From an uncultured Gemmatimonadales bacterium (GTDB lineage: Bacteria; Gemmatimonadota; Gemmatimonadetes; Gemmatimonadales; Gemmatimonadaceae): DNA of 64,000 bases. Positions within the stretch are counted from its first letter, which is position 1, and the number at the start of each line of letters is the position of its first letter. The DNA lies in NCBI GenBank assembly GCA_963707505.1, contig CAVPQB010000004.1:128001-192000 (forward strand). Reading direction: 5' to 3'. Shown piece after piece: positions 1-64,000 of the stretch. A program made the translations under genes and the position numbers. The notes under the pieces were generated by a model. That model saw only the letters and a program-made list of their open reading frames with translations, was not told the origin of the DNA and made no database searches.

Positions 1-77
1 CGAGCCGGATGAGGATTGGGGGTGGTGTTACGTCGACGATGTAACGTTCGAGCCTGCGCCACAAGCGCGGTGAATTT

Positions 78-1022
78 GTGACCGCGCAGCAGGTAGCGGT
101 GGCAGCAGAGGGGGACGCTGTCTGGCCCGAGCTGACGCTCGCATCGTGGCAGGATAGCTATGCGACGCTGCACATGCTTACACAGATCGTCGGCAAGACA
201 CGACTCGCGCTGGCGCCAATGCAGAATCACTGGTGGCAGGTGACGCTTTACGTAACGGAGCGCGGACTCACGACCACCTCCATGCCGTACGGCAGGCATA
301 CCGCTACGGTTGATTTTGATTTTATCTATCACAACGTCGCGATACGGACGAGCGCGGGCCAGACTCGCACGATTCCTCTAGTCCAGCGTCCCGTGCGGGA
401 ATTCTACATCGAATATCTCGATGTTCTTGCTTCGCTCGGTATTGGTGCGAAGATCAGAGGCGTTCCAGTCGAGGTCGAAACCGCGATTCCATTCGCGGAA
501 GATACGCAGCACGCGTCGTACGACGCGGAGTCCGTGAACCGATGGTGGCGTGTGATGGTTCAGGTGGACCGCGTGCTCAAGCAATTCCGTGGGCGTTTCG
601 AGGGAAAGGCGAGCCCCGTACACTTCTTCTGGGGCAGCTTCGACATCGCCGCGACCCGGTTTTCGGGACGTGGAGCACCGCCGCATCCCGGCGGTGCTCC
701 CAACTGTCCCGATTACGTCATGCAGGAGGCCTACTCGAGAGAGTGCAGCAGCGTCGGATTCTGGCCCGGCAGCGGTACCCAGGAAGCGGCGTTCTATTCG
801 TACGCGTACCCTGAGCCGGACGGTTACAGGGAATATCCTCCAAGACCGGGGAGTGCGTACTATGATGCGAACATGCGAGAGTTCATCCTGCCTTACGAGG
901 CGGTTCGCACTGCCCCATCCCCCGACGAAACGTTGCTCGAGTTTCTCGAGAGTACCTACGAAGCCGCAGCAAGTCGTGCGGCCTGGGATCGCGACTCACT
1001 GGAGCGGAAGGTCAGCCAATGA
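78..1022 (+). CDS. DUF5996-like conserved protein
   Basis: 314-aa ORF; motifs TLHMLTQIVGK, NHWWQVTLYV, SPVHFFWGSFD and AFYSYAYPEP resemble DUF5996. Confidence 0.8.
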   Translation: MTAQQVAVAAEGDAVWPELTLASWQDSYATLHMLTQIVGKTRLALAPMQNHWWQVTLYVTERGLTTTSMPYGRHTATVDFDFIYHNVAIRTSAGQTRTIPLVQRPVREFYIEYLDVLASLGIGAKIRGVPVEVETAIPFAEDTQHASYDAESVNRWWRVMVQVDRVLKQFRGRFEGKASPVHFFWGSFDIAATRFSGRGAPPHPGGAPNCPDYVMQEAYSRECSSVGFWPGSGTQEAAFYSYAYPEPDGYREYPPRPGSAYYDANMREFILPYEAVRTAPSPDETLLEFLESTYEAAASRAAWDRDSLERKVSQ

Positions 1023-1576
1023 AAGAAGCTATGCCTGGCTCGACGGGTAAGTCTCCGCAACCCGGTGCGAGTCACGACGGTGACGTCGCGCATGCGCAGG
1101 ACGCCGGGGACTTGAACGTCACCGTTCGCGAGCTGTCGCACGATGAGTCGATCGCGATACTCGCGAAGCACCATCTGGGCCGTGTGGGTATCACCTTTCA
1201 GGACCGGTTTCACCTCAAGATATGCAACTATCTGTATTCTGAAAACTGGATATACACGCGCGCGGAGCTTGGCAACGACCTGGTTATGGCGGAACATCAT
1301 CCGTGGGCGGCGTTTGAGGTGGACGAGGTCGAGGGCATCCTGGATTGGCGCTCCGTCGAGGTCTGGGGTGCGATCGAGTTTCTCTCGTCCGACATGCGGT
1401 CGCAGGACTGGTTCGAATTTGAGAATGCGGTTCGCCTCCTCAGGAACGCTGTTCCAGAGATACTCAGGGCGGACGATCCGACGCCGAAGCGCATTCATCT
1501 GGTCCGGATACACGTGGACAACGTCATGGGCCGCGAGTCGCGGGTCGGCAATCCAAGACCGCTACCCCAACCCTGA
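1019..1576 (+). CDS. Pyridoxamine 5'-phosphate oxidase-like flavin-binding protein
   Basis: ATGA overlap with upstream gene; LGRVG...FEVDEVEG..DWRSVEVWG pattern. Confidence 0.7.
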   Translation: MKEAMPGSTGKSPQPGASHDGDVAHAQDAGDLNVTVRELSHDESIAILAKHHLGRVGITFQDRFHLKICNYLYSENWIYTRAELGNDLVMAEHHPWAAFEVDEVEGILDWRSVEVWGAIEFLSSDMRSQDWFEFENAVRLLRNAVPEILRADDPTPKRIHLVRIHVDNVMGRESRVGNPRPLPQP

Positions 1577-1624
1577 ATGTCATGAAGTGCATCGCCGTCG
1601 TTGCACGTTCGTGAGACGCTAGCC

Positions 1625-3190
1625 ATGCACACCGACCTCTCGCTCCAAAGCCAGGCGCGATCGCACGTCCGCCATGACGCAAACACTGGCCGGTCGATCA
1701 TGGACCAGGCGATCTCGCGCGCAGCGGGTGCGCGGCGAATCGATGGCAACAGCGTTCGGCTTCTGCGCGATGCCGCCGAGAATTATCCGGCGTGGCTCGA
1801 TGCGATAGCATCCGCCGAGCGGTATGTGTATTTCGAGGCGTACATCATGCGAGATGACGTCTCGGGCCGACGGTTCGCCGATGCGCTCATCGAAAAGGCG
1901 CGTGCTGGTGTAACTGTGCGACTGCTGTACGACTGGATGGGTGCGTTCGCCAAGACTCCGTCGCGCTTCTGGGAATCGCTGCGAGCGGCTGGTATCGAAG
2001 TTCGCTGCTTCAATCCGTTCACTCTTGCAAGTCCGCTCGGCTGGGTCCATCGCGACCACAGGAAGAGCGTCGTCGTCGACGGTCGCATCGGATTCATCAC
2101 TGGTCTATGCGTTGGCGATGCGTGGGTGGGCAATCCGGAGCGCGGCCTTGCGCCGTGGCGAGACACCGGCGTGGAAGTGCGCGGTCCGGCGGTCGCCGAA
2201 ATCGAGCGTGCGTTCAGCCGCGTGTGGGCGGTAGTTGGTGCGCCGATCCCCACTGATGAGCTCACCGCTCGCGAGAGTATTGCGGTTGCTGGCGATACAT
2301 CGGTGCGCGTCGTCGCGAGCGAGCCATGGCGAGCCCGATTGCTGCGTCTCGACGAGCTGGTCGCCGGAGCGGCGCGCGAGACACTCTGGCTGACCGATGC
2401 CTACTATGCCGGAATGCCGACGCACGTGCAGGCGCTTCGCGCGGCCGCGAAGGATGGAGTCGATGTGCGATTGCTCGTTCCTGGTGGTACCGACATTCCA
2501 CTCCTGCGCCCACTCTCGCAGGCCGGTTACAGGCCGTTGCTCGAGGCGGGAGTGCGCGTGTTCGAGTGGAATGGTCCAATGATGCATGCCAAGACGTCGG
2601 TCGCCGATGGTCGCCTCGCTCGCGTAGGCTCGAGCAACCTCAACATTGCGAGCTGGCTCGGCAATTATGAGCTCGACGCAGTGATTGAAGACGCCGCATT
2701 CGCCGAGTGCATGGTGGAGTCGTATCTGGACGATCTTGCGCATGCGACCGAAGTAGTGCTGCACGGACGGCGCCGCAGACAGCTTTCACACGATGCGTTG
2801 CCGGGGCTTCCGCCCAAGCGCCACCGGCGGGAAAGGAGGAGAGGTGCGGGCAGCGCGGGCCGCGGCGTCGCCGGCGCGATTCGACTCAGCAACACTGTCA
2901 CCGCAGCGGTAACAGACAGGCGCGTGCTCGCATCAGCCGACTCGCGCGCGATCGCGGTTGCAGGTGCGGTACTGGTCGCACTCGCAATCGTCGCCGTACT
3001 CTGGCCACGCGTGTTCGCAATCCCGATCGCGGTATTGAGCCTCTGGTTCGGCGGCGCGATGCTGCTGCAGAGCTATCGGCTTCGCACCCACGGGTCGATC
3101 AGAACGGCCGCTGTGCCGGATGTAAACGGCGAACCGGTCACAGCGGGTAGTCCGGCGTCGGACGCTTCTCCGGCCATTGTCACGCCATAG
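1625..3190 (+). CDS. Phospholipase D family cardiolipin synthase (ClsB-like) with C-terminal membrane helices
   Basis: Two HKD motifs ([16 protein letters not shown]), WRDT and GSSNL; start uncertain (1625 or 1700). Confidence 0.85.
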
Positions 3191-4864
3191 TCATCGCAGC
3201 CCGTATACCAATATTCGACTTTGTTTCGCCGCACCGGGCCACACGGACGATTTCATCCCCGATGCGACGCCGACGAGCTGGCGTCCACCCGCGGAGTAGC
3301 TGACGATGCCTCCGCCGGTCGACTGACCCGTGTTGGTTTTCCAGAGAACGTGCCCGCTGTCCGCGCCGAACGCGTACAGCTCGCCCGACATGTCCGCTGC
3401 AAAAACGATCCCCCCGGCTGTTGGCGTCACACCGGCGAGCATGGGATGCGGCGCGTGGAATTTCCACCGTACCGTGCCACTGTCCGCATCGAATGAAGTG
3501 AGCCAGCCGCTCGCTTCACTCGCCGGCCCGAATGGATTTGTGTTTTCATTGCCAAGCCAGGTCGTACCCGCGGGCGGAATGGTAGTGGTATCGCGCTTGA
3601 GCTGCACGCTCGCGCACCAATCCACCGCGCCCACGTACAGCGAATTTGTATTCGGGCTGTAAGCCGCGCCGTTCCACTCCGATCCACCGGTGATGCCCGG
3701 GCAAAAGCGCGTCGTGTGATCACGCGAGAGCGGTGTGTCGACATTTTCTCTGGTCGTGGTCGGCATGATGTACAGCATCGGTAGCGCGGTGCCGAGGTCG
3801 CCGGTCACCGTCTTGCCGCGCGCGATCTGTGACCGGTCCAGCACTGCCAGCTGACCATCCTTGTTTGCCGACGCAACAATCTGCGTCCCGGCATGCGTCG
3901 TGACGAGCGTTGGCGGACTGTCCACATCCCAGTCGTGCATGTCGCGCTTCACGAGATGGTTGTAGCCGAGCATCTTACCGGTGGTGCCGTCGATCGCGAT
4001 TACCGCGTTGGTATAGAGATTGTCACCAGTGCGGAGCTCGGTCTCGAAATCCGGCGCCGGATTGCCAGCGGGTACGTAGAGCACCTTGCTGGCGGTGTCG
4101 AATGTGAACGACGTCCAGAATCCACCGCCGGTGACTGGAATGCGCGTATTGGTCCACGTCGCCCGTGCCGGTCCGGAATCAGGCACGACATCGAATTGCC
4201 AGACGACGTGTCCGTCGCGCGCATCGAGGGCGTAGACGTGTCCCGTCACACCCACCTGATCGCCTCCGGCATTGCCGACGAAGACCTTGCCGTCCGCGGC
4301 GATAGGTGCCATCGGTATCGACATGCCTGGCGCGGCCTCGCTGACGACATGATCCCACAGCACCTTGCCGTCCGTGGTGTCCATGGCCAGTACGTGCGAA
4401 TCCGAAGTCCCACGGAAGAGACGGCCATCCATGTACGCGAAGCCGCGGTTCACCAGCAGCGCGCTCGGCCGGGCGCTATGACGCGCCTGTTTCCACCGCT
4501 CCGCGCACGTGCTCGCGTTGATGGCGTAGGAGATCGTGTCGCTGGTGAAGTACATCGTTCCCCGAACGACGATCGGTCCGGTCTGAAGTGAAGTGACTTC
4601 GGGGAGATTGTAGGTGCATACCGTCTTCATCTCCGTGACGTTCTTGCGCGTGATCTCGGATAGGGGAGAGAACCGATCTCCGGCGAGCGTGCGATTGTAG
4701 CTGGGCCAATCCTCGGGGTTGATCATTGGCGCGCTCGGCGCAGCCGCGATCGACGGCGCGTGAGTGGTGTCGGGAGCCTTTTCGGTTTTCGAGCCGGAAC
4801 ACGCGGACATGGCGACAAGCGCCGCGGCTATGGCCACTGCGAGTACGGGAGCGCGGGCGGGCAT
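3191..4864 (-). CDS. PQQ-dependent alcohol dehydrogenase family lipoprotein
   Basis: Lipobox-like MSAC; DWPSYN..DRFSPL, VNRG, GNPAPD, HDWD, CPG..GG.EWNG and W-docking repeats. Confidence 0.88.
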   Translation of the reverse strand: MPARAPVLAVAIAAALVAMSACSGSKTEKAPDTTHAPSIAAAPSAPMINPEDWPSYNRTLAGDRFSPLSEITRKNVTEMKTVCTYNLPEVTSLQTGPIVVRGTMYFTSDTISYAINASTCAERWKQARHSARPSALLVNRGFAYMDGRLFRGTSDSHVLAMDTTDGKVLWDHVVSEAAPGMSIPMAPIAADGKVFVGNAGGDQVGVTGHVYALDARDGHVVWQFDVVPDSGPARATWTNTRIPVTGGGFWTSFTFDTASKVLYVPAGNPAPDFETELRTGDNLYTNAVIAIDGTTGKMLGYNHLVKRDMHDWDVDSPPTLVTTHAGTQIVASANKDGQLAVLDRSQIARGKTVTGDLGTALPMLYIMPTTTRENVDTPLSRDHTTRFCPGITGGSEWNGAAYSPNTNSLYVGAVDWCASVQLKRDTTTIPPAGTTWLGNENTNPFGPASEASGWLTSFDADSGTVRWKFHAPHPMLAGVTPTAGGIVFAADMSGELYAFGADSGHVLWKTNTGQSTGGGIVSYSAGGRQLVGVASGMKSSVWPGAAKQSRILVYGLR

Positions 4865-4932
4865 CGAACCTCCTCCGTTTGGGTGGTGCGTCGTGCATCC
4901 AACTGCATCTTGGATGCCGACCTGCGAGAGCC

Positions 4933-5982
4933 TCAGCCCGTCGTCCTCGCCTCCGCCGTACTGCGTTCACGCTCGAGGTCGGATTTCATGACCTTCTGGA
5001 GCTGGCTGCGGGCCCGTCCGCGAATGTTCAGGAAACCGCCAGGCAGAGCGTCGAACCGGTACCTGCGCACACTTACCAGATAGATGCCAGCTCCGCCATT
5101 CAACGCCGGTGCATCATAGATCGTCGAGAGCTCCAGCGCCGCTTCGAAGTAGTGATCCGCATAGATCTGTTTCCGCACGATCAACGGGTTGCCGGACGGC
5201 GGTGTGTAAACCAGCATCTGGTTGAGCGTGAAAGTCGCGCGGAGATGTGGAATCTTGTCGACTGACCAGTACATCACATCAAGGGCATTCTCCGGTCGAT
5301 CCGCGGGAAAGTTCACGAGATAGTTGCGAAGCGCCGGTTCGTATTGCTGGATGTAGGACGATTGCTCGAGCAGAGCGGCGAATGCGTCGCTTGCCTGAAC
5401 GCCATTGGTGTCGTCGTAACGCGGCATCGCCGCATTGCCACGAGCACGATATGCTGTGACAAGGTTCTCCACCTGAAGTCTCATCACAGAATCAGCCTGC
5501 TGTTCGGCGTTTGGTCCATCCCAGTTCACCGATTGCGCGAACTGCTTCATATCGGACTCCGACAGCTTGAAATCGCAGTCGCGCACGCGGCAACCCTTGA
5601 GATCCTTCCATTCCGACGGATCCAGCGCGACGTTCTGCAAGTCTGCCGGAGTGAGGGGATCGCTGATGATTCCGAATCGTTGTGACCGTGCTGCGATGAG
5701 CGACTGAACGTCACGCAGATGCGCGAGATACGCATCCCGGGTGGTGTGCAGTCCGATTATTCCGAACACCGTCACGTCGCGGCCGACGTCGGTGTGCAGC
5801 AGCTTCACCACCGCCGCGCCATTCTGCGCATCGGCGATCTGGCCTGCGTTGAGGCCAACGCTGGCTCGTAGATATTCACCCAAGGGTGGTGCCGCGCTCT
5901 GGGCGCGCGCCGTGCCGGCGATGCTTACGCACGCCAGCGTCGCGCAGGCCGCGATGATGTGTCTCTCCTTCAGGCTCTTCAT
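4933..5982 (-). CDS. Secreted hypothetical protein
   Basis: 349-aa ORF with signal peptide (ARA-Q), co-oriented with neighbours. Confidence 0.7.
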   Translation of the reverse strand: MKSLKERHIIAACATLACVSIAGTARAQSAAPPLGEYLRASVGLNAGQIADAQNGAAVVKLLHTDVGRDVTVFGIIGLHTTRDAYLAHLRDVQSLIAARSQRFGIISDPLTPADLQNVALDPSEWKDLKGCRVRDCDFKLSESDMKQFAQSVNWDGPNAEQQADSVMRLQVENLVTAYRARGNAAMPRYDDTNGVQASDAFAALLEQSSYIQQYEPALRNYLVNFPADRPENALDVMYWSVDKIPHLRATFTLNQMLVYTPPSGNPLIVRKQIYADHYFEAALELSTIYDAPALNGGAGIYLVSVRRYRFDALPGGFLNIRGRARSQLQKVMKSDLERERSTAEARTTG

Positions 5983-6012
5983 CGCGGCCGTTGCGAGGTG
6001 CTCAGCGGTCGC

Positions 6013-6561
6013 TCAGTGGTTACTTGAATCCCCGCTTCGCGCGGACTCGAAGAGGAACCAGGTGCGACGCTCCGTCTCGTCGATCCATACTTCGATGAGA
6101 CTCGCACTCGCCACATCATGATGCTCATCGCACACGTTGTGAACCTGCCGGAGGCTCGCGGTAAGGGCCTCGTTATCGTCGCGTAATTCCGCCAGCATGT
6201 CGGACGGCTCGACGTAGCTGGCATCATTGTCGCGAATCCGCTGCGTGCGCGCGATCTGGCCGATCGATCTCACCGTAATCTCGCCCAGCTTTCTCACACG
6301 CTCGGCGATCGGATCCGTCATCGCGAATATCTGGTCCGCCTGCTCGTCCAGCAGTAGATGATAATCGCGGAAGTGTGGGCCGCTCATGTGCCAGTGAAAA
6401 TTCTTTGTCTTGAGATACAGCGCGAAAACATCCGCAAGAACGCCGTTCAGCCCGGCGGCGATATCTCGCACCGCGGACGCACCGAGATCGGTGGGTGTGG
6501 CGAGCGGAGCCTGCCGCAAGCGCACGGTGTTGTTGGTTTTCTTTACGGTCGACGCTTTCAT
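6013..6561 (-). CDS. dps: Dps family DNA protection protein
   Basis: LYLKTKNFHWHMSGPHFRDYHLLLDEQ, DPIAER and ERRTWFL; start set at MKAST. Confidence 0.93.
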   Translation of the reverse strand: MKASTVKKTNNTVRLRQAPLATPTDLGASAVRDIAAGLNGVLADVFALYLKTKNFHWHMSGPHFRDYHLLLDEQADQIFAMTDPIAERVRKLGEITVRSIGQIARTQRIRDNDASYVEPSDMLAELRDDNEALTASLRQVHNVCDEHHDVASASLIEVWIDETERRTWFLFESARSGDSSNH

Positions 6562-6638
6562 TGCCGCTCCAGGATGGATTCTACTGGAACTTATCACCCG
6601 TGCATGGCTCACGGGATACGCCGTCTGCCAACCGTCTG

Positions 6639-8333
6639 TCAGCCATCCCATCCCGTCAGGAGCGACTGTTCCAGGTCCAGGTCCCGCTCCACCCTGTGAA
6701 GCACGCCGTCACTGATGTCGCCGTCGTCACGCATCTGAATCAACCGCTGGCGCTCGGCGTCCAGTGCCGCCAGGCGCAGCAGACGATATGAGCCAGCTCG
6801 ACGCCCATCCAGGTCAGCCTCCACGGCATCGTCGTCAGGGACGTCCGGATCACCATTGGGGTCCGGCGGCGGGATCGACCTGGTGCGTACCTCATTCGAG
6901 TAACGATGAACGCGGTGCGTGTATTCGTTTCGAAGAGCGTCTACCACGCCGCGCGCGTCGGCGTCGCCGAGCTCCGAAGACAAGCCAGTCTCGCTGGCGC
7001 CAATCTGGTCCAGCCGCGCGAGTGCTGCCTGCGCGATCTGCAATCGCGCATTTGTCTCCTCGAATGCATCGGCGCGATCCGGCTCGAGGCCGAGCTTCCA
7101 GATCAACGGCCGCAACGTCAGTCCCTGCCCGACGAGAGTTACGAGGATGACGACGAACGTTACGAAGATCACCACGTCGCGCCCCGGAAATGGTGCGCCT
7201 GATGAAGTGACGAACGGAACCGACAGTGCGAGCACCAGCGATACCGCGCCACGGAGTCCCGCCCATCCCACGAAGAAAACATTCCGCCATGGCGGGTACG
7301 GAGGCTGCCGGTCCATGAATCTGCGTCTCAGGTACCGTGGCGCGTATGCAGCCGGAAACACCCACGCAAGACGCAGCACTATCACGACGGCGCTCACCGC
7401 GGCCGCCGTGGCGATCAATCTGGATAGCGTCTCCTCTCCGCCGGCACGGACTGCACCAAGTGCCAGCGGAAGTCCGAGCCCGACGAAGATGAAGAGCAGA
7501 CCTTCGAGCAGAAAGTCGACGATCTCCCACATGTTGATGGCCTGAATCCGTGATGCCGCGGTCAACAGGCGCGCCGATGCGTGGCCCAGGTAGAGGCCTG
7601 CGACGACGACCGCGAGAACCCCGGATACTCCAGCACGGTCCGCGGCAAGGAATGCGACATATGGCGTGAGTAGCGATATGCTGCTCTCGAGCACCGGACT
7701 CCGCTCCGAGGTTCGCCCGATCCAGCGCCGTAGCGACGCGATGCACCATCCAGCGGCCAGACCGAAGATTATTCCGCCGCCTGCCGCCCACAGAAAGCTC
7801 AGCAACGCGGGCCCGAGCGAGAACGTGCCAGTGTTGCCCGCCGCGAGCGCCATCTCGAAGATCACCAGCGACGTCGCATCGTTGACGAGGCTCTCGCCTT
7901 CGAGAATCGAGACAAGCGTGCGAGGCACGCCGAACCGTCGCATCACCGCCGTTGCCGCGACCGCGTCGGTCGGCCCCACCGCTGCGCCCAGTGCGAACGC
8001 TGCTGGCCACGATAGCGACGCGAACATCACATGCGCAACGGCCGCGACGACCCCGGCGGTCGCCACCACCAGTCCAATCGCGAGGAGCATGATGTCCACG
8101 CCGTTTCGCCGAAACTCGCGATACGACGTGTTTATCGCCGCCCAGTACAGTAGCGGCGGCAGGAAGATGAAGAAGATGAGATCCGGGTCCACGCGGACGG
8201 TGGGGGCCGCGGGCACCAGGGCGAGCAGCGTGCCGGCGATGACGAGCAGGATGGGACGCGGCACTCCTATTCGCCGGGACAACATCTCCAGTCCCGCCGC
8301 GACGATCAGGAGGAAGATGACGGTCTCTACCAA
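6639..8333 (-). CDS. CPA1 family Na+/H+ antiporter
   Basis: FLPPLLY, PTDAVA, EGESLVNDA and GLRGAVSL motifs; many TM segments. Confidence 0.92.
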   Translation of the reverse strand: MVETVIFLLIVAAGLEMLSRRIGVPRPILLVIAGTLLALVPAAPTVRVDPDLIFFIFLPPLLYWAAINTSYREFRRNGVDIMLLAIGLVVATAGVVAAVAHVMFASLSWPAAFALGAAVGPTDAVAATAVMRRFGVPRTLVSILEGESLVNDATSLVIFEMALAAGNTGTFSLGPALLSFLWAAGGGIIFGLAAGWCIASLRRWIGRTSERSPVLESSISLLTPYVAFLAADRAGVSGVLAVVVAGLYLGHASARLLTAASRIQAINMWEIVDFLLEGLLFIFVGLGLPLALGAVRAGGEETLSRLIATAAAVSAVVIVLRLAWVFPAAYAPRYLRRRFMDRQPPYPPWRNVFFVGWAGLRGAVSLVLALSVPFVTSSGAPFPGRDVVIFVTFVVILVTLVGQGLTLRPLIWKLGLEPDRADAFEETNARLQIAQAALARLDQIGASETGLSSELGDADARGVVDALRNEYTHRVHRYSNEVRTRSIPPPDPNGDPDVPDDDAVEADLDGRRAGSYRLLRLAALDAERQRLIQMRDDGDISDGVLHRVERDLDLEQSLLTGWDG

Positions 8334-8403
8334 CGCTGCTCCGTGGCTCGGCGTATGCGCAGATCATACTGCTCCACTACAACAATGTACGGTATTCCAT
8401 TTA

Positions 8404-9345
8404 ATGACAGATATGCGCAGAATCGGATCGCTCACGGTCTCCGCTGTCGGACTGGGGTGCAATAATTTCGGGGGCCGGCTGGATGAGCAGGCAACTGGAC
8501 GGGTCGTGCACGCCGCGCTCGATGCCGGCATCAACTTCTTCGACACGGCCGATATCTACGGCGGCGGTGGAAAGAGTGAGGAGTTTCTGGGCCGCGCGCT
8601 CGGGAGCCGCCGCACCGAAGTCATCGTCGCGACCAAATTCGGCATGCGAATGGACGACGATCATCGCGGCGCGCGCCCCGAATACGTGCGCAGCGCCGCC
8701 GAGGACAGCCTCCGGCGACTCGGCACCGATTACATCGATCTGTATCAGCTTCACACTCCCGACTCCGACGTGCCGATCGCCGACACGCTGGGTGCAATGA
8801 ACGAGTTGGTGCAGGCCGGCAAGGTGCGCGAGATCGGATGCTCCAATTTTTCCGCTAACGAGATTCGTGACGCGGAGCAGAACTCACGGGATCGTGGCAT
8901 CGCACGCTTCGTGAGCGTGCAGAATGAATACAGTCTTCTGCATCGTGATCCGGAAGTGGAAGTGCTCGCCGAATGCGAGCGCGTACACGTCGCATTCGTA
9001 CCGTTCTTTCCTCTGGCCAGCGGGCTGCTGACAGGCAAGTACCACCTGGGTCAACCGGCGCCAGAAGGAAGCCGGCTGGCGAGCGGACCGCGCGCTGCGC
9101 AACTGACTGATGACAGGCTCGAGCTCGTCGAAGAGTTGCGCGCGTTTGCGCAATCACGCGGACATACACTTCTCGAGCTCGCGTTTTCATGGCTTCTTGC
9201 ACGTCCCGTAGTGGCTTCCGTAATCGCGGGCGCAACGAAGCCCGAACAGGTGACGTCGAACGTCGCTGCGGCGAGGTGGCAGTTGAGCAACGCTGATCTC
9301 GACGCGATCGACACAATCGTGCCGCCTCCCCGCTCAGATCACTGA
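8404..9345 (+). CDS. Aldo/keto reductase
   Basis: GLGCNNFG, FFDTADIYG, SLRRLGTDYIDLYQLH, GKVREIGCSN; start set at ATG 8404 inside the long ORF. Confidence 0.93.
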   Translation: MTDMRRIGSLTVSAVGLGCNNFGGRLDEQATGRVVHAALDAGINFFDTADIYGGGGKSEEFLGRALGSRRTEVIVATKFGMRMDDDHRGARPEYVRSAAEDSLRRLGTDYIDLYQLHTPDSDVPIADTLGAMNELVQAGKVREIGCSNFSANEIRDAEQNSRDRGIARFVSVQNEYSLLHRDPEVEVLAECERVHVAFVPFFPLASGLLTGKYHLGQPAPEGSRLASGPRAAQLTDDRLELVEELRAFAQSRGHTLLELAFSWLLARPVVASVIAGATKPEQVTSNVAAARWQLSNADLDAIDTIVPPPRSDH

Positions 9346-9809
9346 GCGATGCTCTGTGTTCGTGCGCGCCACGCGCGGATCGCGCTGGTGTGTACTGGAT
9401 AGTGGCCGTAGGTATCGAAGCGCAGACGGCGGCGGAATCGAGTTTCGCGCGTGAAGAGCTCTTCCGGTGCCGCGGCGACGTAATCGATGAGCCGGCCGTG
9501 CACTTCACCATGTTGCCGTAGCACTTCGGCGAGTGAAAGTCCGCTTCGTTGTTCCGTCATCATGGCGTTGAATGCGTCGATGCCACCGTACGTCACTGAG
9601 TAACGCGGCGATGCACCGCCGGACCGGATCACAGGCAGATACTTGAGCGCTTCCTCTTCCCACCAGGTCACGTGTGCGATGATGTCACGCACTGACCACT
9701 CGCCGGTGACGCGTGGAATCATCAGCTGGGATTCTGACAACCCGGCGTACGATTCCTCGAAATCCTTCCAGGCTGAATCCAGCCGCCCGAGCAGCTGCTG
9801 TCTCTTCAT
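9339..9809 (-). CDS. DinB/ClbS-DfsB-like four-helix bundle protein
   Basis: WSVRDIIAHVTWWE and GHYPVH motifs. Confidence 0.75.
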   Translation of the reverse strand: MKRQQLLGRLDSAWKDFEESYAGLSESQLMIPRVTGEWSVRDIIAHVTWWEEEALKYLPVIRSGGASPRYSVTYGGIDAFNAMMTEQRSGLSLAEVLRQHGEVHGRLIDYVAAAPEELFTRETRFRRRLRFDTYGHYPVHTSAIRAWRARTQSIAQ

Positions 9810-9837
9810 GATGCGCTTCCGTTATGATGATGGATAC

Positions 9838-9935
9838 CAGCCAGTTTCGGACAGCCGGGTGTCGGTCCTCACGGATCATACCACCTCGTTCAGCTCCCGA
9901 CCAGCGATCGCAAGTTATATGTCCGAAAATGGCTA
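9838..9935. promoter_or_regulatory. Inverted pair of 16-bp boxes, candidate Ada operator
   Basis: CAGCCAGTTTCGGACA (9838-9853) and TGTCCGAAAATGGCTA (9920-9935) match at 14/16 as reverse complements, between divergent genes. Confidence 0.45.
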
Positions 9936-9967
9936 GTCGTTCTGCCGAAATCGTGCTATGATATGGC

Positions 9968-11425
9968 ATGACAACGGACCCGGCGGCACTCTACAACGCC
10001 TTCACATCCCGCGATCCCCGCTTCGACGGCGTGTTCTACGTAGGCGTTACGTCGACTGGGATCTATTGCCGCCCCGTGTGCACGGCGCGGACCCCGAGAG
10101 CCGCCAACTGCCGTTTCTTCGACAGCGCCGAAGCTGCGGAGAAGGCATCGTTCAGACCGTGTCTGCGTTGCCGGCCGGAGCTGGCGCCCGGGAACGCGCC
10201 CGTCGACGACGCGCATCGGATCGCCAACCTCGTTGCGTATCGTATCGAGGAAGGGATGCTCGATAACGGTGCGGGTCTCGAACAGGTGGCCGCGAAGTTT
10301 GGCTGGAGCTCACGCCAGATTCGGCGCATCCTTCACAAGGAACTCGGCGTATCGCCGATGGAGCTCGTGATGACGCGCCGCCTCCTGCTTGCGAAGCAAT
10401 TGTTGACCGAGACCGCACTTCCCGTAAGCGAAGTGGCGTTCGCGAGCGGGTTCTCGAGCCTTCGCCGGTTCAACGACGCGTTCAGTGGTCGTTACGGAAT
10501 TCCACCGACGCGCCTGCGCAAGGTCGCGAGCGAGTCATCTGTAAGCGCGGTGCCGACCGACACTTTCGCGCTGCAGTTAGCCTATCGCCCCCCGTTCGAC
10601 TGGACGGGGATGCTCGACTTCCTGCGCCTGAGAGCGTCGAAAGGGGTTGAGCGCGTGGATGACGATTCCTACTCGCGCACCATACGACTCGGAAATCACA
10701 CGGGTTGGATTCAGGTGCGCCACATACCCACCAGACGCGTGCTGCTGGTCGAGCTCACGCGCTCATTGATGCCCGTGCTCCCCGCACTGTTGACCAGGTT
10801 GCGCAGCATGTTCGACCTGAGCGCTCGCCCCGACATCATCTCCGCGCAGCTGATGCTCGATCCGTTGTTGACGGACGTCGTCGCAGCAAATCCAGGTATG
10901 CGCGTGCCCGGGGCGTTCGACGGATTCGAGCTTGCGGTGCGCGCGATACTTGGCCAGCAGATCACGGTGAAAGCAGCGACGACGCTGGCGGGTCGCTACG
11001 TCAACGCGTTCGGTGATAGCATCGTCACGCCGCACGATGGTCTCACGCATCTCGCGCCAACCGCGCAACGCGTCGCAGATCTTGCCGTGGACGACATCGC
11101 GTCACTCGGCATCATCCAATCGCGCGCCCGCGGGATCATCGGGCTCGCGACGGAGGTCGCGTCCGGCCGTCTCGAGCTCGACGCCGGCGCCGATCCGGAC
11201 TCAACCATGAAGCAGCTCATCGCGCTCCCCGGCATAGGACGCTGGACTGCTCATTACATCGCCATGCGCGCACTTCGCTGGCCAGACGCGTTCCCCAAGG
11301 AAGACGTCATCCTCCGCAACAACCTTGGCGGGGTTACCGCCGCCCGGGCGGATGAGATGTCTCAGGCGTGGCGCCCGTGGCGCAGCTACGCTACACTGCA
11401 CTTGTGGAGAGGGGCGGTGCGGTAA
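9968..11425 (+). CDS. alkA: Ada Zn-binding/AraC domain fused to AlkA DNA-3-methyladenine glycosylase
   Basis: GIYCRPVC..FRPCLRCRP, HTH (FASGFSSLRRFN), AILGQQIT, LPGIGRWTA, WRPWRSYA. Confidence 0.92.
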   Translation: MTTDPAALYNAFTSRDPRFDGVFYVGVTSTGIYCRPVCTARTPRAANCRFFDSAEAAEKASFRPCLRCRPELAPGNAPVDDAHRIANLVAYRIEEGMLDNGAGLEQVAAKFGWSSRQIRRILHKELGVSPMELVMTRRLLLAKQLLTETALPVSEVAFASGFSSLRRFNDAFSGRYGIPPTRLRKVASESSVSAVPTDTFALQLAYRPPFDWTGMLDFLRLRASKGVERVDDDSYSRTIRLGNHTGWIQVRHIPTRRVLLVELTRSLMPVLPALLTRLRSMFDLSARPDIISAQLMLDPLLTDVVAANPGMRVPGAFDGFELAVRAILGQQITVKAATTLAGRYVNAFGDSIVTPHDGLTHLAPTAQRVADLAVDDIASLGIIQSRARGIIGLATEVASGRLELDAGADPDSTMKQLIALPGIGRWTAHYIAMRALRWPDAFPKEDVILRNNLGGVTAARADEMSQAWRPWRSYATLHLWRGAVR

Positions 11426-11449
11426 AATTTCGAGAGGTCGTAGATTCAT

Positions 11450-12358
11450 ATGCGTGTCCTGAGCCTGCTTCCGGCATCGACGGAGATCATCGCCGCCCTT
11501 CGCGCTGGCGATTCCATCGTCGGCATCACGCACGAGTGCGACTTTCCAGCGGACGTCGTGCGCACGCTCCCACGCGTGACGCGCTCGACGATGAATGCGA
11601 GCCTGACGACTCCACGCGAGATCGACGAGGCGGTGCGCAGTCTGTCGCATGCGGGCGAGCCGCTCTACCTGCTCGACGAGGAGGCGATCACCTCACTCGC
11701 ACCGGATCTGATCGTCACGCAGGCGCTGTGCGAAGTGTGCGCCGTGAGCGAGACCGACGTGCGCGCGATCGCAGCGCGACTGCCGAGCAATCCGGAGGTG
11801 GTGACTCTCTCCGGCTCAACCTGGAACGGCGTTGCGGAGGACATGCGCCGCGTCGGTGCAGCGCTCGGCTGTGTGGATACGGCCGCGGAAGTCGTCGAGT
11901 CACTCGAGGCACGTATTCGCGACGTGCACGAGGCACTGCGCGCCGCCCGCGCGCCGCGTCCTAACGTCGCTGTGATCGAATGGACCGATCCGATATTCGC
12001 GGCCGGCCACTGGGTCCCGGAGCTGGTGCGGCGCGCCGGTGGCCACGAGCTGATGTCAGCTGCAGGCGAACATTCCACCGTTCGCTCAGTTGAAGCAATC
12101 AAATCTGCTCGACCCGAGCTGCTCATAGTCGCGCCTTGCGGTTACGACGCGGAGCGCGCGGCGTGGGCCGCGCGCGAATTGCTCACACTGGACGAATGGG
12201 CGTGGGCTGGTGGGATTCCGGTCTGGGCGGTCGATGCCAACTCCTTGCTCAGCCGCCCGGGCCCGCGTCTCGTGAACGGAATCGAGACTCTCGCCTCGAT
12301 CATGCATCCGGATCTGTTCCCGGTATCGGCTGAGTCGAACGCGATACGGGTTGCGTAG
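11450..12358 (+). CDS. Cobalamin/iron-complex substrate-binding protein (BtuF-like)
   Basis: RVLSLLPASTEI, VGITHECDFP, TQALCEVCAV, SRPGPRL. Confidence 0.82.
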   Translation: MRVLSLLPASTEIIAALRAGDSIVGITHECDFPADVVRTLPRVTRSTMNASLTTPREIDEAVRSLSHAGEPLYLLDEEAITSLAPDLIVTQALCEVCAVSETDVRAIAARLPSNPEVVTLSGSTWNGVAEDMRRVGAALGCVDTAAEVVESLEARIRDVHEALRAARAPRPNVAVIEWTDPIFAAGHWVPELVRRAGGHELMSAAGEHSTVRSVEAIKSARPELLIVAPCGYDAERAAWAARELLTLDEWAWAGGIPVWAVDANSLLSRPGPRLVNGIETLASIMHPDLFPVSAESNAIRVA

Positions 12359-12372
12359 CCCTCCGGCAATTA

Positions 12373-12398
12373 CCCTCTCGGGCAATTACCCGAGAGGG
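12373..12398. terminator. Hairpin between convergent genes
   Basis: CCCTCTCGGG-caatta-CCCGAGAGGG perfect 10-bp stem. Confidence 0.6.
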
Positions 12399-12408
12399 AT
12401 ACACAGAA

Positions 12409-13800
12409 TTACCGATTCACCCTGTACGGTGCCAGTTGCGGATCCACAGTTTTCTTGTCGCCGACCACCACGAGCGTCATGTGCTCGGGCTTGAGGTACG
12501 TCTGCGCCATGTGCTGCACTTCCGCCGGGGTGACAGCGAGAACCCGCTGGACGTAGTTGGCGAGATATGAGTTACCCAATCCCTGCTCGTCGACGAATGA
12601 GAGCTGGTTCACGATCCCTCCGCGCGATGCGTTTCGAAGCGTGAAGAGGCCGATCATGTTGTTCTTGATACCGCTCAGCTCGGGCTCGCCCGGCGCCGCG
12701 CCCTGCAACCGCGCGATCTCACCAAAGATTTCCTTGAGCGACGCACCCGTCACGGCAGTTGTCACGTCAGCCTGCTCGGCCCAGTTCGCTTCGTGATAGT
12801 GCGTGCTCACAGAGCTGTACGGTGAATACGTGTAACCCTTCTGCTCGCGGATGTTGGTAGTGATTCGTGAGCCGAAAGTGCCGCCGAGCAGTGCATCCAT
12901 CACGTTTAGCTGCATGTAGTCGGCGGAGGTCGGGCCGGGAACGGGCACGCCGAGAATCAACGTCGACTGCACCGAGCCAGGTCGGTCAATCAGCGTTACT
13001 GTTCGCTTCGTGCTTGGCGCTGGCGGCTTGATCGTTGGACGCGCACCAGCATTCCATCCCGAAAACACATCGCGCGCCGCACGCTCGACCGAAGCAGGAT
13101 CAAAAACGCCAACAACGTACAGATGGGCGCGCGCTGCACCGAAGTTCCTGGCGTAGAAGTCGCGCACCTGCGTGATCGTGTATCCGCCCAGCATCGCGGC
13201 TGTCGGAAACGTGCGGCCGTATGGATGATCACCGTAGACCTGTCGCGCATAAGCTTCCTGCGCGACGGGCTGCGGCTGACTCAGTGCGATTGCAAGGTTG
13301 CGGGCCTCGTTCGCCTTGATGCGCGCGAGCTCGCTTTCGGGGAACAACGGATGCTGTGCGACATCGGCGACGAGTTTCACCATATCTGCGGCTCGCTCAC
13401 CGAGCACTGCGCCGCCGATCTGCGACATGTCGTCCCCCGCGGATGTGGTCAGCTCGCCTCCCATGCCGGCGACGTCATCGGCGATCTGGGTTGCGCTCCG
13501 TGTCGTTGTTCCCTCGCGCATGAGATCGGTCGTCACGTCGGCCAGCCACGTCCGTGTCGCGGGTTCGTCGATGTGGCCGGTGCGAAGCTCCAGATAGATC
13601 GACGCCTTGGGAATCTTACCGAACTGGACGAGCGTGACCTTCATTCCATTCGCGAGCGTGATGTCCTGTCGCGGCGGAATGTGGAACGCTTTTGGTGTTC
13701 CCAGTGGTGGGGGCGGCTCGCGTGTGGTCGAGGTCTGTTGTCCATTCACCGTGGCCGCAGCGCCGAGTGTGATGAGCGCGGCTGATATGATGTTTTTCAT
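12409..13800 (-). CDS. M16B peptidase, non-catalytic subunit (secreted)
   Basis: LANGMKV, HPYGR, SRITTNIREQKGYTY; no HxxEH; signal peptide. Confidence 0.88.
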   Translation of the reverse strand: MKNIISAALITLGAAATVNGQQTSTTREPPPPLGTPKAFHIPPRQDITLANGMKVTLVQFGKIPKASIYLELRTGHIDEPATRTWLADVTTDLMREGTTTRSATQIADDVAGMGGELTTSAGDDMSQIGGAVLGERAADMVKLVADVAQHPLFPESELARIKANEARNLAIALSQPQPVAQEAYARQVYGDHPYGRTFPTAAMLGGYTITQVRDFYARNFGAARAHLYVVGVFDPASVERAARDVFSGWNAGARPTIKPPAPSTKRTVTLIDRPGSVQSTLILGVPVPGPTSADYMQLNVMDALLGGTFGSRITTNIREQKGYTYSPYSSVSTHYHEANWAEQADVTTAVTGASLKEIFGEIARLQGAAPGEPELSGIKNNMIGLFTLRNASRGGIVNQLSFVDEQGLGNSYLANYVQRVLAVTPAEVQHMAQTYLKPEHMTLVVVGDKKTVDPQLAPYRVNR

Positions 13801-13819
13801 CTGTCTGATCTCCGCGCTA

Positions 13820-15238
13820 TCATGGGTTTGCGCCGCTCTTGGCGGCAGGTACGATGAACTCGACCGTACGATTGGTCGGAGCGAGATATTCCTGCGCAGT
13901 CCTGAGCAGCAACTCCGGCGTCACGCTCGCGAAGCCGGCTTCGAGCTTGTTGATCTCTGCGGGATCGTTGTCGAACAATGCGAAGGATGCGAGCAGGTTT
14001 GCGCGGCCGAAGCCAGCAGACTGCTCCAGCTCCTGGTACAGGCTCGACCGCAGCTTGACGAGCGCAAGGTCGAGCACCGCCTGACTCACCGGAGTCGTAC
14101 GCAGCGGCGCGATCGCGGTGTCCATCGCTGCCAGTAGTGTCTCGCCGGACTTTCCGGAGTCGTGAAATGCCTGTATCTCCCAGAGCATCGGTCCCTGATA
14201 GTCGAACATGTCGCCGAGTCCAAAGTTGATACCGGCATCGACGCTTCCTGTAAGGCCGCGTTTCTGCACCAGCTCCTGATAGAAGCGCGAGTTCTGTCCT
14301 TGCGCCAGAATCTGATCCAGCAACCCGAACGCATACCACTCTGGCGTCAGGCGCTGCGGTACGTGATACGCAACTCCGATTGCGGGGCGTGTGGCAAGCG
14401 AGTCAATTCTCGTGAAGCGCTTCTCGGCCGTTTGCGGAGGCTCTGAGAGGTCGGGCCTGGGTGGGAGCGCGGCGGCGGGGATGGAACCGAAATATTCGGT
14501 TATCCAGCTACGCACATCGTTACGGTCGTAGTCGCCGGTCACGACGAGCACCGCGTTGCCGGGCGAATAATACGTGTGAAAGAAGCTCTGAACGTCGCTC
14601 AGGTTCGCTGCGTCGAGGTCATGCATGTCGCCGTAGAAGTTGTGCGCGTTGTACCAGTTGGTGTTCGCGTGCATCGGCAGATCGATCCACGGAAAGCCGC
14701 CGTACGGCTGGTTCAACACGTTGACGCGAACCTCGTTCTTGACCACGTCGCGTTGGTTATTGAGATTGGCGGTGTCGATCACGAGTCCACGCATTCGATC
14801 GGCCTCGGCCCACAGAATCCTGCGCACCGCGTGGGTTGGTACGACCTCGAAGTAATTGGTGAAGTCGAATCGAGTGGAGCCATTCAGGATACCACCGTTC
14901 TGCTCCACCAGCTTTACGAACTGAAGCTTGCCGAGGTTGCGCGAACCCTGGAACATGAGATGCTCGAAGAGATGCGCGAAGCCGGTTCGGTCACGCGGCT
15001 CGGTGCGGAATCCTATGTTGTAATACACAGCGACCACCGCAGTCGGTGTGGTCGAGTCCGGAGACAGCACCACACGAAGTCCGTTATCGAGCTTGTAGAA
15101 CTCGACGGGAATGTGCAGCGCAGCTGCAGCGCTTGTTGGAGCTCTGGAAGGAGCCTGAGCCCGGACAGCCACTCCGGCTGGACTGAGTACAGCGGCTCCC
15201 AGGATGAAGATGTGACGCAGGCGATACACGGGCACCAT
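13820..15238 (-). CDS. M16B zinc peptidase, catalytic subunit (secreted)
   Basis: GFAHLFEHLMFQGS (HxxEH), LDNGLRVV, EADRM; start set at MVPV. Confidence 0.92.
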   Translation of the reverse strand: MVPVYRLRHIFILGAAVLSPAGVAVRAQAPSRAPTSAAAALHIPVEFYKLDNGLRVVLSPDSTTPTAVVAVYYNIGFRTEPRDRTGFAHLFEHLMFQGSRNLGKLQFVKLVEQNGGILNGSTRFDFTNYFEVVPTHAVRRILWAEADRMRGLVIDTANLNNQRDVVKNEVRVNVLNQPYGGFPWIDLPMHANTNWYNAHNFYGDMHDLDAANLSDVQSFFHTYYSPGNAVLVVTGDYDRNDVRSWITEYFGSIPAAALPPRPDLSEPPQTAEKRFTRIDSLATRPAIGVAYHVPQRLTPEWYAFGLLDQILAQGQNSRFYQELVQKRGLTGSVDAGINFGLGDMFDYQGPMLWEIQAFHDSGKSGETLLAAMDTAIAPLRTTPVSQAVLDLALVKLRSSLYQELEQSAGFGRANLLASFALFDNDPAEINKLEAGFASVTPELLLRTAQEYLAPTNRTVEFIVPAAKSGANP

Positions 15239-15481
15239 GGTCGTCTCTTTGGGTGAGTGGTAAGGGAACATGGAGGACAGTACGGCGTCCGGCAAGTCGC
15301 CAGGTCCGGGATGTAGCGGGTACTGCGGGCGCGGTTCAGCAGGTCTCGATGCATGCGGCTTCCTCGCGAGCCACGAGTAGATGATTCGCCCCGCGGTCGG
15401 TCGAGGTTGATGTGAGATAGCGGAGGCAGCAGAGAACCCTCGGGGTTCGTAAGTTTTTCACATCCCTTCCAAGGACTCTTC

Positions 15482-17581
15482 GTGCGTCTTTCGCTCGTTA
15501 TTGCCGCCGGTGCTTCGGTGCTGGTACTCGCGTCAGGGGCGGCGGCACAGAATGCGCCTCGCCCATCAGGCGATCCCGCATCGGTCTCCGCAGTTGCTTC
15601 CTGGCTCGCTTACGACGCCCCGCCGGGTGAGGAATCCCGCATCACCGATGCGGTGATGGCTGCGGACAGTCACTGGCGCCGCGACGCACTCGGCAATCTC
15701 GTCATGACGGTCGGAAGTGGTCGTCCCCGGCGGTTGATCGCGTGCGGGCTCGATCACGCAGGGTTCATCGTGAGCCAGATAACGGACGAGGGCTATCTGC
15801 GATTGCATCGCGCCGGAAATGGTGCGACGCATCCACTCTGGGATCAGTTCCATCAGGCGCAGCAGGTGCGGGTGTTGACGACGAACGGATCTGTTCCGGG
15901 TGTAGTCGCCGTCGACAATCTTCACTTCGCGCAGGAGCATCGCGGCGATACGTCTGTCGTAAACGTGGATCAGCTGTGGGTGGACGTCGGCGTCCGATCT
16001 CGCGACGAAGCAACTGCGCTGGGCGTCACCCTGATCGATCCCGTAGTACGTGACGTACCACCCTGGATATACGCTGACCATGTAGCAGGCGCCGACGCGA
16101 GTGGCCGCGCAGGATGTGCCGCTGTGGCATCGGTTGCGCGCGCAGCCCAGCGCAATACGCGCACCACTGGGGAAACAGTATTCGTGTTGTCCACGCAGAG
16201 CAGCTTTCGATGGAGCGGACTGGAAGGTGCAGCGGCGCGTCTTGGTAAATTCGATGAGGCCATGATCGTTGCCGCTGCGAGCGTGTCGGGTGATGACACT
16301 GCAGCGGTGTCACACGCACCCTTCGCTCCACGCGCGAGATCGGCTCCAGCGGTGAACACCGATGCGGTGTCGCGTATCGCAGTGCGCGCGCGGTTCGCCG
16401 GCTCGCTCGTGGAGAGCGTCCGCGCAAGTGATCTGGACTCGTTGCTCGTCGCGTTGCGCGCAGCCGCCCACGTATCGTCACAAGCACCGTGGGTTGTGTT
16501 GTCGCAGCCTTCTACGAAGGGGACAACCCGCGCGCGCGACAGTCTTTCCCTGGCTGCAGACGTGCTCACACGCCTCGTCGAGCTACCAGCGGTCGGCGAG
16601 CGCGAGGCTCCGGTGCGCGATGCAATTCGCAGTGCATTGCCGGAATGGGCGCGCAAGCAGATAGTCCAGGACTCCGCCGGCAATCTCATTCTGTCGATGG
16701 GCCCGGATCGCGATACGAGTGTCTTTCTCGCACACATGGACGAAGTGGGATACATCGTCCGATCCATCGATCGCGATGGAACTGTAACGCTGACGTCGCA
16801 GGGTGGTCTCAATGGCGCAGCATGGGAGGGCCAACCCGCTCTGTTGTATCTGGACCGGCCGACGACCAACGGCTCACGCGGCTCGGCGGCACCCGCATCA
16901 CTCGCCGGAGTCTTCGTGCCGCGCGAACAGGCGAAGTTGCGTCGCCCCGATGTCATGCGCGCGTGGTTCGGAATGGATTCGGCTGCACTCGTCACGCACG
17001 GAGTACGTGCCGGGCTGGTTGTTACCGCGTACAAGCGCGGCGAGCGTCTCGCTGCAACACGGTTCACCGCACGGGCGCTGGATGACAGGGCCGGTGACAC
17101 GGCGCTGTTGCTGGCACTTGCAGAAATGGATCCGGCGAGACTGACTCACAAGGTGATCTTCGTCTGGTCTGTCGAGGAGGAAGTCGGACTCTTCGGCGCC
17201 GCCGCTGCTGCGCGCAGCATCGGGACGTCGGTGCATCACGCATACGCGATCGATACTTTCGTTTCCTCCGATACACCACTGGAGTCGCCACTCTTCGCAT
17301 TCGCCCCGCTCGGCGACGGGCCTGTATTGCGAGCTTCGGATGATGGCATGATCGTGCTGCCGAGCGAGCGTGACCGCATAATCGCACTTGCTCAAAGCAA
17401 TCGTATTCCGTTGCAGGTTGGCACAACCAAGGGATCGACCGACGCCGTTCCGTTCGTGGCACAAGGCGCGATCGGTGCCCAGCTCGGCTGGCCGGGACGG
17501 TACAGTCACTCGCCAGCGGAGGTATTGGATCTCAATGATTTGAAATCGCTGGCGCGGCTGGTGCGGGTGCTGGCGCAGTGA
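15482..17581 (+). CDS. Secreted M42 (TET-like) metallopeptidase with two tandem domains
   Basis: C-half AHMDEVG, ALDDRAG, EEEVG, YSHSPAE; N-half is a degenerate copy (DALGNL..CGLDHAG..LWVDVG). Confidence 0.82.
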   Translation: MRLSLVIAAGASVLVLASGAAAQNAPRPSGDPASVSAVASWLAYDAPPGEESRITDAVMAADSHWRRDALGNLVMTVGSGRPRRLIACGLDHAGFIVSQITDEGYLRLHRAGNGATHPLWDQFHQAQQVRVLTTNGSVPGVVAVDNLHFAQEHRGDTSVVNVDQLWVDVGVRSRDEATALGVTLIDPVVRDVPPWIYADHVAGADASGRAGCAAVASVARAAQRNTRTTGETVFVLSTQSSFRWSGLEGAAARLGKFDEAMIVAAASVSGDDTAAVSHAPFAPRARSAPAVNTDAVSRIAVRARFAGSLVESVRASDLDSLLVALRAAAHVSSQAPWVVLSQPSTKGTTRARDSLSLAADVLTRLVELPAVGEREAPVRDAIRSALPEWARKQIVQDSAGNLILSMGPDRDTSVFLAHMDEVGYIVRSIDRDGTVTLTSQGGLNGAAWEGQPALLYLDRPTTNGSRGSAAPASLAGVFVPREQAKLRRPDVMRAWFGMDSAALVTHGVRAGLVVTAYKRGERLAATRFTARALDDRAGDTALLLALAEMDPARLTHKVIFVWSVEEEVGLFGAAAAARSIGTSVHHAYAIDTFVSSDTPLESPLFAFAPLGDGPVLRASDDGMIVLPSERDRIIALAQSNRIPLQVGTTKGSTDAVPFVAQGAIGAQLGWPGRYSHSPAEVLDLNDLKSLARLVRVLAQ

Positions 17582-17623
17582 CGCAGCGGTAATCCGACCG
17601 CAACTAGATCCGTTTACGACAGA

Positions 17624-18952
17624 TCATTCGCGCATCGATGGTGCCACGATCACAGCCGCCACCATATCCGCCGTAACATTCGTAACAGTTCTGAACATGT
17701 CCGGAATCACATCCACGGCGAGAAGAATTCCCACACCTTCCGCCGGTATCCCGACGCTCGCCAGCACCGGTACCATGACGAGCAGCACACCGCCTGGAAT
17801 GCCCGGCACACTGAAACTCAGCAATACCGCCGACATGGCGATCGACGCGACCTCGGCGGGCGTTATCGTCACACCATAGATCCGCGCCAGGAACAGACTG
17901 CTGGTCGTGATCGCGATGGTTGCACCGAGCTTGAACGTCGATACTGCGAGCGGAAGCACGAAGCCTGTCGCCGCCGCCGGAAGACCAAGCTGCATCTTGC
18001 CCGCTTCGATCATCGCGGGAAGTGTCGCGAGTGACGATCGTGAGCTGAATCCGACCACCTGCGCAGGGGCGATGGCACGCGCGAACCTGACCAGCGGAAC
18101 TCGGCCCACCACGACGGCAACCACATACAACGCGCACGTGTAGATGAGACACGCAATCGCGACGAGTATCAGCAGCGCGATGATTGCGTGCGCGCCGCCG
18201 AACCCTGTTCGCGCGCCGAGTGCGTATGCCAGACCGTACACACCGATCGGCGCGACCCAGAGCACCCAGCGCACGAGCTCGAGCATCACGTCCGCAACTG
18301 CGCGAAAGAAGCCGACAAGATGTGCGCGCGATTCCGGCGTGAGCCTGGTAACACCGACGCCGAATGCAACCGTGAAGATCACCAGCGGTAGCAGCGCGCC
18401 GTTGGCCGCCGCGGCGACAGGATTCGCCGGAATCAGTGCGCCGATCCAGTCCCAGAAACCGGGCACTGCGTGTGGGACTCCTGCAACTACGGGCGCGGCT
18501 TCGCGGGTCCCGGCGAGCGCTCCCGTCGATCCGGCGGTGACGCGCAACAACGTCAGCAGCCATGGCGTCACGATCGCGATCAGCACCGCACCGCTGACGA
18601 GGAGCGCAAGAAAAACTCCAATCACCCGCACGCCGAGCCGTCCGACTGCGCCGGCGTCGGCAAGTGACGCGATGCTCGTGATGAGCAGCGCAACCACCAG
18701 TGGCACTACCAGTGCGCTGATAGCCTTGACCCAGATCGTTCCCACGGGACCGATCGCACCCGCAAACTGCGGAAAGATCGCGCCGCACACTCCGCCGGCG
18801 ACGAAGGCTAGAAGTATCGTTGCCGCTGGTGATACACGTCGTCTCGTGTGTCTATCCGGTGGAAGCCCACCGCGCTCCGCGTGATCCGTTGCGTGTTCTG
18901 GCACAGCGCTGGAATCTACGCCCTGGCCGCACCGCTGCTGGGGCTTTCGCAA
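17624..18952 (-). CDS. Dicarboxylate/amino acid:cation symporter (GltP family)
   Basis: LIPANP, FSSRSSLATLP, DMFRTVTNVTAD; true start probably downstream of 18952. Confidence 0.9.
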   Translation of the reverse strand: MRKPQQRCGQGVDSSAVPEHATDHAERGGLPPDRHTRRRVSPAATILLAFVAGGVCGAIFPQFAGAIGPVGTIWVKAISALVVPLVVALLITSIASLADAGAVGRLGVRVIGVFLALLVSGAVLIAIVTPWLLTLLRVTAGSTGALAGTREAAPVVAGVPHAVPGFWDWIGALIPANPVAAAANGALLPLVIFTVAFGVGVTRLTPESRAHLVGFFRAVADVMLELVRWVLWVAPIGVYGLAYALGARTGFGGAHAIIALLILVAIACLIYTCALYVVAVVVGRVPLVRFARAIAPAQVVGFSSRSSLATLPAMIEAGKMQLGLPAAATGFVLPLAVSTFKLGATIAITTSSLFLARIYGVTITPAEVASIAMSAVLLSFSVPGIPGGVLLVMVPVLASVGIPAEGVGILLAVDVIPDMFRTVTNVTADMVAAVIVAPSMRE

Positions 18953-19026
18953 CCTGCCGGGTTACGCCAATTCTCCGAAACAACGATTGACGTCCGACGA
19001 GTGTCGAATTGACATGAGCACGCGTC

Positions 19027-19875
19027 ATGAATGACTCCGGTCCCGGCAATGGCCGGACCCTCGCGCACGCCGAGTTCTTCGGTGATCAGAGCCGCCGGCA
19101 CACCGTCGCTGGATTCACGATCGCAAGCATGGTGGCGGACCCGACCCTCCAGATCGAGCGCCACACCCATGAGACAGCCCACTTCATCGTACTGCTCAGC
19201 GGGCAGTATGTCACGACCGCACGCGGTGCCGACGCAGTGTGCGTCAGGCCGGCACTGATCTACAACCCTCCGGGTACCACTCATCGCGATCGCTTCCGTC
19301 GGGTGCATGGGCGTGTGGATGGGCGCTTCATCTCCGTGGCTGTGGACTCAGCGCGAATGGGCGATATCGCCCGATCCTTCGCGCTCGTGCAGGACGCCTT
19401 GTACACGCATGAACGGAGCGCCGTGCAAATCGGAATGCGGTTGGCCAGAGAGCTTGCGGATTACCGGGATTCATCATCTCTCGCCGTCGAAGCGATCTGT
19501 CTCGAGCTCTTCACACTTGCGATCGCGGAGCGTGTACCGCAGCGCTCTTCCGTGCCCCCATGGCTTCGCGTCGCGCGCGATCTCATTCAGGATTACTGCG
19601 CCGAAGGCACGTGCATCGCGGATATCGCGAGTGCCTGCGACGTGCATCCGGTGTACCTTGCGCGCGTTTTCCGCAAATGTTTCGGATGCTCGCCCGGTGA
19701 ATATCTTCGCCGGTGCCGGATAGAGCGCGCTGCAGCTCTCCTCGCTCACACCCCCACCTCGCTCAGCCTCGTCGCGTTGCAGTGTGGCTATGCAGATCAG
19801 AGTCATCTCAACGCCTCGTTCCGACGCGCTTACGGCTCGACGCCGGCTGAGTATCGCCGCATGTCAAAGCCCTGA
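19027..19875 (+). CDS. AraC family transcriptional regulator
   Basis: Cupin N-terminus (HTHE), VHPVYLARVF, GYADQSHL..F. Confidence 0.92.
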   Translation: MNDSGPGNGRTLAHAEFFGDQSRRHTVAGFTIASMVADPTLQIERHTHETAHFIVLLSGQYVTTARGADAVCVRPALIYNPPGTTHRDRFRRVHGRVDGRFISVAVDSARMGDIARSFALVQDALYTHERSAVQIGMRLARELADYRDSSSLAVEAICLELFTLAIAERVPQRSSVPPWLRVARDLIQDYCAEGTCIADIASACDVHPVYLARVFRKCFGCSPGEYLRRCRIERAAALLAHTPTSLSLVALQCGYADQSHLNASFRRAYGSTPAEYRRMSKP

Positions 19876-19896
19876 CGCCGTCGGCGTCCATCGAAA

Positions 19897-19915
19897 GGTT
19901 GCAAAAATACAAGAC
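19897..19915 (+). promoter_or_regulatory. Possible AraC-type site upstream of the serine hydrolase
   Basis: GGTTGCAAAAATACAAGAC between araC stop and target gene; single copy, inference only. Confidence 0.3.
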
Positions 19916-19989
19916 AGATTCAGATCATCGTTGCTACCTTCTCCGATGAAAAGTGGACTCACTCCCTTGCAGCTCACTCTGAGGCATTC

Positions 19990-21756
19990 TTGCGAATCAC
20001 CACATTTCTGTTTTCGGTTGCCACGCTGATGCCACACGCTCGGATACAAGCTCAAGCCACACACGTTGGCACGGTGCAGCCCGACTCCGATATCGTCGGA
20101 TTGTGGGGCCATGAATCTATCTCGGGTCCGCAGATTCGCGGCGAGATCAGTCTCCGTAATTCTCGCAGGGGTTGGATCGGCAGCGTCGGCGGATTCGAGA
20201 CAACTGCGCATGCCTCGCACGATACACTTTCATTCACATTGCCTGGCGGCCAGGGGGAATTCAGGAGTCCCGTTCCCTCGCCGCATGATCTGACGGTACG
20301 CGGTTTCTGGATCCAGCCAGAGGGGCAGCTCTCAGTCCGATACGCGTCGCTCGTCACGCTTACCCGTATAACGAGCAGCCTGTGGCGTGGCACCGTAGAG
20401 CCGCTCGATGAGAGATGGTCGTTGTATCTGTTGATCCAGAAGCAACCAGATGGATCGCTCGTGGGGTATTTCCGCAATCCTGACACGAACTGGCGGGGCG
20501 GAGCATCCGCGTTTCGCGTCGTGCACGATCGCGACACGATCCGCTTTCTCGACGTCGCCAGTGGTACGCAACGCAACAGTGTCGCATACGACTCTGCGCA
20601 ACACCAGATAGTCATGGACTTCGGCCGCCAGGTAATTCTCACGCCACGCACACGGGCGCAGGCAGTTGGATTCTTCCCTCGAACACCGGAGGCATCGCCC
20701 TACAGCTATCGTGTCCCCGAGCCTCGTCACGATGACGGTTGGCCGACTGCACGCGGTCATGACGTCGGCCTGAGCGAGGTGAAGCTTGCGGCCCTGGTGC
20801 GCGAGATCGAGGAAACCAACCCCACCGCACCGAATGCGCCTGCGATTCACTCACTACTCGTTGCTCGGCACGGAAAACTTGTACTGGAGGAGTACTTCGC
20901 CGGTTACGACGCAACGCGCGTGCACGATCTTCGCTCCGCGTCCAAGACGTTCACATCCGTGATGCTGGGCGTTGCAATGCATCAAAAGAAATTGATCGAT
21001 CCGAACACGCGCGTCTACGCGTCGTTTCCCAATACCGAGGAACTGGTTGCGGCGGATCCCCGTCGCGCGCAGGTTACGCTGGGAAATCTGCTGACTCATA
21101 GCTCCGGTCTCGCATGCGATGACAACGATGACGCATCTCCCGGGAACGAAGATCGCATGCAGTCGCAAACGAAGCAGCCGGATTGGTATCGCTACACGCT
21201 CGAGTTGCCGGTGCTGCATCAGCCCGGCACGTTGTACGCATATTGTTCTGCAGGTCTAAATCTCGCTGCAGGGGTAATTGCGCACGCCACGCAAAGCTGG
21301 CTCCCAGCGTTCTTCGATCACACCATTGCGCAACCCCTGGAGATCGATCACTACTCGATAAATCTCACTCCAACGGGCCAGATGTATGGTGGCGGGGGAG
21401 TGCAGATGCGCCCGCGTGACCTGCTAAAGTTCGGACAGCTGTACCTCAACGGCGGCACCTGGAACGGGCATCGGATCGTCGACAAATCGTGGGTCGAAAC
21501 ATCCACGTCGCACCAGATCGACAATCCGAATGGATCGGATGGCTTCGCATGGCACCGTTTCACGCTCGACGCAAACGGCCACCACTACCAGGAATACGAA
21601 GCGAGTGGCAACGGCGGACAGTTTCTGATCGTGGTGCCCGGGCTGGACCTCACTGTGGTGATAACAGCCGGCAATTACGGCCAGTACGGAATCTGGCGAA
21701 CGTTCCGGGAACAGCTGGTCCCGCGCTACGTCCTCGCAGCTGCCGACGGTGCCTGA
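19990..21756 (+). CDS. Secreted serine hydrolase, beta-lactamase class C-like
   Basis: SxxK (SASK), LLTHSSG, YCS, GNGGQ; signal peptide. Confidence 0.9.
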   Translation: MRITTFLFSVATLMPHARIQAQATHVGTVQPDSDIVGLWGHESISGPQIRGEISLRNSRRGWIGSVGGFETTAHASHDTLSFTLPGGQGEFRSPVPSPHDLTVRGFWIQPEGQLSVRYASLVTLTRITSSLWRGTVEPLDERWSLYLLIQKQPDGSLVGYFRNPDTNWRGGASAFRVVHDRDTIRFLDVASGTQRNSVAYDSAQHQIVMDFGRQVILTPRTRAQAVGFFPRTPEASPYSYRVPEPRHDDGWPTARGHDVGLSEVKLAALVREIEETNPTAPNAPAIHSLLVARHGKLVLEEYFAGYDATRVHDLRSASKTFTSVMLGVAMHQKKLIDPNTRVYASFPNTEELVAADPRRAQVTLGNLLTHSSGLACDDNDDASPGNEDRMQSQTKQPDWYRYTLELPVLHQPGTLYAYCSAGLNLAAGVIAHATQSWLPAFFDHTIAQPLEIDHYSINLTPTGQMYGGGGVQMRPRDLLKFGQLYLNGGTWNGHRIVDKSWVETSTSHQIDNPNGSDGFAWHRFTLDANGHHYQEYEASGNGGQFLIVVPGLDLTVVITAGNYGQYGIWRTFREQLVPRYVLAAADGA

Positions 21757-21847
21757 ATGCAAAGTCGGTGAGAGGTAGCATGTCCGGCTACCTCTCTCCC
21801 CGACTTTGCTCATGTGATCAAGGCGACGTGTGCTGGCGTCGAACCGG

Positions 21848-22342
21848 TCACACAACAGCATCCGCGTAAGCCTGCAGCAGCGCACCCCAACCGCCTTCCG
21901 ACGAGATCGCCTGGCGTACTTTCTCCGCAGCATCTCCGAAAGCGTCGAGCTTGCCATGCTCCAGTCTCACCAACGTCGTATCAGTCCCCTGAGCCTTGAA
22001 CAGCACTTCCACTTCGCTGATCAGCGCAGGATTGAACTTCCACTCGGCGTCGATCTGCCACGCGAGCACGAGTCGGTTCGGCGGCTCCCACGCTATCACG
22101 TGGCCCCAGCCGCATTCCGTTCCGTCCGTTCCGCGCTCATACCAGCGGCCACCCACGCGTGGCTCCAGCACGACTTCGGCGATCGGCGCTTCACTTGCGC
22201 GGATCGTATGCGTGATCGGCCACCACCGGGTCATGTTGGCGGTGAATACCTCGAACGCGCGCGCTGGTGTGGCTTTCACGGTGATCGTCTTCACAACTGG
22301 TGCAACTGCTGGCGCTGTCGCTGTGGTGCGTGGGGCTGTCAT
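21848..22342 (-). CDS. SRPBCC (AHA1-like) domain protein
   Basis: FEVFT..MTRWW, EPRVGGRW, WEPPNRL, TLVRLEH, GW. Confidence 0.88.
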   Translation of the reverse strand: MTAPRTTATAPAVAPVVKTITVKATPARAFEVFTANMTRWWPITHTIRASEAPIAEVVLEPRVGGRWYERGTDGTECGWGHVIAWEPPNRLVLAWQIDAEWKFNPALISEVEVLFKAQGTDTTLVRLEHGKLDAFGDAAEKVRQAISSEGGWGALLQAYADAVV

Positions 22343-22668
22343 CGTGGTTTCTTCCTTTTCGTCGGTTGGGGTTTGCCTTCGACTTCAGCCTTGAACGCGT
22401 CGAGCGCCTGGTCCCAGAAGCGGTCCAGCCACGCGCGCAATTCTGCGATGCCACGCGGATCGACGGCATAGAGCCGGCGCGCCCCAACGGCCTGGTCCCG
22501 CACCAGCCCGGCATCCTTGAGCACCCTGAGGTGCTGTGAGACGGCCGGTCTGCTGACGGGAAGACCTGCGGCGATCACGCCAACCGGCACCGGTCCTCGG
22601 CGCAAGCGCTCGAACACCGCGCGGCGAGTTGGATCGGCGAGGGCGGTCAGGGCTGAAGCGTAAGCCAT
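22339..22668 (-). CDS. ArsR/SmtB family transcriptional regulator
   Basis: ALADPTRR, SRPAVSQHLRVLKDAGLV; ATGA-coupled to the SRPBCC gene. Confidence 0.92.
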   Translation of the reverse strand: MAYASALTALADPTRRAVFERLRRGPVPVGVIAAGLPVSRPAVSQHLRVLKDAGLVRDQAVGARRLYAVDPRGIAELRAWLDRFWDQALDAFKAEVEGKPQPTKRKKPR

Positions 22669-22692
22669 GACTTACGGTAAGCGAAGGCTTAC
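22660..22692. promoter_or_regulatory. Two tandem GTAAG-N6-CTTAC palindromes, likely ArsR operator
   Basis: GTAAGccatgaCTTAC (22660-22675) and GTAAGcgaaggCTTAC (22677-22692); the first overlaps the arsR start codon. Confidence 0.65.
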
Positions 22693-22780
22693 GGAATGTC
22701 AAGCGCCGACTACCCCCCGCCGCTCCCCCCTCTCGAATTTCGCGATTCCGGCAGAGCTTTTGCCATGTACCGACGATGCC

Positions 22781-23998
22781 ATGAAGAAATGGGGCGAAAT
22801 AGCGCTCGGAATCATCACCGGAATCGGCGGCTTTCTCGAGGTCGGATCCATCGGCACATCGGCGCAGGCCGGGAGCGAGTTTCGGTACCAGCTCACGTGG
22901 GCTCTGGTACTTGGCGTCGTCAGCCTCGCCTTTCTGATGGAGATGACCGGACGGCTCGCCGCTGTGAGCAAGCGCACGTACGTCGATCTGCTGCGCGAGC
23001 ACTTCGGAATGCGATTCTTTCTCGTCGCGTTCATCGCGGTGTTCGTGGTCAGCTTGATGGTGCTCATGGCGGAGATCGATGGTGTGAGTACCGCGCTGCA
23101 AATGGCCACTGGAATCGCTTTTGCATGGTGGGCGATACCCGTTGCAGTCGTCGGCTGGATGGTGCTGTGGCGCGGAACGTTCGGAATCGTGGAGCAGGGA
23201 ACGGCGATCCTTGGATTACTCGCAGTCTCGTTCGCTGTCGGTGCGGTGAAGGCGCACCCGGACTGGGGCGCGCTCGGTGGCGCGCTCATTCCATCTCGTC
23301 CAACGGAGAACCCCGCGCGCTACTGGTACCTGGCCGTCAGCATACTCGGTGCTTCGATCAGCCCGTATCTCTATCTCTTCTACTCAGCCGGCGCAGTCGA
23401 AGACGGTTGGACTCGGGAATATCTGGGCGTGAACCGGGTCACGGCAGGCCTCGGCAATCTGTTCGGTGGCACGCTTGCGCTCGCTGTGATTGTAACGGCA
23501 GCACTCGTGTTCGCGCCGGCGCACATCCAGGTCGAAAAATTCGAGCAGCTGGGCTCCCTGTTCGTCTCGCCGCTCGGTCGTGCGGGCTTCTGGCTATTCG
23601 TCGCAACGTTGTGCATCACCTGCTTCGGTGCAACGCTGGAGATTGCGCTATCGCTTGCATATCTCATGGCGCAGGGATTGGGATGGGAATGGAGCGAGAA
23701 TCTGCGGCCCGGTCGCGACTCGCGCTTCAGCACCGTTTACACGATTGCTATACTCATCGCGGCAATACCGGCGGCGCTCGGAATCAGTGCTCTCTCGCTC
23801 ACCAACATGTCGATGGTGCTCTCCGCGGCGAGTCTTCCGTTCACCGTGATCCCGCTCATCGCGCTGATGAACGACGGCAAGGTGATGGGTCGTCACTGCA
23901 ACGGCTGGATCAGCAACATCGCCCTGATCTGCATCTCGGCGCTCTCGATCGTGTTGTTCTTCGTTTCACTGCCGCTGCAGATAAAGGGAGGCGGATGA
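22781..23998 (+). CDS. NRAMP-related divalent metal transporter
   Basis: About 11 TM segments; AQAGSEFRYQL.W, EMTGRL, GASISPY; lacks the canonical DPGN. Confidence 0.8.
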   Translation: MKKWGEIALGIITGIGGFLEVGSIGTSAQAGSEFRYQLTWALVLGVVSLAFLMEMTGRLAAVSKRTYVDLLREHFGMRFFLVAFIAVFVVSLMVLMAEIDGVSTALQMATGIAFAWWAIPVAVVGWMVLWRGTFGIVEQGTAILGLLAVSFAVGAVKAHPDWGALGGALIPSRPTENPARYWYLAVSILGASISPYLYLFYSAGAVEDGWTREYLGVNRVTAGLGNLFGGTLALAVIVTAALVFAPAHIQVEKFEQLGSLFVSPLGRAGFWLFVATLCITCFGATLEIALSLAYLMAQGLGWEWSENLRPGRDSRFSTVYTIAILIAAIPAALGISALSLTNMSMVLSAASLPFTVIPLIALMNDGKVMGRHCNGWISNIALICISALSIVLFFVSLPLQIKGGG

Positions 23999-23999
23999 C

Positions 24000-24392
24000 A
24001 TGGAGCCGGTCGATGGATTACAGCTCGTTCACGACGTGTTGGACGCATGCCTGTGCGATCGCAATGGTCGCAAGATAGGACGTGTCGACGCGCTGACTCT
24101 GACACTAACGGAGGGCAAGCCGCTGCGCGTATCGACCATACTCATTGGCGGACAGGTGCGCGCCGCGCGCGTCGGGAACTGGATGGTCGGGCTGCGCGGG
24201 GCGATATCCGCGATGTTACATCGTGACCGCGACTTTGGAGTCAGCCGCGTGCCATTCTCTGCGGTGCGTGGGATCGCAGATACGATCGAACTCGATGTCG
24301 ACGGCGCGACGCTTCCGTCGAGTCATCTGGAGCGCTGGCTCGGCGATCACATCATCGCTCACATTCCCGGATCGCAGGGAGAGAAGAAGTAA
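24000..24392 (+). CDS. Small PRC-barrel-like protein
   Basis: DVLD..LCDRNGRKIGRVD; operonic with the transporter. Confidence 0.6.
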   Translation: MEPVDGLQLVHDVLDACLCDRNGRKIGRVDALTLTLTEGKPLRVSTILIGGQVRAARVGNWMVGLRGAISAMLHRDRDFGVSRVPFSAVRGIADTIELDVDGATLPSSHLERWLGDHIIAHIPGSQGEKK

Positions 24393-24724
24393 TGTCTCGC
24401 GAATTGCTCCTCAGTCATCTGATCGGCTGCGTGGTGCGCGACGTGGATGGACACAAGGTGGGAAGGATCGAGGAGCTGCTCGCAAGGATCGAGCTGCACG
24501 AGCATGGCAATGATTATGTAGTCGCCGAGTTTCATGTCGGTGCGTACGGACTCCTGGAAGCACTGACGGGTGGTACGTTCGCGCAGAGTCTTGTTCAGAG
24601 GATGGGGTCCGTCGTTGGTTATCGTCAATTCCGGATTCCATGGGAGTGGATGGATCTTTCCGACCCCGTCCATCCGCGTCTCAACCACACGCGCGCCGAG
24701 CTGGAAGCGCGTGCAGAGTCCTGA
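24392..24724 (+). CDS. Small PRC-barrel-like protein
   Basis: LIGCVVRDVDGHKVGRIEE..IPWE; TAATG overlap. Confidence 0.6.
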   Translation: MSRELLLSHLIGCVVRDVDGHKVGRIEELLARIELHEHGNDYVVAEFHVGAYGLLEALTGGTFAQSLVQRMGSVVGYRQFRIPWEWMDLSDPVHPRLNHTRAELEARAES

Positions 24725-24823
24725 CCGCGATCGCAACCGAGTGCAGAGCCCCTGCCGACGCCGGCTCGTCGCTGTTGTCAGGTCTCGACAACAACTACAC
24801 GAGCATCACTGAGCGACCGTAGT

Positions 24824-27508
24824 CTACTCTTGCGAACTTCTGCGCACACTCGTGACGTAGCGGTCATACACAGCGGCGCTGTCTCGCATCCCCGCCTGCC
24901 GGAACGCCATGGCCATGAGCATGTCCAGCTCGCTGCGCGGCTCATAGCGACCCATCGCGTCTAACGGTCCCTGGTATCCCTGGCGCAGCGTGGCGATCGC
25001 ATCACGCGACTTGTTCTGTGCCATCTGTGCGCGGGCCTGCCACGCGACTGTCTCGGTCCAACCAGCGACGCCCCATCGGGCGGCCTGAAATTCGCCCTCG
25101 GCTTCCGCGTACCGCTTTCCCTGCATGGCGATGAGGCCGAGCACGTGATGATACAGGTGCCTGTCGCGATCCAGATAGCTCAGTGCGCCAGTGATGCGTA
25201 TCGAGTCGGCGATTGCGTGCAGGCGCACGGTATCACCCGACCCGGCGATGGCATTTGCTTCCAGCGCGCGCGTCCAGCTGAAGGCGCGAGCGGCATCGCC
25301 ACGCGGACGTTGCGGCGTGGATCCGATCGGTGGCGCAAGTCGCGGTGCGATGCGCGTATCGAACAATCGCGCTGCGGCCGCGTACTCGCCCAGTCTTCCG
25401 AGCGCGTCCATCTCCTCGAGCAGAAACGCATCGTCATTCGGCTGTGTGACAAGGTGCGCTTCGATGAGTCTGTTGGACTTGCCCCATTCACCACGCTCGC
25501 GTAGCGCCAGCATCCTGACGTCGCTGATACTGTTCCGGATCTCCTTGCTGGTGGACTGAATTTGCGACAGGACCGAATCCGCCGCTGCGATTCTGCGCTC
25601 GGCGATGAGCGCGCGTGCTGTGCGGATCTCGTATGACGGATCGTTGCCGCTAAGCATCACGGCCCGACGGTTGGCGCCGAGACCGGCGTCATAACGACCG
25701 GCGTAATGGAGGACGTCTCCCATGGTGGCCCAGGCCACCGGCAGGTCTGGCTGCAGCTGCACCCAGCGCCGCGCGGTACGCTCGGCGGCGGCGAGATTCC
25801 CACGCAACAGCTCGATCTGGATGAGCGTGCCGTACGCATCGCACAGTACGCATGGTCCGTCTCCAGCTTCGTTGGCAAGCGAGTCGAGTGCGAGCTCCTG
25901 TTGCGCCGTTGATTGCGCCCGCGACCAGTCTCCCTGATTGGTGTAGATCGATGTGAGCACCGCATACGCCCGCGGATCGTGCGGATAGCGCGCTACAAGA
26001 TCCACTGCCAACTCGGTCGCACGACTGTTCTCTCCATTGTGAATTGCTGAGTCGATCGCGTCACCCATGATGTTCCACGGAGTGAGACGTGCACGTGTCA
26101 TTGCGCGGTTCAGGCGGCCAAGCGTCGCGGTGTCGCCATCGGCGGCCGCGATGCGCAACCTTGCGGACAGCGCAGTTGCGAAACCCGAATCGATCGCGAT
26201 CGACGCATCCAGCTCTCGTCTGCTATCCGCGAAGCGTCCTTCGCTCTCCGCGTGAAGTGAGCGGACGAAGTGTTGATATGCAGCGACGTCGTTGGTCTCC
26301 ACATCCGCGAAACGCGGCTTGTTTCCGTTGATCCCCGCGAGATCGAGCAGTCGTCCAGCAGCCCAGCCGGCGACAGTCATGGGATCTCTTCCGGTCACGG
26401 TGAAGTGGCTGTCCGAGCGGCCGCTCGCAACGTCGTGTGTAGTGATATCCAGCACGTACGTCCCATTACCGTGCGTGAATTCCCCACGCACGATCGTCGA
26501 CGCTCCGAGCCGTCGTCCCAGATCCAGCGCCTGTGCCGTGCTCAGTCCTCCGCGAAGAGGGAACCGTGCGCGTGCACGCGTGGTGCGCACGCGCGCGGGG
26601 CCGACCATCTCGACCGCGGAGGTGCTCGACAGGTCGGCGGTGATCATCTGCGGCAGGCCATCCTCGAGCCATTCGGACGCCGTGTCGCCCTGCACGTTTA
26701 CGATGTCCGTAACCGCGATCAGTGGTCGCGTGACGACGACAGGATTGTATCGCAGCAAGGCGTACGCCGCGATCGTTACGATCGTCGCGAGACACGCGAC
26801 CGCTATAAGGACGCGTCTGGTGCGAGGAAAGCGCTGCGGATTGTCGTCTCTTTGCGCTTGCGCGCCGGCAGTGGGAAACCGCAGGCTCCGTTGCTCCCGC
26901 GTTGGTGGTAGCTGCGCGACTGCGCTGACGGCGGCGTCTCGAGCTGTGCCGCGCGTATTGGTGATCGCTCCTATTGGCGCAACCTTTGGGGTATCTTTCG
27001 CGCGAAACACAGCGCGCTCGATGGCCGCGCGCTGCGTTTCGACCCAACTGTCGAAGCGCGCCGATCCGGTGACGGAAACCCCGTCCAGGAAGCGTCCCTC
27101 GTACAGCTCCATGACGCGTACGTGATCGTTGGCCCGCGCGGCGGAAAGAAGCGCTACCGCATCGACTTCGACGGCTTCCGGCGCGAGCGTGACATCCGCG
27201 CGGTGCGTTGCGATGGAGTCCGCGCCAATCACGCTGCGTAGAAACGAAAGCGAGTTGCTCAGCGAATGCCGTCGTGACCGCTCATCCTTGTCGTCGGCCC
27301 AGAACATCGCCATCAGCTCTTCTCGGCTCACGGCGCCGGGAGTGAGGGCGAGCACCGCCAGGAGGGCCAGCTTACGCTTGTGTCCAAGCAGGGGCAACTC
27401 TTCGCCGGAAGGCTGGAAGAGAGCAAGGCGTCCGAGTGTAACCAGCCGCACAGTGGCGCCGTGCGGAAGTGCGGCCTGGGTCGGGGTGCTATTCTGCTCC
27501 ACGTCCAT
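24824..27508 (-). CDS. SARP/BTAD-type regulator with TM helix, TolB-N-like and TPR domains
   Basis: LVTLGRL..KLALLAVL..SREELMAMFW..SLSNSLSFLR, LYEGRFLDG..FDSWV; central TM; helical repeats. Confidence 0.78.
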   Translation of the reverse strand: MDVEQNSTPTQAALPHGATVRLVTLGRLALFQPSGEELPLLGHKRKLALLAVLALTPGAVSREELMAMFWADDKDERSRRHSLSNSLSFLRSVIGADSIATHRADVTLAPEAVEVDAVALLSAARANDHVRVMELYEGRFLDGVSVTGSARFDSWVETQRAAIERAVFRAKDTPKVAPIGAITNTRGTARDAAVSAVAQLPPTREQRSLRFPTAGAQAQRDDNPQRFPRTRRVLIAVACLATIVTIAAYALLRYNPVVVTRPLIAVTDIVNVQGDTASEWLEDGLPQMITADLSSTSAVEMVGPARVRTTRARARFPLRGGLSTAQALDLGRRLGASTIVRGEFTHGNGTYVLDITTHDVASGRSDSHFTVTGRDPMTVAGWAAGRLLDLAGINGNKPRFADVETNDVAAYQHFVRSLHAESEGRFADSRRELDASIAIDSGFATALSARLRIAAADGDTATLGRLNRAMTRARLTPWNIMGDAIDSAIHNGENSRATELAVDLVARYPHDPRAYAVLTSIYTNQGDWSRAQSTAQQELALDSLANEAGDGPCVLCDAYGTLIQIELLRGNLAAAERTARRWVQLQPDLPVAWATMGDVLHYAGRYDAGLGANRRAVMLSGNDPSYEIRTARALIAERRIAAADSVLSQIQSTSKEIRNSISDVRMLALRERGEWGKSNRLIEAHLVTQPNDDAFLLEEMDALGRLGEYAAAARLFDTRIAPRLAPPIGSTPQRPRGDAARAFSWTRALEANAIAGSGDTVRLHAIADSIRITGALSYLDRDRHLYHHVLGLIAMQGKRYAEAEGEFQAARWGVAGWTETVAWQARAQMAQNKSRDAIATLRQGYQGPLDAMGRYEPRSELDMLMAMAFRQAGMRDSAAVYDRYVTSVRRSSQE

Positions 27509-27678
27509 GCGTCAGAGCTTCCTATTGATGTCCCCATGACTTCCGGCTACATCTGACTCAAGGTGCGTGGCCCTAAAGTAGCGCCGTGCACCAGATCACG
27601 CACGCGTGGCTGTCGCGCGGCTTACGGGTCGGGAAACTGTTGTTTACAAGGATCGGCCACACGCGTTGGCCAGGCTCA

Positions 27679-29184
27679 TCACTCCGCTACGTAGTCCATG
27701 GCGACGGTCTGGTCCGCGCCGCCCGCCACGCCCAGCGCGTTGAACACCACGCTTAGCACGATTGTAACGATGACGTTCGCGATGAACGCGTAGAACGCCG
27801 TGTAGCCAGGCACCAGCGATCCGCCGACGTGTAGCGGGAAGATCGCCGTGAAGTGTTGCGACGCGGCCATCATCGTCCCGCTCACCATGCCGACGGCCCA
27901 TCCGATGAGTAGAGCCCAGCGGTGGAACCAGCGTGTATACAGTCCAAACACGATTGCGGGAAAGGTTTGCAATATCCAGACGCCGCCGAGCAGCTGAAAG
28001 TTGATCGCCTCCTGTCTCGCGTTCTCCAGCAGCAGAATGAACGCAAGCGCGCCGAATTTGACGACCAGCGACGCGAGCTTTGCCATGCGCGCTTCCTGGC
28101 GCGGCGTTGCGTCAGGCCGGAAGTACTCGCGATAGATGTTGCGCGTGAACAGGTTCGCTGTGGCGATGGACATGATCGCTGCCGGAACGAGTGCGCCGAT
28201 CGCGATTGCCGAAAATGCAACACCGACGAACCACGGCGGGAACATCATGTTGAACAGCGCCGGCACTGCGTACTGTGCGCCGTAGATTGCATCGGGCTTG
28301 ATGCCCGCTGCGAGCGCCATGAAGCCGAGCAGGGCGATGAGTCCGAGAAGGAAACTGTAGATGGGAAGAAACGCAGCGTTGCGCTTGATCACCTTGCGGC
28401 TGTCGCTGCTGAGCACTCCTGTGATTGAATGCGGATACAGAAACAGCGCGAGCGCGGATCCGAAGGCGAGCGTGGCGTACGAGCCGTACTGCGACGGAGA
28501 CAGGATCAGCTTCTGTCTCGGTACCGCTGCGAATATGTGCCCGTATCCGCCAAGCCTGGCGGGAATCATGATCACGGCCGCGATCACCACGATGAAGATG
28601 AGCGCATCCTTGACGAGTGCGATCATCGCCGGCGCGCGCAGCCCGCTCGAGTATGTGTACGCCGCCAGAATCACGAACGCGATGATGAGCGGCAGATCCC
28701 CCATGAATCCGGCTCCGCCGATTCCGACGGCGCCGAGCACGACCTGAATACCAACCAGCTGCAGCGCGATGTACGGCATGGTGGCGAGGATGCCCGACGT
28801 AGCTACTGCGAGCGCGAGCGTACTGCTGTCATACCGGCCACGAACGAAATCCGCCGGTGTCACGTAGCCGTGCGTGCGACACACCGACCACAGTCGGGGC
28901 ATCACGAGAAAGACGAGCGGATATACGATGACGGTGTACGGTACCGCGAAGAACCCGATCGCACCAGCGCTGAATACGAGCGCAGGAACCGCGATGAATG
29001 TGTACGCCGTGTACAGATCGCCGCCGAGCAGGAACCATGTTACGACGGTTCCAAACCGTCCGCCTGCGAGCCCCCACTCGTGCAGGAGATCCATGTCTCC
29101 GCTGCGCCAGCGTGCGGAGAAGAAGCCAAGTCCCGTAACCAGCACGAACAGCGCAATCATCACCGCCAGTGCAGGTACGTTCAC
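27679..29184 (-). CDS. Sodium:solute symporter (MctP/YhjB-like)
   Basis: EWGLAG..FG..WFLLGGDLYTAYTF, YIALQLVG; about 13 TM segments. Confidence 0.92.
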   Translation of the reverse strand: MNVPALAVMIALFVLVTGLGFFSARWRSGDMDLLHEWGLAGGRFGTVVTWFLLGGDLYTAYTFIAVPALVFSAGAIGFFAVPYTVIVYPLVFLVMPRLWSVCRTHGYVTPADFVRGRYDSSTLALAVATSGILATMPYIALQLVGIQVVLGAVGIGGAGFMGDLPLIIAFVILAAYTYSSGLRAPAMIALVKDALIFIVVIAAVIMIPARLGGYGHIFAAVPRQKLILSPSQYGSYATLAFGSALALFLYPHSITGVLSSDSRKVIKRNAAFLPIYSFLLGLIALLGFMALAAGIKPDAIYGAQYAVPALFNMMFPPWFVGVAFSAIAIGALVPAAIMSIATANLFTRNIYREYFRPDATPRQEARMAKLASLVVKFGALAFILLLENARQEAINFQLLGGVWILQTFPAIVFGLYTRWFHRWALLIGWAVGMVSGTMMAASQHFTAIFPLHVGGSLVPGYTAFYAFIANVIVTIVLSVVFNALGVAGGADQTVAMDYVAE

Positions 29185-29236
29185 GCGTACGCTCGTTGAT
29201 CACACGACGTTGGCTGAAACCCGGTCGGCAAATTCT

Positions 29237-29491
29237 TCATCGCCCACCGCCGTTGTTGCGTGACATATCGGTGCGATCTTCAGCCAGATAGACGACGATG
29301 GTGATTGCTGCGCCGATTCCTATCCAGAGAAACTGATACCAGTAGAAGAACGGGATTCCCCATAACTCTGGCTTGACGGACGCGTACGTCGAGACCCAGA
29401 GAGTGCCGACGTAGGGGATGATGAGCAGCAGCGGCATCGCGCGTCGCCAACCGCGCGCCCGGCTCTTGCCTGGGCGTTCTCTGTCATTCAT
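29237..29491 (-). CDS. DUF3311 small membrane protein (SSS partner)
   Basis: PELWGIPFFYWYQFLW; directly upstream of the SSS gene. Confidence 0.85.
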   Translation of the reverse strand: MNDRERPGKSRARGWRRAMPLLLIIPYVGTLWVSTYASVKPELWGIPFFYWYQFLWIGIGAAITIVVYLAEDRTDMSRNNGGGR

Positions 29492-29565
29492 GTCGGCCTC
29501 CGTTTCGGTGGGAACAGCGGTAAACATAGGCCGTCGCGGCGGAGCGGCAAGCGCGCCGGCTGCGT

Positions 29566-30558
29566 TTAACGCCGCGCGATCACGTCCGCGAGAATCTCGT
29601 ACGAGTGCACTCTTGCTGCGTGATCGTAAATCATCGACGCGACGATGATCTCCTCGACACCGGTCATCTCGGTGAACTCCGCCAGTCCACGTGCGACCGT
29701 GTTGCGCGATCCCACAAAGGACATCGCCAGCCGGGCCGACGCCTGCGCCCTCTCCATCGGACTCCAGTAGCTCTCGATGTCGTCTATCGGAGGCGGCAAC
29801 CGACCGGGCGTACCACGCAACAGATTGGTGAACTGCTGCTGCGCCGACGTGAAGATTCTGCGCGCTTCAGCGTCGGTATCCGCGGCGAAGACGTTGATAC
29901 CTGCCATCGCATATGGCCGCTCGAGTTGATCCGACGGTTTGAATGCTGTGCGATACACGTCGAGCGCGTCCATCAAGGCGTCGGGCATGAAATGCGACGC
30001 GAACGCATATGGAAGGCCGAGCTCCGCGGCGAGCTGCGCACCGAACAGACTCGATCCCAGAATCCAGAGCGGTACGTCGAGGCCAGCGCCCGGCACGGCC
30101 TGGATGCGTTGTCCCTGCTGCACGGGCGAGAGGAATGCCCGCAGTTCCAGCACATCCTGCGGAAAGCTGTCGGCGCTCGCCGGATCGCGTCGCAGCGCGC
30201 GCATCGTCCGCTGGTCCGCGCCGGGCGCGCGGCCAAGTCCGAGGTCGATCCGCCCTGGATAGAGCGATTCCAGCGTGCCGAAGGCCTCTGCGACCATGAG
30301 TGGCGCGTGGTTCGGAAGCATGATACCGCCAGCGCCGACGCGAATCGTGCGCGTCCCACCGGCGACGTATCCAATCACGACCGCAGTTGCCGCGCTCGCG
30401 ATACCTGTCATGTTATGGTGCTCGGCGAGCCAGAACCGGTGATAACCCAGTCGCTCTGCGTGCTGCGCCAGATCGAGCGTGTTTCTCAGCGCATCGACCG
30501 GAGTCGAGCCCGCGGGTACGGGGGCGAGATCGAGGACGGAAAAGAGGGTCGGCCTCAT
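29566..30558 (-). CDS. LLM class (luciferase-like) flavin-dependent oxidoreductase
   Basis: [44 protein letters not shown]. Confidence 0.93.
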
Positions 30559-30607
30559 CTGTTACAGCCTAGCGGGAAGGCGCCGGTAACGCGAGGTCTC
30601 CTCAAGC

Positions 30608-31948
30608 TCACGGGCGCACGCCCGACAACCGATATGCCGTTATCGCATTATCGCGCAGAACCATTCGCGCCAGTGTCTCCGCGCGATTTCTGCTTATCTC
30701 ACCGTCGCGCATCATTCCTGTGAGTGCGATCCCCAGCGCGCGACGCGTGGTCATGCTGCCAACCCAGGCAACCTGCTCCCATCCCTGCTCGGTGCCGCCG
30801 TCGAAAGCGTCACTCCCGTAAAGCACCTTGTCCGGGAACTCGCCCAGCCACTGCCGCAGCACTCGCGCGAGTTCGGTCGGCGATAGAATGAGATCCATCG
30901 CCGAGATATCCGTATAGACGTTTGGCTTGGCAAGAAGTGCTTGCGTCTCATTCACCAATGGCCATCCGCCGTGGATCACGACGAAGTTGGTGCCGCGTAG
31001 CGTCGCATCATTGAATGCGGGCTCGAGCAGATGCGGTGCGGCGCCCGCCGACTTGTAGTAGCTCCCGAACGTCTCGAGCGAGTGGATCTGTACCGACATG
31101 CCGAGTCGTCCTGCCTCGTGTGCGATCACACGGAAGAGGTAATCCTCCAATGTCTTGTATTCGGCGTGCGCTGGTACACCTCCGGCGGAGTAGCGTCCGT
31201 ACACACGTGCTGCCAGCGCTGAGTCGGGGTCGGCGAAGTCGAGCGGACGCAGATATGCGGCTTCGAATTTGACCGCTATCGCACCGGCTGCTCGTTGTCT
31301 CTCAAGTGTTGGGACGACGACGCGCCGAACGTACTCCGCGAGTGTGCTCGGTGTGCGCGTTATGCCGAGATCGCGAAAGTATCGTCGCAGCAGTCTGGTC
31401 TCCCGCGGGTAAAGCACGCGTGTATCGGGCGTGGTTCCCTCTGCGCGTGTATCGAGTGGAAGCATGAGCGCATCGACGAATGCAATCCACCGAAAGCGTG
31501 GCGTATCGAGACCCGGCCCCATGGCGACGCGATTCGCGAACATCACGTCGACTCCGGCCTGGTCGAGCGCCCATTCCGGGAAGCGCAGGCTGCGCTTCGT
31601 AATGTTGCTCGTCACCGCCGCGTCGAGTGCGAGCTTGCGAGCACTGTCCGGCATCGCGAGGGAAATGCCGTATAGGGCAAACTGAGCATGTTGCCAGATC
31701 GGATCTTCCTGAGTGAGGCGATGCGGGAATCCGAACGGCGGAATCCCATCCAGGGGAAGCGCGTCGTACTCGCTGTCCGCCGGCGCACCGCTGGCTACAG
31801 GTCGCATGGGATGGGCGTGCGTGTCGATCGCGCGAATCGAGGCGATGTATGCACCGAGCGCGGAATCGACGGCGGCCTGCGCCATGACTGGGTTTGGCGC
31901 GAGCAACGCAAGAGACAATGGAAGCGACAGCGCGAGCGACAATCTCAT
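30608..31948 (-). CDS. Secreted amidohydrolase family protein
   Basis: IDTHAHP, VQIH, VIHGGWP, VLYGSDA; signal peptide from MRLSL. Confidence 0.85.
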   Translation of the reverse strand: MRLSLALSLPLSLALLAPNPVMAQAAVDSALGAYIASIRAIDTHAHPMRPVASGAPADSEYDALPLDGIPPFGFPHRLTQEDPIWQHAQFALYGISLAMPDSARKLALDAAVTSNITKRSLRFPEWALDQAGVDVMFANRVAMGPGLDTPRFRWIAFVDALMLPLDTRAEGTTPDTRVLYPRETRLLRRYFRDLGITRTPSTLAEYVRRVVVPTLERQRAAGAIAVKFEAAYLRPLDFADPDSALAARVYGRYSAGGVPAHAEYKTLEDYLFRVIAHEAGRLGMSVQIHSLETFGSYYKSAGAAPHLLEPAFNDATLRGTNFVVIHGGWPLVNETQALLAKPNVYTDISAMDLILSPTELARVLRQWLGEFPDKVLYGSDAFDGGTEQGWEQVAWVGSMTTRRALGIALTGMMRDGEISRNRAETLARMVLRDNAITAYRLSGVRP

Positions 31949-32023
31949 GAGCGACCCGGTCAGGAGGGAGAAACGGGGCGAGCGAAGCAAATAACCGCTT
32001 CCGGTGGCATGGGGCAAGAGAAG

Positions 32024-32100
32024 CATGCTGATGCTGATCCCGATGCCGATCCTGATGCCGAGCATGATGCCGATCCTGGTGCTGAGCTGATGCTGATGCG
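32024..32100. repeat. Degenerate hexamer tandem repeat (GATGCY/GATCCY, about 13 units)
   Basis: catgct gatgct gatccc gatgcc gatcct gatgcc gagcat gatgcc gatcct ggtgct ... in the intergenic region. Confidence 0.75.
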
Positions 32101-32200
32101 GAGTAGCCCGCGGCTCGCACTTGCGCCCCGATGCCGCGCCCCATCAATTAGCGTCGCACGCCAGTGCACCGGCGATTTGCGGACCCTGCATCCCTGACCC

Positions 32201-32899
32201 ATGTCGAGCGATCCGAGCACCTTTGCGCTAGCCCTGCCGTCCACGCTTGCCACGCTCACCGGTGCAGGCGCGGCGATTCTCGGAGGTTGGGCGTCGGCGC
32301 ACTTCACTGCGCGCCAGGCGCGACGCAGGGAGGCGCAGGCGCGTGACGAGCGACGGCGCGTGCTTGCCAGCCTTCTCATCGACGAGCTCACCAACATCGA
32401 GGTCGCATTAGGCTCGTTTCCCATCGCGATCACGCGCCGCCGATTTCGACCGCTTCCCGACACACCGGTGCTCGACCGCATGCTCGCGATCGCGGATGCA
32501 TTCGATGCTCCGACGGTGATAACCCTTCTCAGTGTGCGCGAAATGGTCCGCGCGCACCGCCGTGTGTCCAAGGATTGTCACGCACTGTTCCGGCGTTATC
32601 ACCGGCAGCCTGAAACCGAGGATCGTGCAGACGCGGAGCGCAATCTGCTGGACGTCGTGGCCGGTGCGACCGAGACTGCCGCCGCGGTGCAACGTACCGC
32701 GGTCGCGGCACTGCTCGATCTGGGTGGTATCGCGATCTCCGGGGACGACGGCACGGCGACACGTCGCTACACGTCGGGCGCGGTGGAGGATACGCTTCGC
32801 TGGACTGCCGTCCACCCTGCGGCGAACGCCGAGGCGATACTTGCGGCTCGGGCATCGTTGCGCGCTGCGGGGCCGGCCGGCGAAGATCGCGTGGAGTAG
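32201..32899 (+). CDS. Hypothetical protein with N-terminal membrane anchor
   Basis: 232-aa ORF filling the gap; hydrophobic segment followed by an Arg-rich helix. Confidence 0.6.
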   Translation: MSSDPSTFALALPSTLATLTGAGAAILGGWASAHFTARQARRREAQARDERRRVLASLLIDELTNIEVALGSFPIAITRRRFRPLPDTPVLDRMLAIADAFDAPTVITLLSVREMVRAHRRVSKDCHALFRRYHRQPETEDRADAERNLLDVVAGATETAAAVQRTAVAALLDLGGIAISGDDGTATRRYTSGAVEDTLRWTAVHPAANAEAILAARASLRAAGPAGEDRVE

Positions 32900-32946
32900 A
32901 TTGGCGGGGTCCGACTGTCCACCGGATCGTTCCGCATCCCGAGACG

Positions 32947-34537
32947 CTATCGCGCGCGCGGCGGCGCGACGAACCTGCGCGACTGTCGCTCGTATGCATG
33001 AGCCAGTGCCAACACACGAGCGTCATCACCCGGCAGGCCAACGATCGACACGTTGAGCGCTGGCATGCCGTCGGCGCCGAGTCCCGCGGGCACTGAGACT
33101 TCCGGCAGGCCGAGCCAGTTACCGTAGCCGAGTGCGGTGCGAATGTCTGGCCACGGATCGACCGCACGCGGTGCATTGAACGGCATTGTCGGATAGACCA
33201 TCGCACTTACGCCGGTCATGCGCATCGAGGCAGCGAGCGTCGCGACGACTGTAGCACGCGAGCGCGCGAACGACTGCCCTGCAGCATCTTTCTCCATCGG
33301 TTGCTCGAGCAACGGCTCACACTCGGCGAACGTCGCCGGTAGCACGTCGTAGAATGCACGATACGCAGCGTAGCCGCGGCCGCACCGCTGCACGCGGATC
33401 ATCCGTGCGGCCGGCGAAGTAACGGAAGAGCGCGTTCGCGGTGGGCGCCGGAGAGCGTGCATCCACAGCGACATCGCCACGATCGTGCGCTGCCGCGACG
33501 AACGCGTTGCGATAGTTCGCAAGCGTGACTGGTGGATCGTATGCCTCGACCGTCGCGCCGGCTGCGCGCAGGTCGCTGACTGCGCGATCCCATGTTGCGA
33601 GCGCTTCGGCTGTCATCTGCGTGCGTGGAACGTGCGCGCTCACAAGTCCAAGTCGCACACCCGCGAGGGCATCATCGCGCAGTGCGGCTAGCGGTGCGCC
33701 GTTCCATGCGTTGGTAAGCGCGAGCGGATCTGATGCATCCGCACCAGCGATGGCTGCAAGGAGCAATGCTGCATCGGCGACAGTGCGCGCAAGTGGCCCG
33801 TGTGTGTCGAGATACGGCCACGTCGGAATCACGCCGGTGCGCGGAACGAGCCCGAAGGTCGGCTTCATCCCCACGACGCCGGTGAACTGCGCTGGAATGC
33901 GATTGGATCCGCCGTCATCGGTGCCGACCGCTGCGAATGCAAGTCCCCCGGCGACTGATACTGCAGAGCCCGCGCTGGAGCCGCCGGGAGTGCGCGTTCC
34001 CGTGGGATCGTGCGGATTCAGCACCTGTCCCGTGTGACTGCTGGTACCGTTGCCGCGGTAAGCGAAGTCGTCGGCAGCGGTCTTGCCGAGCACTATCGCA
34101 CCTGCCGCCCGCATCCGTGTTATCTCGAGTGCATCACGAGATACGGGATCGGGAAACAGTCGCGCCCACTCCGCGTTGGATCCCGTAGTTGGCAGTCCGG
34201 CCATGTCGTAGATGGCCTTTGCGAAAATGGGAACGCCATCGAGCGGGCCGCGCATGCGTCCGGCGCGTCGACGCTCGTCTGCGCCGCGTGCATCGGCCAG
34301 CGCCGTGTCAGCCAGCGCATCGATTGCGTGCCACGCCGTGCCATCACTGCGGCAGCGTGCGAGTGCACGCGCGGTGATCTCCGTTGCGGTCCACTCACCG
34401 CGACGACGTCCCGCCTGATAGTCGGCGATGGTACCGTCCAGCGGATCTCGTGCGGTGAACTTCCAGCGCGAGAGCGGAATCGGGAGTGCAACGAGTGCTG
34501 CGAGCTGTGCGAGTGCTTCGCGTCTGGTTGGAGACAT
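32947..34537 (-). CDS. Amidase signature family protein with Tat signal, split by a frameshift near 33380
   Basis: TRREAL, GGSSAGS, GTDDGGSNRIPA, GMKPTFG in ORF 33317-34537; C-terminus (GLPEVSVP..LALAHAYE) in ORF 32947-33522. Confidence 0.85.
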
Positions 34538-34653
34538 GGCGTGACGGCGAAAGTGAATGGCGGGTATCGCAGGTGGTCGCTACGACCGGTGACCGCGGTG
34601 GAATTGGCATCCCGAACACCGATCGGTCAATGGTCGACCGGTGTCGTGCTTCA

Positions 34654-35055
34654 CTATCGTAGCGCGGAGTATCCCAGGATGCTCTGGCCGATCGCCATGA
34701 TTCCGGCCACGATCAGGATCAGGGCTAATGTGATGCCGCCGAGTCGGATGCCGAGCTCGCGTCGATCGCTGCTCGATTGCTGTCCGATTATGAATGAACC
34801 GTGCGTGACGATCGCCGCGAGCACCATCAGCATGAGATGACCCGTTACCGCGTCGGGAAAGATGCCGCCCATGACGAGGCCGATGCCGAGTACGATCTGG
34901 AGATCGAGCACGCCGGCGAACGAGTTGGCGAGAATTCGAGCGGAGCGCACCGATCGACCGGTCGCGACACCATACGCTAGCGCGATCAGAGCAGCAAGCG
35001 CGACAAGCAGAACGAGATAACGAAGCCAGGAGTGGGCGAAGAAGAGGATGTTCAT
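34654..35055 (-). CDS. Hypothetical four-TM membrane protein
   Basis: AHSWLRYLVLL..DLQIVLG..GHLMLM; start at MNILF. Confidence 0.7.
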   Translation of the reverse strand: MNILFFAHSWLRYLVLLVALAALIALAYGVATGRSVRSARILANSFAGVLDLQIVLGIGLVMGGIFPDAVTGHLMLMVLAAIVTHGSFIIGQQSSSDRRELGIRLGGITLALILIVAGIMAIGQSILGYSALR

Positions 35056-35065
35056 GTGCCGGCCG

Positions 35066-35311
35066 TCAGCTCGATCGCCTATCGGCATCGCTGATGTTCT
35101 CCAGCACTGCTTCCGCATTCCTTACCAACCGACTCCTCTTCGCCCGCTTCACCGCTGACTTCTTGAACGCCACTCTTAACTCCTCGTCGTCTATCGCGAG
35201 AACCTCCACCGCCAAGGTGCGCGCATCCGTCTCCCTTACCACTTCACGCGCCGCGAATGCGGGTTTTGTAGCGTCACGTGAGAACTTGATGTTCCAGGAA
35301 CATACAGATTG
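35066..35311 (-). pseudogene. queG: 3' remnant of epoxyqueuosine reductase (copy 1)
   Basis: QSVCSWNIKF..PAFAARE..DARTLA.EVLA...ELRVAFKKSAVKRAK..LVRNAEAVLEN resembles the QueG C-terminus (CQxVCPWN..SPxKRxK..GLxRNA). Confidence 0.78.
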
Positions 35312-35441
35312 GGACGTGTGCCGGTATACCCATTTTGAGATCTCGCTCTCGACCGGCGGGCGAACGCTTGCTGCGAAGATCCGCGTCGGAGCTCGAGTCG
35401 TGCACACGAGTCAAGCCGTCGACCCCGATTACCATCGGATG

Positions 35442-37562
35442 CTACTTCGAGTTCGCGCCGGGAGCGCAGGTCCGTGCTCCGATCAGCACTTGTGCGAACT
35501 GTGGCTTGTCGGCTGGTGGGAAGGGAACCTTCCCGGCCCCTGCGGGCTTGATGCAATCGTACGCGAGCATGTACGCCATGACGTTGGCGTACGAGGCGGG
35601 AGAGAGCGATCCTGGAGCGGTGAGTGGCATCCGTTGCACCACCGCCGCGCGGAATTGCGACGCATTGAGGTGCGCGCGCGCGATGCCGGCTCCGGTGAGC
35701 GCAGGCGCGGACACACCCTGAAGTTGCGCGCCATGGCACGACGCGCAGTTGGTCGTGTACACCGTCGCGCCACTCGCGACCTGCTGCGCGGTGTACGGGA
35801 GCGAGTCCGATGCGGCGAGACCGGACTCCGTCGCGCCGCCGCGTACTGATGCCGCGAGCGCGGGCTGTCCAGTTGTGTCGTTCACGGTCGCGTGTGTCGG
35901 ACCGAGTTGGTACACGATGACGCGACTGCCGTGCGGGGCCGGAAGATTGGGTGTCTGCTGGTTTCCCGCGCGGCCCACCATCAGCGCGAGCTGTTCCTTG
36001 CCGTCGAGCATGAACGCGGAGATTGGGGCGACGATCGCGGAGCCCGTGTTCGTTTTCCAGAGCTGCTTGCCCGTCGCGACGTCGAGCGCGTAGACATTTC
36101 CGCCGAGATCGCTGGTGAAGACCAGCCCCGTCGCGGTGACGAGCGCGCCGCCCTCAGCGGGGTATGGCAGCGTGATGCGCCACCGGACGTGCCCCGTCGC
36201 CACGTCTACCGCGGTCACCACGCCCGTGCCATTCTCTCGCTTCGGGAGCGGTCCGCCGGCGTAGTTCTGTCCCGGGATGTATTCCGGCGTCTCGGTCTGC
36301 AGCTTCCAGATCCCGCATTCCTGCGTGCTGGGAACCACGAACAGATTGGATGACGGATCGTACGCACCGCCGTTCCACTCGACGCCACCGCCATGATTCG
36401 GACACGCGCGTGTTCCTTTCAGCGTCGGCACGGTTGTGGCCAGCCCAGTCTGGTCGCTGACCGCGAGCTGGTGTACCACCGTGCCAGTGCTCTGATCGAG
36501 GATGAGGAAGTTCCCGGCCTTGTCACCAACCGCGACCAACGCGCGCGGCGCACCGGAGACCTTTCCGCTGAATAGCACCGGGATCATGGCCGGATCGGCG
36601 TCGTGCGTGTCGTTTGCGATGATCTGGTGATACCATTTCACCTTCGGTACCGAGCCACTGATGTCGAGGGCGACGATCGAGTTGGAGTAGAGATCCGCGC
36701 CCTCGCGTCCCTTGAGCACCATGTCGGGCCCGGGATTGCCGGGCGCGACGAAGAGCGTGTTCGTTACCGGATTGATTGCGACTCCCGACCACACCGCCGC
36801 CGCGCCGTGAACCCAGGAGCTGTCCTTCCACGTATCACGCTTGAGCGTTTCCCAGTTCCACAGCCTCTTCCCGTCGCTGGTGCTGAACGCGCTCACGAGT
36901 CCCCGATTCCCATTGTCGCCGCCGGCTGTGCCGACAATGACGGCGCCTCGGTAGACGTACGACGCCATGGAGTACCAGCTGTTGGTCGTGTCGCGACATC
37001 CGACGACGTTCCACACGGGCTTGCCCGTGGCCACGTCGAGCGCGATGACGTGACAGTCCTGCGTCGCGACGATCACACGCCCGCCATCGACGCCAACGCC
37101 CCGATTGGCGGCGAATGCGAACACGAACGGACTGTATGGAAACGCCCACTTCAGCTGTCCTGTGTGCGCATCCAGCGCAAGCACATTGTCGTGTGGCGTC
37201 GCCACGTACATCGTGCCGCCGGTGATGATCGGCGACGCTTCCTGTTCACCGTCGTCGCGAATTCGAGTCTCCCATCCTTCGCCGAGCGACGCGACATTCG
37301 CGGACGTGATCTGTGTCAGCGGTGTGTAGCGATTGCCCTCGTACGTCCGCGCGGGGAGAACCCATTCATTGGCGTTCTGACTGGCGCGAAGGAGTTGATC
37401 ATTCGTCGTACCTGCACGTTGCCGTGCCTCGTTGCATGACGGGAACGATACGGCTGCCAGTGCGGTGGGTGCGATGAGCGTGATTGCGCGCCGCGTCCAC
37501 CAGCGGTGGGGAGCAGGGCTCGTTAGAGGCGGTTGCGTGTGCTTCGACGATGTCGACACCAT
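35442..37562 (-). CDS. PQQ-dependent dehydrogenase with C-terminal cytochrome c (quinohemoprotein-like)
   Basis: NRYTPLTQIT, ANRG, GNPGPD, LYSNSIVALD, CPNHGGGVEWNG; heme motif CASCHG. Confidence 0.9.
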   Translation of the reverse strand: MVSTSSKHTQPPLTSPAPHRWWTRRAITLIAPTALAAVSFPSCNEARQRAGTTNDQLLRASQNANEWVLPARTYEGNRYTPLTQITSANVASLGEGWETRIRDDGEQEASPIITGGTMYVATPHDNVLALDAHTGQLKWAFPYSPFVFAFAANRGVGVDGGRVIVATQDCHVIALDVATGKPVWNVVGCRDTTNSWYSMASYVYRGAVIVGTAGGDNGNRGLVSAFSTSDGKRLWNWETLKRDTWKDSSWVHGAAAVWSGVAINPVTNTLFVAPGNPGPDMVLKGREGADLYSNSIVALDISGSVPKVKWYHQIIANDTHDADPAMIPVLFSGKVSGAPRALVAVGDKAGNFLILDQSTGTVVHQLAVSDQTGLATTVPTLKGTRACPNHGGGVEWNGGAYDPSSNLFVVPSTQECGIWKLQTETPEYIPGQNYAGGPLPKRENGTGVVTAVDVATGHVRWRITLPYPAEGGALVTATGLVFTSDLGGNVYALDVATGKQLWKTNTGSAIVAPISAFMLDGKEQLALMVGRAGNQQTPNLPAPHGSRVIVYQLGPTHATVNDTTGQPALAASVRGGATESGLAASDSLPYTAQQVASGATVYTTNCASCHGAQLQGVSAPALTGAGIARAHLNASQFRAAVVQRMPLTAPGSLSPASYANVMAYMLAYDCIKPAGAGKVPFPPADKPQFAQVLIGARTCAPGANSK

Positions 37563-37577
37563 AGGGAGTGTTCGAAC

Positions 37578-38252
37578 TCAGGTGGCCTGTGACCGGTCGT
37601 CCGCCGCTGTCCCCCCGCGCCGACGCGCCGTCGGGAGCTGCCAGTGGTTCCGCATCGCCATGACGCGCAACCCGATGCAGAGCGCGGCGCCAGCGATGCT
37701 GACGATCCCGGATGGGAGCTGGAGCCCGCGGCCGATCACGACGACGGCTGCGCCCGCGAGCGCCGCGACGGCGTAAAGATCCGCCCTCAGAATTACAGGA
37801 ACTTCCGACACGAGAATGTCGCGCGCCACTCCGCCGCCGACGCCGGTCACGACGCCGAGCAGCACCGCAGTGAGCGGCGCGAGATGAAAGGCAAGCGCCT
37901 TCGATGCACCGGTGACGGCGAACAGTCCGAGTCCCATGGCATCGAAGAGCAGTACCGAATTCCAGAGCCGGTCGACGAACGCCCCCCAGTAGAACGTGAC
38001 CAGGCCTGCGACGAGCGCCGCGGTGATGTAGCGCCAGTCCGCGATGCCTGGCGGCGGCACGGCGCCGATCAGGAGATCACGCGTGATTCCGCCCACGTTC
38101 GCCGCGGCGAACGACAGCACGAGCACGCCGAAGATGTCGAGCCGGTGCTTGACGCCGGACATTGCACCACTCAGCGCGAAGACAAACGTGCCGAGCAGAT
38201 CCAGCACCAGGGTGAGGGTGCTGATTGTGATCGGCGGAATGAGTGGCTGCAT
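37578..38252 (-). CDS. TRIC/UPF0126 (YadS-like) membrane protein
   Basis: GTFVFALSG, DIFG, GGITRDLLIG, DAMGLG, GVGGGVARD. Confidence 0.9.
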   Translation of the reverse strand: MQPLIPPITISTLTLVLDLLGTFVFALSGAMSGVKHRLDIFGVLVLSFAAANVGGITRDLLIGAVPPPGIADWRYITAALVAGLVTFYWGAFVDRLWNSVLLFDAMGLGLFAVTGASKALAFHLAPLTAVLLGVVTGVGGGVARDILVSEVPVILRADLYAVAALAGAAVVVIGRGLQLPSGIVSIAGAALCIGLRVMAMRNHWQLPTARRRGGTAADDRSQAT

Positions 38253-38256
38253 GCGT

Positions 38257-39525
38257 TCAGGAATGCAGCCAGGCCTGTGCCGCCGTCACCATGGTCTCCA
38301 CACCAGTGTGCAGCGTGGGATCCAGCACCGGGGCAAAGCGCGGGTTGTGATTGGTCGGGATCTCGTTGGTCTTGCCTGCCGCTTTGGCTTTCGCATAAAG
38401 CTCCGGGTCGGTTCCGCCAACGAACCAGAACACCGATGGAACGTGCCACTCGGTGCCGAAGGATCCGAAATCTTCGCTTGCGGTTGATGGCTTGGTTTCC
38501 ACGACCTCACTTGCGGGAAAGTACGCCCGAAGCGCATCGACGACACGTTTCGTCGCGGTCGCATCGTTCACGAGGAGGGGATAGCGGTCCAGCGGTGTGA
38601 TGTCAGGCGTTTTGGGTGCGCCGGATGCCTCCGCTTCTGCGTTCACGATCCGCTTGATGGCAGCGAGCACACGCGTGCGCACGTTCTCGTCGAAGGTGCG
38701 CACGTTCAATTTGATGGTCGCATTGTCGGGGATGACATTCTCTTTCGTACCGGCCTGCAGCGCGCCGACGGTGACCACGGCGGCATCTGTCGGAGCGACC
38801 TCACGCGACACGATCGTCTGAAGACGCATCACCAGAGCGGCCGCCATCACCACGGGATCGATGCTGGCCTGCGGCATGGACCCATGGCCGCCGCGACCGA
38901 ACAGCGTGATCTGCAGGCTGTCGCCAGCCGACGTCATGACGCCGCTGCGCCAGCCGATGGTACCGGCGGGAATGCTCATCACGTGTTGGCCGAGAATTAC
39001 ATCTGGTTTCGGGAATCGCGCGAGGAGTCCGTCATCGATCATCGCCCGCGATCCTTCGGCGGTCTCCTCCGCTGGCTGGAAGACCGCCATGAGCGTCCCC
39101 TTCCAACCCGTGCGAACCTGTGAGAACAACGTGGTCGTGCCGATCAGCCATGTCACGTGCATGTCGTGACCGCACATGTGACCAACGGGCGTCGTGTTCC
39201 CATCCCGGTCCTTCGCGACGACGGCACTTGCGTACGGAAGTCCGGTCGCTTCCTTGATTGGCAGCGCGTCCATGTCGGCGCGCAGCATCACGGTGGGGCC
39301 GTCGCCATTTCGCAGCAGTCCGACGACGCCGGTCTTACCGACGCCGGTCGTCACATCGAAGCCCACCTTGCGGAGCCTGTCCGCCGCGATGCCCGCTGTG
39401 CGAGTCTCCTGCATCGAGAGCTCGGGGTGCGAGTGAATGTCGGTGTAGATCGACTTCAGGTCGGGGAGCAGTGCCGCGAGCCCGGCAAGGACAGGCTCCG
39501 CCGGGCGTTGAACAGGTGTTGTCAT
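38257..39525 (-). CDS. M20D amidohydrolase (hippurate hydrolase-like)
   Basis: HPELSMQE, LRADMDALP, HMCGHD, FQPAEE, GGHGSMP, SEDF. Confidence 0.93.
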   Translation of the reverse strand: MTTPVQRPAEPVLAGLAALLPDLKSIYTDIHSHPELSMQETRTAGIAADRLRKVGFDVTTGVGKTGVVGLLRNGDGPTVMLRADMDALPIKEATGLPYASAVVAKDRDGNTTPVGHMCGHDMHVTWLIGTTTLFSQVRTGWKGTLMAVFQPAEETAEGSRAMIDDGLLARFPKPDVILGQHVMSIPAGTIGWRSGVMTSAGDSLQITLFGRGGHGSMPQASIDPVVMAAALVMRLQTIVSREVAPTDAAVVTVGALQAGTKENVIPDNATIKLNVRTFDENVRTRVLAAIKRIVNAEAEASGAPKTPDITPLDRYPLLVNDATATKRVVDALRAYFPASEVVETKPSTASEDFGSFGTEWHVPSVFWFVGGTDPELYAKAKAAGKTNEIPTNHNPRFAPVLDPTLHTGVETMVTAAQAWLHS

Positions 39526-39689
39526 GATCGATAACCTCGCGGGCGCCACGGCGCCCAGAGTGTCATGGTGAGAGCAACCGAAGGCGTGCACGATATGTGC
39601 CCGTAAAGGGCGCGCCGACGCTGTTCGATCCTTTGCGCCTTCCCCACGACTACGTAGAGCAGTCGCGCTCTTTCAAGGGCGATGCCCGG

Positions 39690-39790
39690 CGGGAACAGTG
39701 ATGGGTCACGTGCACCTCCACGTTGGTGACGTAGCGACAGCGTTGAGGTTCTTTGCCGAAGGCTTGGGTTTCGATCGCACTGTGGGCGGA
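39690..39790 (+). pseudogene. Fragment of a VOC/glyoxalase (CatE-like) gene
   Basis: GTVMGHVHLHVGDVATALRFFAEGLGFD only; no continuation. Confidence 0.6.
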
Positions 39791-40327
39791 TTCATGCGCC
39801 AATCGGATTCCACCAAGGGACAGATGGTTTGTCCCGGATTGACAACGCGCCACGTGCCGGAGCATGGCGCGCAAGCGAAAACGGTGAAGACATGACGACA
39901 ACGGTTGGCAGCACCGAGGAGCGAGCGGCTGATTGCGAGACCAGGATGCAGCTCAGGATTTTGGTTTTGCGTGCGGCGCTGCGAAAAGATTCGCTAAATG
40001 TGCGGTTGGCTCGCCTTGCCGCGCAGGTCGCGACCTCGCAAGGCGCGATCGCGCGGCTAGCGGCGATGGGAGAGTTCAACTGCCCACCATACGATCATTA
40101 CAACAGCGCTTCGAAGATACGACTCGCTGTTTCATGCATCTCGTGGAAGCGGCGAAACACCATCGTGGTCTCAAGAAGCAGTGGATCGAGTTTCTCGGCG
40201 AACAGCCCAATTCGGCCGTCGATCTGGTCGAGACGAGCGATGTCGAAGGCGAGCCTGCGGCGGCCTGAACTGAACTCCAGTGCAGCTCGTCGGCTAGGGA
40301 AGGTCTGAAGAACTTCGGAATGGATAC

Positions 40328-41361
40328 TCATGCTGTGATCTTCGCGCTGTCGCCCGCAGTGACTTCGTAAGTAGAGCCGGATACCATGGTCGCCGCATCG
40401 GAGGCAAGAAAGACAACTACAGGAGCGATGTCGTTCGGATCGATCCACGGCACGCCCAACGGGCTCGATTTTGCGAGTTCTTCACGCGCTGACTGTTCGT
40501 CCTTTGTGACATCACCGGTTGGCGTTTTGCCGCTCGTTTGCAAGGCTTGCGCATAGCGCTCCTCATGACGCGTGAGAGGCGTATCAACCAGTCCCGGAAC
40601 CAGGCAGTTCACGGTAATGCCACTTTTGCCCAGCTCGAGCGCGGCGGACTTCATCAGACCAATGAGTCCCCACTTCGACGCAGAGTACGCGCTGGCGTTG
40701 AAAGTCCCGTGCTGCCCCTGTGTGGACGTGGTGATGATCATGCGGCCCCTCTTGCGCCGCACCATTGCGGGCCCGAAGGCGCGCAAGACATTAGCTGTGC
40801 CGGTGAGGTTGGTGTCGATGGTGATGTGCCAGTCGGCGTCCTCCATCTCCATCAGGGGGTGGAACTGCTGAATTCCGGCGTTGGCGAACAGGATGTCGAC
40901 CGCGCCAAACGAGGACTCGATACGCTCCGCAGCCGCGCGCAGCGCCGGAAGGTTTCGCTGGTCGACAATATGCGACTGCCACTTGACCCCAAGCGTCTCG
41001 ACCAGTCTGCCGGTCTCCGCAAGGTCCTGCGGTGTCGAAGGCGTGACACCGGAGCGGGGATCGACGACTGCGCAGATGTCGAGCCCCGCTACGTTTGCCC
41101 CTGCGCCGGCGAGGGCAAGCGCGGCTGCACGGCCGATGCCACGCGCCGCACCGGTGACGACGGCGGTCTTGCCTTTCAGCGCGGTTGAAAGAAAGGTGTT
41201 GGTGGAGGGCTTATTGGCGGGACTGCCTGGCATCGGGTTCTCCGGGGACAACGACTGGAATGCGTGCGCCACAGTCGAGTTGCTGGATAGGAGCAGGGCC
41301 GCTGAGGCCTGCGTGACAAAAGCTCGACGAGTAAGCTCCGGTTCTTGGAGGGGTCTCGCAT
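40328..41361 (-). CDS. SDR oxidoreductase (carveol dehydrogenase-like) with apparent Tat signal; 1-bp indel near the start
   Basis: TGAARGIG, ANAGI, YSASKWG, PGLVDTP; in-frame upstream ELTRRAFV; ATG 41361 is one base out of frame (alternative start GTG 41272). Confidence 0.85.
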
Positions 41362-41385
41362 TTTGACCTACCGACGTCGGGTGAA

Positions 41386-41700
41386 CTACAAGATGGGAAC
41401 AGCCTTATCTGGAATGGTGTTGATCTCAGCTTCAGACACGTGGGCGTGGGCCACGGCGACCTGCATCGGCACCGCGCGCATTGGTGAGGAAGTCCATAGT
41501 CCGCGCATCTTCTGTACCGTTGAAGACGATCATGCGGACTTGTCGTGAGATCCAGAACTGCCGCTCGCTTGCGTTTGAGTGCCAGTGCAGCTCGCGAATC
41601 GCTTCCGGCTTCAACGTGACGATGCCGCCCGAAGTCTTTGGCGAAGCGGGGAAGTTCTTCACGTCGATGATCTTCACGTTGCATTTTCCGCTGGAACGTG
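41386..41700 (-). pseudogene. Oxalate decarboxylase (bicupin) C-terminal remnant
   Basis: KIIDVKNFPAS..IVTLKP.AIRELHWH.NASE.QF..RMIVF..ARTMDF, then a shifted tail EAEINTIPDKAVPIL*. Confidence 0.72.
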
Positions 41701-42066
41701 CGTCGCATCGTGCTTGTGTGGAATGTGTGTGGTGACCTGGTGGGTCCGCGGAGGATCACCACCGAGCGCTCGGCGCGGCGATATCTGCGTGACGGTACTC
41801 GACATTCCATGTGGCGCTCGCCGCGCTGGCGTGGTGCGGTCGAATACCGGACGCGGCCGTTCACACATTCCCGCATTCACATCTTTGGCTTATCCGCCGC
41901 GAGCGCTTCCGTATTTATCCCCAGCCAGACATCGGGCGCCGCGGATTGCGTGGGCACGACCTTGCTTACACCGCGAATCGTGAGCACCCCCCCAGCCGCG
42001 GCAGGCGCGGGAAATGCAGGCGGTCGTTTGACAGTGCATCCGTCACTTCATCAACGGAAGGAAACC

Positions 42067-42504
42067 GTGGCGAACGAAGAACGCAACATGCAGCTCATGC
42101 AGACCCTGGACGATGCTTGGAACGCGCAGGACATGGGTACCTTCGACAAGCGCCATCGTAAGGAAGTTGTGGTGCGCTGGCCGGGAAAAACGCCCACCAA
42201 CGGAATCGATGCGCACCACCAGGAGGCGATCGATTTCTTCAAGACATTTCCGGATCAGCACCTCGTCAATCGCCCGTATCGTGTCTTTTTCGCGAACGGC
42301 GACTGGACTTGTTCGATCGCTCACTTCACCGGCACCATGACGGGCCCAATGCAAGGGGCCGACGGCAAAGTGATTCCACCAACCGGCAAGGGATTCGACG
42401 TGGACTTCTGCACCGTGGCTCACTGGGACAAGGATGGTCAGATCATCGAAGAGAACCTCTTCTACGACCTCGTCACCTTCATGCATCAGATCGGACTCGG
42501 ATAA
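42067..42504 (+). CDS. Ester cyclase/SnoaL-like protein
   Basis: LDDAWN, FFKTFPD, GDWT..FTGTMTGP, PTGKGF.VDFCTV, IIEENLFYD; AAGGA RBS. Confidence 0.88.
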   Translation: MANEERNMQLMQTLDDAWNAQDMGTFDKRHRKEVVVRWPGKTPTNGIDAHHQEAIDFFKTFPDQHLVNRPYRVFFANGDWTCSIAHFTGTMTGPMQGADGKVIPPTGKGFDVDFCTVAHWDKDGQIIEENLFYDLVTFMHQIGLG

Positions 42505-42548
42505 GAATCCGATCGCGCAAGGGCGCGGTAACCGGGGGATTGCACAAC

Positions 42549-43008
42549 ATGACATCGCGTCCAGAATCCGTAGCTGTGGTACCACGCACAATGCCGCGGA
42601 TCGCCACCGTCGACGAGCGTTACGAATCTTACAACGTCGAGGTCGCGGAAGTCATCGCCGGCTAATGGGCACGACGTTGTTCACGCTGGTCCGTCTCGGG
42701 AGGGGCTGCATCTCCATGCACCGTGCGTGCGCGGGCACCCGGGCGGCGTAACACTGCTGGCGATTAACAACAGCCAAACGCAGGCCTCGTCGCTTCAGAT
42801 CCCAAGCGCTGCGGAGCGTTATACCTTGAGCGCGCAGCAGCTCGAGGCCACCGACATCGAACTCAATGGACATGAACTGACGTTGGGAGCTAACGATGCG
42901 TTGCCGGAGCTTCAAGGGACGAGTGTTCCGGCCGGAACCGTAACGCTCGCACCGGCTACCAGCACGTTCCTCACGATTGCGGATGCACGAGACGCGAGTT
43001 GCCGATGA
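42549..43008 (+). pseudogene. Internally deleted paralog of the GH79 gene at 44793
   Basis: PRTMPRIATVDERYESYNVEVAEVIAG fused to LMGTT..RGHPGGVTLLAINNS..ASCR*; about 1.1 kb of catalytic core missing. Confidence 0.88.
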
Positions 43009-43069
43009 CACTGCAGAGTGACGTCCCGGTTCCATGCAGGTTTCGATGCTCGACGTGAACATCGAGAAT

Positions 43070-44536
43070 TCAGGCCTGCGTCTTGGTTCCCTTGGGCACT
43101 GTGAGCATGATCGAGACTATGGACACCACGACCATCAGCACGTTGAAGCCGAGCGCAATGATGGCGGCCTCCCGGACGGCAAGGTTGTCCTGGCGGCCGA
43201 GGAAGGTGATTACGCCGTCGAGCCAGTTCGCGCTCGCATTGTTGCCGCTCAGCGCAGTGAAGATCGCAGCGGAAATCGCCACGCCGAAGGCGGCGCCAAG
43301 CGACGACGCCATCTTGTAGATGCCCGAACCAGAACCCGTCTGTGTAGCTGGCAGGTTCGATAACGCGGCATCGGTTGAAGGGGTCGCGTAGAACGCCAGA
43401 CCGACACCGAACAGCGTATAACCGACGCTCGCGAGGATCTTGTAGTCCGACAGCCGCAGGTTGGCGGGTGACACCAACAGGATTGCCAGGCCCGTGATCA
43501 GGCAGCCCCAGATCATCGGTTTGCGCGGCCCGAAGCGTTGCAGAAGTTTCTCGCCCACTCGAATGAAGGCGATGATGGCGATCGCGTAACCGAGCGTCAA
43601 AAAGCCGGCCTGTTGGGCGTTCATGTTGCCGCCGAGCTGCACCAGTTGTAGCGACACGATCTGCGTACCGGCGGTCCCGTTGATCAGGAAGTTGGAGATC
43701 GTCGCGCCGGTGAATGTTGTGTTCCTGAACAGGCTGAAGTCGAAGAACGCATTGGACGCTCTGTTCTCGATGCGGAAAAACAGCCAGCCGAACACTACCG
43801 TTACCGCGAGGAGAACCAGACCAGTCGGACTGCTCCAGCCCAGCTTGTTGCCCTGCGTCACAAGTACTTCCAGTGCGACCATCGTGATCATGAACGCAAG
43901 CACGCCGGACAAATCGAACTTGTACGCGCCCGTTGTTTCCGCCTTGCTCTCGGGGGTGCCACGCATCATCCACAGTCCGAGCACGCTCACAGCGATGGCG
44001 ACCCAGAAGATGGAGCGCCAGCCAAAGTTCTGCGACATCAGGCCACCGACCAGCGAGCACAGGCCCGAACCGCCCCAGGAGCCGATCGACCACATGCTGA
44101 TGGCGCGCTGGCGCTCGGGACCGTCCCAAAAAGCTTTTACCAGCGCCAGACTGGCCGGCATGATGCAGGCGGCTGACAGCCCTTGCAACGCACGGCCCAC
44201 AAGCAGGACTGCTGTTGCCAACTGACCCTGCGGCGTGATGGCCACAAGCAGCGAGCCGGCGATGCTCAAGTAAAAGCCAATGCGAGTGACCTTCACCCGA
44301 CCAACCCGATCGGCCAACCCACCCATCACGACGATGAAGATGCCCGAGAACAGCGAGGTAATGGCCACCGCAACGTTCATCATGCTCGCATTCACGCCAA
44401 GGTCGCGGCTCATGTCAGGCGCGATGTTGAGCGTCGTCTGGGCAAACAGCCAGAACGCGACGACACCCATGATGATGCCGAACAGCAGTCGATCGTTGCC
44501 CTTGTATGGCATCGTCGATTGAGCAACGGTATTCAT
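43070..44536 (-). CDS. MFS transporter, DHA2 NorB-like
   Basis: FWLFAQTTLN, GLADRVGR, GRALQGLSAACIMP, GSGIYKMASSLG; GGAG RBS before ATG 44536. Confidence 0.88.
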   Translation of the reverse strand: MNTVAQSTMPYKGNDRLLFGIIMGVVAFWLFAQTTLNIAPDMSRDLGVNASMMNVAVAITSLFSGIFIVVMGGLADRVGRVKVTRIGFYLSIAGSLLVAITPQGQLATAVLLVGRALQGLSAACIMPASLALVKAFWDGPERQRAISMWSIGSWGGSGLCSLVGGLMSQNFGWRSIFWVAIAVSVLGLWMMRGTPESKAETTGAYKFDLSGVLAFMITMVALEVLVTQGNKLGWSSPTGLVLLAVTVVFGWLFFRIENRASNAFFDFSLFRNTTFTGATISNFLINGTAGTQIVSLQLVQLGGNMNAQQAGFLTLGYAIAIIAFIRVGEKLLQRFGPRKPMIWGCLITGLAILLVSPANLRLSDYKILASVGYTLFGVGLAFYATPSTDAALSNLPATQTGSGSGIYKMASSLGAAFGVAISAAIFTALSGNNASANWLDGVITFLGRQDNLAVREAAIIALGFNVLMVVVSIVSIMLTVPKGTKTQA

Positions 44537-44792
44537 ACGGGTCTCCATTGCGACGGCGCTGGCTTGACAGCTCCGTCGCCGAGAAAACAACCGGCGATGT
44601 GAGCTGCTTCCTGGCCTGACGGAGTATCTACAATCGCTGCGCGCCCAGCAAGTGTATGGATGGGACGACGACCGCTTTTGCGCCGGCAGCAGCAAGTGGG
44701 ATCACCTCTTGCAGTGACGTGCGCCAGGCGAGTACCGCGCACTGTGATTTTGCCTTTGAGTCCGGTCGCCGCCCATCTCTGGAAGGGAATTG

Positions 44793-46484
44793 ATGATGGT
44801 GCGCAACAACAGGCCCGTCGCACTTGGTGCGGTAGCGGTCGCGGTAGCGGTAGTACTAGTAGTAGTGTCGTTGGCCGCTGCGATGCGCAGCACGGCGCGA
44901 ACTTCCGCGGTGCCAGTTGCGGTATCCGTCTCGCTGACACCACGCACCATGCCACGCATTGCGACGGTCGATGAGCGTTATCAATCGTACAACGTTGAGA
45001 TGGCCGAGGTGATCGGCGGCAACTTCTGGAAGCCGTACGACGCGCAGCGCACGACCTCGAAGGCCAGTGGACCTCCGGCAGAAGCCATGTCGGGTAGCAC
45101 TGCGCCTCAGGTGGTAGGCGAGGATACGAGCATGTTCCAGGCGCGCGCACCGATCGACCTGTCGAACGCGCGGTTGCGTAAGCTGACAGCGGCGCTCGGG
45201 CCAGCCTACATGCGCACGAGCGGAACGTGGGCGAACTCCGTCTACTTCGACGATGCCGACAGTCCCGCACCGAAGACCGCACCGAAGACCGCACCGAAAG
45301 GGTTCATGGGCGTCCTGACACGCCCGGAATGGAAGGGCGTCGTCGACTTCACGCACGCCGTGAATGCCAACCTCGTCACGTCCTTCACGATCAGCGCGGG
45401 CGTCCGCGACACGGCAGGCGTGTGGACGCCGATAGAGGCCCGGAAGTTCGTCGCGTACACGACAGCCATCGGCGGACGGATTGCCGGAGCAGAATTCTTC
45501 AATGAGCCTGACATGCCGGTGTACGGCGGCGCGCCGGCTGGCTACACCGCCGCGGATTATGCGCGGGACTTCGCCATCTTCCGCCGATTCGCGACGCAGG
45601 CCGCTCCCGACATGCGGATCGCCGGTCCGGGCTCCGTTGGCGAAGGCGTGTTGATGCCTCTGATGGGTGGAGACACGGCGGCCATAGGAGTGGTAAAGAC
45701 AGCGGATATGCTCTCCGCGTCACCGCGGCCCATCTTCGACATCTTTTCCTATCATTTCTACGGTGCGGCGTCTATCCGATGCGCCTCGATGGGCGCGGGT
45801 GCGCAGACCACTCCTGATTCCGCGCTGTCGGAAAGCTGGCTCGCGCGCACCGACCGGAGCTACGCCTATTACGTGTCAGGTATCCGAGATCGATTCGAGC
45901 CGAACAGCAAACGCGTGTGGATCACCGAGACCGCGGATGCCGCGTGTGGCGGTAATCCGTGGGCGAAGACGTTCCTGGATTCGTTCCGTTATGTAGACCA
46001 GATGGGGCGCCTGGCCAGGAAGGGTGTCACGGTCATTTTCCACAACACGCTCGCCTCCAGCGAATACGGGCTGCTCGATCAGAAGACCTTTGAGCCGCGT
46101 CCCAATTACTGGGCGGGGTTACTGTGGCGTAGACTGATGGGCACCACAGTGCTCGAATCAGGCGTCCCGATCACATTGGGGCATCACGTCTACGCCCAGT
46201 GCATGCGCGGTCATCCCGGTGGCGTTACGCTGCTCGCGATCAACAACAGTCGGACGCAATCCGCGTCGATTGAGCTTCCGATCGCGGCGAGCCGTTACAC
46301 ACTTACCGCCGCGACGCTGCAGGATACGCACGTCCAACTGAATGGGCGTGAGCTCGCGCTGGGACCCAATGATGCGCTGCCAGGTTTGCAAGGCGTGCGT
46401 ATCGCCGCGGGACGCGCGGTGCTCGCGCCGGTGAGCATCACCTTTCTCACAATGGCAGACGCTGGCAATGCAAGCTGTCGTTGA
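44793..46484 (+). CDS. Secreted GH79 (heparanase/beta-glucuronidase-like) glycoside hydrolase
   Basis: LGPAYMRTSGT, acid/base NEP, nucleophile WITET, FLDSFRYVDQMG, PRPNYW; 12-bp repeat encodes APKT-APKT-APKG. Confidence 0.85.
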   Translation: MMVRNNRPVALGAVAVAVAVVLVVVSLAAAMRSTARTSAVPVAVSVSLTPRTMPRIATVDERYQSYNVEMAEVIGGNFWKPYDAQRTTSKASGPPAEAMSGSTAPQVVGEDTSMFQARAPIDLSNARLRKLTAALGPAYMRTSGTWANSVYFDDADSPAPKTAPKTAPKGFMGVLTRPEWKGVVDFTHAVNANLVTSFTISAGVRDTAGVWTPIEARKFVAYTTAIGGRIAGAEFFNEPDMPVYGGAPAGYTAADYARDFAIFRRFATQAAPDMRIAGPGSVGEGVLMPLMGGDTAAIGVVKTADMLSASPRPIFDIFSYHFYGAASIRCASMGAGAQTTPDSALSESWLARTDRSYAYYVSGIRDRFEPNSKRVWITETADAACGGNPWAKTFLDSFRYVDQMGRLARKGVTVIFHNTLASSEYGLLDQKTFEPRPNYWAGLLWRRLMGTTVLESGVPITLGHHVYAQCMRGHPGGVTLLAINNSRTQSASIELPIAASRYTLTAATLQDTHVQLNGRELALGPNDALPGLQGVRIAAGRAVLAPVSITFLTMADAGNASCR

Positions 46485-46598
46485 CCTCAGCCGCTCCGCG
46501 CAGTCGAGCGTGCGTATCAAATCCGTGTTGCGGGCCTCGCGAGACGATTTTCCCGCCGGAGTTGCGCCTGCATCTGCTGCGCTCTTTTTGCTCTCGCG

Positions 46599-47198
46599 TT
46601 ACGATGAGATGTTCGTGCCCGCCGCATCGGTCGTGCGCGGCAATGCGGTGTAGACGCGCGTGATGTATCCCAGAAACTCGTTCATGTAGTTTGCGAGGAA
46701 CTCGGCAGTGGACTCGACCGTGACCTCTCCATCGTCAGTTATGAGGCCCGGCGTGAACGGGATGTACGCCTCGATGGCGTTCATCAGTGGCGAGTTGCAA
46801 AAGGCGAGGATGCTCCGGAGGTGCTGCTGGGCGACCGCCGTACCAATCTTGCCCGGTGACGTGCCGATGATCGCCGACGGCTTGCGCGCGAAGGAGTTGG
46901 TGCCCCAGGGGCGGCTCGCCCAGTCAATGGCGTTCTTGAGACCGCCGGGGATCGACCGATTGTACTCCGGCGTCACGAAGAGCACGGCGTCCACGGAGGC
47001 TATCGCGTCCTTCAATGCGCGACCGGCGGGCGGGTAGTCCTTGTCGTAGTCGTACGAGTAAAGTGGCAGCTCGCCGATCGGAATCTCCCTCAGTTGCAGC
47101 TCCGGCGGCGCGAGGCGCCTGAGGGCAAGGGCGAGCTTCCGGTTGATCGATTCCTTCGCGAGGCTGCCGACGAAATACCCAACCGTGAATGTGGTCAC
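46599..47198 (-). CDS. NADPH-dependent FMN reductase (ChrR-like)
   Basis: GSLAKESINR, TPEYNRSIPGGLKNAIDWASRP; GTG start with GAGG RBS. Confidence 0.92.
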   Translation of the reverse strand: MTTFTVGYFVGSLAKESINRKLALALRRLAPPELQLREIPIGELPLYSYDYDKDYPPAGRALKDAIASVDAVLFVTPEYNRSIPGGLKNAIDWASRPWGTNSFARKPSAIIGTSPGKIGTAVAQQHLRSILAFCNSPLMNAIEAYIPFTPGLITDDGEVTVESTAEFLANYMNEFLGYITRVYTALPRTTDAAGTNISS

Positions 47199-47436
47199 GT
47201 GCAGTCCTCGAATAGGGGGCGTCGTCGGTGGCGGACGACCCGCGTAACGTTGCAAGAATGACACCGCGTCCGTATCTGCTGTTCGTCACGATCGACCCCG
47301 CGTTCTGTTTCGCGACCGATCGGCACCGTCACGGCCGCGGGCCCATCTTTAGCATTAAGCGGAGCGTCGGCAAGCCGCCGAGTTTCCACCCGCAGGGTCA
47401 GGGTACACAGTCGTCTCCAATGGCCGGAGGGCCATT

Positions 47437-48153
47437 ATGACCGCCGATCACCTCACACCGCCGCAGAGCGACTCCCAGTTCGCACGTCACCATCCCACTG
47501 AATACTTGACCGCGTACGCGATTGCAGGTGCCATTGGCGTCATCGTTCTGATCGTGCTTTTCCTCTTCATCGGGCACGAGATCCCGACGCATGACGCGCT
47601 CACGCGCGGCGATGCAGCCGTCAACGCGTGGATGGAGTCGCACAACACGGAGCCGGGCGAGACGATCTTCACGTGGGTGAGCTACATCGGCGCACCCGTG
47701 CTCGCGGCGACGGTCGCGATCAGTCTCATCGTGTTCGCGCGGCGGCATGACTGGTTCCACGTGTGGGCCGTGGCACTCGTGACCGGCGGCGGCCTTCTGC
47801 TGAGCACGATCCTCAAGTTCGTCTTCCATCGTGCGCGGCCGCTTACCGCCGCTGAGTTCATGACGCACCCGACTTACAGCTTTCCAAGTGGGCATGCGAT
47901 GAACTCCATGATCACGTACGGCTTCCTGCTACTGCTGCTGCTCGACCACGTGCACGAGCGCGGCAAGCGCGTCGCACTCGTTCTTGGCGGCCTCGTGATC
48001 ATCGGGGCGATTGGCTTCAGCCGCGTGTATTTGGGTGTGCATTTCGTTACCGACGTGATCGGCGGCTGGATTGCGGGCGCGGCGTGGCTGACGGTGGGGA
48101 TCGGCGGTTATCGTTTCGCGCAGCGCCGCTTCGCGCGGCGGCAGCTGATGTGA
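47437..48153 (+). CDS. PAP2 family membrane phosphatase
   Basis: K..FHRARP, SFPSGH, SRVYLGVHF.TDV. Confidence 0.92.
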   Translation: MTADHLTPPQSDSQFARHHPTEYLTAYAIAGAIGVIVLIVLFLFIGHEIPTHDALTRGDAAVNAWMESHNTEPGETIFTWVSYIGAPVLAATVAISLIVFARRHDWFHVWAVALVTGGGLLLSTILKFVFHRARPLTAAEFMTHPTYSFPSGHAMNSMITYGFLLLLLLDHVHERGKRVALVLGGLVIIGAIGFSRVYLGVHFVTDVIGGWIAGAAWLTVGIGGYRFAQRRFARRQLM

Positions 48154-48186
48154 CAGGGACGGCGCTTGCCGGAGTTGCGCCGCTTG

Positions 48187-48275
48187 CATTCACGAGCACG
48201 GCTGACGCAATTGCGCTGCAGTCCTGCGAGCTTCGCGCGCTTCACCGGTGACTTCTTGAACACCGTGCGAAATTG
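48187..48275 (-). pseudogene. queG: Short 3' remnant of queG (copy 2)
   Basis: QFRTVFKKSPVKRAKLAGLQRN, then shifted ASAVLVN; homologous to copies 1 and 3. Confidence 0.7.
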
Positions 48276-48351
48276 TCCACTGTGCGGCAAACTCTAATGG
48301 TCCCAGCTACTTAGAGTTCGTTGTCGCGTCCCCGCGCGACCGTTTAAACAT

Positions 48352-48367
48352 CAGCCCCTGCGTTCAA
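48352..48367 (+). promoter_or_regulatory. CAGCC-N5-GTTCAA motif upstream of the GNAT operon
   Basis: CAGCCCCTGCGTTCAA; same motif at 51784, 52280 and 52301. Confidence 0.55.
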
Positions 48368-48442
48368 GCAAGGGGCACCGGGCATTCGGTAATGTGCAGC
48401 TGCGATAACACATGTCGCGTCACGCACACCCAGGATACCGCC

Positions 48443-49099
48443 ATGCCGTTCGCCCTCCGACACCGTAGCGACCCGACTCCGCGTCTTGAGTCGCTACCGA
48501 CATTTTCCGTCCGCCGCGAGGAGGACGCGTCCGTCATGGCCGCGCTGCAGCAACGCGATGAAGCTGACATGGTGCGCCGCTTGGATACCGGACACCGCGC
48601 CTATGTCGCGATGTGCGATGGTCAACGCGCCGCGTGGGGATGGGTTGCGACCCGCTTCGCCGAAATTGGCGAGGTCGGTGCCTCGTTCACTCTCCCTGCC
48701 GGCGAACAATACCTGTGGAACTTCGTTACGCTCGCCGACTATCGCGGGCGAGGTATCTACCCACGGCTGCTCGATGCGATCGTGCGTGCGGAGTCGCGCG
48801 AAGCCGCGCGATTCTGGATCGCATATGCGCCGGAGAACCACGCGTCGGGAGCGGGCATCCGGAAGGCGGGCTTCGTCGATCTCGCCGAGTTGTCGTTCGA
48901 TGCAAGCGGCCGGCCCGCGCTCACACCGCTATTGCCTGGTGGTGCCCGGGTCGCGTCGCGAGTGCTCGGACTGCCCGAGAAGCGGGAGTCGCTCGCGCCG
49001 TGCTGGCGCTGCGTGCGCGCGGGTCGCGGGAGTATGTCCTGCGCACCTGGGCAGTGCCGATGCGACTATCAGCGGCCTGCATCGGGATGTGCATCGTGA
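48443..49099 (+). CDS. GNAT N-acetyltransferase with Cys-rich C-terminal tail
   Basis: YRGRGIY, ENHAS..GIRKAGF; tail CWRC..C...CRC...C. Confidence 0.8.
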   Translation: MPFALRHRSDPTPRLESLPTFSVRREEDASVMAALQQRDEADMVRRLDTGHRAYVAMCDGQRAAWGWVATRFAEIGEVGASFTLPAGEQYLWNFVTLADYRGRGIYPRLLDAIVRAESREAARFWIAYAPENHASGAGIRKAGFVDLAELSFDASGRPALTPLLPGGARVASRVLGLPEKRESLAPCWRCVRAGRGSMSCAPGQCRCDYQRPASGCAS

Positions 49100-49166
49100 C
49101 ATACATCGGGACATACATCGGAGCATGCCGCGTGAGCGCCCACGTACCGCGCATTGGAAGCCACAC

Positions 49167-49718
49167 ATGGACACGCACGCCGACACGTACATGGAGTCAC
49201 ACATGCAGATGATGAGCGAAGTTTCGACGGCAACCGCGTACGCAACCGCGGTGACGACAATACTGCTCGGCACAGCGGCTGGCGGGACCTTTACCGTTCT
49301 GGCGTACAGTGTTCCCAAGTACGCGAAGCCGTTCCTCTCGGCCGCCCTTTTCGTCACGGCGATGCTCTACGTCGGTCTGGCGCTCGCCGGTGGCGCTGGT
49401 CCCGCGTGGCTCACGGTGGAGATCGTCGGCGTTCTCGTGTACGGCAGTGCATCGCTCCGCGGACTGCGCGGGTCGGCGTGGTGGATCGTCGCCGGCTGGG
49501 CGCTCCATCCCATCTGGGACATCGCACATCACGTCGCACACACTGGTCACGCCTTCGTTCCCTCGTGGTACGCGATGGCATGTCTGGGCTTTGACATAGC
49601 CGTTGCAGCCGTGATCGCGTCACGAACGTGGCATGGCGCCACCGCACTGTCGCAGTCTCTTCCGCGATGGGTCCCGCAGTCACTTCTACAGTCTCTTCCA
49701 CAATGGGTTCGGCTATGA
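49167..49718 (+). CDS. Membrane protein (DUF6010-like)
   Basis: LYVG, GWALHPIWDIAHH, VPSWYAMACLGFD; start uncertain; stop overlaps next ATG. Confidence 0.65.
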   Translation: MDTHADTYMESHMQMMSEVSTATAYATAVTTILLGTAAGGTFTVLAYSVPKYAKPFLSAALFVTAMLYVGLALAGGAGPAWLTVEIVGVLVYGSASLRGLRGSAWWIVAGWALHPIWDIAHHVAHTGHAFVPSWYAMACLGFDIAVAAVIASRTWHGATALSQSLPRWVPQSLLQSLPQWVRL

Positions 49719-50830
49719 CCGCGATGCGTCCGACGGTGCTATCCACAGACGCGCGTGCAATGCGTGTCGAGCGGTACGACACCGTTGTCATCGGCGGAAG
49801 CCAGGCCGGCCTCGCCGTCGGGTATCATCTCGCGCGCCGTGATGTCGACTTCGTGATTCTCGATGCCGAGCGACGCGTGGGCGACGCATGGCGCAAACGA
49901 TGGGACTCGCTCCGCCTATTCACGCCGGCCGCGTACAGCGGGCTCCCTGGCATGGCGTTCCCAGCGCCGCCATCGCATTTGCCCGACAAGGATGAGGTGG
50001 CCGACTACCTCGAGCGCTACGCCGAGCGGTTCGATCTGCCGATCCGGTGCGCGATGCGCGTTGATTCGCTCGCCTCCGATGGCGAGTGGTATACCGTCCA
50101 CGCCGGCGACGTACGAATCGAGGCCGCAAATGTTATCGTCGCGACCGGTCCGCTTCGGTCGCCGCGTATTCCCTCGATCGGCGCCTCGCTCGCGCCCGAT
50201 ATTCTTCAGATCCACTCGAGCGAATACCGCAATCCGTTCGAACTTCCTGACGGGCCCGTGCTGGTCGTGGGAGCCGGGAACTCGGGCGCGCAGGTCGCCC
50301 TCGAGCTTGCGAGGTTCCGGAAGGTGTGGCTCGCTGGCTCGTCCACCGGCTACATCCCGCGCAGAATTCTCGGCCGCGATGTGTTCTCGTGGATCTGGCC
50401 CTTGATGTCGCGCGCGACGGCCGATACGCGGATTGGAAGACGATTGCGCCAACGCGCCACACGCGGCGGCGACGCGCTAATCGGAATTCCGGAGCGTACG
50501 CTCGTCGATGCGGGCATCGTCCGCCTAGGTCGCGTCACGGAACAGCGCGGTGGTCTCCCGCTCTGCAATGGCACCGTCGTGCAACCGAGCGTCATCGTCT
50601 GGTGCACAGGATTCGCGTCGGACTACAGATGGATCGCGCTCCCCGTCACCGACGAGCGCGGGCTTCCGCTCCACCATCGCGGCGCCGCGACCGGGCTGCC
50701 GGGTCTCTATTTCGTCGGCCTTCGCTTCCAGCATCGCATGACGTCCTCCCTGCTCGGCGGCGTCGGCGAGGACGCGGCATACATCGCGGACATCGTGGCC
50801 CGCCGTGCGGAAGGGGTGCGGTTCGCCTGA
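49715..50830 (+). CDS. Flavin-containing monooxygenase (CzcO/ArsO-like)
   Basis: VIGGSQAGL, WDSLRLFTP, HSSEY, VVGAGNSG, WCTGF, LYFVG. Confidence 0.9.
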   Translation: MTAMRPTVLSTDARAMRVERYDTVVIGGSQAGLAVGYHLARRDVDFVILDAERRVGDAWRKRWDSLRLFTPAAYSGLPGMAFPAPPSHLPDKDEVADYLERYAERFDLPIRCAMRVDSLASDGEWYTVHAGDVRIEAANVIVATGPLRSPRIPSIGASLAPDILQIHSSEYRNPFELPDGPVLVVGAGNSGAQVALELARFRKVWLAGSSTGYIPRRILGRDVFSWIWPLMSRATADTRIGRRLRQRATRGGDALIGIPERTLVDAGIVRLGRVTEQRGGLPLCNGTVVQPSVIVWCTGFASDYRWIALPVTDERGLPLHHRGAATGLPGLYFVGLRFQHRMTSSLLGGVGEDAAYIADIVARRAEGVRFA

Positions 50831-50900
50831 GGTAGCTCCGCGTTTTGCGAGAATCGCCTTCTGGCGGTAAACTCCGGGTGACTGCCACCATCGGGTGACC

Positions 50901-51704
50901 ATGAGTAGCAAGGATAGCAAGAGCACCACCAGCGTGACCGGCGGCATCGGGCATTTCGTGTCGTGGGATGGCGGCTGCGTCTTGATCGGACGCAACGTCG
51001 GCGTCATCCCGCCGCACGCACACTACGCGATTCAGATCGCGTTCGGCACGGAGCACGGCGTGCGCTTTCGCTCGCAGGAGAGTGATGCGTGGACCGAGTA
51101 CGGCGGTGCGATCATTCCCTCGCGCCACCCGCACTCCATGGACGCGACGCACGTGCGCGCGAACGCCGTGTTGTTCGTCGAGCCGGAGACGCGCGAGGGA
51201 CGCGCGTTGCGAGAGCGCTACCTGCAGGGCGGCATCGCTGCGCTACCGGACGACCTGCTCGCCGATACCCGTCGGGCATTGTTCTCCGCGTGGGAAGAGC
51301 AGCGGAGCAGGCACGCTGTCGCTGACGTGGCGCAGCATGTGATTCGTACACTCGCGGGAGGCGTCGGTCCGACCGTCACATCGGACAAACGCATTCTGCG
51401 CGCGATTACTTACATCAAAGCCCATATCAACGGTCCGATCACGCTCGACGAAGTAGCGCGCGAGGCGTGCCTGTCGCCGAGCCGCTTCCGTCATCTCTTT
51501 GTCGAAGAGACGGGGACGGCATTCCGCCCGTACGTCCTCTGGCGCCGCTTTCTGCGTGTGTGGGAGTTGTTGACGGCTGGAAGCTCGCTGTCGACCGCAG
51601 CGCATGCGGCGGGCTTCGCCGACGCCGCGCATCTCGCGCGGACGTCGCGGACCATGTTCGGTTTTCCGCCGTCGGCCATTCAGCTCGCAGCGCCACTCGA
51701 TTAG
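50901..51704 (+). CDS. AraC family transcriptional regulator
   Basis: HAHYAIQ sensor region, LSPSRFRHLF, GFADAAHL.RT...MFG. Confidence 0.92.
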   Translation: MSSKDSKSTTSVTGGIGHFVSWDGGCVLIGRNVGVIPPHAHYAIQIAFGTEHGVRFRSQESDAWTEYGGAIIPSRHPHSMDATHVRANAVLFVEPETREGRALRERYLQGGIAALPDDLLADTRRALFSAWEEQRSRHAVADVAQHVIRTLAGGVGPTVTSDKRILRAITYIKAHINGPITLDEVAREACLSPSRFRHLFVEETGTAFRPYVLWRRFLRVWELLTAGSSLSTAAHAAGFADAAHLARTSRTMFGFPPSAIQLAAPLD

Positions 51705-51781
51705 CCTCGCACCGTCGAGAGAGGCTTGAGAACGGACGGATGGAACATCTTGTTGTGCACACCGCGGCATCCGCGCGTCGA

Positions 51782-51799
51782 TTCAGCCCTTTCGTTCAA
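51782..51799 (+). promoter_or_regulatory. 18-bp motif upstream of the metallothionein-like gene
   Basis: TTCAGCCCTTTCGTTCAA, identical to 52278-52295. Confidence 0.65.
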
Positions 51800-51923
51800 T
51801 CCCGTGAGGCACATGAGGAGATAACGTGAAGCTTACGACGACCGCTGTCCGCAACTCCGCGGGCCGGTACCCGGTTCAACGGGACGTCGCGACGCAAACA
51901 CTGAATTCTCCGAGGAATCTCTC

Positions 51924-52127
51924 ATGACTCGCTCTGCCACCACCCGCTGCTCCTGCTCGCCATGTTCCGCAGGTGCCTGCACTTGTACCTCCTGCCACAC
52001 GACGGCCGAACGCGCCGACGCGGCAAGCACCGATGTTGCACGCACCGGTGTTGCACGCTGCTGCTGCGGCAGTGCGTGCGGCTGCGATGTTTGCGTGTGC
52101 CCGCCGAACTGCGGCTGCGCGAAGTAA
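51924..52127 (+). CDS. Metallothionein-like Cys-rich peptide
   Basis: 67 aa with 15 Cys in two clusters (CxCxxC-x4-CxCxxC; CCC-x3-CxCxxCxC-x3-CxC); GAGG RBS; upstream motif. Confidence 0.75.
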   Translation: MTRSATTRCSCSPCSAGACTCTSCHTTAERADAASTDVARTGVARCCCGSACGCDVCVCPPNCGCAK

Positions 52128-52277
52128 GGAAGTAACATCGCGTCAGCATTGCGTCGGGAAGTCTGTACCACACGGGGCGCGGTTCTTGAGAACCGCGCCC
52201 CGTTGTGCATTCACTACGCGTCAAGGAACGCACCGTAGGTGGAATGATAGCCGGCGCCAATCGAGCATTCGCCGCGC

Positions 52278-52316
52278 TTCAGCCCTTTCGTTCAACAGCA
52301 CAGCCGCTCCGTTCAA
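52278..52316 (+). promoter_or_regulatory. Direct-repeat pair (21-bp period), candidate AraC site
   Basis: CAGCCCTTTCGTTCAA at 52280 and CAGCCGCTCCGTTCAA at 52301. Confidence 0.65.
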
Positions 52317-52404
52317 TTCCGAGCCTCCGAGGCGGGATAATCTTGAATCACGACCGCGCCGCGTGGCGCTTGTCGATTCGACCATCCCTAATCGAGATCC
52401 TCCA

Positions 52405-52868
52405 ATGCGCTTCTCCGTCGCAAAGTTTCGCCGCCGTACGCTCTTCACGCGAGCGTTCGCCTCGATTGTCGCAGCCAGTGCCGTTGCTGTGCTCGCGGCT
52501 GCATGCTCTTCGCCCGCGCCCCGCAGGATCTGGATTACTCGCGCACGCGCACCAGCGAGGGCGGCCACTACGTCGCTACGATTCACCCGCAGGGCGATTC
52601 GATCCCGCAGGGCCGGCTGCATCGCTGGACGCTCCACCTCGAGACTGCGGCGGGCGTACCGGTGGACAGCGCGGTGCTCACCGTCGATGGCGGGATGCCG
52701 CAGCACGGCCACGGCCTGCCGACGAAGCCCCGCGTCACGCGTGCGCTCGGCAACGGCGACCACCTCGTCGAAGGAATGAAGTTCAACATGGGCGGCTGGT
52801 GGGTCGTGAAGTTCCGCGTCGCCGCGGCTCAGGGCACCGACTCCGTCGTATTCAACCTCAAGCTCTGA
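52405..52868 (+). CDS. YtkA/FixH-like lipoprotein, frameshifted near 52497
   Basis: Signal peptide from ATG 52405; one added G gives lipobox VLAGC joined to [35 protein letters not shown]. Confidence 0.72.
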
Positions 52869-54145
52869 TGGACGCACGTCGCATCGCTCGCAAGCTGAGC
52901 ACGCGTTCGAGGACGGTTGTTTGGCCGGTCGCCATCGGCGCTGCGTTCGGGCTGACGTCGACGGCGGCGCTGAGCGGTATCGTTGCCGTTCGCCCGCAGT
53001 GGACGCCGACAGAGCGCGCGACACTGCGCTCGCTCGCTCTCTCGAGCCTCGGCCCGCTGCCGCCGGATCCGTCGAACGCGGCGGGTGACGACCCCCGCGC
53101 CGCGGCGCTCGGACGCGCGCTCTTCTTCGACACACGGCTGAGCGGCAACGGCAAGGTGTCGTGCGCGACGTGCCATGTACCGACGCAGGACTTCCAGGAC
53201 GGCAAGCCACTCGCTCACGGCGTCGGCACCACGGCGCGCCGCACGATGCCGATCGCCGGCACCGCACACAGTGCGTGGTTCTTCTGGGACGGCCGCGCCG
53301 ACAGCCAGTGGGCGCAGGCGCTCGGCCCGCTGGAGAGTGCGGTCGAGCACGGCGGCACGCGTGCGCAGTACGCGCACGTGATCGCGAAGCATTACCGCGC
53401 CGAGTACGAAGCCGTGTTCGGCCGGCTGCCATCACTCGACGACGTTCCGGCACAGGCCGGACCGGTTGCCGACGAGTCGGCGCGCGTGGCTGGCGTGGCA
53501 TCGCGCCGGCGCGGCAGCAGGACGTCAGCCGCGTGTACGCCAACATCGGCAAGGCCATCGCCGCGTACGAGCGGCGCATCACGTTCGCGCCGTCGCGGTT
53601 CGACCGTTACGTCGACGCCGAGCTCGCCGGTCGACCGAACACGCCTGCATCGGCTCTCACTGATGACGAAGCGGCCGGACTGCGGCTCTTCATCGGCAAG
53701 GCGAACTGCGTCAACTGTCACAACGGGCCCCGTTCACCGATGACCACTTTCACAACACCGGCGTACCCGTCTCACGGGTCGTTCTCGCCACCGACAGCGG
53801 CCGCGCGACGGGCGTTCGGCAGGCGCTCGCCGGCGAGTTCAGCTGCACGAGCCGGTACAGCGACGCGAAGCCCGAGGACTGCGACGAGCTGCGCTTCGCG
53901 GTCACCGAGGGCACTGAGCTCGTGCGCGCATACAAGACGCCGTCGCTGCGCAACGTCGCGGAGCGCGCACCGTACATGCACGCCGGCCAGCTCGCGACGC
54001 TCACGACGTGGTATCGCACTACGACCGCGCCGCCCCCGCACCGTTCGGCCACAGCGAGTTGAAGCCGCTGCATCTCTCGTCGAAGGAACGACGTCAGATC
54101 GAAGCGTTCCTGCGCACACTATCGGCGCCTGTGGTGCGCCCCTGA
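52868..54145 (+). CDS. Di-heme cytochrome c peroxidase superfamily enzyme (MauG/MbnH-like), three frameshifts
   Basis: [55 protein letters not shown]; shifts near 53490, 53732 and 54005. Confidence 0.85.
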
Positions 54146-54279
54146 GCACGCACGCGAGTGATGTGATAGCGACGTGCACCGCGAGTACGAACGGCATGCG
54201 CGCGAACGATTCCCGTACCACTTCGCCACGGTCGCGTTGCCATGGAGAAGATTTAGCGGCTGGTGTCTTCCTCGTCAGC

Positions 54280-54495
54280 TCAGCCAAGCACCACGGCTGC
54301 GTTCCGTTTGAGTCAGGCAAGCTTCGCGCGCTCCACCGGTGACTTCCGGAACGCCGTGCTGAACTCCTCCTGCGACATCGCAAGCACCTCGCTCGCCAAC
54401 GTCCGCGCATCCTTCCCAGCGATCACCTCACGCTGAGCAAGAGCCGCCTCGGTCGCATCTCCCGAAGACTTCACGTTCCACGGACACACACTTTG
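54280..54495 (-). pseudogene. queG: 3' remnant of queG (copy 3)
   Basis: QSVCPWNVK..EAALAQREVIAGKDARTLASEVLAMSQEEFSTAFRKSPVERAKLA*LKRNAAVVLG*; internal TGA at the position of Gly in copy 2. Confidence 0.82.
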
Positions 54496-55120
54496 GGGCG
54501 TGTATCCACTCACCCATTTCGAGATCCCGCTTTCGACGGGTGGCCGAACTATACGAACCATCAAAGGTGAGCCTCGCGGGCCAGTGTATGGCAGCTCGTC
54601 GAGTGCGAGAGCTCAGCGATGATCGAGGAGGAGCCGGTGAGGCGCAAACGATGGCTCTGAACTCAACGCCGTGGGCGATTCGGCAGAAGTGTACTACGCA
54701 CACCGCGTGGGAACCATCACGGTGCGTGTCCGTCGCTAATAATTCGGCGTGCTTGGCCGGGAGGGCATCTCGCGACCCAACGTTGGATACATGGAGGTCC
54801 ACCCCTACACTTGCAGTTGCAGTATAGAAAGAGCGATATCAAGCAGGCGTTCACGATACCATGCGCGCTGAATATTCCTGAATATGCGCGCGCGCCATCC
54901 TGGAAGGGACAGAATGGCCGTATAGTGGTCGCGCGCCGCTGATTGCGCCCCATGCTTTTTGAAAGGGATCGCATCTTGCTCTATGCGACAGTGGCGTTGC
55001 GGCCGCTCTCTTCTTCACTGTCATTGCGTGAGCTAGCTCTCCCGTTTCTCAGTGCAGGCAGGAAGTCTTGGATCCAGCGCGCGATCTGATAGACGAACTC
55101 TTACTGTGGGAGCACTAGGA

Positions 55121-55981
55121 ATGTCGAGCACTGAACCGAAGCACTTCGCTCTTGGAAGAGATCATTGCGGCCGGGCACTCAGCATCATCAAGTCGAGGCG
55201 TACCGTGCGACTGGCAGCGTCGTTCGCTGCTCTCGCAGCGGCATTCCTCGGCACCTCGCAGCTCACGGCTCAGGGAACCCTTGGCACGGCCCAGGCGTTC
55301 GGCGTCCTCGGGGCGTCGACGGTTACGAACACGGGCCCAACAACGATCACTGGCGACCTCGGAGTCTCGCCGGGAACCGCGATAACGGGACAGGGAAGCA
55401 TCACGCTCAACGGTGCGCTGCATGATGCTGATGCTGTTGCGCTGCAGGCGCAGCACGACGCGCGCACCGCGTACAACAACCTTGCTGCTCAAACGCCTAC
55501 TCAAGACCTGACGGGTCATGACCTTGGCGGAATGACGCTGACGCCTGGCGTGTATTTCTTCTCGTCGTCGGCACAGCTGACCGGAAATCTATTTCTCAAT
55601 TTTCTGGGCAATCCGAACTCGACGTTCGTGTTCCAGATCGGGAGCGCACTCACAACCGCCAGCGGATCCTCAGTGTCGGAGACGACGGGTGCGCCGGGCG
55701 CAAACGTGTTCTGGCAGGTCGGGAGTTCCGCGACCCTGGGGACAGGCACACAATTTCAGGGGACTATCATAGCAGACCAGAGTGTCACACTGACCACCGG
55801 CGCTTCCATCTCATGCGGCAGAGCGATCGCGTTGACCGGTGCGGTGACAATGGACAACAACGTCATCTCGAATGAATGCGGTGGCGCAACCAGCACCGTC
55901 CCCGAGCCGAGCTCGATGGCGTTACTCGGAACCGGGATGCTGGGACTGTTCCCAATGCTTCGCCGCCGCAGGAACGGCTAG
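55121..55981 (+). CDS. DUF3494 ice-binding-like protein with PEP-CTERM sorting signal
   Basis: [54 protein letters not shown]-terminal VPEP-TM-RRRR. Confidence 0.9.
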
Positions 55982-56349
55982 TATCCAGAAAGAGTCTCGG
56001 ACTCACGCGCCGGGCGGACAGTTGCCCGCAACCAATCCTCGCAATCGTGCGATGCTTGGTTGCGCCACCGTGCCGAGCCCGGTGATCGATGTTCCGGGCG
56101 AGATACCCAGGTCGCCAATTGATCATCGCTGCGAGCTTCATTTCGCATCGTTCCACCGGCGATAACCACTGCGCGTACAACCGCGAGTTACCAGGAGTCT
56201 GCTTTTCTTGTTGCAATCTGCACGGGGCAGAGTCCACATCATGACGGGGATCACACTCACGCATCCGTTGAAGAATACAGCGTGAAGATCACCGCGAGCC
56301 GGGGCGCATCGGCACTTTCTCGCGTTCACTTGCACAACGGCTCCAACAC

Positions 56350-57903
56350 ATGAAGAAGATTTTAGTTAGTAGCCGCGGAACGCGGCTGCTGGTTCGCAGT
56401 GCGCGCATCGCACGAACAGTCGCGGCAATTGGTTTCGCCGGGCTATTTGCTACAGCGTGCGACGTCCACGGCATCAGCAATCCGGGCACGCTCTCATCCA
56501 TCAGCGTCGCGCCCAACCCCCAGACGCTTGCAGCCGGCAGCACGCAGCAATTCACGGCGGTCGGTAGGGACTATTCTGGCGCGAAGGTAGCAATTACGCC
56601 TACCTGGTCCGTCGTCACTGGTGGTGGTACCATCAGCAGCACCGGGGTGTTTACGGCATCCGCAACGCCCGGTACCTACACCAACACTGTGATGGCGACC
56701 AGCGGAAACATGACCAGCACTGCGACGATCATCGTCACCGCTGGTCCGCTGGCAACAATCGTCGTCTCGCCAAATCCGCAGACGATGACAGTGCGCGGCA
56801 CGCAGCAGTTCACCGCCGTTGGCAGAGATTCAGCCGGCAACTCAGTTGCACTCACGCCGACCTGGTCAGTAGCCGCAGGTGGCGGGGCGATAAGCGCGAC
56901 CGGTCTCTTCACTGCCGGCTCGACGCCGGGCACCTACACCAACACGATCAAGGCGACGAGCGGTACGGTTTCGGCGACGGCCACTGTCGTGGTAATGTCG
57001 ACGCCGCCGGCCCCACCGCCACTTGCGACGATCACGGTAACACCGAATCCTGATACCACGCAGGTCGGCGCCACGCAGCAGTTCACGGCAGTTGGCCGCG
57101 ACGGCAACGGAAACATCTCTGCAATTACGCCGATATGGTCTGTAGTGAATGGCGGCGGCAGCATTGATTCGACCGGTCGCTTCACCGCGGGCTCCACGGC
57201 GGGGACGTTCACCAACACAGTGAAGGCGACGAGCGGTACAATTTCGGGAACGGCGACTGTAACAGTACTGGCGACAGTCCCACCTCCGTCGCCATCGCTC
57301 ATCAATCTTGGCACAGCCGCGCCGAATGGAATCATGGCCGGCACCGCGGTGACATGCGTCAGCCTCGGTACCATCAACGCTGACGTGAGCATCAGCCCGG
57401 GTAACACGATCACCGGCTTCGGACCATGCGTCATCACCGGCGTACAACATCTTGGTGATGCAGTTGCTGCGCAGGCGCAGATCGACCTGACAAGGGCATA
57501 CAACACGCTTGCCGGCCTCCCGTGCCCACCCGCCAACGCAATCGTGGCGAACCTCGGTGGCACGACCAAATCGGCCGGTGTCTACTGCACGGCCAGCGGG
57601 ATCGGCGTAACCGGCACACTGATACTCGATGGCGGCGGCGATCCGAACGCGACCTTCGTCTTCCAGGCAGGTAGCGGACTTACCACTGCCGGTGACGTAG
57701 TGCTCATCAACGGTGCTCAGGCCAAGAACGTGTACTGGCAGGTCGGTACCTCGGCTACCATCGGTACCGCATCGCACTGGCAGGGCAACATCGTCGCCTA
57801 CACGAGCATCACACTAGTGGATAACGCGACGCTGCTCGGCCGTGCTCTGGCACGCAACGGCGCAGTATCGCTCGGAACCAACAACGTCATCACGCTTCCG
57901 TAA
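56350..57903 (+). CDS. Lipoprotein with three Ig-like (Big_2-type) repeats and C-terminal DUF3494 ice-binding domain
   Basis: FATAC lipobox; 3x (I.V.PNP..QQFTAVGRD..TP.WSV..GGG.I...G.FTA..PGTYTNT); FVFQAG, NVYWQVGTSAT, GRALARNGAV. Confidence 0.88.
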   Translation: MKKILVSSRGTRLLVRSARIARTVAAIGFAGLFATACDVHGISNPGTLSSISVAPNPQTLAAGSTQQFTAVGRDYSGAKVAITPTWSVVTGGGTISSTGVFTASATPGTYTNTVMATSGNMTSTATIIVTAGPLATIVVSPNPQTMTVRGTQQFTAVGRDSAGNSVALTPTWSVAAGGGAISATGLFTAGSTPGTYTNTIKATSGTVSATATVVVMSTPPAPPPLATITVTPNPDTTQVGATQQFTAVGRDGNGNISAITPIWSVVNGGGSIDSTGRFTAGSTAGTFTNTVKATSGTISGTATVTVLATVPPPSPSLINLGTAAPNGIMAGTAVTCVSLGTINADVSISPGNTITGFGPCVITGVQHLGDAVAAQAQIDLTRAYNTLAGLPCPPANAIVANLGGTTKSAGVYCTASGIGVTGTLILDGGGDPNATFVFQAGSGLTTAGDVVLINGAQAKNVYWQVGTSATIGTASHWQGNIVAYTSITLVDNATLLGRALARNGAVSLGTNNVITLP

Positions 57904-57994
57904 TGCCGACGACGGGTCGAGGCCGGACGGCTGTCCGGTCTCGACATCTGTCACGGTCAGGAAGTGCTCATTGAAGTATCTACAGGAGAATTGG

Positions 57995-59050
57995 ATGTCG
58001 ATCAAAGTCTTGATTGCTGGTATGGCAACGCTGGTGTGCGCCGTACCCGCGGCAGCGCAGGAACGGGGAACAGTGGAATTCGGGGCGTTCGGGAGCGCTG
58101 CAACGTTCGACAATAGCCTCAGTCTCACGTCGGGCTACGGTGGAGGTGGCCGGGTTGGCATCTTCCTCGATCCCCGGCTGTCGATGGAATTCGAAGACGC
58201 CGAGATGCGGGCAAGCCGTCCGAATGGCCTGGCGAATGTGAACGTCGGCATTCTCTCGGGCCGGCTCGTGGCCAGTCCGCTCAAGGTGGGTGCAGTGTCG
58301 TTCCTGGTGGGCGCTGGAGCCGGTGTCTCCACGGAGACGAACTTCATGCACAGCTACGGCGTGGACGGACTGGTCGGTGCCAAGATTGCGCTGACCAACA
58401 ACGCCGCTCTGCGAGTTGACGGTGTCTGGGACTGGCTCGCGAATCAGAACTGGAAGACCTACAAGAGCGTTCGCGTGGGAGTGAGCCTGTACCGTCACCC
58501 TGCGCGGCGAGTGCAGTCTGTGACCGTCGTGACACCCGCGCCGGCGCCGGTGGTGGTAGCGCATGAGGATTCAGTCAGCGCTTCCGAAACCAGGCGGCTG
58601 CGCGACAACGATGCGGCCCTGAGCGCGCTGCGCGATTCGTTGCGCAATTCAATTGGCAAGGCACCAGTTCCGGTATCTGCCGCGAATGTTACGACGATGC
58701 AGGCCACCATCCACTTTGCCTTCGACAAGTCCGAGCTCACGGATTCGGCGAGAGCAACGCTGGATGAGAAGGTGGAGCTGTTCCGTGCCAATCCGCAGAT
58801 GTCGGTCATGATCGTGGGATACACTGATCATTTTGGAACCAGCGCGTACAACCTCGCGCTTGGCGAGCAGCGCGCCAGCGCAGCAAAGTCCTACATCGTG
58901 AGTCACGGTGTCGACGCCAGCCGCGTGATCGTGGAATCCAGGGGTGAACGCCAGCCGGTCACCGACGCTTCAGGTGTAGCTGGCCAGGCGCCCAACCGTC
59001 GGGCTGTATTTCGGTTGCAGGTAGCCCCGGACGTCGGTCCGAGAGAGTAA
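57995..59050 (+). CDS. OmpA family outer membrane protein
   Basis: Signal peptide, beta-barrel N-half, IHFAFDKSEL, GYTD..G...YNLALG..RA, RGE..P, NRR; AGGAG RBS. Confidence 0.9.
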   Translation: MSIKVLIAGMATLVCAVPAAAQERGTVEFGAFGSAATFDNSLSLTSGYGGGGRVGIFLDPRLSMEFEDAEMRASRPNGLANVNVGILSGRLVASPLKVGAVSFLVGAGAGVSTETNFMHSYGVDGLVGAKIALTNNAALRVDGVWDWLANQNWKTYKSVRVGVSLYRHPARRVQSVTVVTPAPAPVVVAHEDSVSASETRRLRDNDAALSALRDSLRNSIGKAPVPVSAANVTTMQATIHFAFDKSELTDSARATLDEKVELFRANPQMSVMIVGYTDHFGTSAYNLALGEQRASAAKSYIVSHGVDASRVIVESRGERQPVTDASGVAGQAPNRRAVFRLQVAPDVGPRE

Positions 59051-59081
59051 CCCGCCGCGGGAAAGCGGTCAGGGTGTAACT

Positions 59082-59118
59082 GAATGTGCCTGGTGCGGAT
59101 AACGCACCAGGCACATTC
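59082..59118. terminator. Hairpin between convergent genes
   Basis: GAATGTGCCTGGTGCG-gataa-CGCACCAGGCACATTC perfect 16-bp stem. Confidence 0.7.
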
Positions 59119-59163
59119 GTATTCTTCCCCCCCGTCCCAGCAAACCAGCTCCCAAGCTCCTGC

Positions 59164-61832
59164 TCACCACCCCGACTTGTCCGCGCGATCGGCCAGCCAC
59201 ACGTCCGGCACGAACCGCCGCACCGTACACGCAGCGAGCGTACCACCCGCGCCGACGGTCACGCCCCCGAGCCCTACCCAGCAACCGTTCGGGAGCGTCG
59301 CCACGCGCACTAGCGCCGAGCCGCCGGGAGGGAGGCGCTCCAGCACCAGATCTCGCCGGGGTGCACTCCCCACCGGCAACGTCGTCTGCCCCGCGGCCTC
59401 CCCGGTGACGAACAGCGATCCATCCTTCCCCCAGCCGACTGGCTGTACCGGCGACTTCGAGCTCACCAGTCGCGAGAGCTTGCCGCTCGCCATGTCGCCA
59501 CCGATGATCGCGCTCGCGACGGCTGACCAGTACGCCACTCGCTGCGTGGCGGCGTCCGTGATCACCCGTGCGAAGCCGCTCAGGGAGTCGGGGATCGCAA
59601 TCCGGCGGCCGATGCGGCCGGTCGTGTCCACGACCACCAGCGCACCCGGCTGCGCGAGCACGATGGCATCATTTCCCAGCCATCCGCTGGTGACCCCAAG
59701 TCCGGACTCGCGCCGGATGACGCGCTCGCGTCCACCCGCCGCGTCCGTGAACATCGCGCCTATTGGCGTTGCATCGGTGGTGGTCGCATCAAATGCGATG
59801 TGCTGTCCGTCAGCCGACCAGAACGGATAGTCACGCAGTCCGTGTTGTGCGGAGAGGGGGCGCGGCGGAGCGCCCGACAACGGGAAGACATAGACGTTGT
59901 CACCGATGTTGTCGGTCGCCGACCCTGCGAGTGAGAGGCCATCGGGCGAGAACTGTTCCCCCACACCCAGCTCGTGCGGTGGGTCAGTGGAGTCCATTTC
60001 GCGGTCGGATCGCCGAGCTTCAGGGTGAGAATCTCGAACGACACCGGACCGTCGATGATCGACGCCCGCCCGGACGGCGCCACGTCCATGGTCCCATTGG
60101 TCCCGATCCCGTCGCTCACCTGGCCGAGCACCAGCTGCGTCTGATCGGCTCTGAGCTTGCCGTGAGACACCGGGATGCGGAGGAGGTTGTCCGCGGTGCC
60201 TGGTGACGGGTTGAGTATCAGGATTCCCGTGTGCGTTGCATCCCAGCGGACATCAGAGCGGATGTAGAACGTCGTGGTGCTGTCGAGCAACCGTCCCCGG
60301 TGGTCGAGGAGTGCCAGCATGTTCGCGCCATGGCTCGTGCCACTGGCGGCGAACGTCCCGTTCTCCGGGTTCGCGGCCAGATCGGCGAATTCCAATCCGC
60401 GCGGCAGCGTCGCGCTGTCCGTACGCGCGAGGGTATGCGGATCGAGCCATACGAGCGCGTGATTGCCGGGTGCGCCAGCGACTTCCACCAGCTTGCCGTC
60501 CGGCGCGAACGTCCAGGCGGCCGCGGCGTCGCTCACTCGCTGCGGCGTGCCGCCGAGCCGAGGGATGAGATACAGCGCAGGCGCCGTGGAGTCCGGCGAT
60601 CCGGCGAAGCCCACCGTTTCGCCGTCGGGCGACCAGCGCAGGTCGCTGCAGACCGCTGGCCACGTGACGAGCTTCACCGATTGCGTGCCGTCCACCTCGC
60701 GCACCTGCAGCGTGCGTGTGCAGGTGTACGTCTGGCCGAAGCAATCGTCGCTCACGTAAGCGAGCCACGAGCCATCGGGAGAGATCGCCGCGCCGACGAC
60801 ATCGCCCTCGAACGTGAGCTGTCGCACGAGCTGCAGCTCCGGTGACGGCGGATGCGGCCGGAACGCGAGCCAGGCGAGGAGCGCCGCCGCGGCGAGCAAC
60901 GCACTGGCGGCGATGCGCCACGCCGTCATCGACCGTGTCATGCGTCGCGCGCGCCGGGCGAGCAGCGCGAGCGCGCCGTGCCCCTCGCGAATCGTAATCG
61001 TCGCGCTTCCGCGCAGTGCCTCGGCGAACTCCTGCGCCGTGCTCCAGCGGTCAGCGGGAAGTTTGGCGAGCGCCTTCATCGTCGCCGCGTCCACCGGCTC
61101 CGACACCGTGTCGCGCGTCGACCGCATGCTGCGCGGACGCTCGGTCAGGAGCTTCGCGATGATCGCCTGCACGCTCGCGCCCGTGTGCGGCGGCTCGCCC
61201 GTGAGCATCTCGTACAGCACCGCGCCGATCGAGTAGATGTCGCTGCGCGCGTCGATCACGCGATCGCCCGTCGCCTGCTCCGGCGACATGTATTGCGGCG
61301 TGCCGAGCGAGAGCCCCGTCTGCGTGACGCGCTGTCCGCCGGCCTTCGAGACCGCCAGCGCGATCCCGAAGTCGGCGACGACGGGCTCGCCGTCCTGCAG
61401 CAGGATGTTCTCCGGCTTGAGGTCGCGGTGAATGACTCCGTGCTCGTGCGCGTAGTCGAGCGCGGACAGAACGGCGATCGCGAGGCGCAGCGCCTCGTCG
61501 ACCGGGAGCTGCCGTTCGCGCTCGAGCCGTGCGCGCAGAGTCTCGCCCTCGACGTACGGCATCACGTAGAACAGCAGCCCGTCGGCGCTCCCGCAGTCGA
61601 AGAGCGGGAGCAGATGCGGATGCTGCAGGTTGGCGGTGACGCGAATCTCGCTCAGGAATCGCTCGACGCCGAGCACGGCGCCGAGCTCGGGATCGAGCAC
61701 CTTGAGCGCGACGCGACGGTCGTGCTTGAGGTCACGCGCGAGGTAGACCGTGGCCATGCCGCCGCGACCGATCTCGCGCTCGATCGTGTAGCGGCCCACC
61801 AGCGCGTCGCCGAGAGATGCGGGCACGTTCAC
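59164..61832 (-). CDS. Hanks-type Ser/Thr kinase with TM helix and TolB/PD40 propeller, frameshifted near 59960
   Basis: GRGGMATV, VALK, HRDLKPEN, DFG, GTPQYMSPE; SPDG repeats continue in ORF 59164-59997 after a G-run; start uncertain. Confidence 0.9.
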
Positions 61833-62225
61833 GCGCAGAACTTGCAGCCACGCCAGCTCGCGCGGAAGGGTGAGCGTCTGCGCCGCGCCGGGCTCGGAGT
61901 CCGTCCCACTCCGCCCCGGCCCCCGCAACGCTGGTAACTCCAGCATCGGATGGACCGCGCTCACAACGTTCGAGTGCAATACATCACCGAACACCGAGGC
62001 CATCGTCAAGCATCTTCACACCTGGCATTCGCTCACTTTGCTTCGCTCGCTTGATCGCAAACTGGCCTTGATCCGACTCAACGAACGCCGGATTTATACT
62101 GCTTCGACGTCCGACAAGCGCTTTTGACGTCCCACACGTGCTCCCGTACATTCTCCAGCCCGTACTGCACAGGATTATTGCAGTCGTCAAGTGTCGCCCG
62201 CTAACTGACAGGAGTACATGGCGCG

Positions 62226-62942
62226 ATGGAGATCCACAAACCACATCCCATTCACAGTTGGCGCGAGTTGCTGAAAGAGGTGGGGATCATCGTGCTCGGC
62301 GTCTTGATCGCGCTCGGCGCGGAACAGAGCGTCGTTGCGCTGCGCGAGCGCCATGCAGCTGACGAAGCGCGCCGAAACGTTCTCGCAGAGGTGCAACTCA
62401 ATCTCGGATTCATCCGCGATCGAGTGAGCAATGAGCCCTGCATTGACCGGCGGATCGACGAGCTGGCCGCTCTGCTCGCCCGCGCGCGCGACGGAGCGCT
62501 CGATCCCGCGCCGACCTGGATTGGACGTCCTAGCATCGACCCCGTCTTCAGCGAGCGCTGGCAGTCCGCCACCGCAAGTGGCCGCTCCAGCCTCTTCGAT
62601 CCCGCGGAGCAGGGCAATTTCGACCTTCTGTACAGCCTCTTGGCCCGCGTCAACGCGCACGAAACGCACGAACAGGTGGCGTGGACGCAACTGCGCACGC
62701 TCGAAACGTGGCCCGGCCCACTCGGCCCGGCCGCACGCCTCGCATTCGCCCAAGCCCTTCAGGAGGCCAGGTACGAAGCGTGGGACCTGAAGCAGGATGC
62801 CGCGTTCGCACTCGGGACTGGCAAATCGCTGGGGATCGAGCTGCCGAAAGCTAGCCATGTGACGACTTCGATCTGCCTTCCGCTCAACACGACGCGGGCG
62901 GATGCAGTTCGCCGCCTCGGGACTCCGTGGGGCGAGCCCTGA
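62226..62942 (+). CDS. Hypothetical membrane-anchored protein
   Basis: AGGAG RBS; HKPHPIHSWRELLKEVGIIVLGVLIAL N-terminal anchor. Confidence 0.7.
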   Translation: MEIHKPHPIHSWRELLKEVGIIVLGVLIALGAEQSVVALRERHAADEARRNVLAEVQLNLGFIRDRVSNEPCIDRRIDELAALLARARDGALDPAPTWIGRPSIDPVFSERWQSATASGRSSLFDPAEQGNFDLLYSLLARVNAHETHEQVAWTQLRTLETWPGPLGPAARLAFAQALQEARYEAWDLKQDAAFALGTGKSLGIELPKASHVTTSICLPLNTTRADAVRRLGTPWGEP

Positions 62943-63200
62943 AGCGTAGTGACCGTGTAACGCCTTGCGTCGTCCGCGGCTGCCGCGGATATTCTGCCCG
63001 GCGGTGCCACTCATCCTCCTGAGCCGAGCGCACACATAGCCACGTCCGCTGAACCAGGATCTGTATGACGCTCCACGAACTCTTCGAGAAGGCTCGCGCT
63101 CGTTGAGTACGTCGGTGACGCGAGTACTGGACTTCTCACATAGTCATCCCTTAATGGCGTGCAGTTACAAGGCCGGTCTATTGCTCCGCGCGCACCCCGC

Positions 63201-64000
63201 ATGAACGCGGACGCCGTCAACCTCGAGCGTCTGATGGGCGCCCTCGCCGACCGTTACGCGATCGAGCGCGAGCTTGGGCAGGGTGGAATGGCCACGGTCT
63301 ACCTGGCACGCGACCTGAAGCACGACCGGCATGTCGCGGTGAAGGTGCTTCACCCGGATCTGGCTGCTGTCGTGGGTGCTGCCCGTTTCCTCGCCGAGAT
63401 TCGGACGACGGCAAATCTGCAGCATCCACACATCCTCCCACTTCACGATTCGGGTGACGCCGATGGATATCTCTTCTACGTCATGCCGTACGTGGACGGG
63501 GAAACGCTTCGCACCCGGCTCACCCGCGAACGTCAGCTTCCGATCGCCGATGCGGTGAGGATCGCACGCGAGGTGGCAAGCGCGCTCGATTACGCACATC
63601 GTCATGGTGTTATCCACCGCGACGTGAAGCCTGAGAACGTGCTGCTTCACGACGGCAGTGCACTCGTAGCTGATTTCGGTATCGCACTCGCAGTGCAGCA
63701 GGCTGGTGGCGTTCGCATGACACAGACCGGCCTGTCGCTCGGCACTCCGCAGTACATGTCGCCCGAGCAGGCCATGGGTGAGAAGACCATCGATGCGCGC
63801 ACCGACATCTACGCCCTCGGCGCCGTGACATACGAAATGCTCTGCGGCGACCCGCCGTTCACCGGTTCGAGCGTGCAGGCGATAGTCGCGAAAATGATGA
63901 CTGAGCGTCCCACACCGCTCAGCACTCTGCGCGACACCGTGCCGGCGAATGTTGAGGATGCTGTACTGACCGCACTCGCAAAGTTGCCCGCCGATCGCTT
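63201..64000 (+). CDS. Hanks-type Ser/Thr kinase (partial, runs off the window)
   Basis: Read from ATG 63201: LGQGGMATVYLARD..VAVKV..HRDVKPEN..ADFG..GTPQYMSPE; absent from the ORF track because it has no stop. Confidence 0.93.
   Translation, partial: MNADAVNLERLMGALADRYAIERELGQGGMATVYLARDLKHDRHVAVKVLHPDLAAVVGAARFLAEIRTTANLQHPHILPLHDSGDADGYLFYVMPYVDGETLRTRLTRERQLPIADAVRIAREVASALDYAHRHGVIHRDVKPENVLLHDGSALVADFGIALAVQQAGGVRMTQTGLSLGTPQYMSPEQAMGEKTIDARTDIYALGAVTYEMLCGDPPFTGSSVQAIVAKMMTERPTPLSTLRDTVPANVEDAVLTALAKLPADR

Follow-up and report, generated by a model that had tools for sequence, protein, structure and literature searches.

Integration of phage 21 or e14 at icd replaces the 3' end of the gene and leaves the displaced fragment at the far end of the element; both cases involve a tyrosine integrase and a single prophage, and to our knowledge int does not overlap the replaced icd tail. 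The integrase of Myxococcus phage Mx8 is likewise of the tyrosine type and targets a tRNA gene. The att sites of SCC elements are short and lie at the very end of rlmH, and we know of no overlap between ccr and this target gene.

Dehalococcoides ssrA islands are arranged in tandem downstream of a single-copy gene and bounded by its displaced 3' fragments. The gene for their serine integrase DsiB lies on the reverse strand beside attL and in every case runs into the att site, which leaves its stop uncertain; many of the islands have no integration module and were proposed to be cis-mobilisable (accessible parts of PMC3146451). ICEs and IMEs are described as decaying to att-flanked, integrase-less CIMEs, with tandem accretion and composite transfer (PMC5704250, available portion), and the attP of Mx8 lies inside the integrase gene; upon integration the enzyme acquires a different C-terminus and altered activity (PMC6070905, available portion). 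Clades of large serine recombinases (LSRs) aimed at one conserved coding site have also been reported, with the target genes described as disrupted (Durrant et al., PMC10083194); searches for queG, queuosine and Gemmat- in the available text and eight supplementary files of that paper gave no match. Literature listings and the starts of abstracts, including the Gemmatimonad- literature and that on attP within a serine integrase, yielded no report of queG as the target of an integrase, recombinase or island. The remnants described here derive from queG, a gene of tRNA modification, and mark stacks of small, likely swappable gene cassettes across many related soil bacteria.

queG remnants and the 76-bp arm

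The window, that is, the whole 64,000-nucleotide stretch analysed, carries three QueG-like C-terminal fragments on the minus strand, as an earlier note had reported. Remnant 1 (35066..35311) is a displaced queG 3' tail of 81 codons plus stop, open throughout and matching TIGR00276 (E 2e-6), and represents the B'-type half of an attR-like site. Remnant 3 (54280..54495) is a displaced 3' tail interrupted by a TGA at 54313 and likewise matching TIGR00276 (E 9e-7), while remnant 2 (48187..48275) is a truncated tail covering codons ~285-312, recovered by tblastn (E 1.7e-4) and 87% identical to queG over 45 bp. Copies 1 and 3 do begin, as the note had read them, at the Gln of CxxCQxVCPWN, both breaking at nucleotide 730 of queG (Cys-x-x-Cys|Gln). 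The divergence it had seen amounts to 64-79% identity over 210 nt (queG and copy 3, 79%; queG and copy 1, 64%; copies 1 and 3, 64%). It had placed no intact queG in the window, and the gene was located 6.7 kb past the right edge (G000:C4:198737-199708, minus strand), with the remnants downstream of it on the same strand. A weak trace of a fourth tail was detected beyond the window, at C4:195548-195606 (E 0.034).

Just upstream of copies 1 and 3 lies a common 76-bp arm of non-queG sequence (arm 1, 35312..35387; arm 3, 54496..54571; both plus strand), an element end corresponding to the P half-site; copy 2 has neither arm nor junction. The earlier note did not mention this arm. A genome-wide nhmmer search, using a profile whose training set includes both window arms, recovered them with E 4e-17 and 1e-11, followed by a next match at E 1.2. 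A public sequencing run, possibly of the source sample, yielded a 151-bp metagenome contig that crosses the junction of arm 3 with copy 3 and is identical to it.

The cargo block between arm 1 and copy 2 (35388..48186) encodes PAP2, FMN reductase, GH79, MFS, SnoaL, SDR, M20 peptidase, glycine transporter and PQQ dehydrogenase; except for PAP2, it was not found in the 40 kb retrieved for G016, where the flanking genes are present. The following block (48276..54279) contains GNAT, DUF6010, flavin monooxygenase-like, AraC, YtkA and frameshifted di-haem peroxidase genes. The remainder of the window (54572..64000) is the distal part of the first unit or units behind the intact queG, with two ice-binding genes, OmpA and Ser/Thr kinase-PD40 genes, and runs on for 6.7 kb past the window to queG. 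Frameshifts interrupt several genes close to the array, as is seen in long-read assemblies.

The arm followed by a tail was found at 136 occurrences in 46 related Gemmatimonadota genomes, with at most 24 arm matches per genome. Since loci were picked by an arm or tail match, arm and unit counts do not represent unbiased sampling, and kin among the genomes are not independent; three genomes flagged as unpublished (G007, G017 and G044) enter only a few tallies, and no other claim rests on them. The CC|CA break is present in 119 of the 136 arms (46 genomes), and the queG post-junction 29-mer follows 115 of the 136, the other 21 being without a clear 29-mer. In the window this CA, the probable crossover dinucleotide, occupies 35310..35311 (minus strand), forming bases 1 and 2 of the Gln codon at the centre of an inverted symmetry. 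Scanning of genome_contigs revealed at least five close loci; their titles all name Gemmatimonadaceae or Gemmatimonadales, and they were not treated as independent. A scan of viral contigs with the arm pattern gave one match, in an unrelated phage, which was taken as chance.

Read on the opposite strand, the arm is protein-coding. This analysis was restricted to arms without gaps that end in CA (57, of which 56 are distinct); a CA core count in this set would be circular because of the pre-filtering, and the unfiltered counts above were used instead. A stop is present at -76..-74 in 35 of the 56, with all three stop codons in use, compared with 0-2 stops at any other arm codon and 2 internal stops in 1344 codons. 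The frame also has the highest synonymous share of the six (0.50 vs 0.15-0.42). The canonical stop is absent from arm 1 and lost from arm 3. A Pfam search with 42 arm peptides matched no family.

A large serine recombinase beside queG in relatives

The arm corresponds to the last 25 codons plus stop of an LSR. A profile search of 1.84 billion representatives gave 166 matches, and most of the best 150 were either spurious antisense ORFs or beta-propeller repeats; three of these 150 bore an LSR-like stretch, leading to the enzyme, and a homolog search with the 75-residue stretch itself returned no match. Among 14 recombinase loci fetched from relatives, the LSR gene is convergent with queG in 6; in these six relatives it lies directly behind an intact queG on the opposite strand, its last ~140 codons running antisense over the queG tail up to the junction. 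The island therefore supplies a new QueG C-terminus. Extension to the junction is seen in 63 of 72 LSR homologs, 28 of which end exactly there. One 90% cluster contains both endings, with P0261 reading into queG antisense and P0216 into the arm peptide and the two matching up to the junction; cluster 8 has several host-dependent endings.

Each locus contains a single LSR of 700-820 aa, and no conserved neighbour gene was seen upstream of the six. All six match Pfam PF07508 and four match PF00239 (E<=1e-5); R26-K27-S28, C335, C338 and C379 are invariant across 59 rows, and a fold search matched the SPbeta, phiC31 and Bxb1 integrases, SPbeta integrase being the nearest solved structure. The enzymes of the relatives thus have a catalytic resolvase domain with its Ser, a recombinase domain, a zinc ribbon and a coiled coil. 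For a natural LSR fragment with its arm, AlphaFold2 run without an alignment was uninformative (pLDDT 35); for P0216 with an alignment the body was confident and the overlap and arm peptide scored below 50, so that no arm-peptide fold or docking is predicted.

No integrase had been visible to the earlier note, and the genome itself (83% complete) likewise gave no match to PF07508, PF00239 or the LSR body, and none within the element. The window is probably the older, decaying part of the stack, made up of non-autonomous remains. Of 55 arm-bearing genomes, only 17 have a recombinase domain, and it usually lies elsewhere in the genome. At the position that is Trp in the short tails of this genus, 58 of 63 LSR-borne tails have Tyr or Phe, and no LSR with a short Trp-type tail was found.

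An arm paired with an LSR-borne tail is symmetric to 22 bp on either side of CA, consistent with LSR att sites of ~45-50 bp that form an imperfect inverted repeat about a 2-bp core. The outer half-site motif aligns best at shift 0 between P and P' (0.69) and at shift 5 between P and B (0.53). The left half agrees with the rule, as given in the available part of PMC11722253, that attB carries this motif 5 bp closer to the centre than attP does (shift 5 best; 0.53, 0.60), and no clear 5-bp-shifted motif was seen in the B' half-site. Sequencing-run contigs aligned to the window and queG showed no joint at CA, which is not evidence either way.

Shared units and competing explanations

Junction-bounded units have a median length of 3.1 kb, mostly 1-6 kb, and their cargo includes toxin-antitoxin, kinase, transporter and defence genes (scan of 115 of the 158 unit ORFs). 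Counting units inside one fetched locus and leaving out three complete islands, LSR body sequence is kept in only 1 of 96, the other 95 being without it and ending in an arm; in-place decay is therefore rarely caught. Partial LSRs behind a tail, as decay intermediates, occur at L038, L066, L030, L087, L089, L091, L092 and L099, and small units stand behind LSR islands in G076, G167 and G098. The units agree with the description of CIMEs as elements that have no integrase or transfer genes and keep att sites at both ends; the left site of the units is attB- or attR-like, not attL.

The blocks between remnants differ among relatives, the variation that the earlier note had proposed to look for, and are shared as whole units. 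Unit 1 of G012 and unit 2 of G020, recombinase-less and from different species, are 98.3% identical over 3454 bp from junction to junction, compared with 73% for queG; identity drops at the junction (80/80 before, 44/80 after), likewise for G231/G349 and G302/G148, with small indels near the junction at the left end of the G012/G020 match. The second tail plus kinase of G018 is 94.8% identical to the first unit of this genome over 1826 bp (queG 82%). Intact queG is itself a mosaic, with 5'-part/tail identities of 0.92/0.72 (G013-G005) and 0.94/0.83 (G015-G016). Tails are 210-400 bp long and 65-95% alike; in an analysis of 118 in-frame tails they group by genus, not by genome, the nearest match lying in another genome for 68 of 96 and in the same genome for 28.

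The fragments are displaced queG 3' ends, two of them joined to the 76-bp element end, and are likely attR-type scars of repeated LSR integration at one CA, with accretion and cis-mobilisation as proposed later steps. The earlier note had suggested scars of repeated site-specific integration, a reading supported by the one-dinucleotide break in 119 of 136 arms and by the LSR beside queG in relatives; the enzyme is an LSR and not a lambda-type tyrosine integrase as at icd. In the proposed pathway, a 23-35 kb defence island would integrate (attP x attB) and restore queG, pushing the old tail to its far end and cutting the LSR C-terminus. Islands would then decay or excise to recombinase-less units of tail, cargo and arm. 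The queG behind such a unit would again be attB-like, so that new islands could stack in front. Finally, a newly arrived island would excise through any downstream arm, taking small units to another cell and later leaving them there. This last, hypothetical step would be needed to explain the units, since no LSR with a short Trp-type tail was found and 58 of 63 LSR-borne tails are Tyr/Phe.

An unlikely alternative retains the LSR origin of the sites and holds that the small units are dead, decayed in place and now spread only by RecA-type recombination between tails, through transformation or transduction. Tails of 210-400 bp at the above similarity are good substrates for homologous recombination and are grouped by genus, most arm-bearing arrays have no LSR, partial LSRs exist behind tails, and one metagenome contig (depth 2.7) has a deletion across copies 2-3 that ends away from the junction. 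However, the identity of shared units falls at CA and not within the tail, and unit tails mostly belong to the host Trp type rather than the LSR-borne Tyr/Phe type expected from in-place decay; arms also keep their frame and stop, though possibly by inheritance. A lineage-specific repeat derived from queG, the second option of the earlier note, or a local tandem duplication of the gene's 3' end, in either case unrelated to a recombinase, is very improbable: sister tails within a genome do exist (the 28 of 96), but a majority are nearest to another genome, the three tails of this genome form no clade (0% of bootstrap trees; AU p 0.043, borderline), and the fixed breakpoint, the foreign coding arm and the LSR overlap all argue against it. 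This reading is already largely refuted by LSR endings that switch at the junction.

We give as little credence to an integron-like array served by a tyrosine recombinase, in which the arm would be an attC-like hairpin or the catalytic-Tyr end of a split integrase. The cargo is integron-like, the genomes contain IntI-sized PF00589 matches, and we take a TAAC...GTT pair at the arm start to be reminiscent of attC and a word in the antisense peptide to be RYTH-like. Against this, no listed PF00589 match, and so no intI, lies near an array in 37 genomes (36 weaker matches being outside the listing), the 56 arms show no Watson-Crick covariation of an attC hairpin, and the arm frame joins an LSR. 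The tyrosine reading was dropped on the covariation and PF00589 results. An assembly artefact has a negligible probability: several genes near the array are frameshifted, but the copies are only 64-79% alike, the copy 3 junction recurs in an identical contig, and the same anatomy in 46 genomes already refutes it.

Beyond integration and cis-mobilisation, a tentative and rather doubtful extension is phylum-wide, integron-like capture driven by passing islands, in which queG would be a self-regenerating landing site, the units live cassettes open to pick-up by any incoming LSR island, and the arm peptide a switch of LSR activity or stability, with QueG end swaps tying traffic to queuosine. The LSR would then gain the 25-residue peptide only on the circle (or in tandem), the switch would keep the arms of recombinase-less cassettes coding, and each event would swap, in some genera shorten, the QueG tRNA-binding end.

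Comparison with known systems

The locus provides a precisely mapped LSR clade, previously unreported in the literature searched, whose predicted attP/attB could be useful for genetic work in a phylum where few tools exist, and an unusually long opposite-strand overlap of two proteins that is cut and rejoined by recombination. The stack is a main accessory-gene hotspot of Gemmatimonadaceae, with toxin-antitoxin, restriction, Gabija, Shango and ice-binding genes, and has left many genomes with a QueG missing part of its tRNA-binding helical domain. The QueG of this genome is short, with 80 residues beyond the junction, against 138 in a long one.

Phage 21 and e14 at icd resemble the queG case in that a protein-coding 3' end is replaced and a displaced fragment marks the far end. 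Mx8, by contrast, has no antisense overlap with a host enzyme and no cassette stack. Unlike the disrupted targets in the available parts of PMC10083194, queG is restored by an element-borne tail. The units share the CIME features above, but the three complete islands examined showed no recognisable conjugation genes, and there are up to 24 arms per genome (CIMEs as in the accessible portion of PMC5704250). According to the available part of PMC11470126, SCC/SCCmec and tandem SCC-like cassettes at rlmH (CcrAB/CcrC) share with the queG stack serine recombinases and a protein-coding anchor, and also defence-rich cargo and excision by a neighbour's recombinase; SCC cassettes, however, lie downstream of rlmH and measure 24-68 kb, whereas queG units are mostly 1-6 kb, each with a third of the host enzyme. 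With queG as target and a single LSR in place of CcrAB/CcrC, the stack is not an SCC.

Among known systems, the Dehalococcoides ssrA islands and SCC arrays come closest. Tandem layout, displaced 3' fragments, an att-overlapping integrase and module-less islands are shared with the Dehalococcoides ssrA islands, which, in the accessible parts of PMC3146451, have a tmRNA target, a 20-bp repeat, ~70 bp of overlap and a six-gene module with a second recombinase, DsiA. The queG stack differs in its protein-coding target cut in the Fe-S motif, its coding-tail repeat of 230-420 bp and its ~140-codon two-protein overlap, with a conserved arm-coded ending and no conserved partner gene seen. Both endings of one enzyme being on record here, the Dehalococcoides question of whether the integrase is active only with its circle-form ending becomes testable. 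The target being queG, and no DsiB/DsiA six-gene module being seen, the queG stack works like the ssrA islands and is not a member of them; what is new is the protein-coding target cut inside the Fe-S motif, the ~140-codon antisense overlap and the swapping of the QueG tRNA-binding end.

Displaced queG tails and the intact gene

The three QueG-like fragments reported in the earlier note on the minus strand proved to be real: copy 1 (35066-35311) is an 81-codon QueG C-terminus with an open frame, copy 2 (48187-48275) covers only codons ~285-312, and copy 3 (54280-54495) is a tail with an internal stop codon. Copies 1 and 3, described there as breaking at the same codon, both begin at nt 730 of queG, and the window indeed holds no intact queG. 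Genome-wide tblastn and blastn searches placed the intact gene outside the window, 6.7 kb past its edge and on the strand that carries the remnants (contig C4:198737-199708). All three remnants lie downstream of it, and the searches detected no other comparable copy in the rest of the 3.66-Mb assembly. Directly upstream of copies 1 and 3 lies a common non-queG sequence of ~76 bp, the arm, which meets the tail at a CA breakpoint, the junction.

The Fe-S motif of the B. subtilis QueG structure is described as Cys240-x2-Cys243-x3-Cys247 (PMC5175355), which puts the break between the counterparts of Cys243 and Cys247, the final two Fe-S ligands. What follows the break includes one ligand of the cluster as well as the helical domain that binds tRNA; QueG would therefore need a substitute tail in order to work. 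Intact queG genes are mosaic, switching at the junction. QueG extends 138-141 residues past the junction where a large serine recombinase (LSR) adjoins, and 74-88 residues in 16 of the 23 genomes examined that have arms and no recombinase. The genus of the source genome generally has the short form: QueG of the source genome itself has 80 residues past the junction and no HEAT_2 match, and arm-less or LSR-bearing relatives have 105-157. The short form may nonetheless be functional, as tails of intact genes show a synonymous bias of 0.68.

Arms and the large serine recombinase

A QueG search detected extra 3' pieces of queG in 13/21 same-genus genomes. Arm profile matches were found in 33/301 genomes of the order (30/137 within the family), with a maximum of 24 per genome, and in 10/301 genomes sampled across the class, spread over five families; annotation names place the arm/LSR group in Gemmatimonadota. 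The fetched loci, selected because they matched arm or tail, contained 136 arms from 46 genomes, ending in CC|CA in 119 and followed by queG post-junction sequence in 115. Among 56 distinct arms, the opposite strand is a gene end: a stop lies at -76..-74 in 35, any other codon has 0-2 stops (2 internal stops in 1344 codons), and the synonymous share is the highest of the six frames. Hairpin covariation was absent from these 56 arms. One arm (L052:6171) lies 4.6 Mb from its genome's queG array, near 330 kb of contig G377:C1, with no recognisable queG tail, possibly a secondary site. Arms facing both ways occur at locus L032 (G349:C31), their flanks nearly identical, which may reflect a fold-back in the assembly or an inversion. 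At L012:1833-1953 (G018), a queG 5' piece (codons 16-48) is joined to the last ~22 bases of an arm; the join falls in a brief stretch of similarity between them.

Among the best 150 of 166 matches of a profile search, most were spurious antisense ORFs, but three carried an N-terminal stretch that resembles an LSR end. The LSR domain PF07508 is present in 17/55 arm-bearing genomes. At 6 of 14 fetched PF07508 loci, an LSR gene of 716-822 codons lies directly behind intact queG, convergent with it, and overlaps its tail in antisense for ~140 codons, ending at or just beyond the junction; the other 8 lie away from queG. The junction motif is reached by 63 of 72 LSR homologs, of which 28 end exactly there, 20 carry six more residues and some of the remainder continue further into queG antisense. 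Three homologs (P0161, P0175 and P0216) continue into an arm-like peptide, and members of one 90% cluster match up to the junction and differ beyond it (P0261 vs P0216; likewise in cluster 8). A structure model of P0216 matches the SPbeta, phiC31 and Bxb1 integrases, with pLDDT <50 in the queG-overlap region and arm peptide. Three complete islands, measured between the junction and the first arm, are 27.3, 34.7 and 23.4 kb long; their genes include type I restriction, methylases, Gabija and a Rep. G076 holds a second LSR, only distantly related (31% identity, L075:6138-8039), which has no queG overlap and probably represents a sister clade at another site.

Together with an LSR-borne tail, the arm forms an imperfect inverted repeat, 22 bp either side of CA; with a remnant's own tail, the outer symmetry is gone. 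LSR-borne tails encode Tyr/Phe in 58/63 homologs where host-type tails encode Trp, and this change completes the mirror symmetry; remnants have His in the antisense frame (= Trp) in 83/136. The arm's outer motif best matches the queG 5' half at a 5-bp shift, the attP/attB rule for LSR sites (PMC11722253); the B' half-site gave no clear shifted motif. This symmetry and shifted motif suggest that remnants are attR-like (P-B'), queG adjoining an LSR attL-like, and queG adjoining a recombinase-less unit attB-like.

Units, decay of the stack and origin of the remnants

We delimited 96 junction-to-junction units (tail, cargo and arm) contained within single fetched loci, the three complete islands aside. 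Their median length is 3.1 kb (<=6 kb in 84), and one keeps LSR body sequence. Cargo, from a scan of 115/158 unit ORFs, includes MazEF, PIN, YhaV, AbiE, Fic, kinases, PadR/GntR-transporter pairs and small enzymes; within the genus of the source genome, two arrays contain Shango genes. IS110-like transposase genes, presumably so from a motif, lie in array units at L038:12860-13999, L035:16854-17366 and L067:13928-14821, and an IS91-like one (Pfam) at L049:3751-5289. Many family genomes also carry a tyrosine recombinase with a ~600-bp PF00589 match, often near contig ends (e.g. G377:C1:4064027-4064632, G016:C9:9719-10318) and, among the matches listed for 37 genomes, unlinked to queG arrays. A match of this length exceeds that of XerC/D, an IntI-like feature.

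As the earlier note had it, no integrase is visible: no recombinase family lies between queG and copy 1, and the source assembly (83% complete) has no serine recombinase. The stop codon is missing from both window arms, and no arm accompanies copy 2; with the interrupted copy 3, this argues from sequence that the window is a decaying part of the stack. The blocks between remnants do vary: in the 40 kb fetched from genome G016, the flanking genes and PAP2 are present, but copy 1 and everything else from the 35.4-46.6 kb block are missing. At 55052-59050 lie an OmpA gene and two ice-binding genes of the DUF3494 type, one of which has PEP-CTERM; G012 and G005 have related blocks (80-81%) within their queG arrays. 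A di-haem peroxidase and two kinase-PD40 genes (52205-54342, 59164-62009, 63159 onward) are split over frames, through decay or long-read error; their G016/G020 orthologues are whole. One soil-metagenome contig (depth 2.7) joins 48166 to 54890, apparently from a relative in which both copies 2 and 3 are missing together with the intervening block.

The earlier note offered two origins for the remnants. A lineage-specific repeat derived from queG does not fit: tails cluster by genus, the nearest match is in another genome for 68/96 and in the same genome for 28/96, and the source genome's three tails form no clade. Repeated integration at queG is supported by the fixed breakpoint, the protein-coding arm, the overlap with an LSR gene, one enzyme that naturally occurs with two endings, the symmetry of the att sites and the sharing of units, all evident in the sequences compared; that this LSR carries out the integration is inferred. 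Whole units are common to different genomes at different array positions. Unit 1 of G012 matches unit 2 of G020 with 98.3% identity over 3454 bp, the identity dropping at the junction, and the queG genes of the two genomes are 73% identical; in the source genome, the first tail together with the kinase is 94.8% identical to the second unit of G018 (queG 82%). Such units could also have been moved by homologous recombination between queG tails. Under repeated integration, the queG-overlapping LSR would integrate its island at the junction, and the regenerated attB would let further islands stack. Recombinase-less units would be carried in composite circles and stay behind when the island later leaves, which would account for their host-type tails.

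Comparison with known systems

In the literature, subscription papers and TIGER/Islander tables aside, we found no report of queG as an integration target; it is absent from the available text and supplementary files of PMC10083194. The protein-coding Fe-S-motif target, long two-strand overlap, host-enzyme domain swap and family-wide cassette stacks appear undescribed. The stack architecture has precedent. As described, the queG stacks work like the ssrA islands of Dehalococcoides. There, dsiB overlaps attL, the integration module is missing from many islands, and the authors raised the question of whether the integrase is complete in the circular form alone (PMC3146451). They also resemble tandem SCC cassettes at rlmH (PMC11470126) and CIME accretion (PMC5704250), and the queG-linked LSR recalls Mx8 in its changed C-terminus (PMC6070905), but by target or module the queG stacks belong to none of these.
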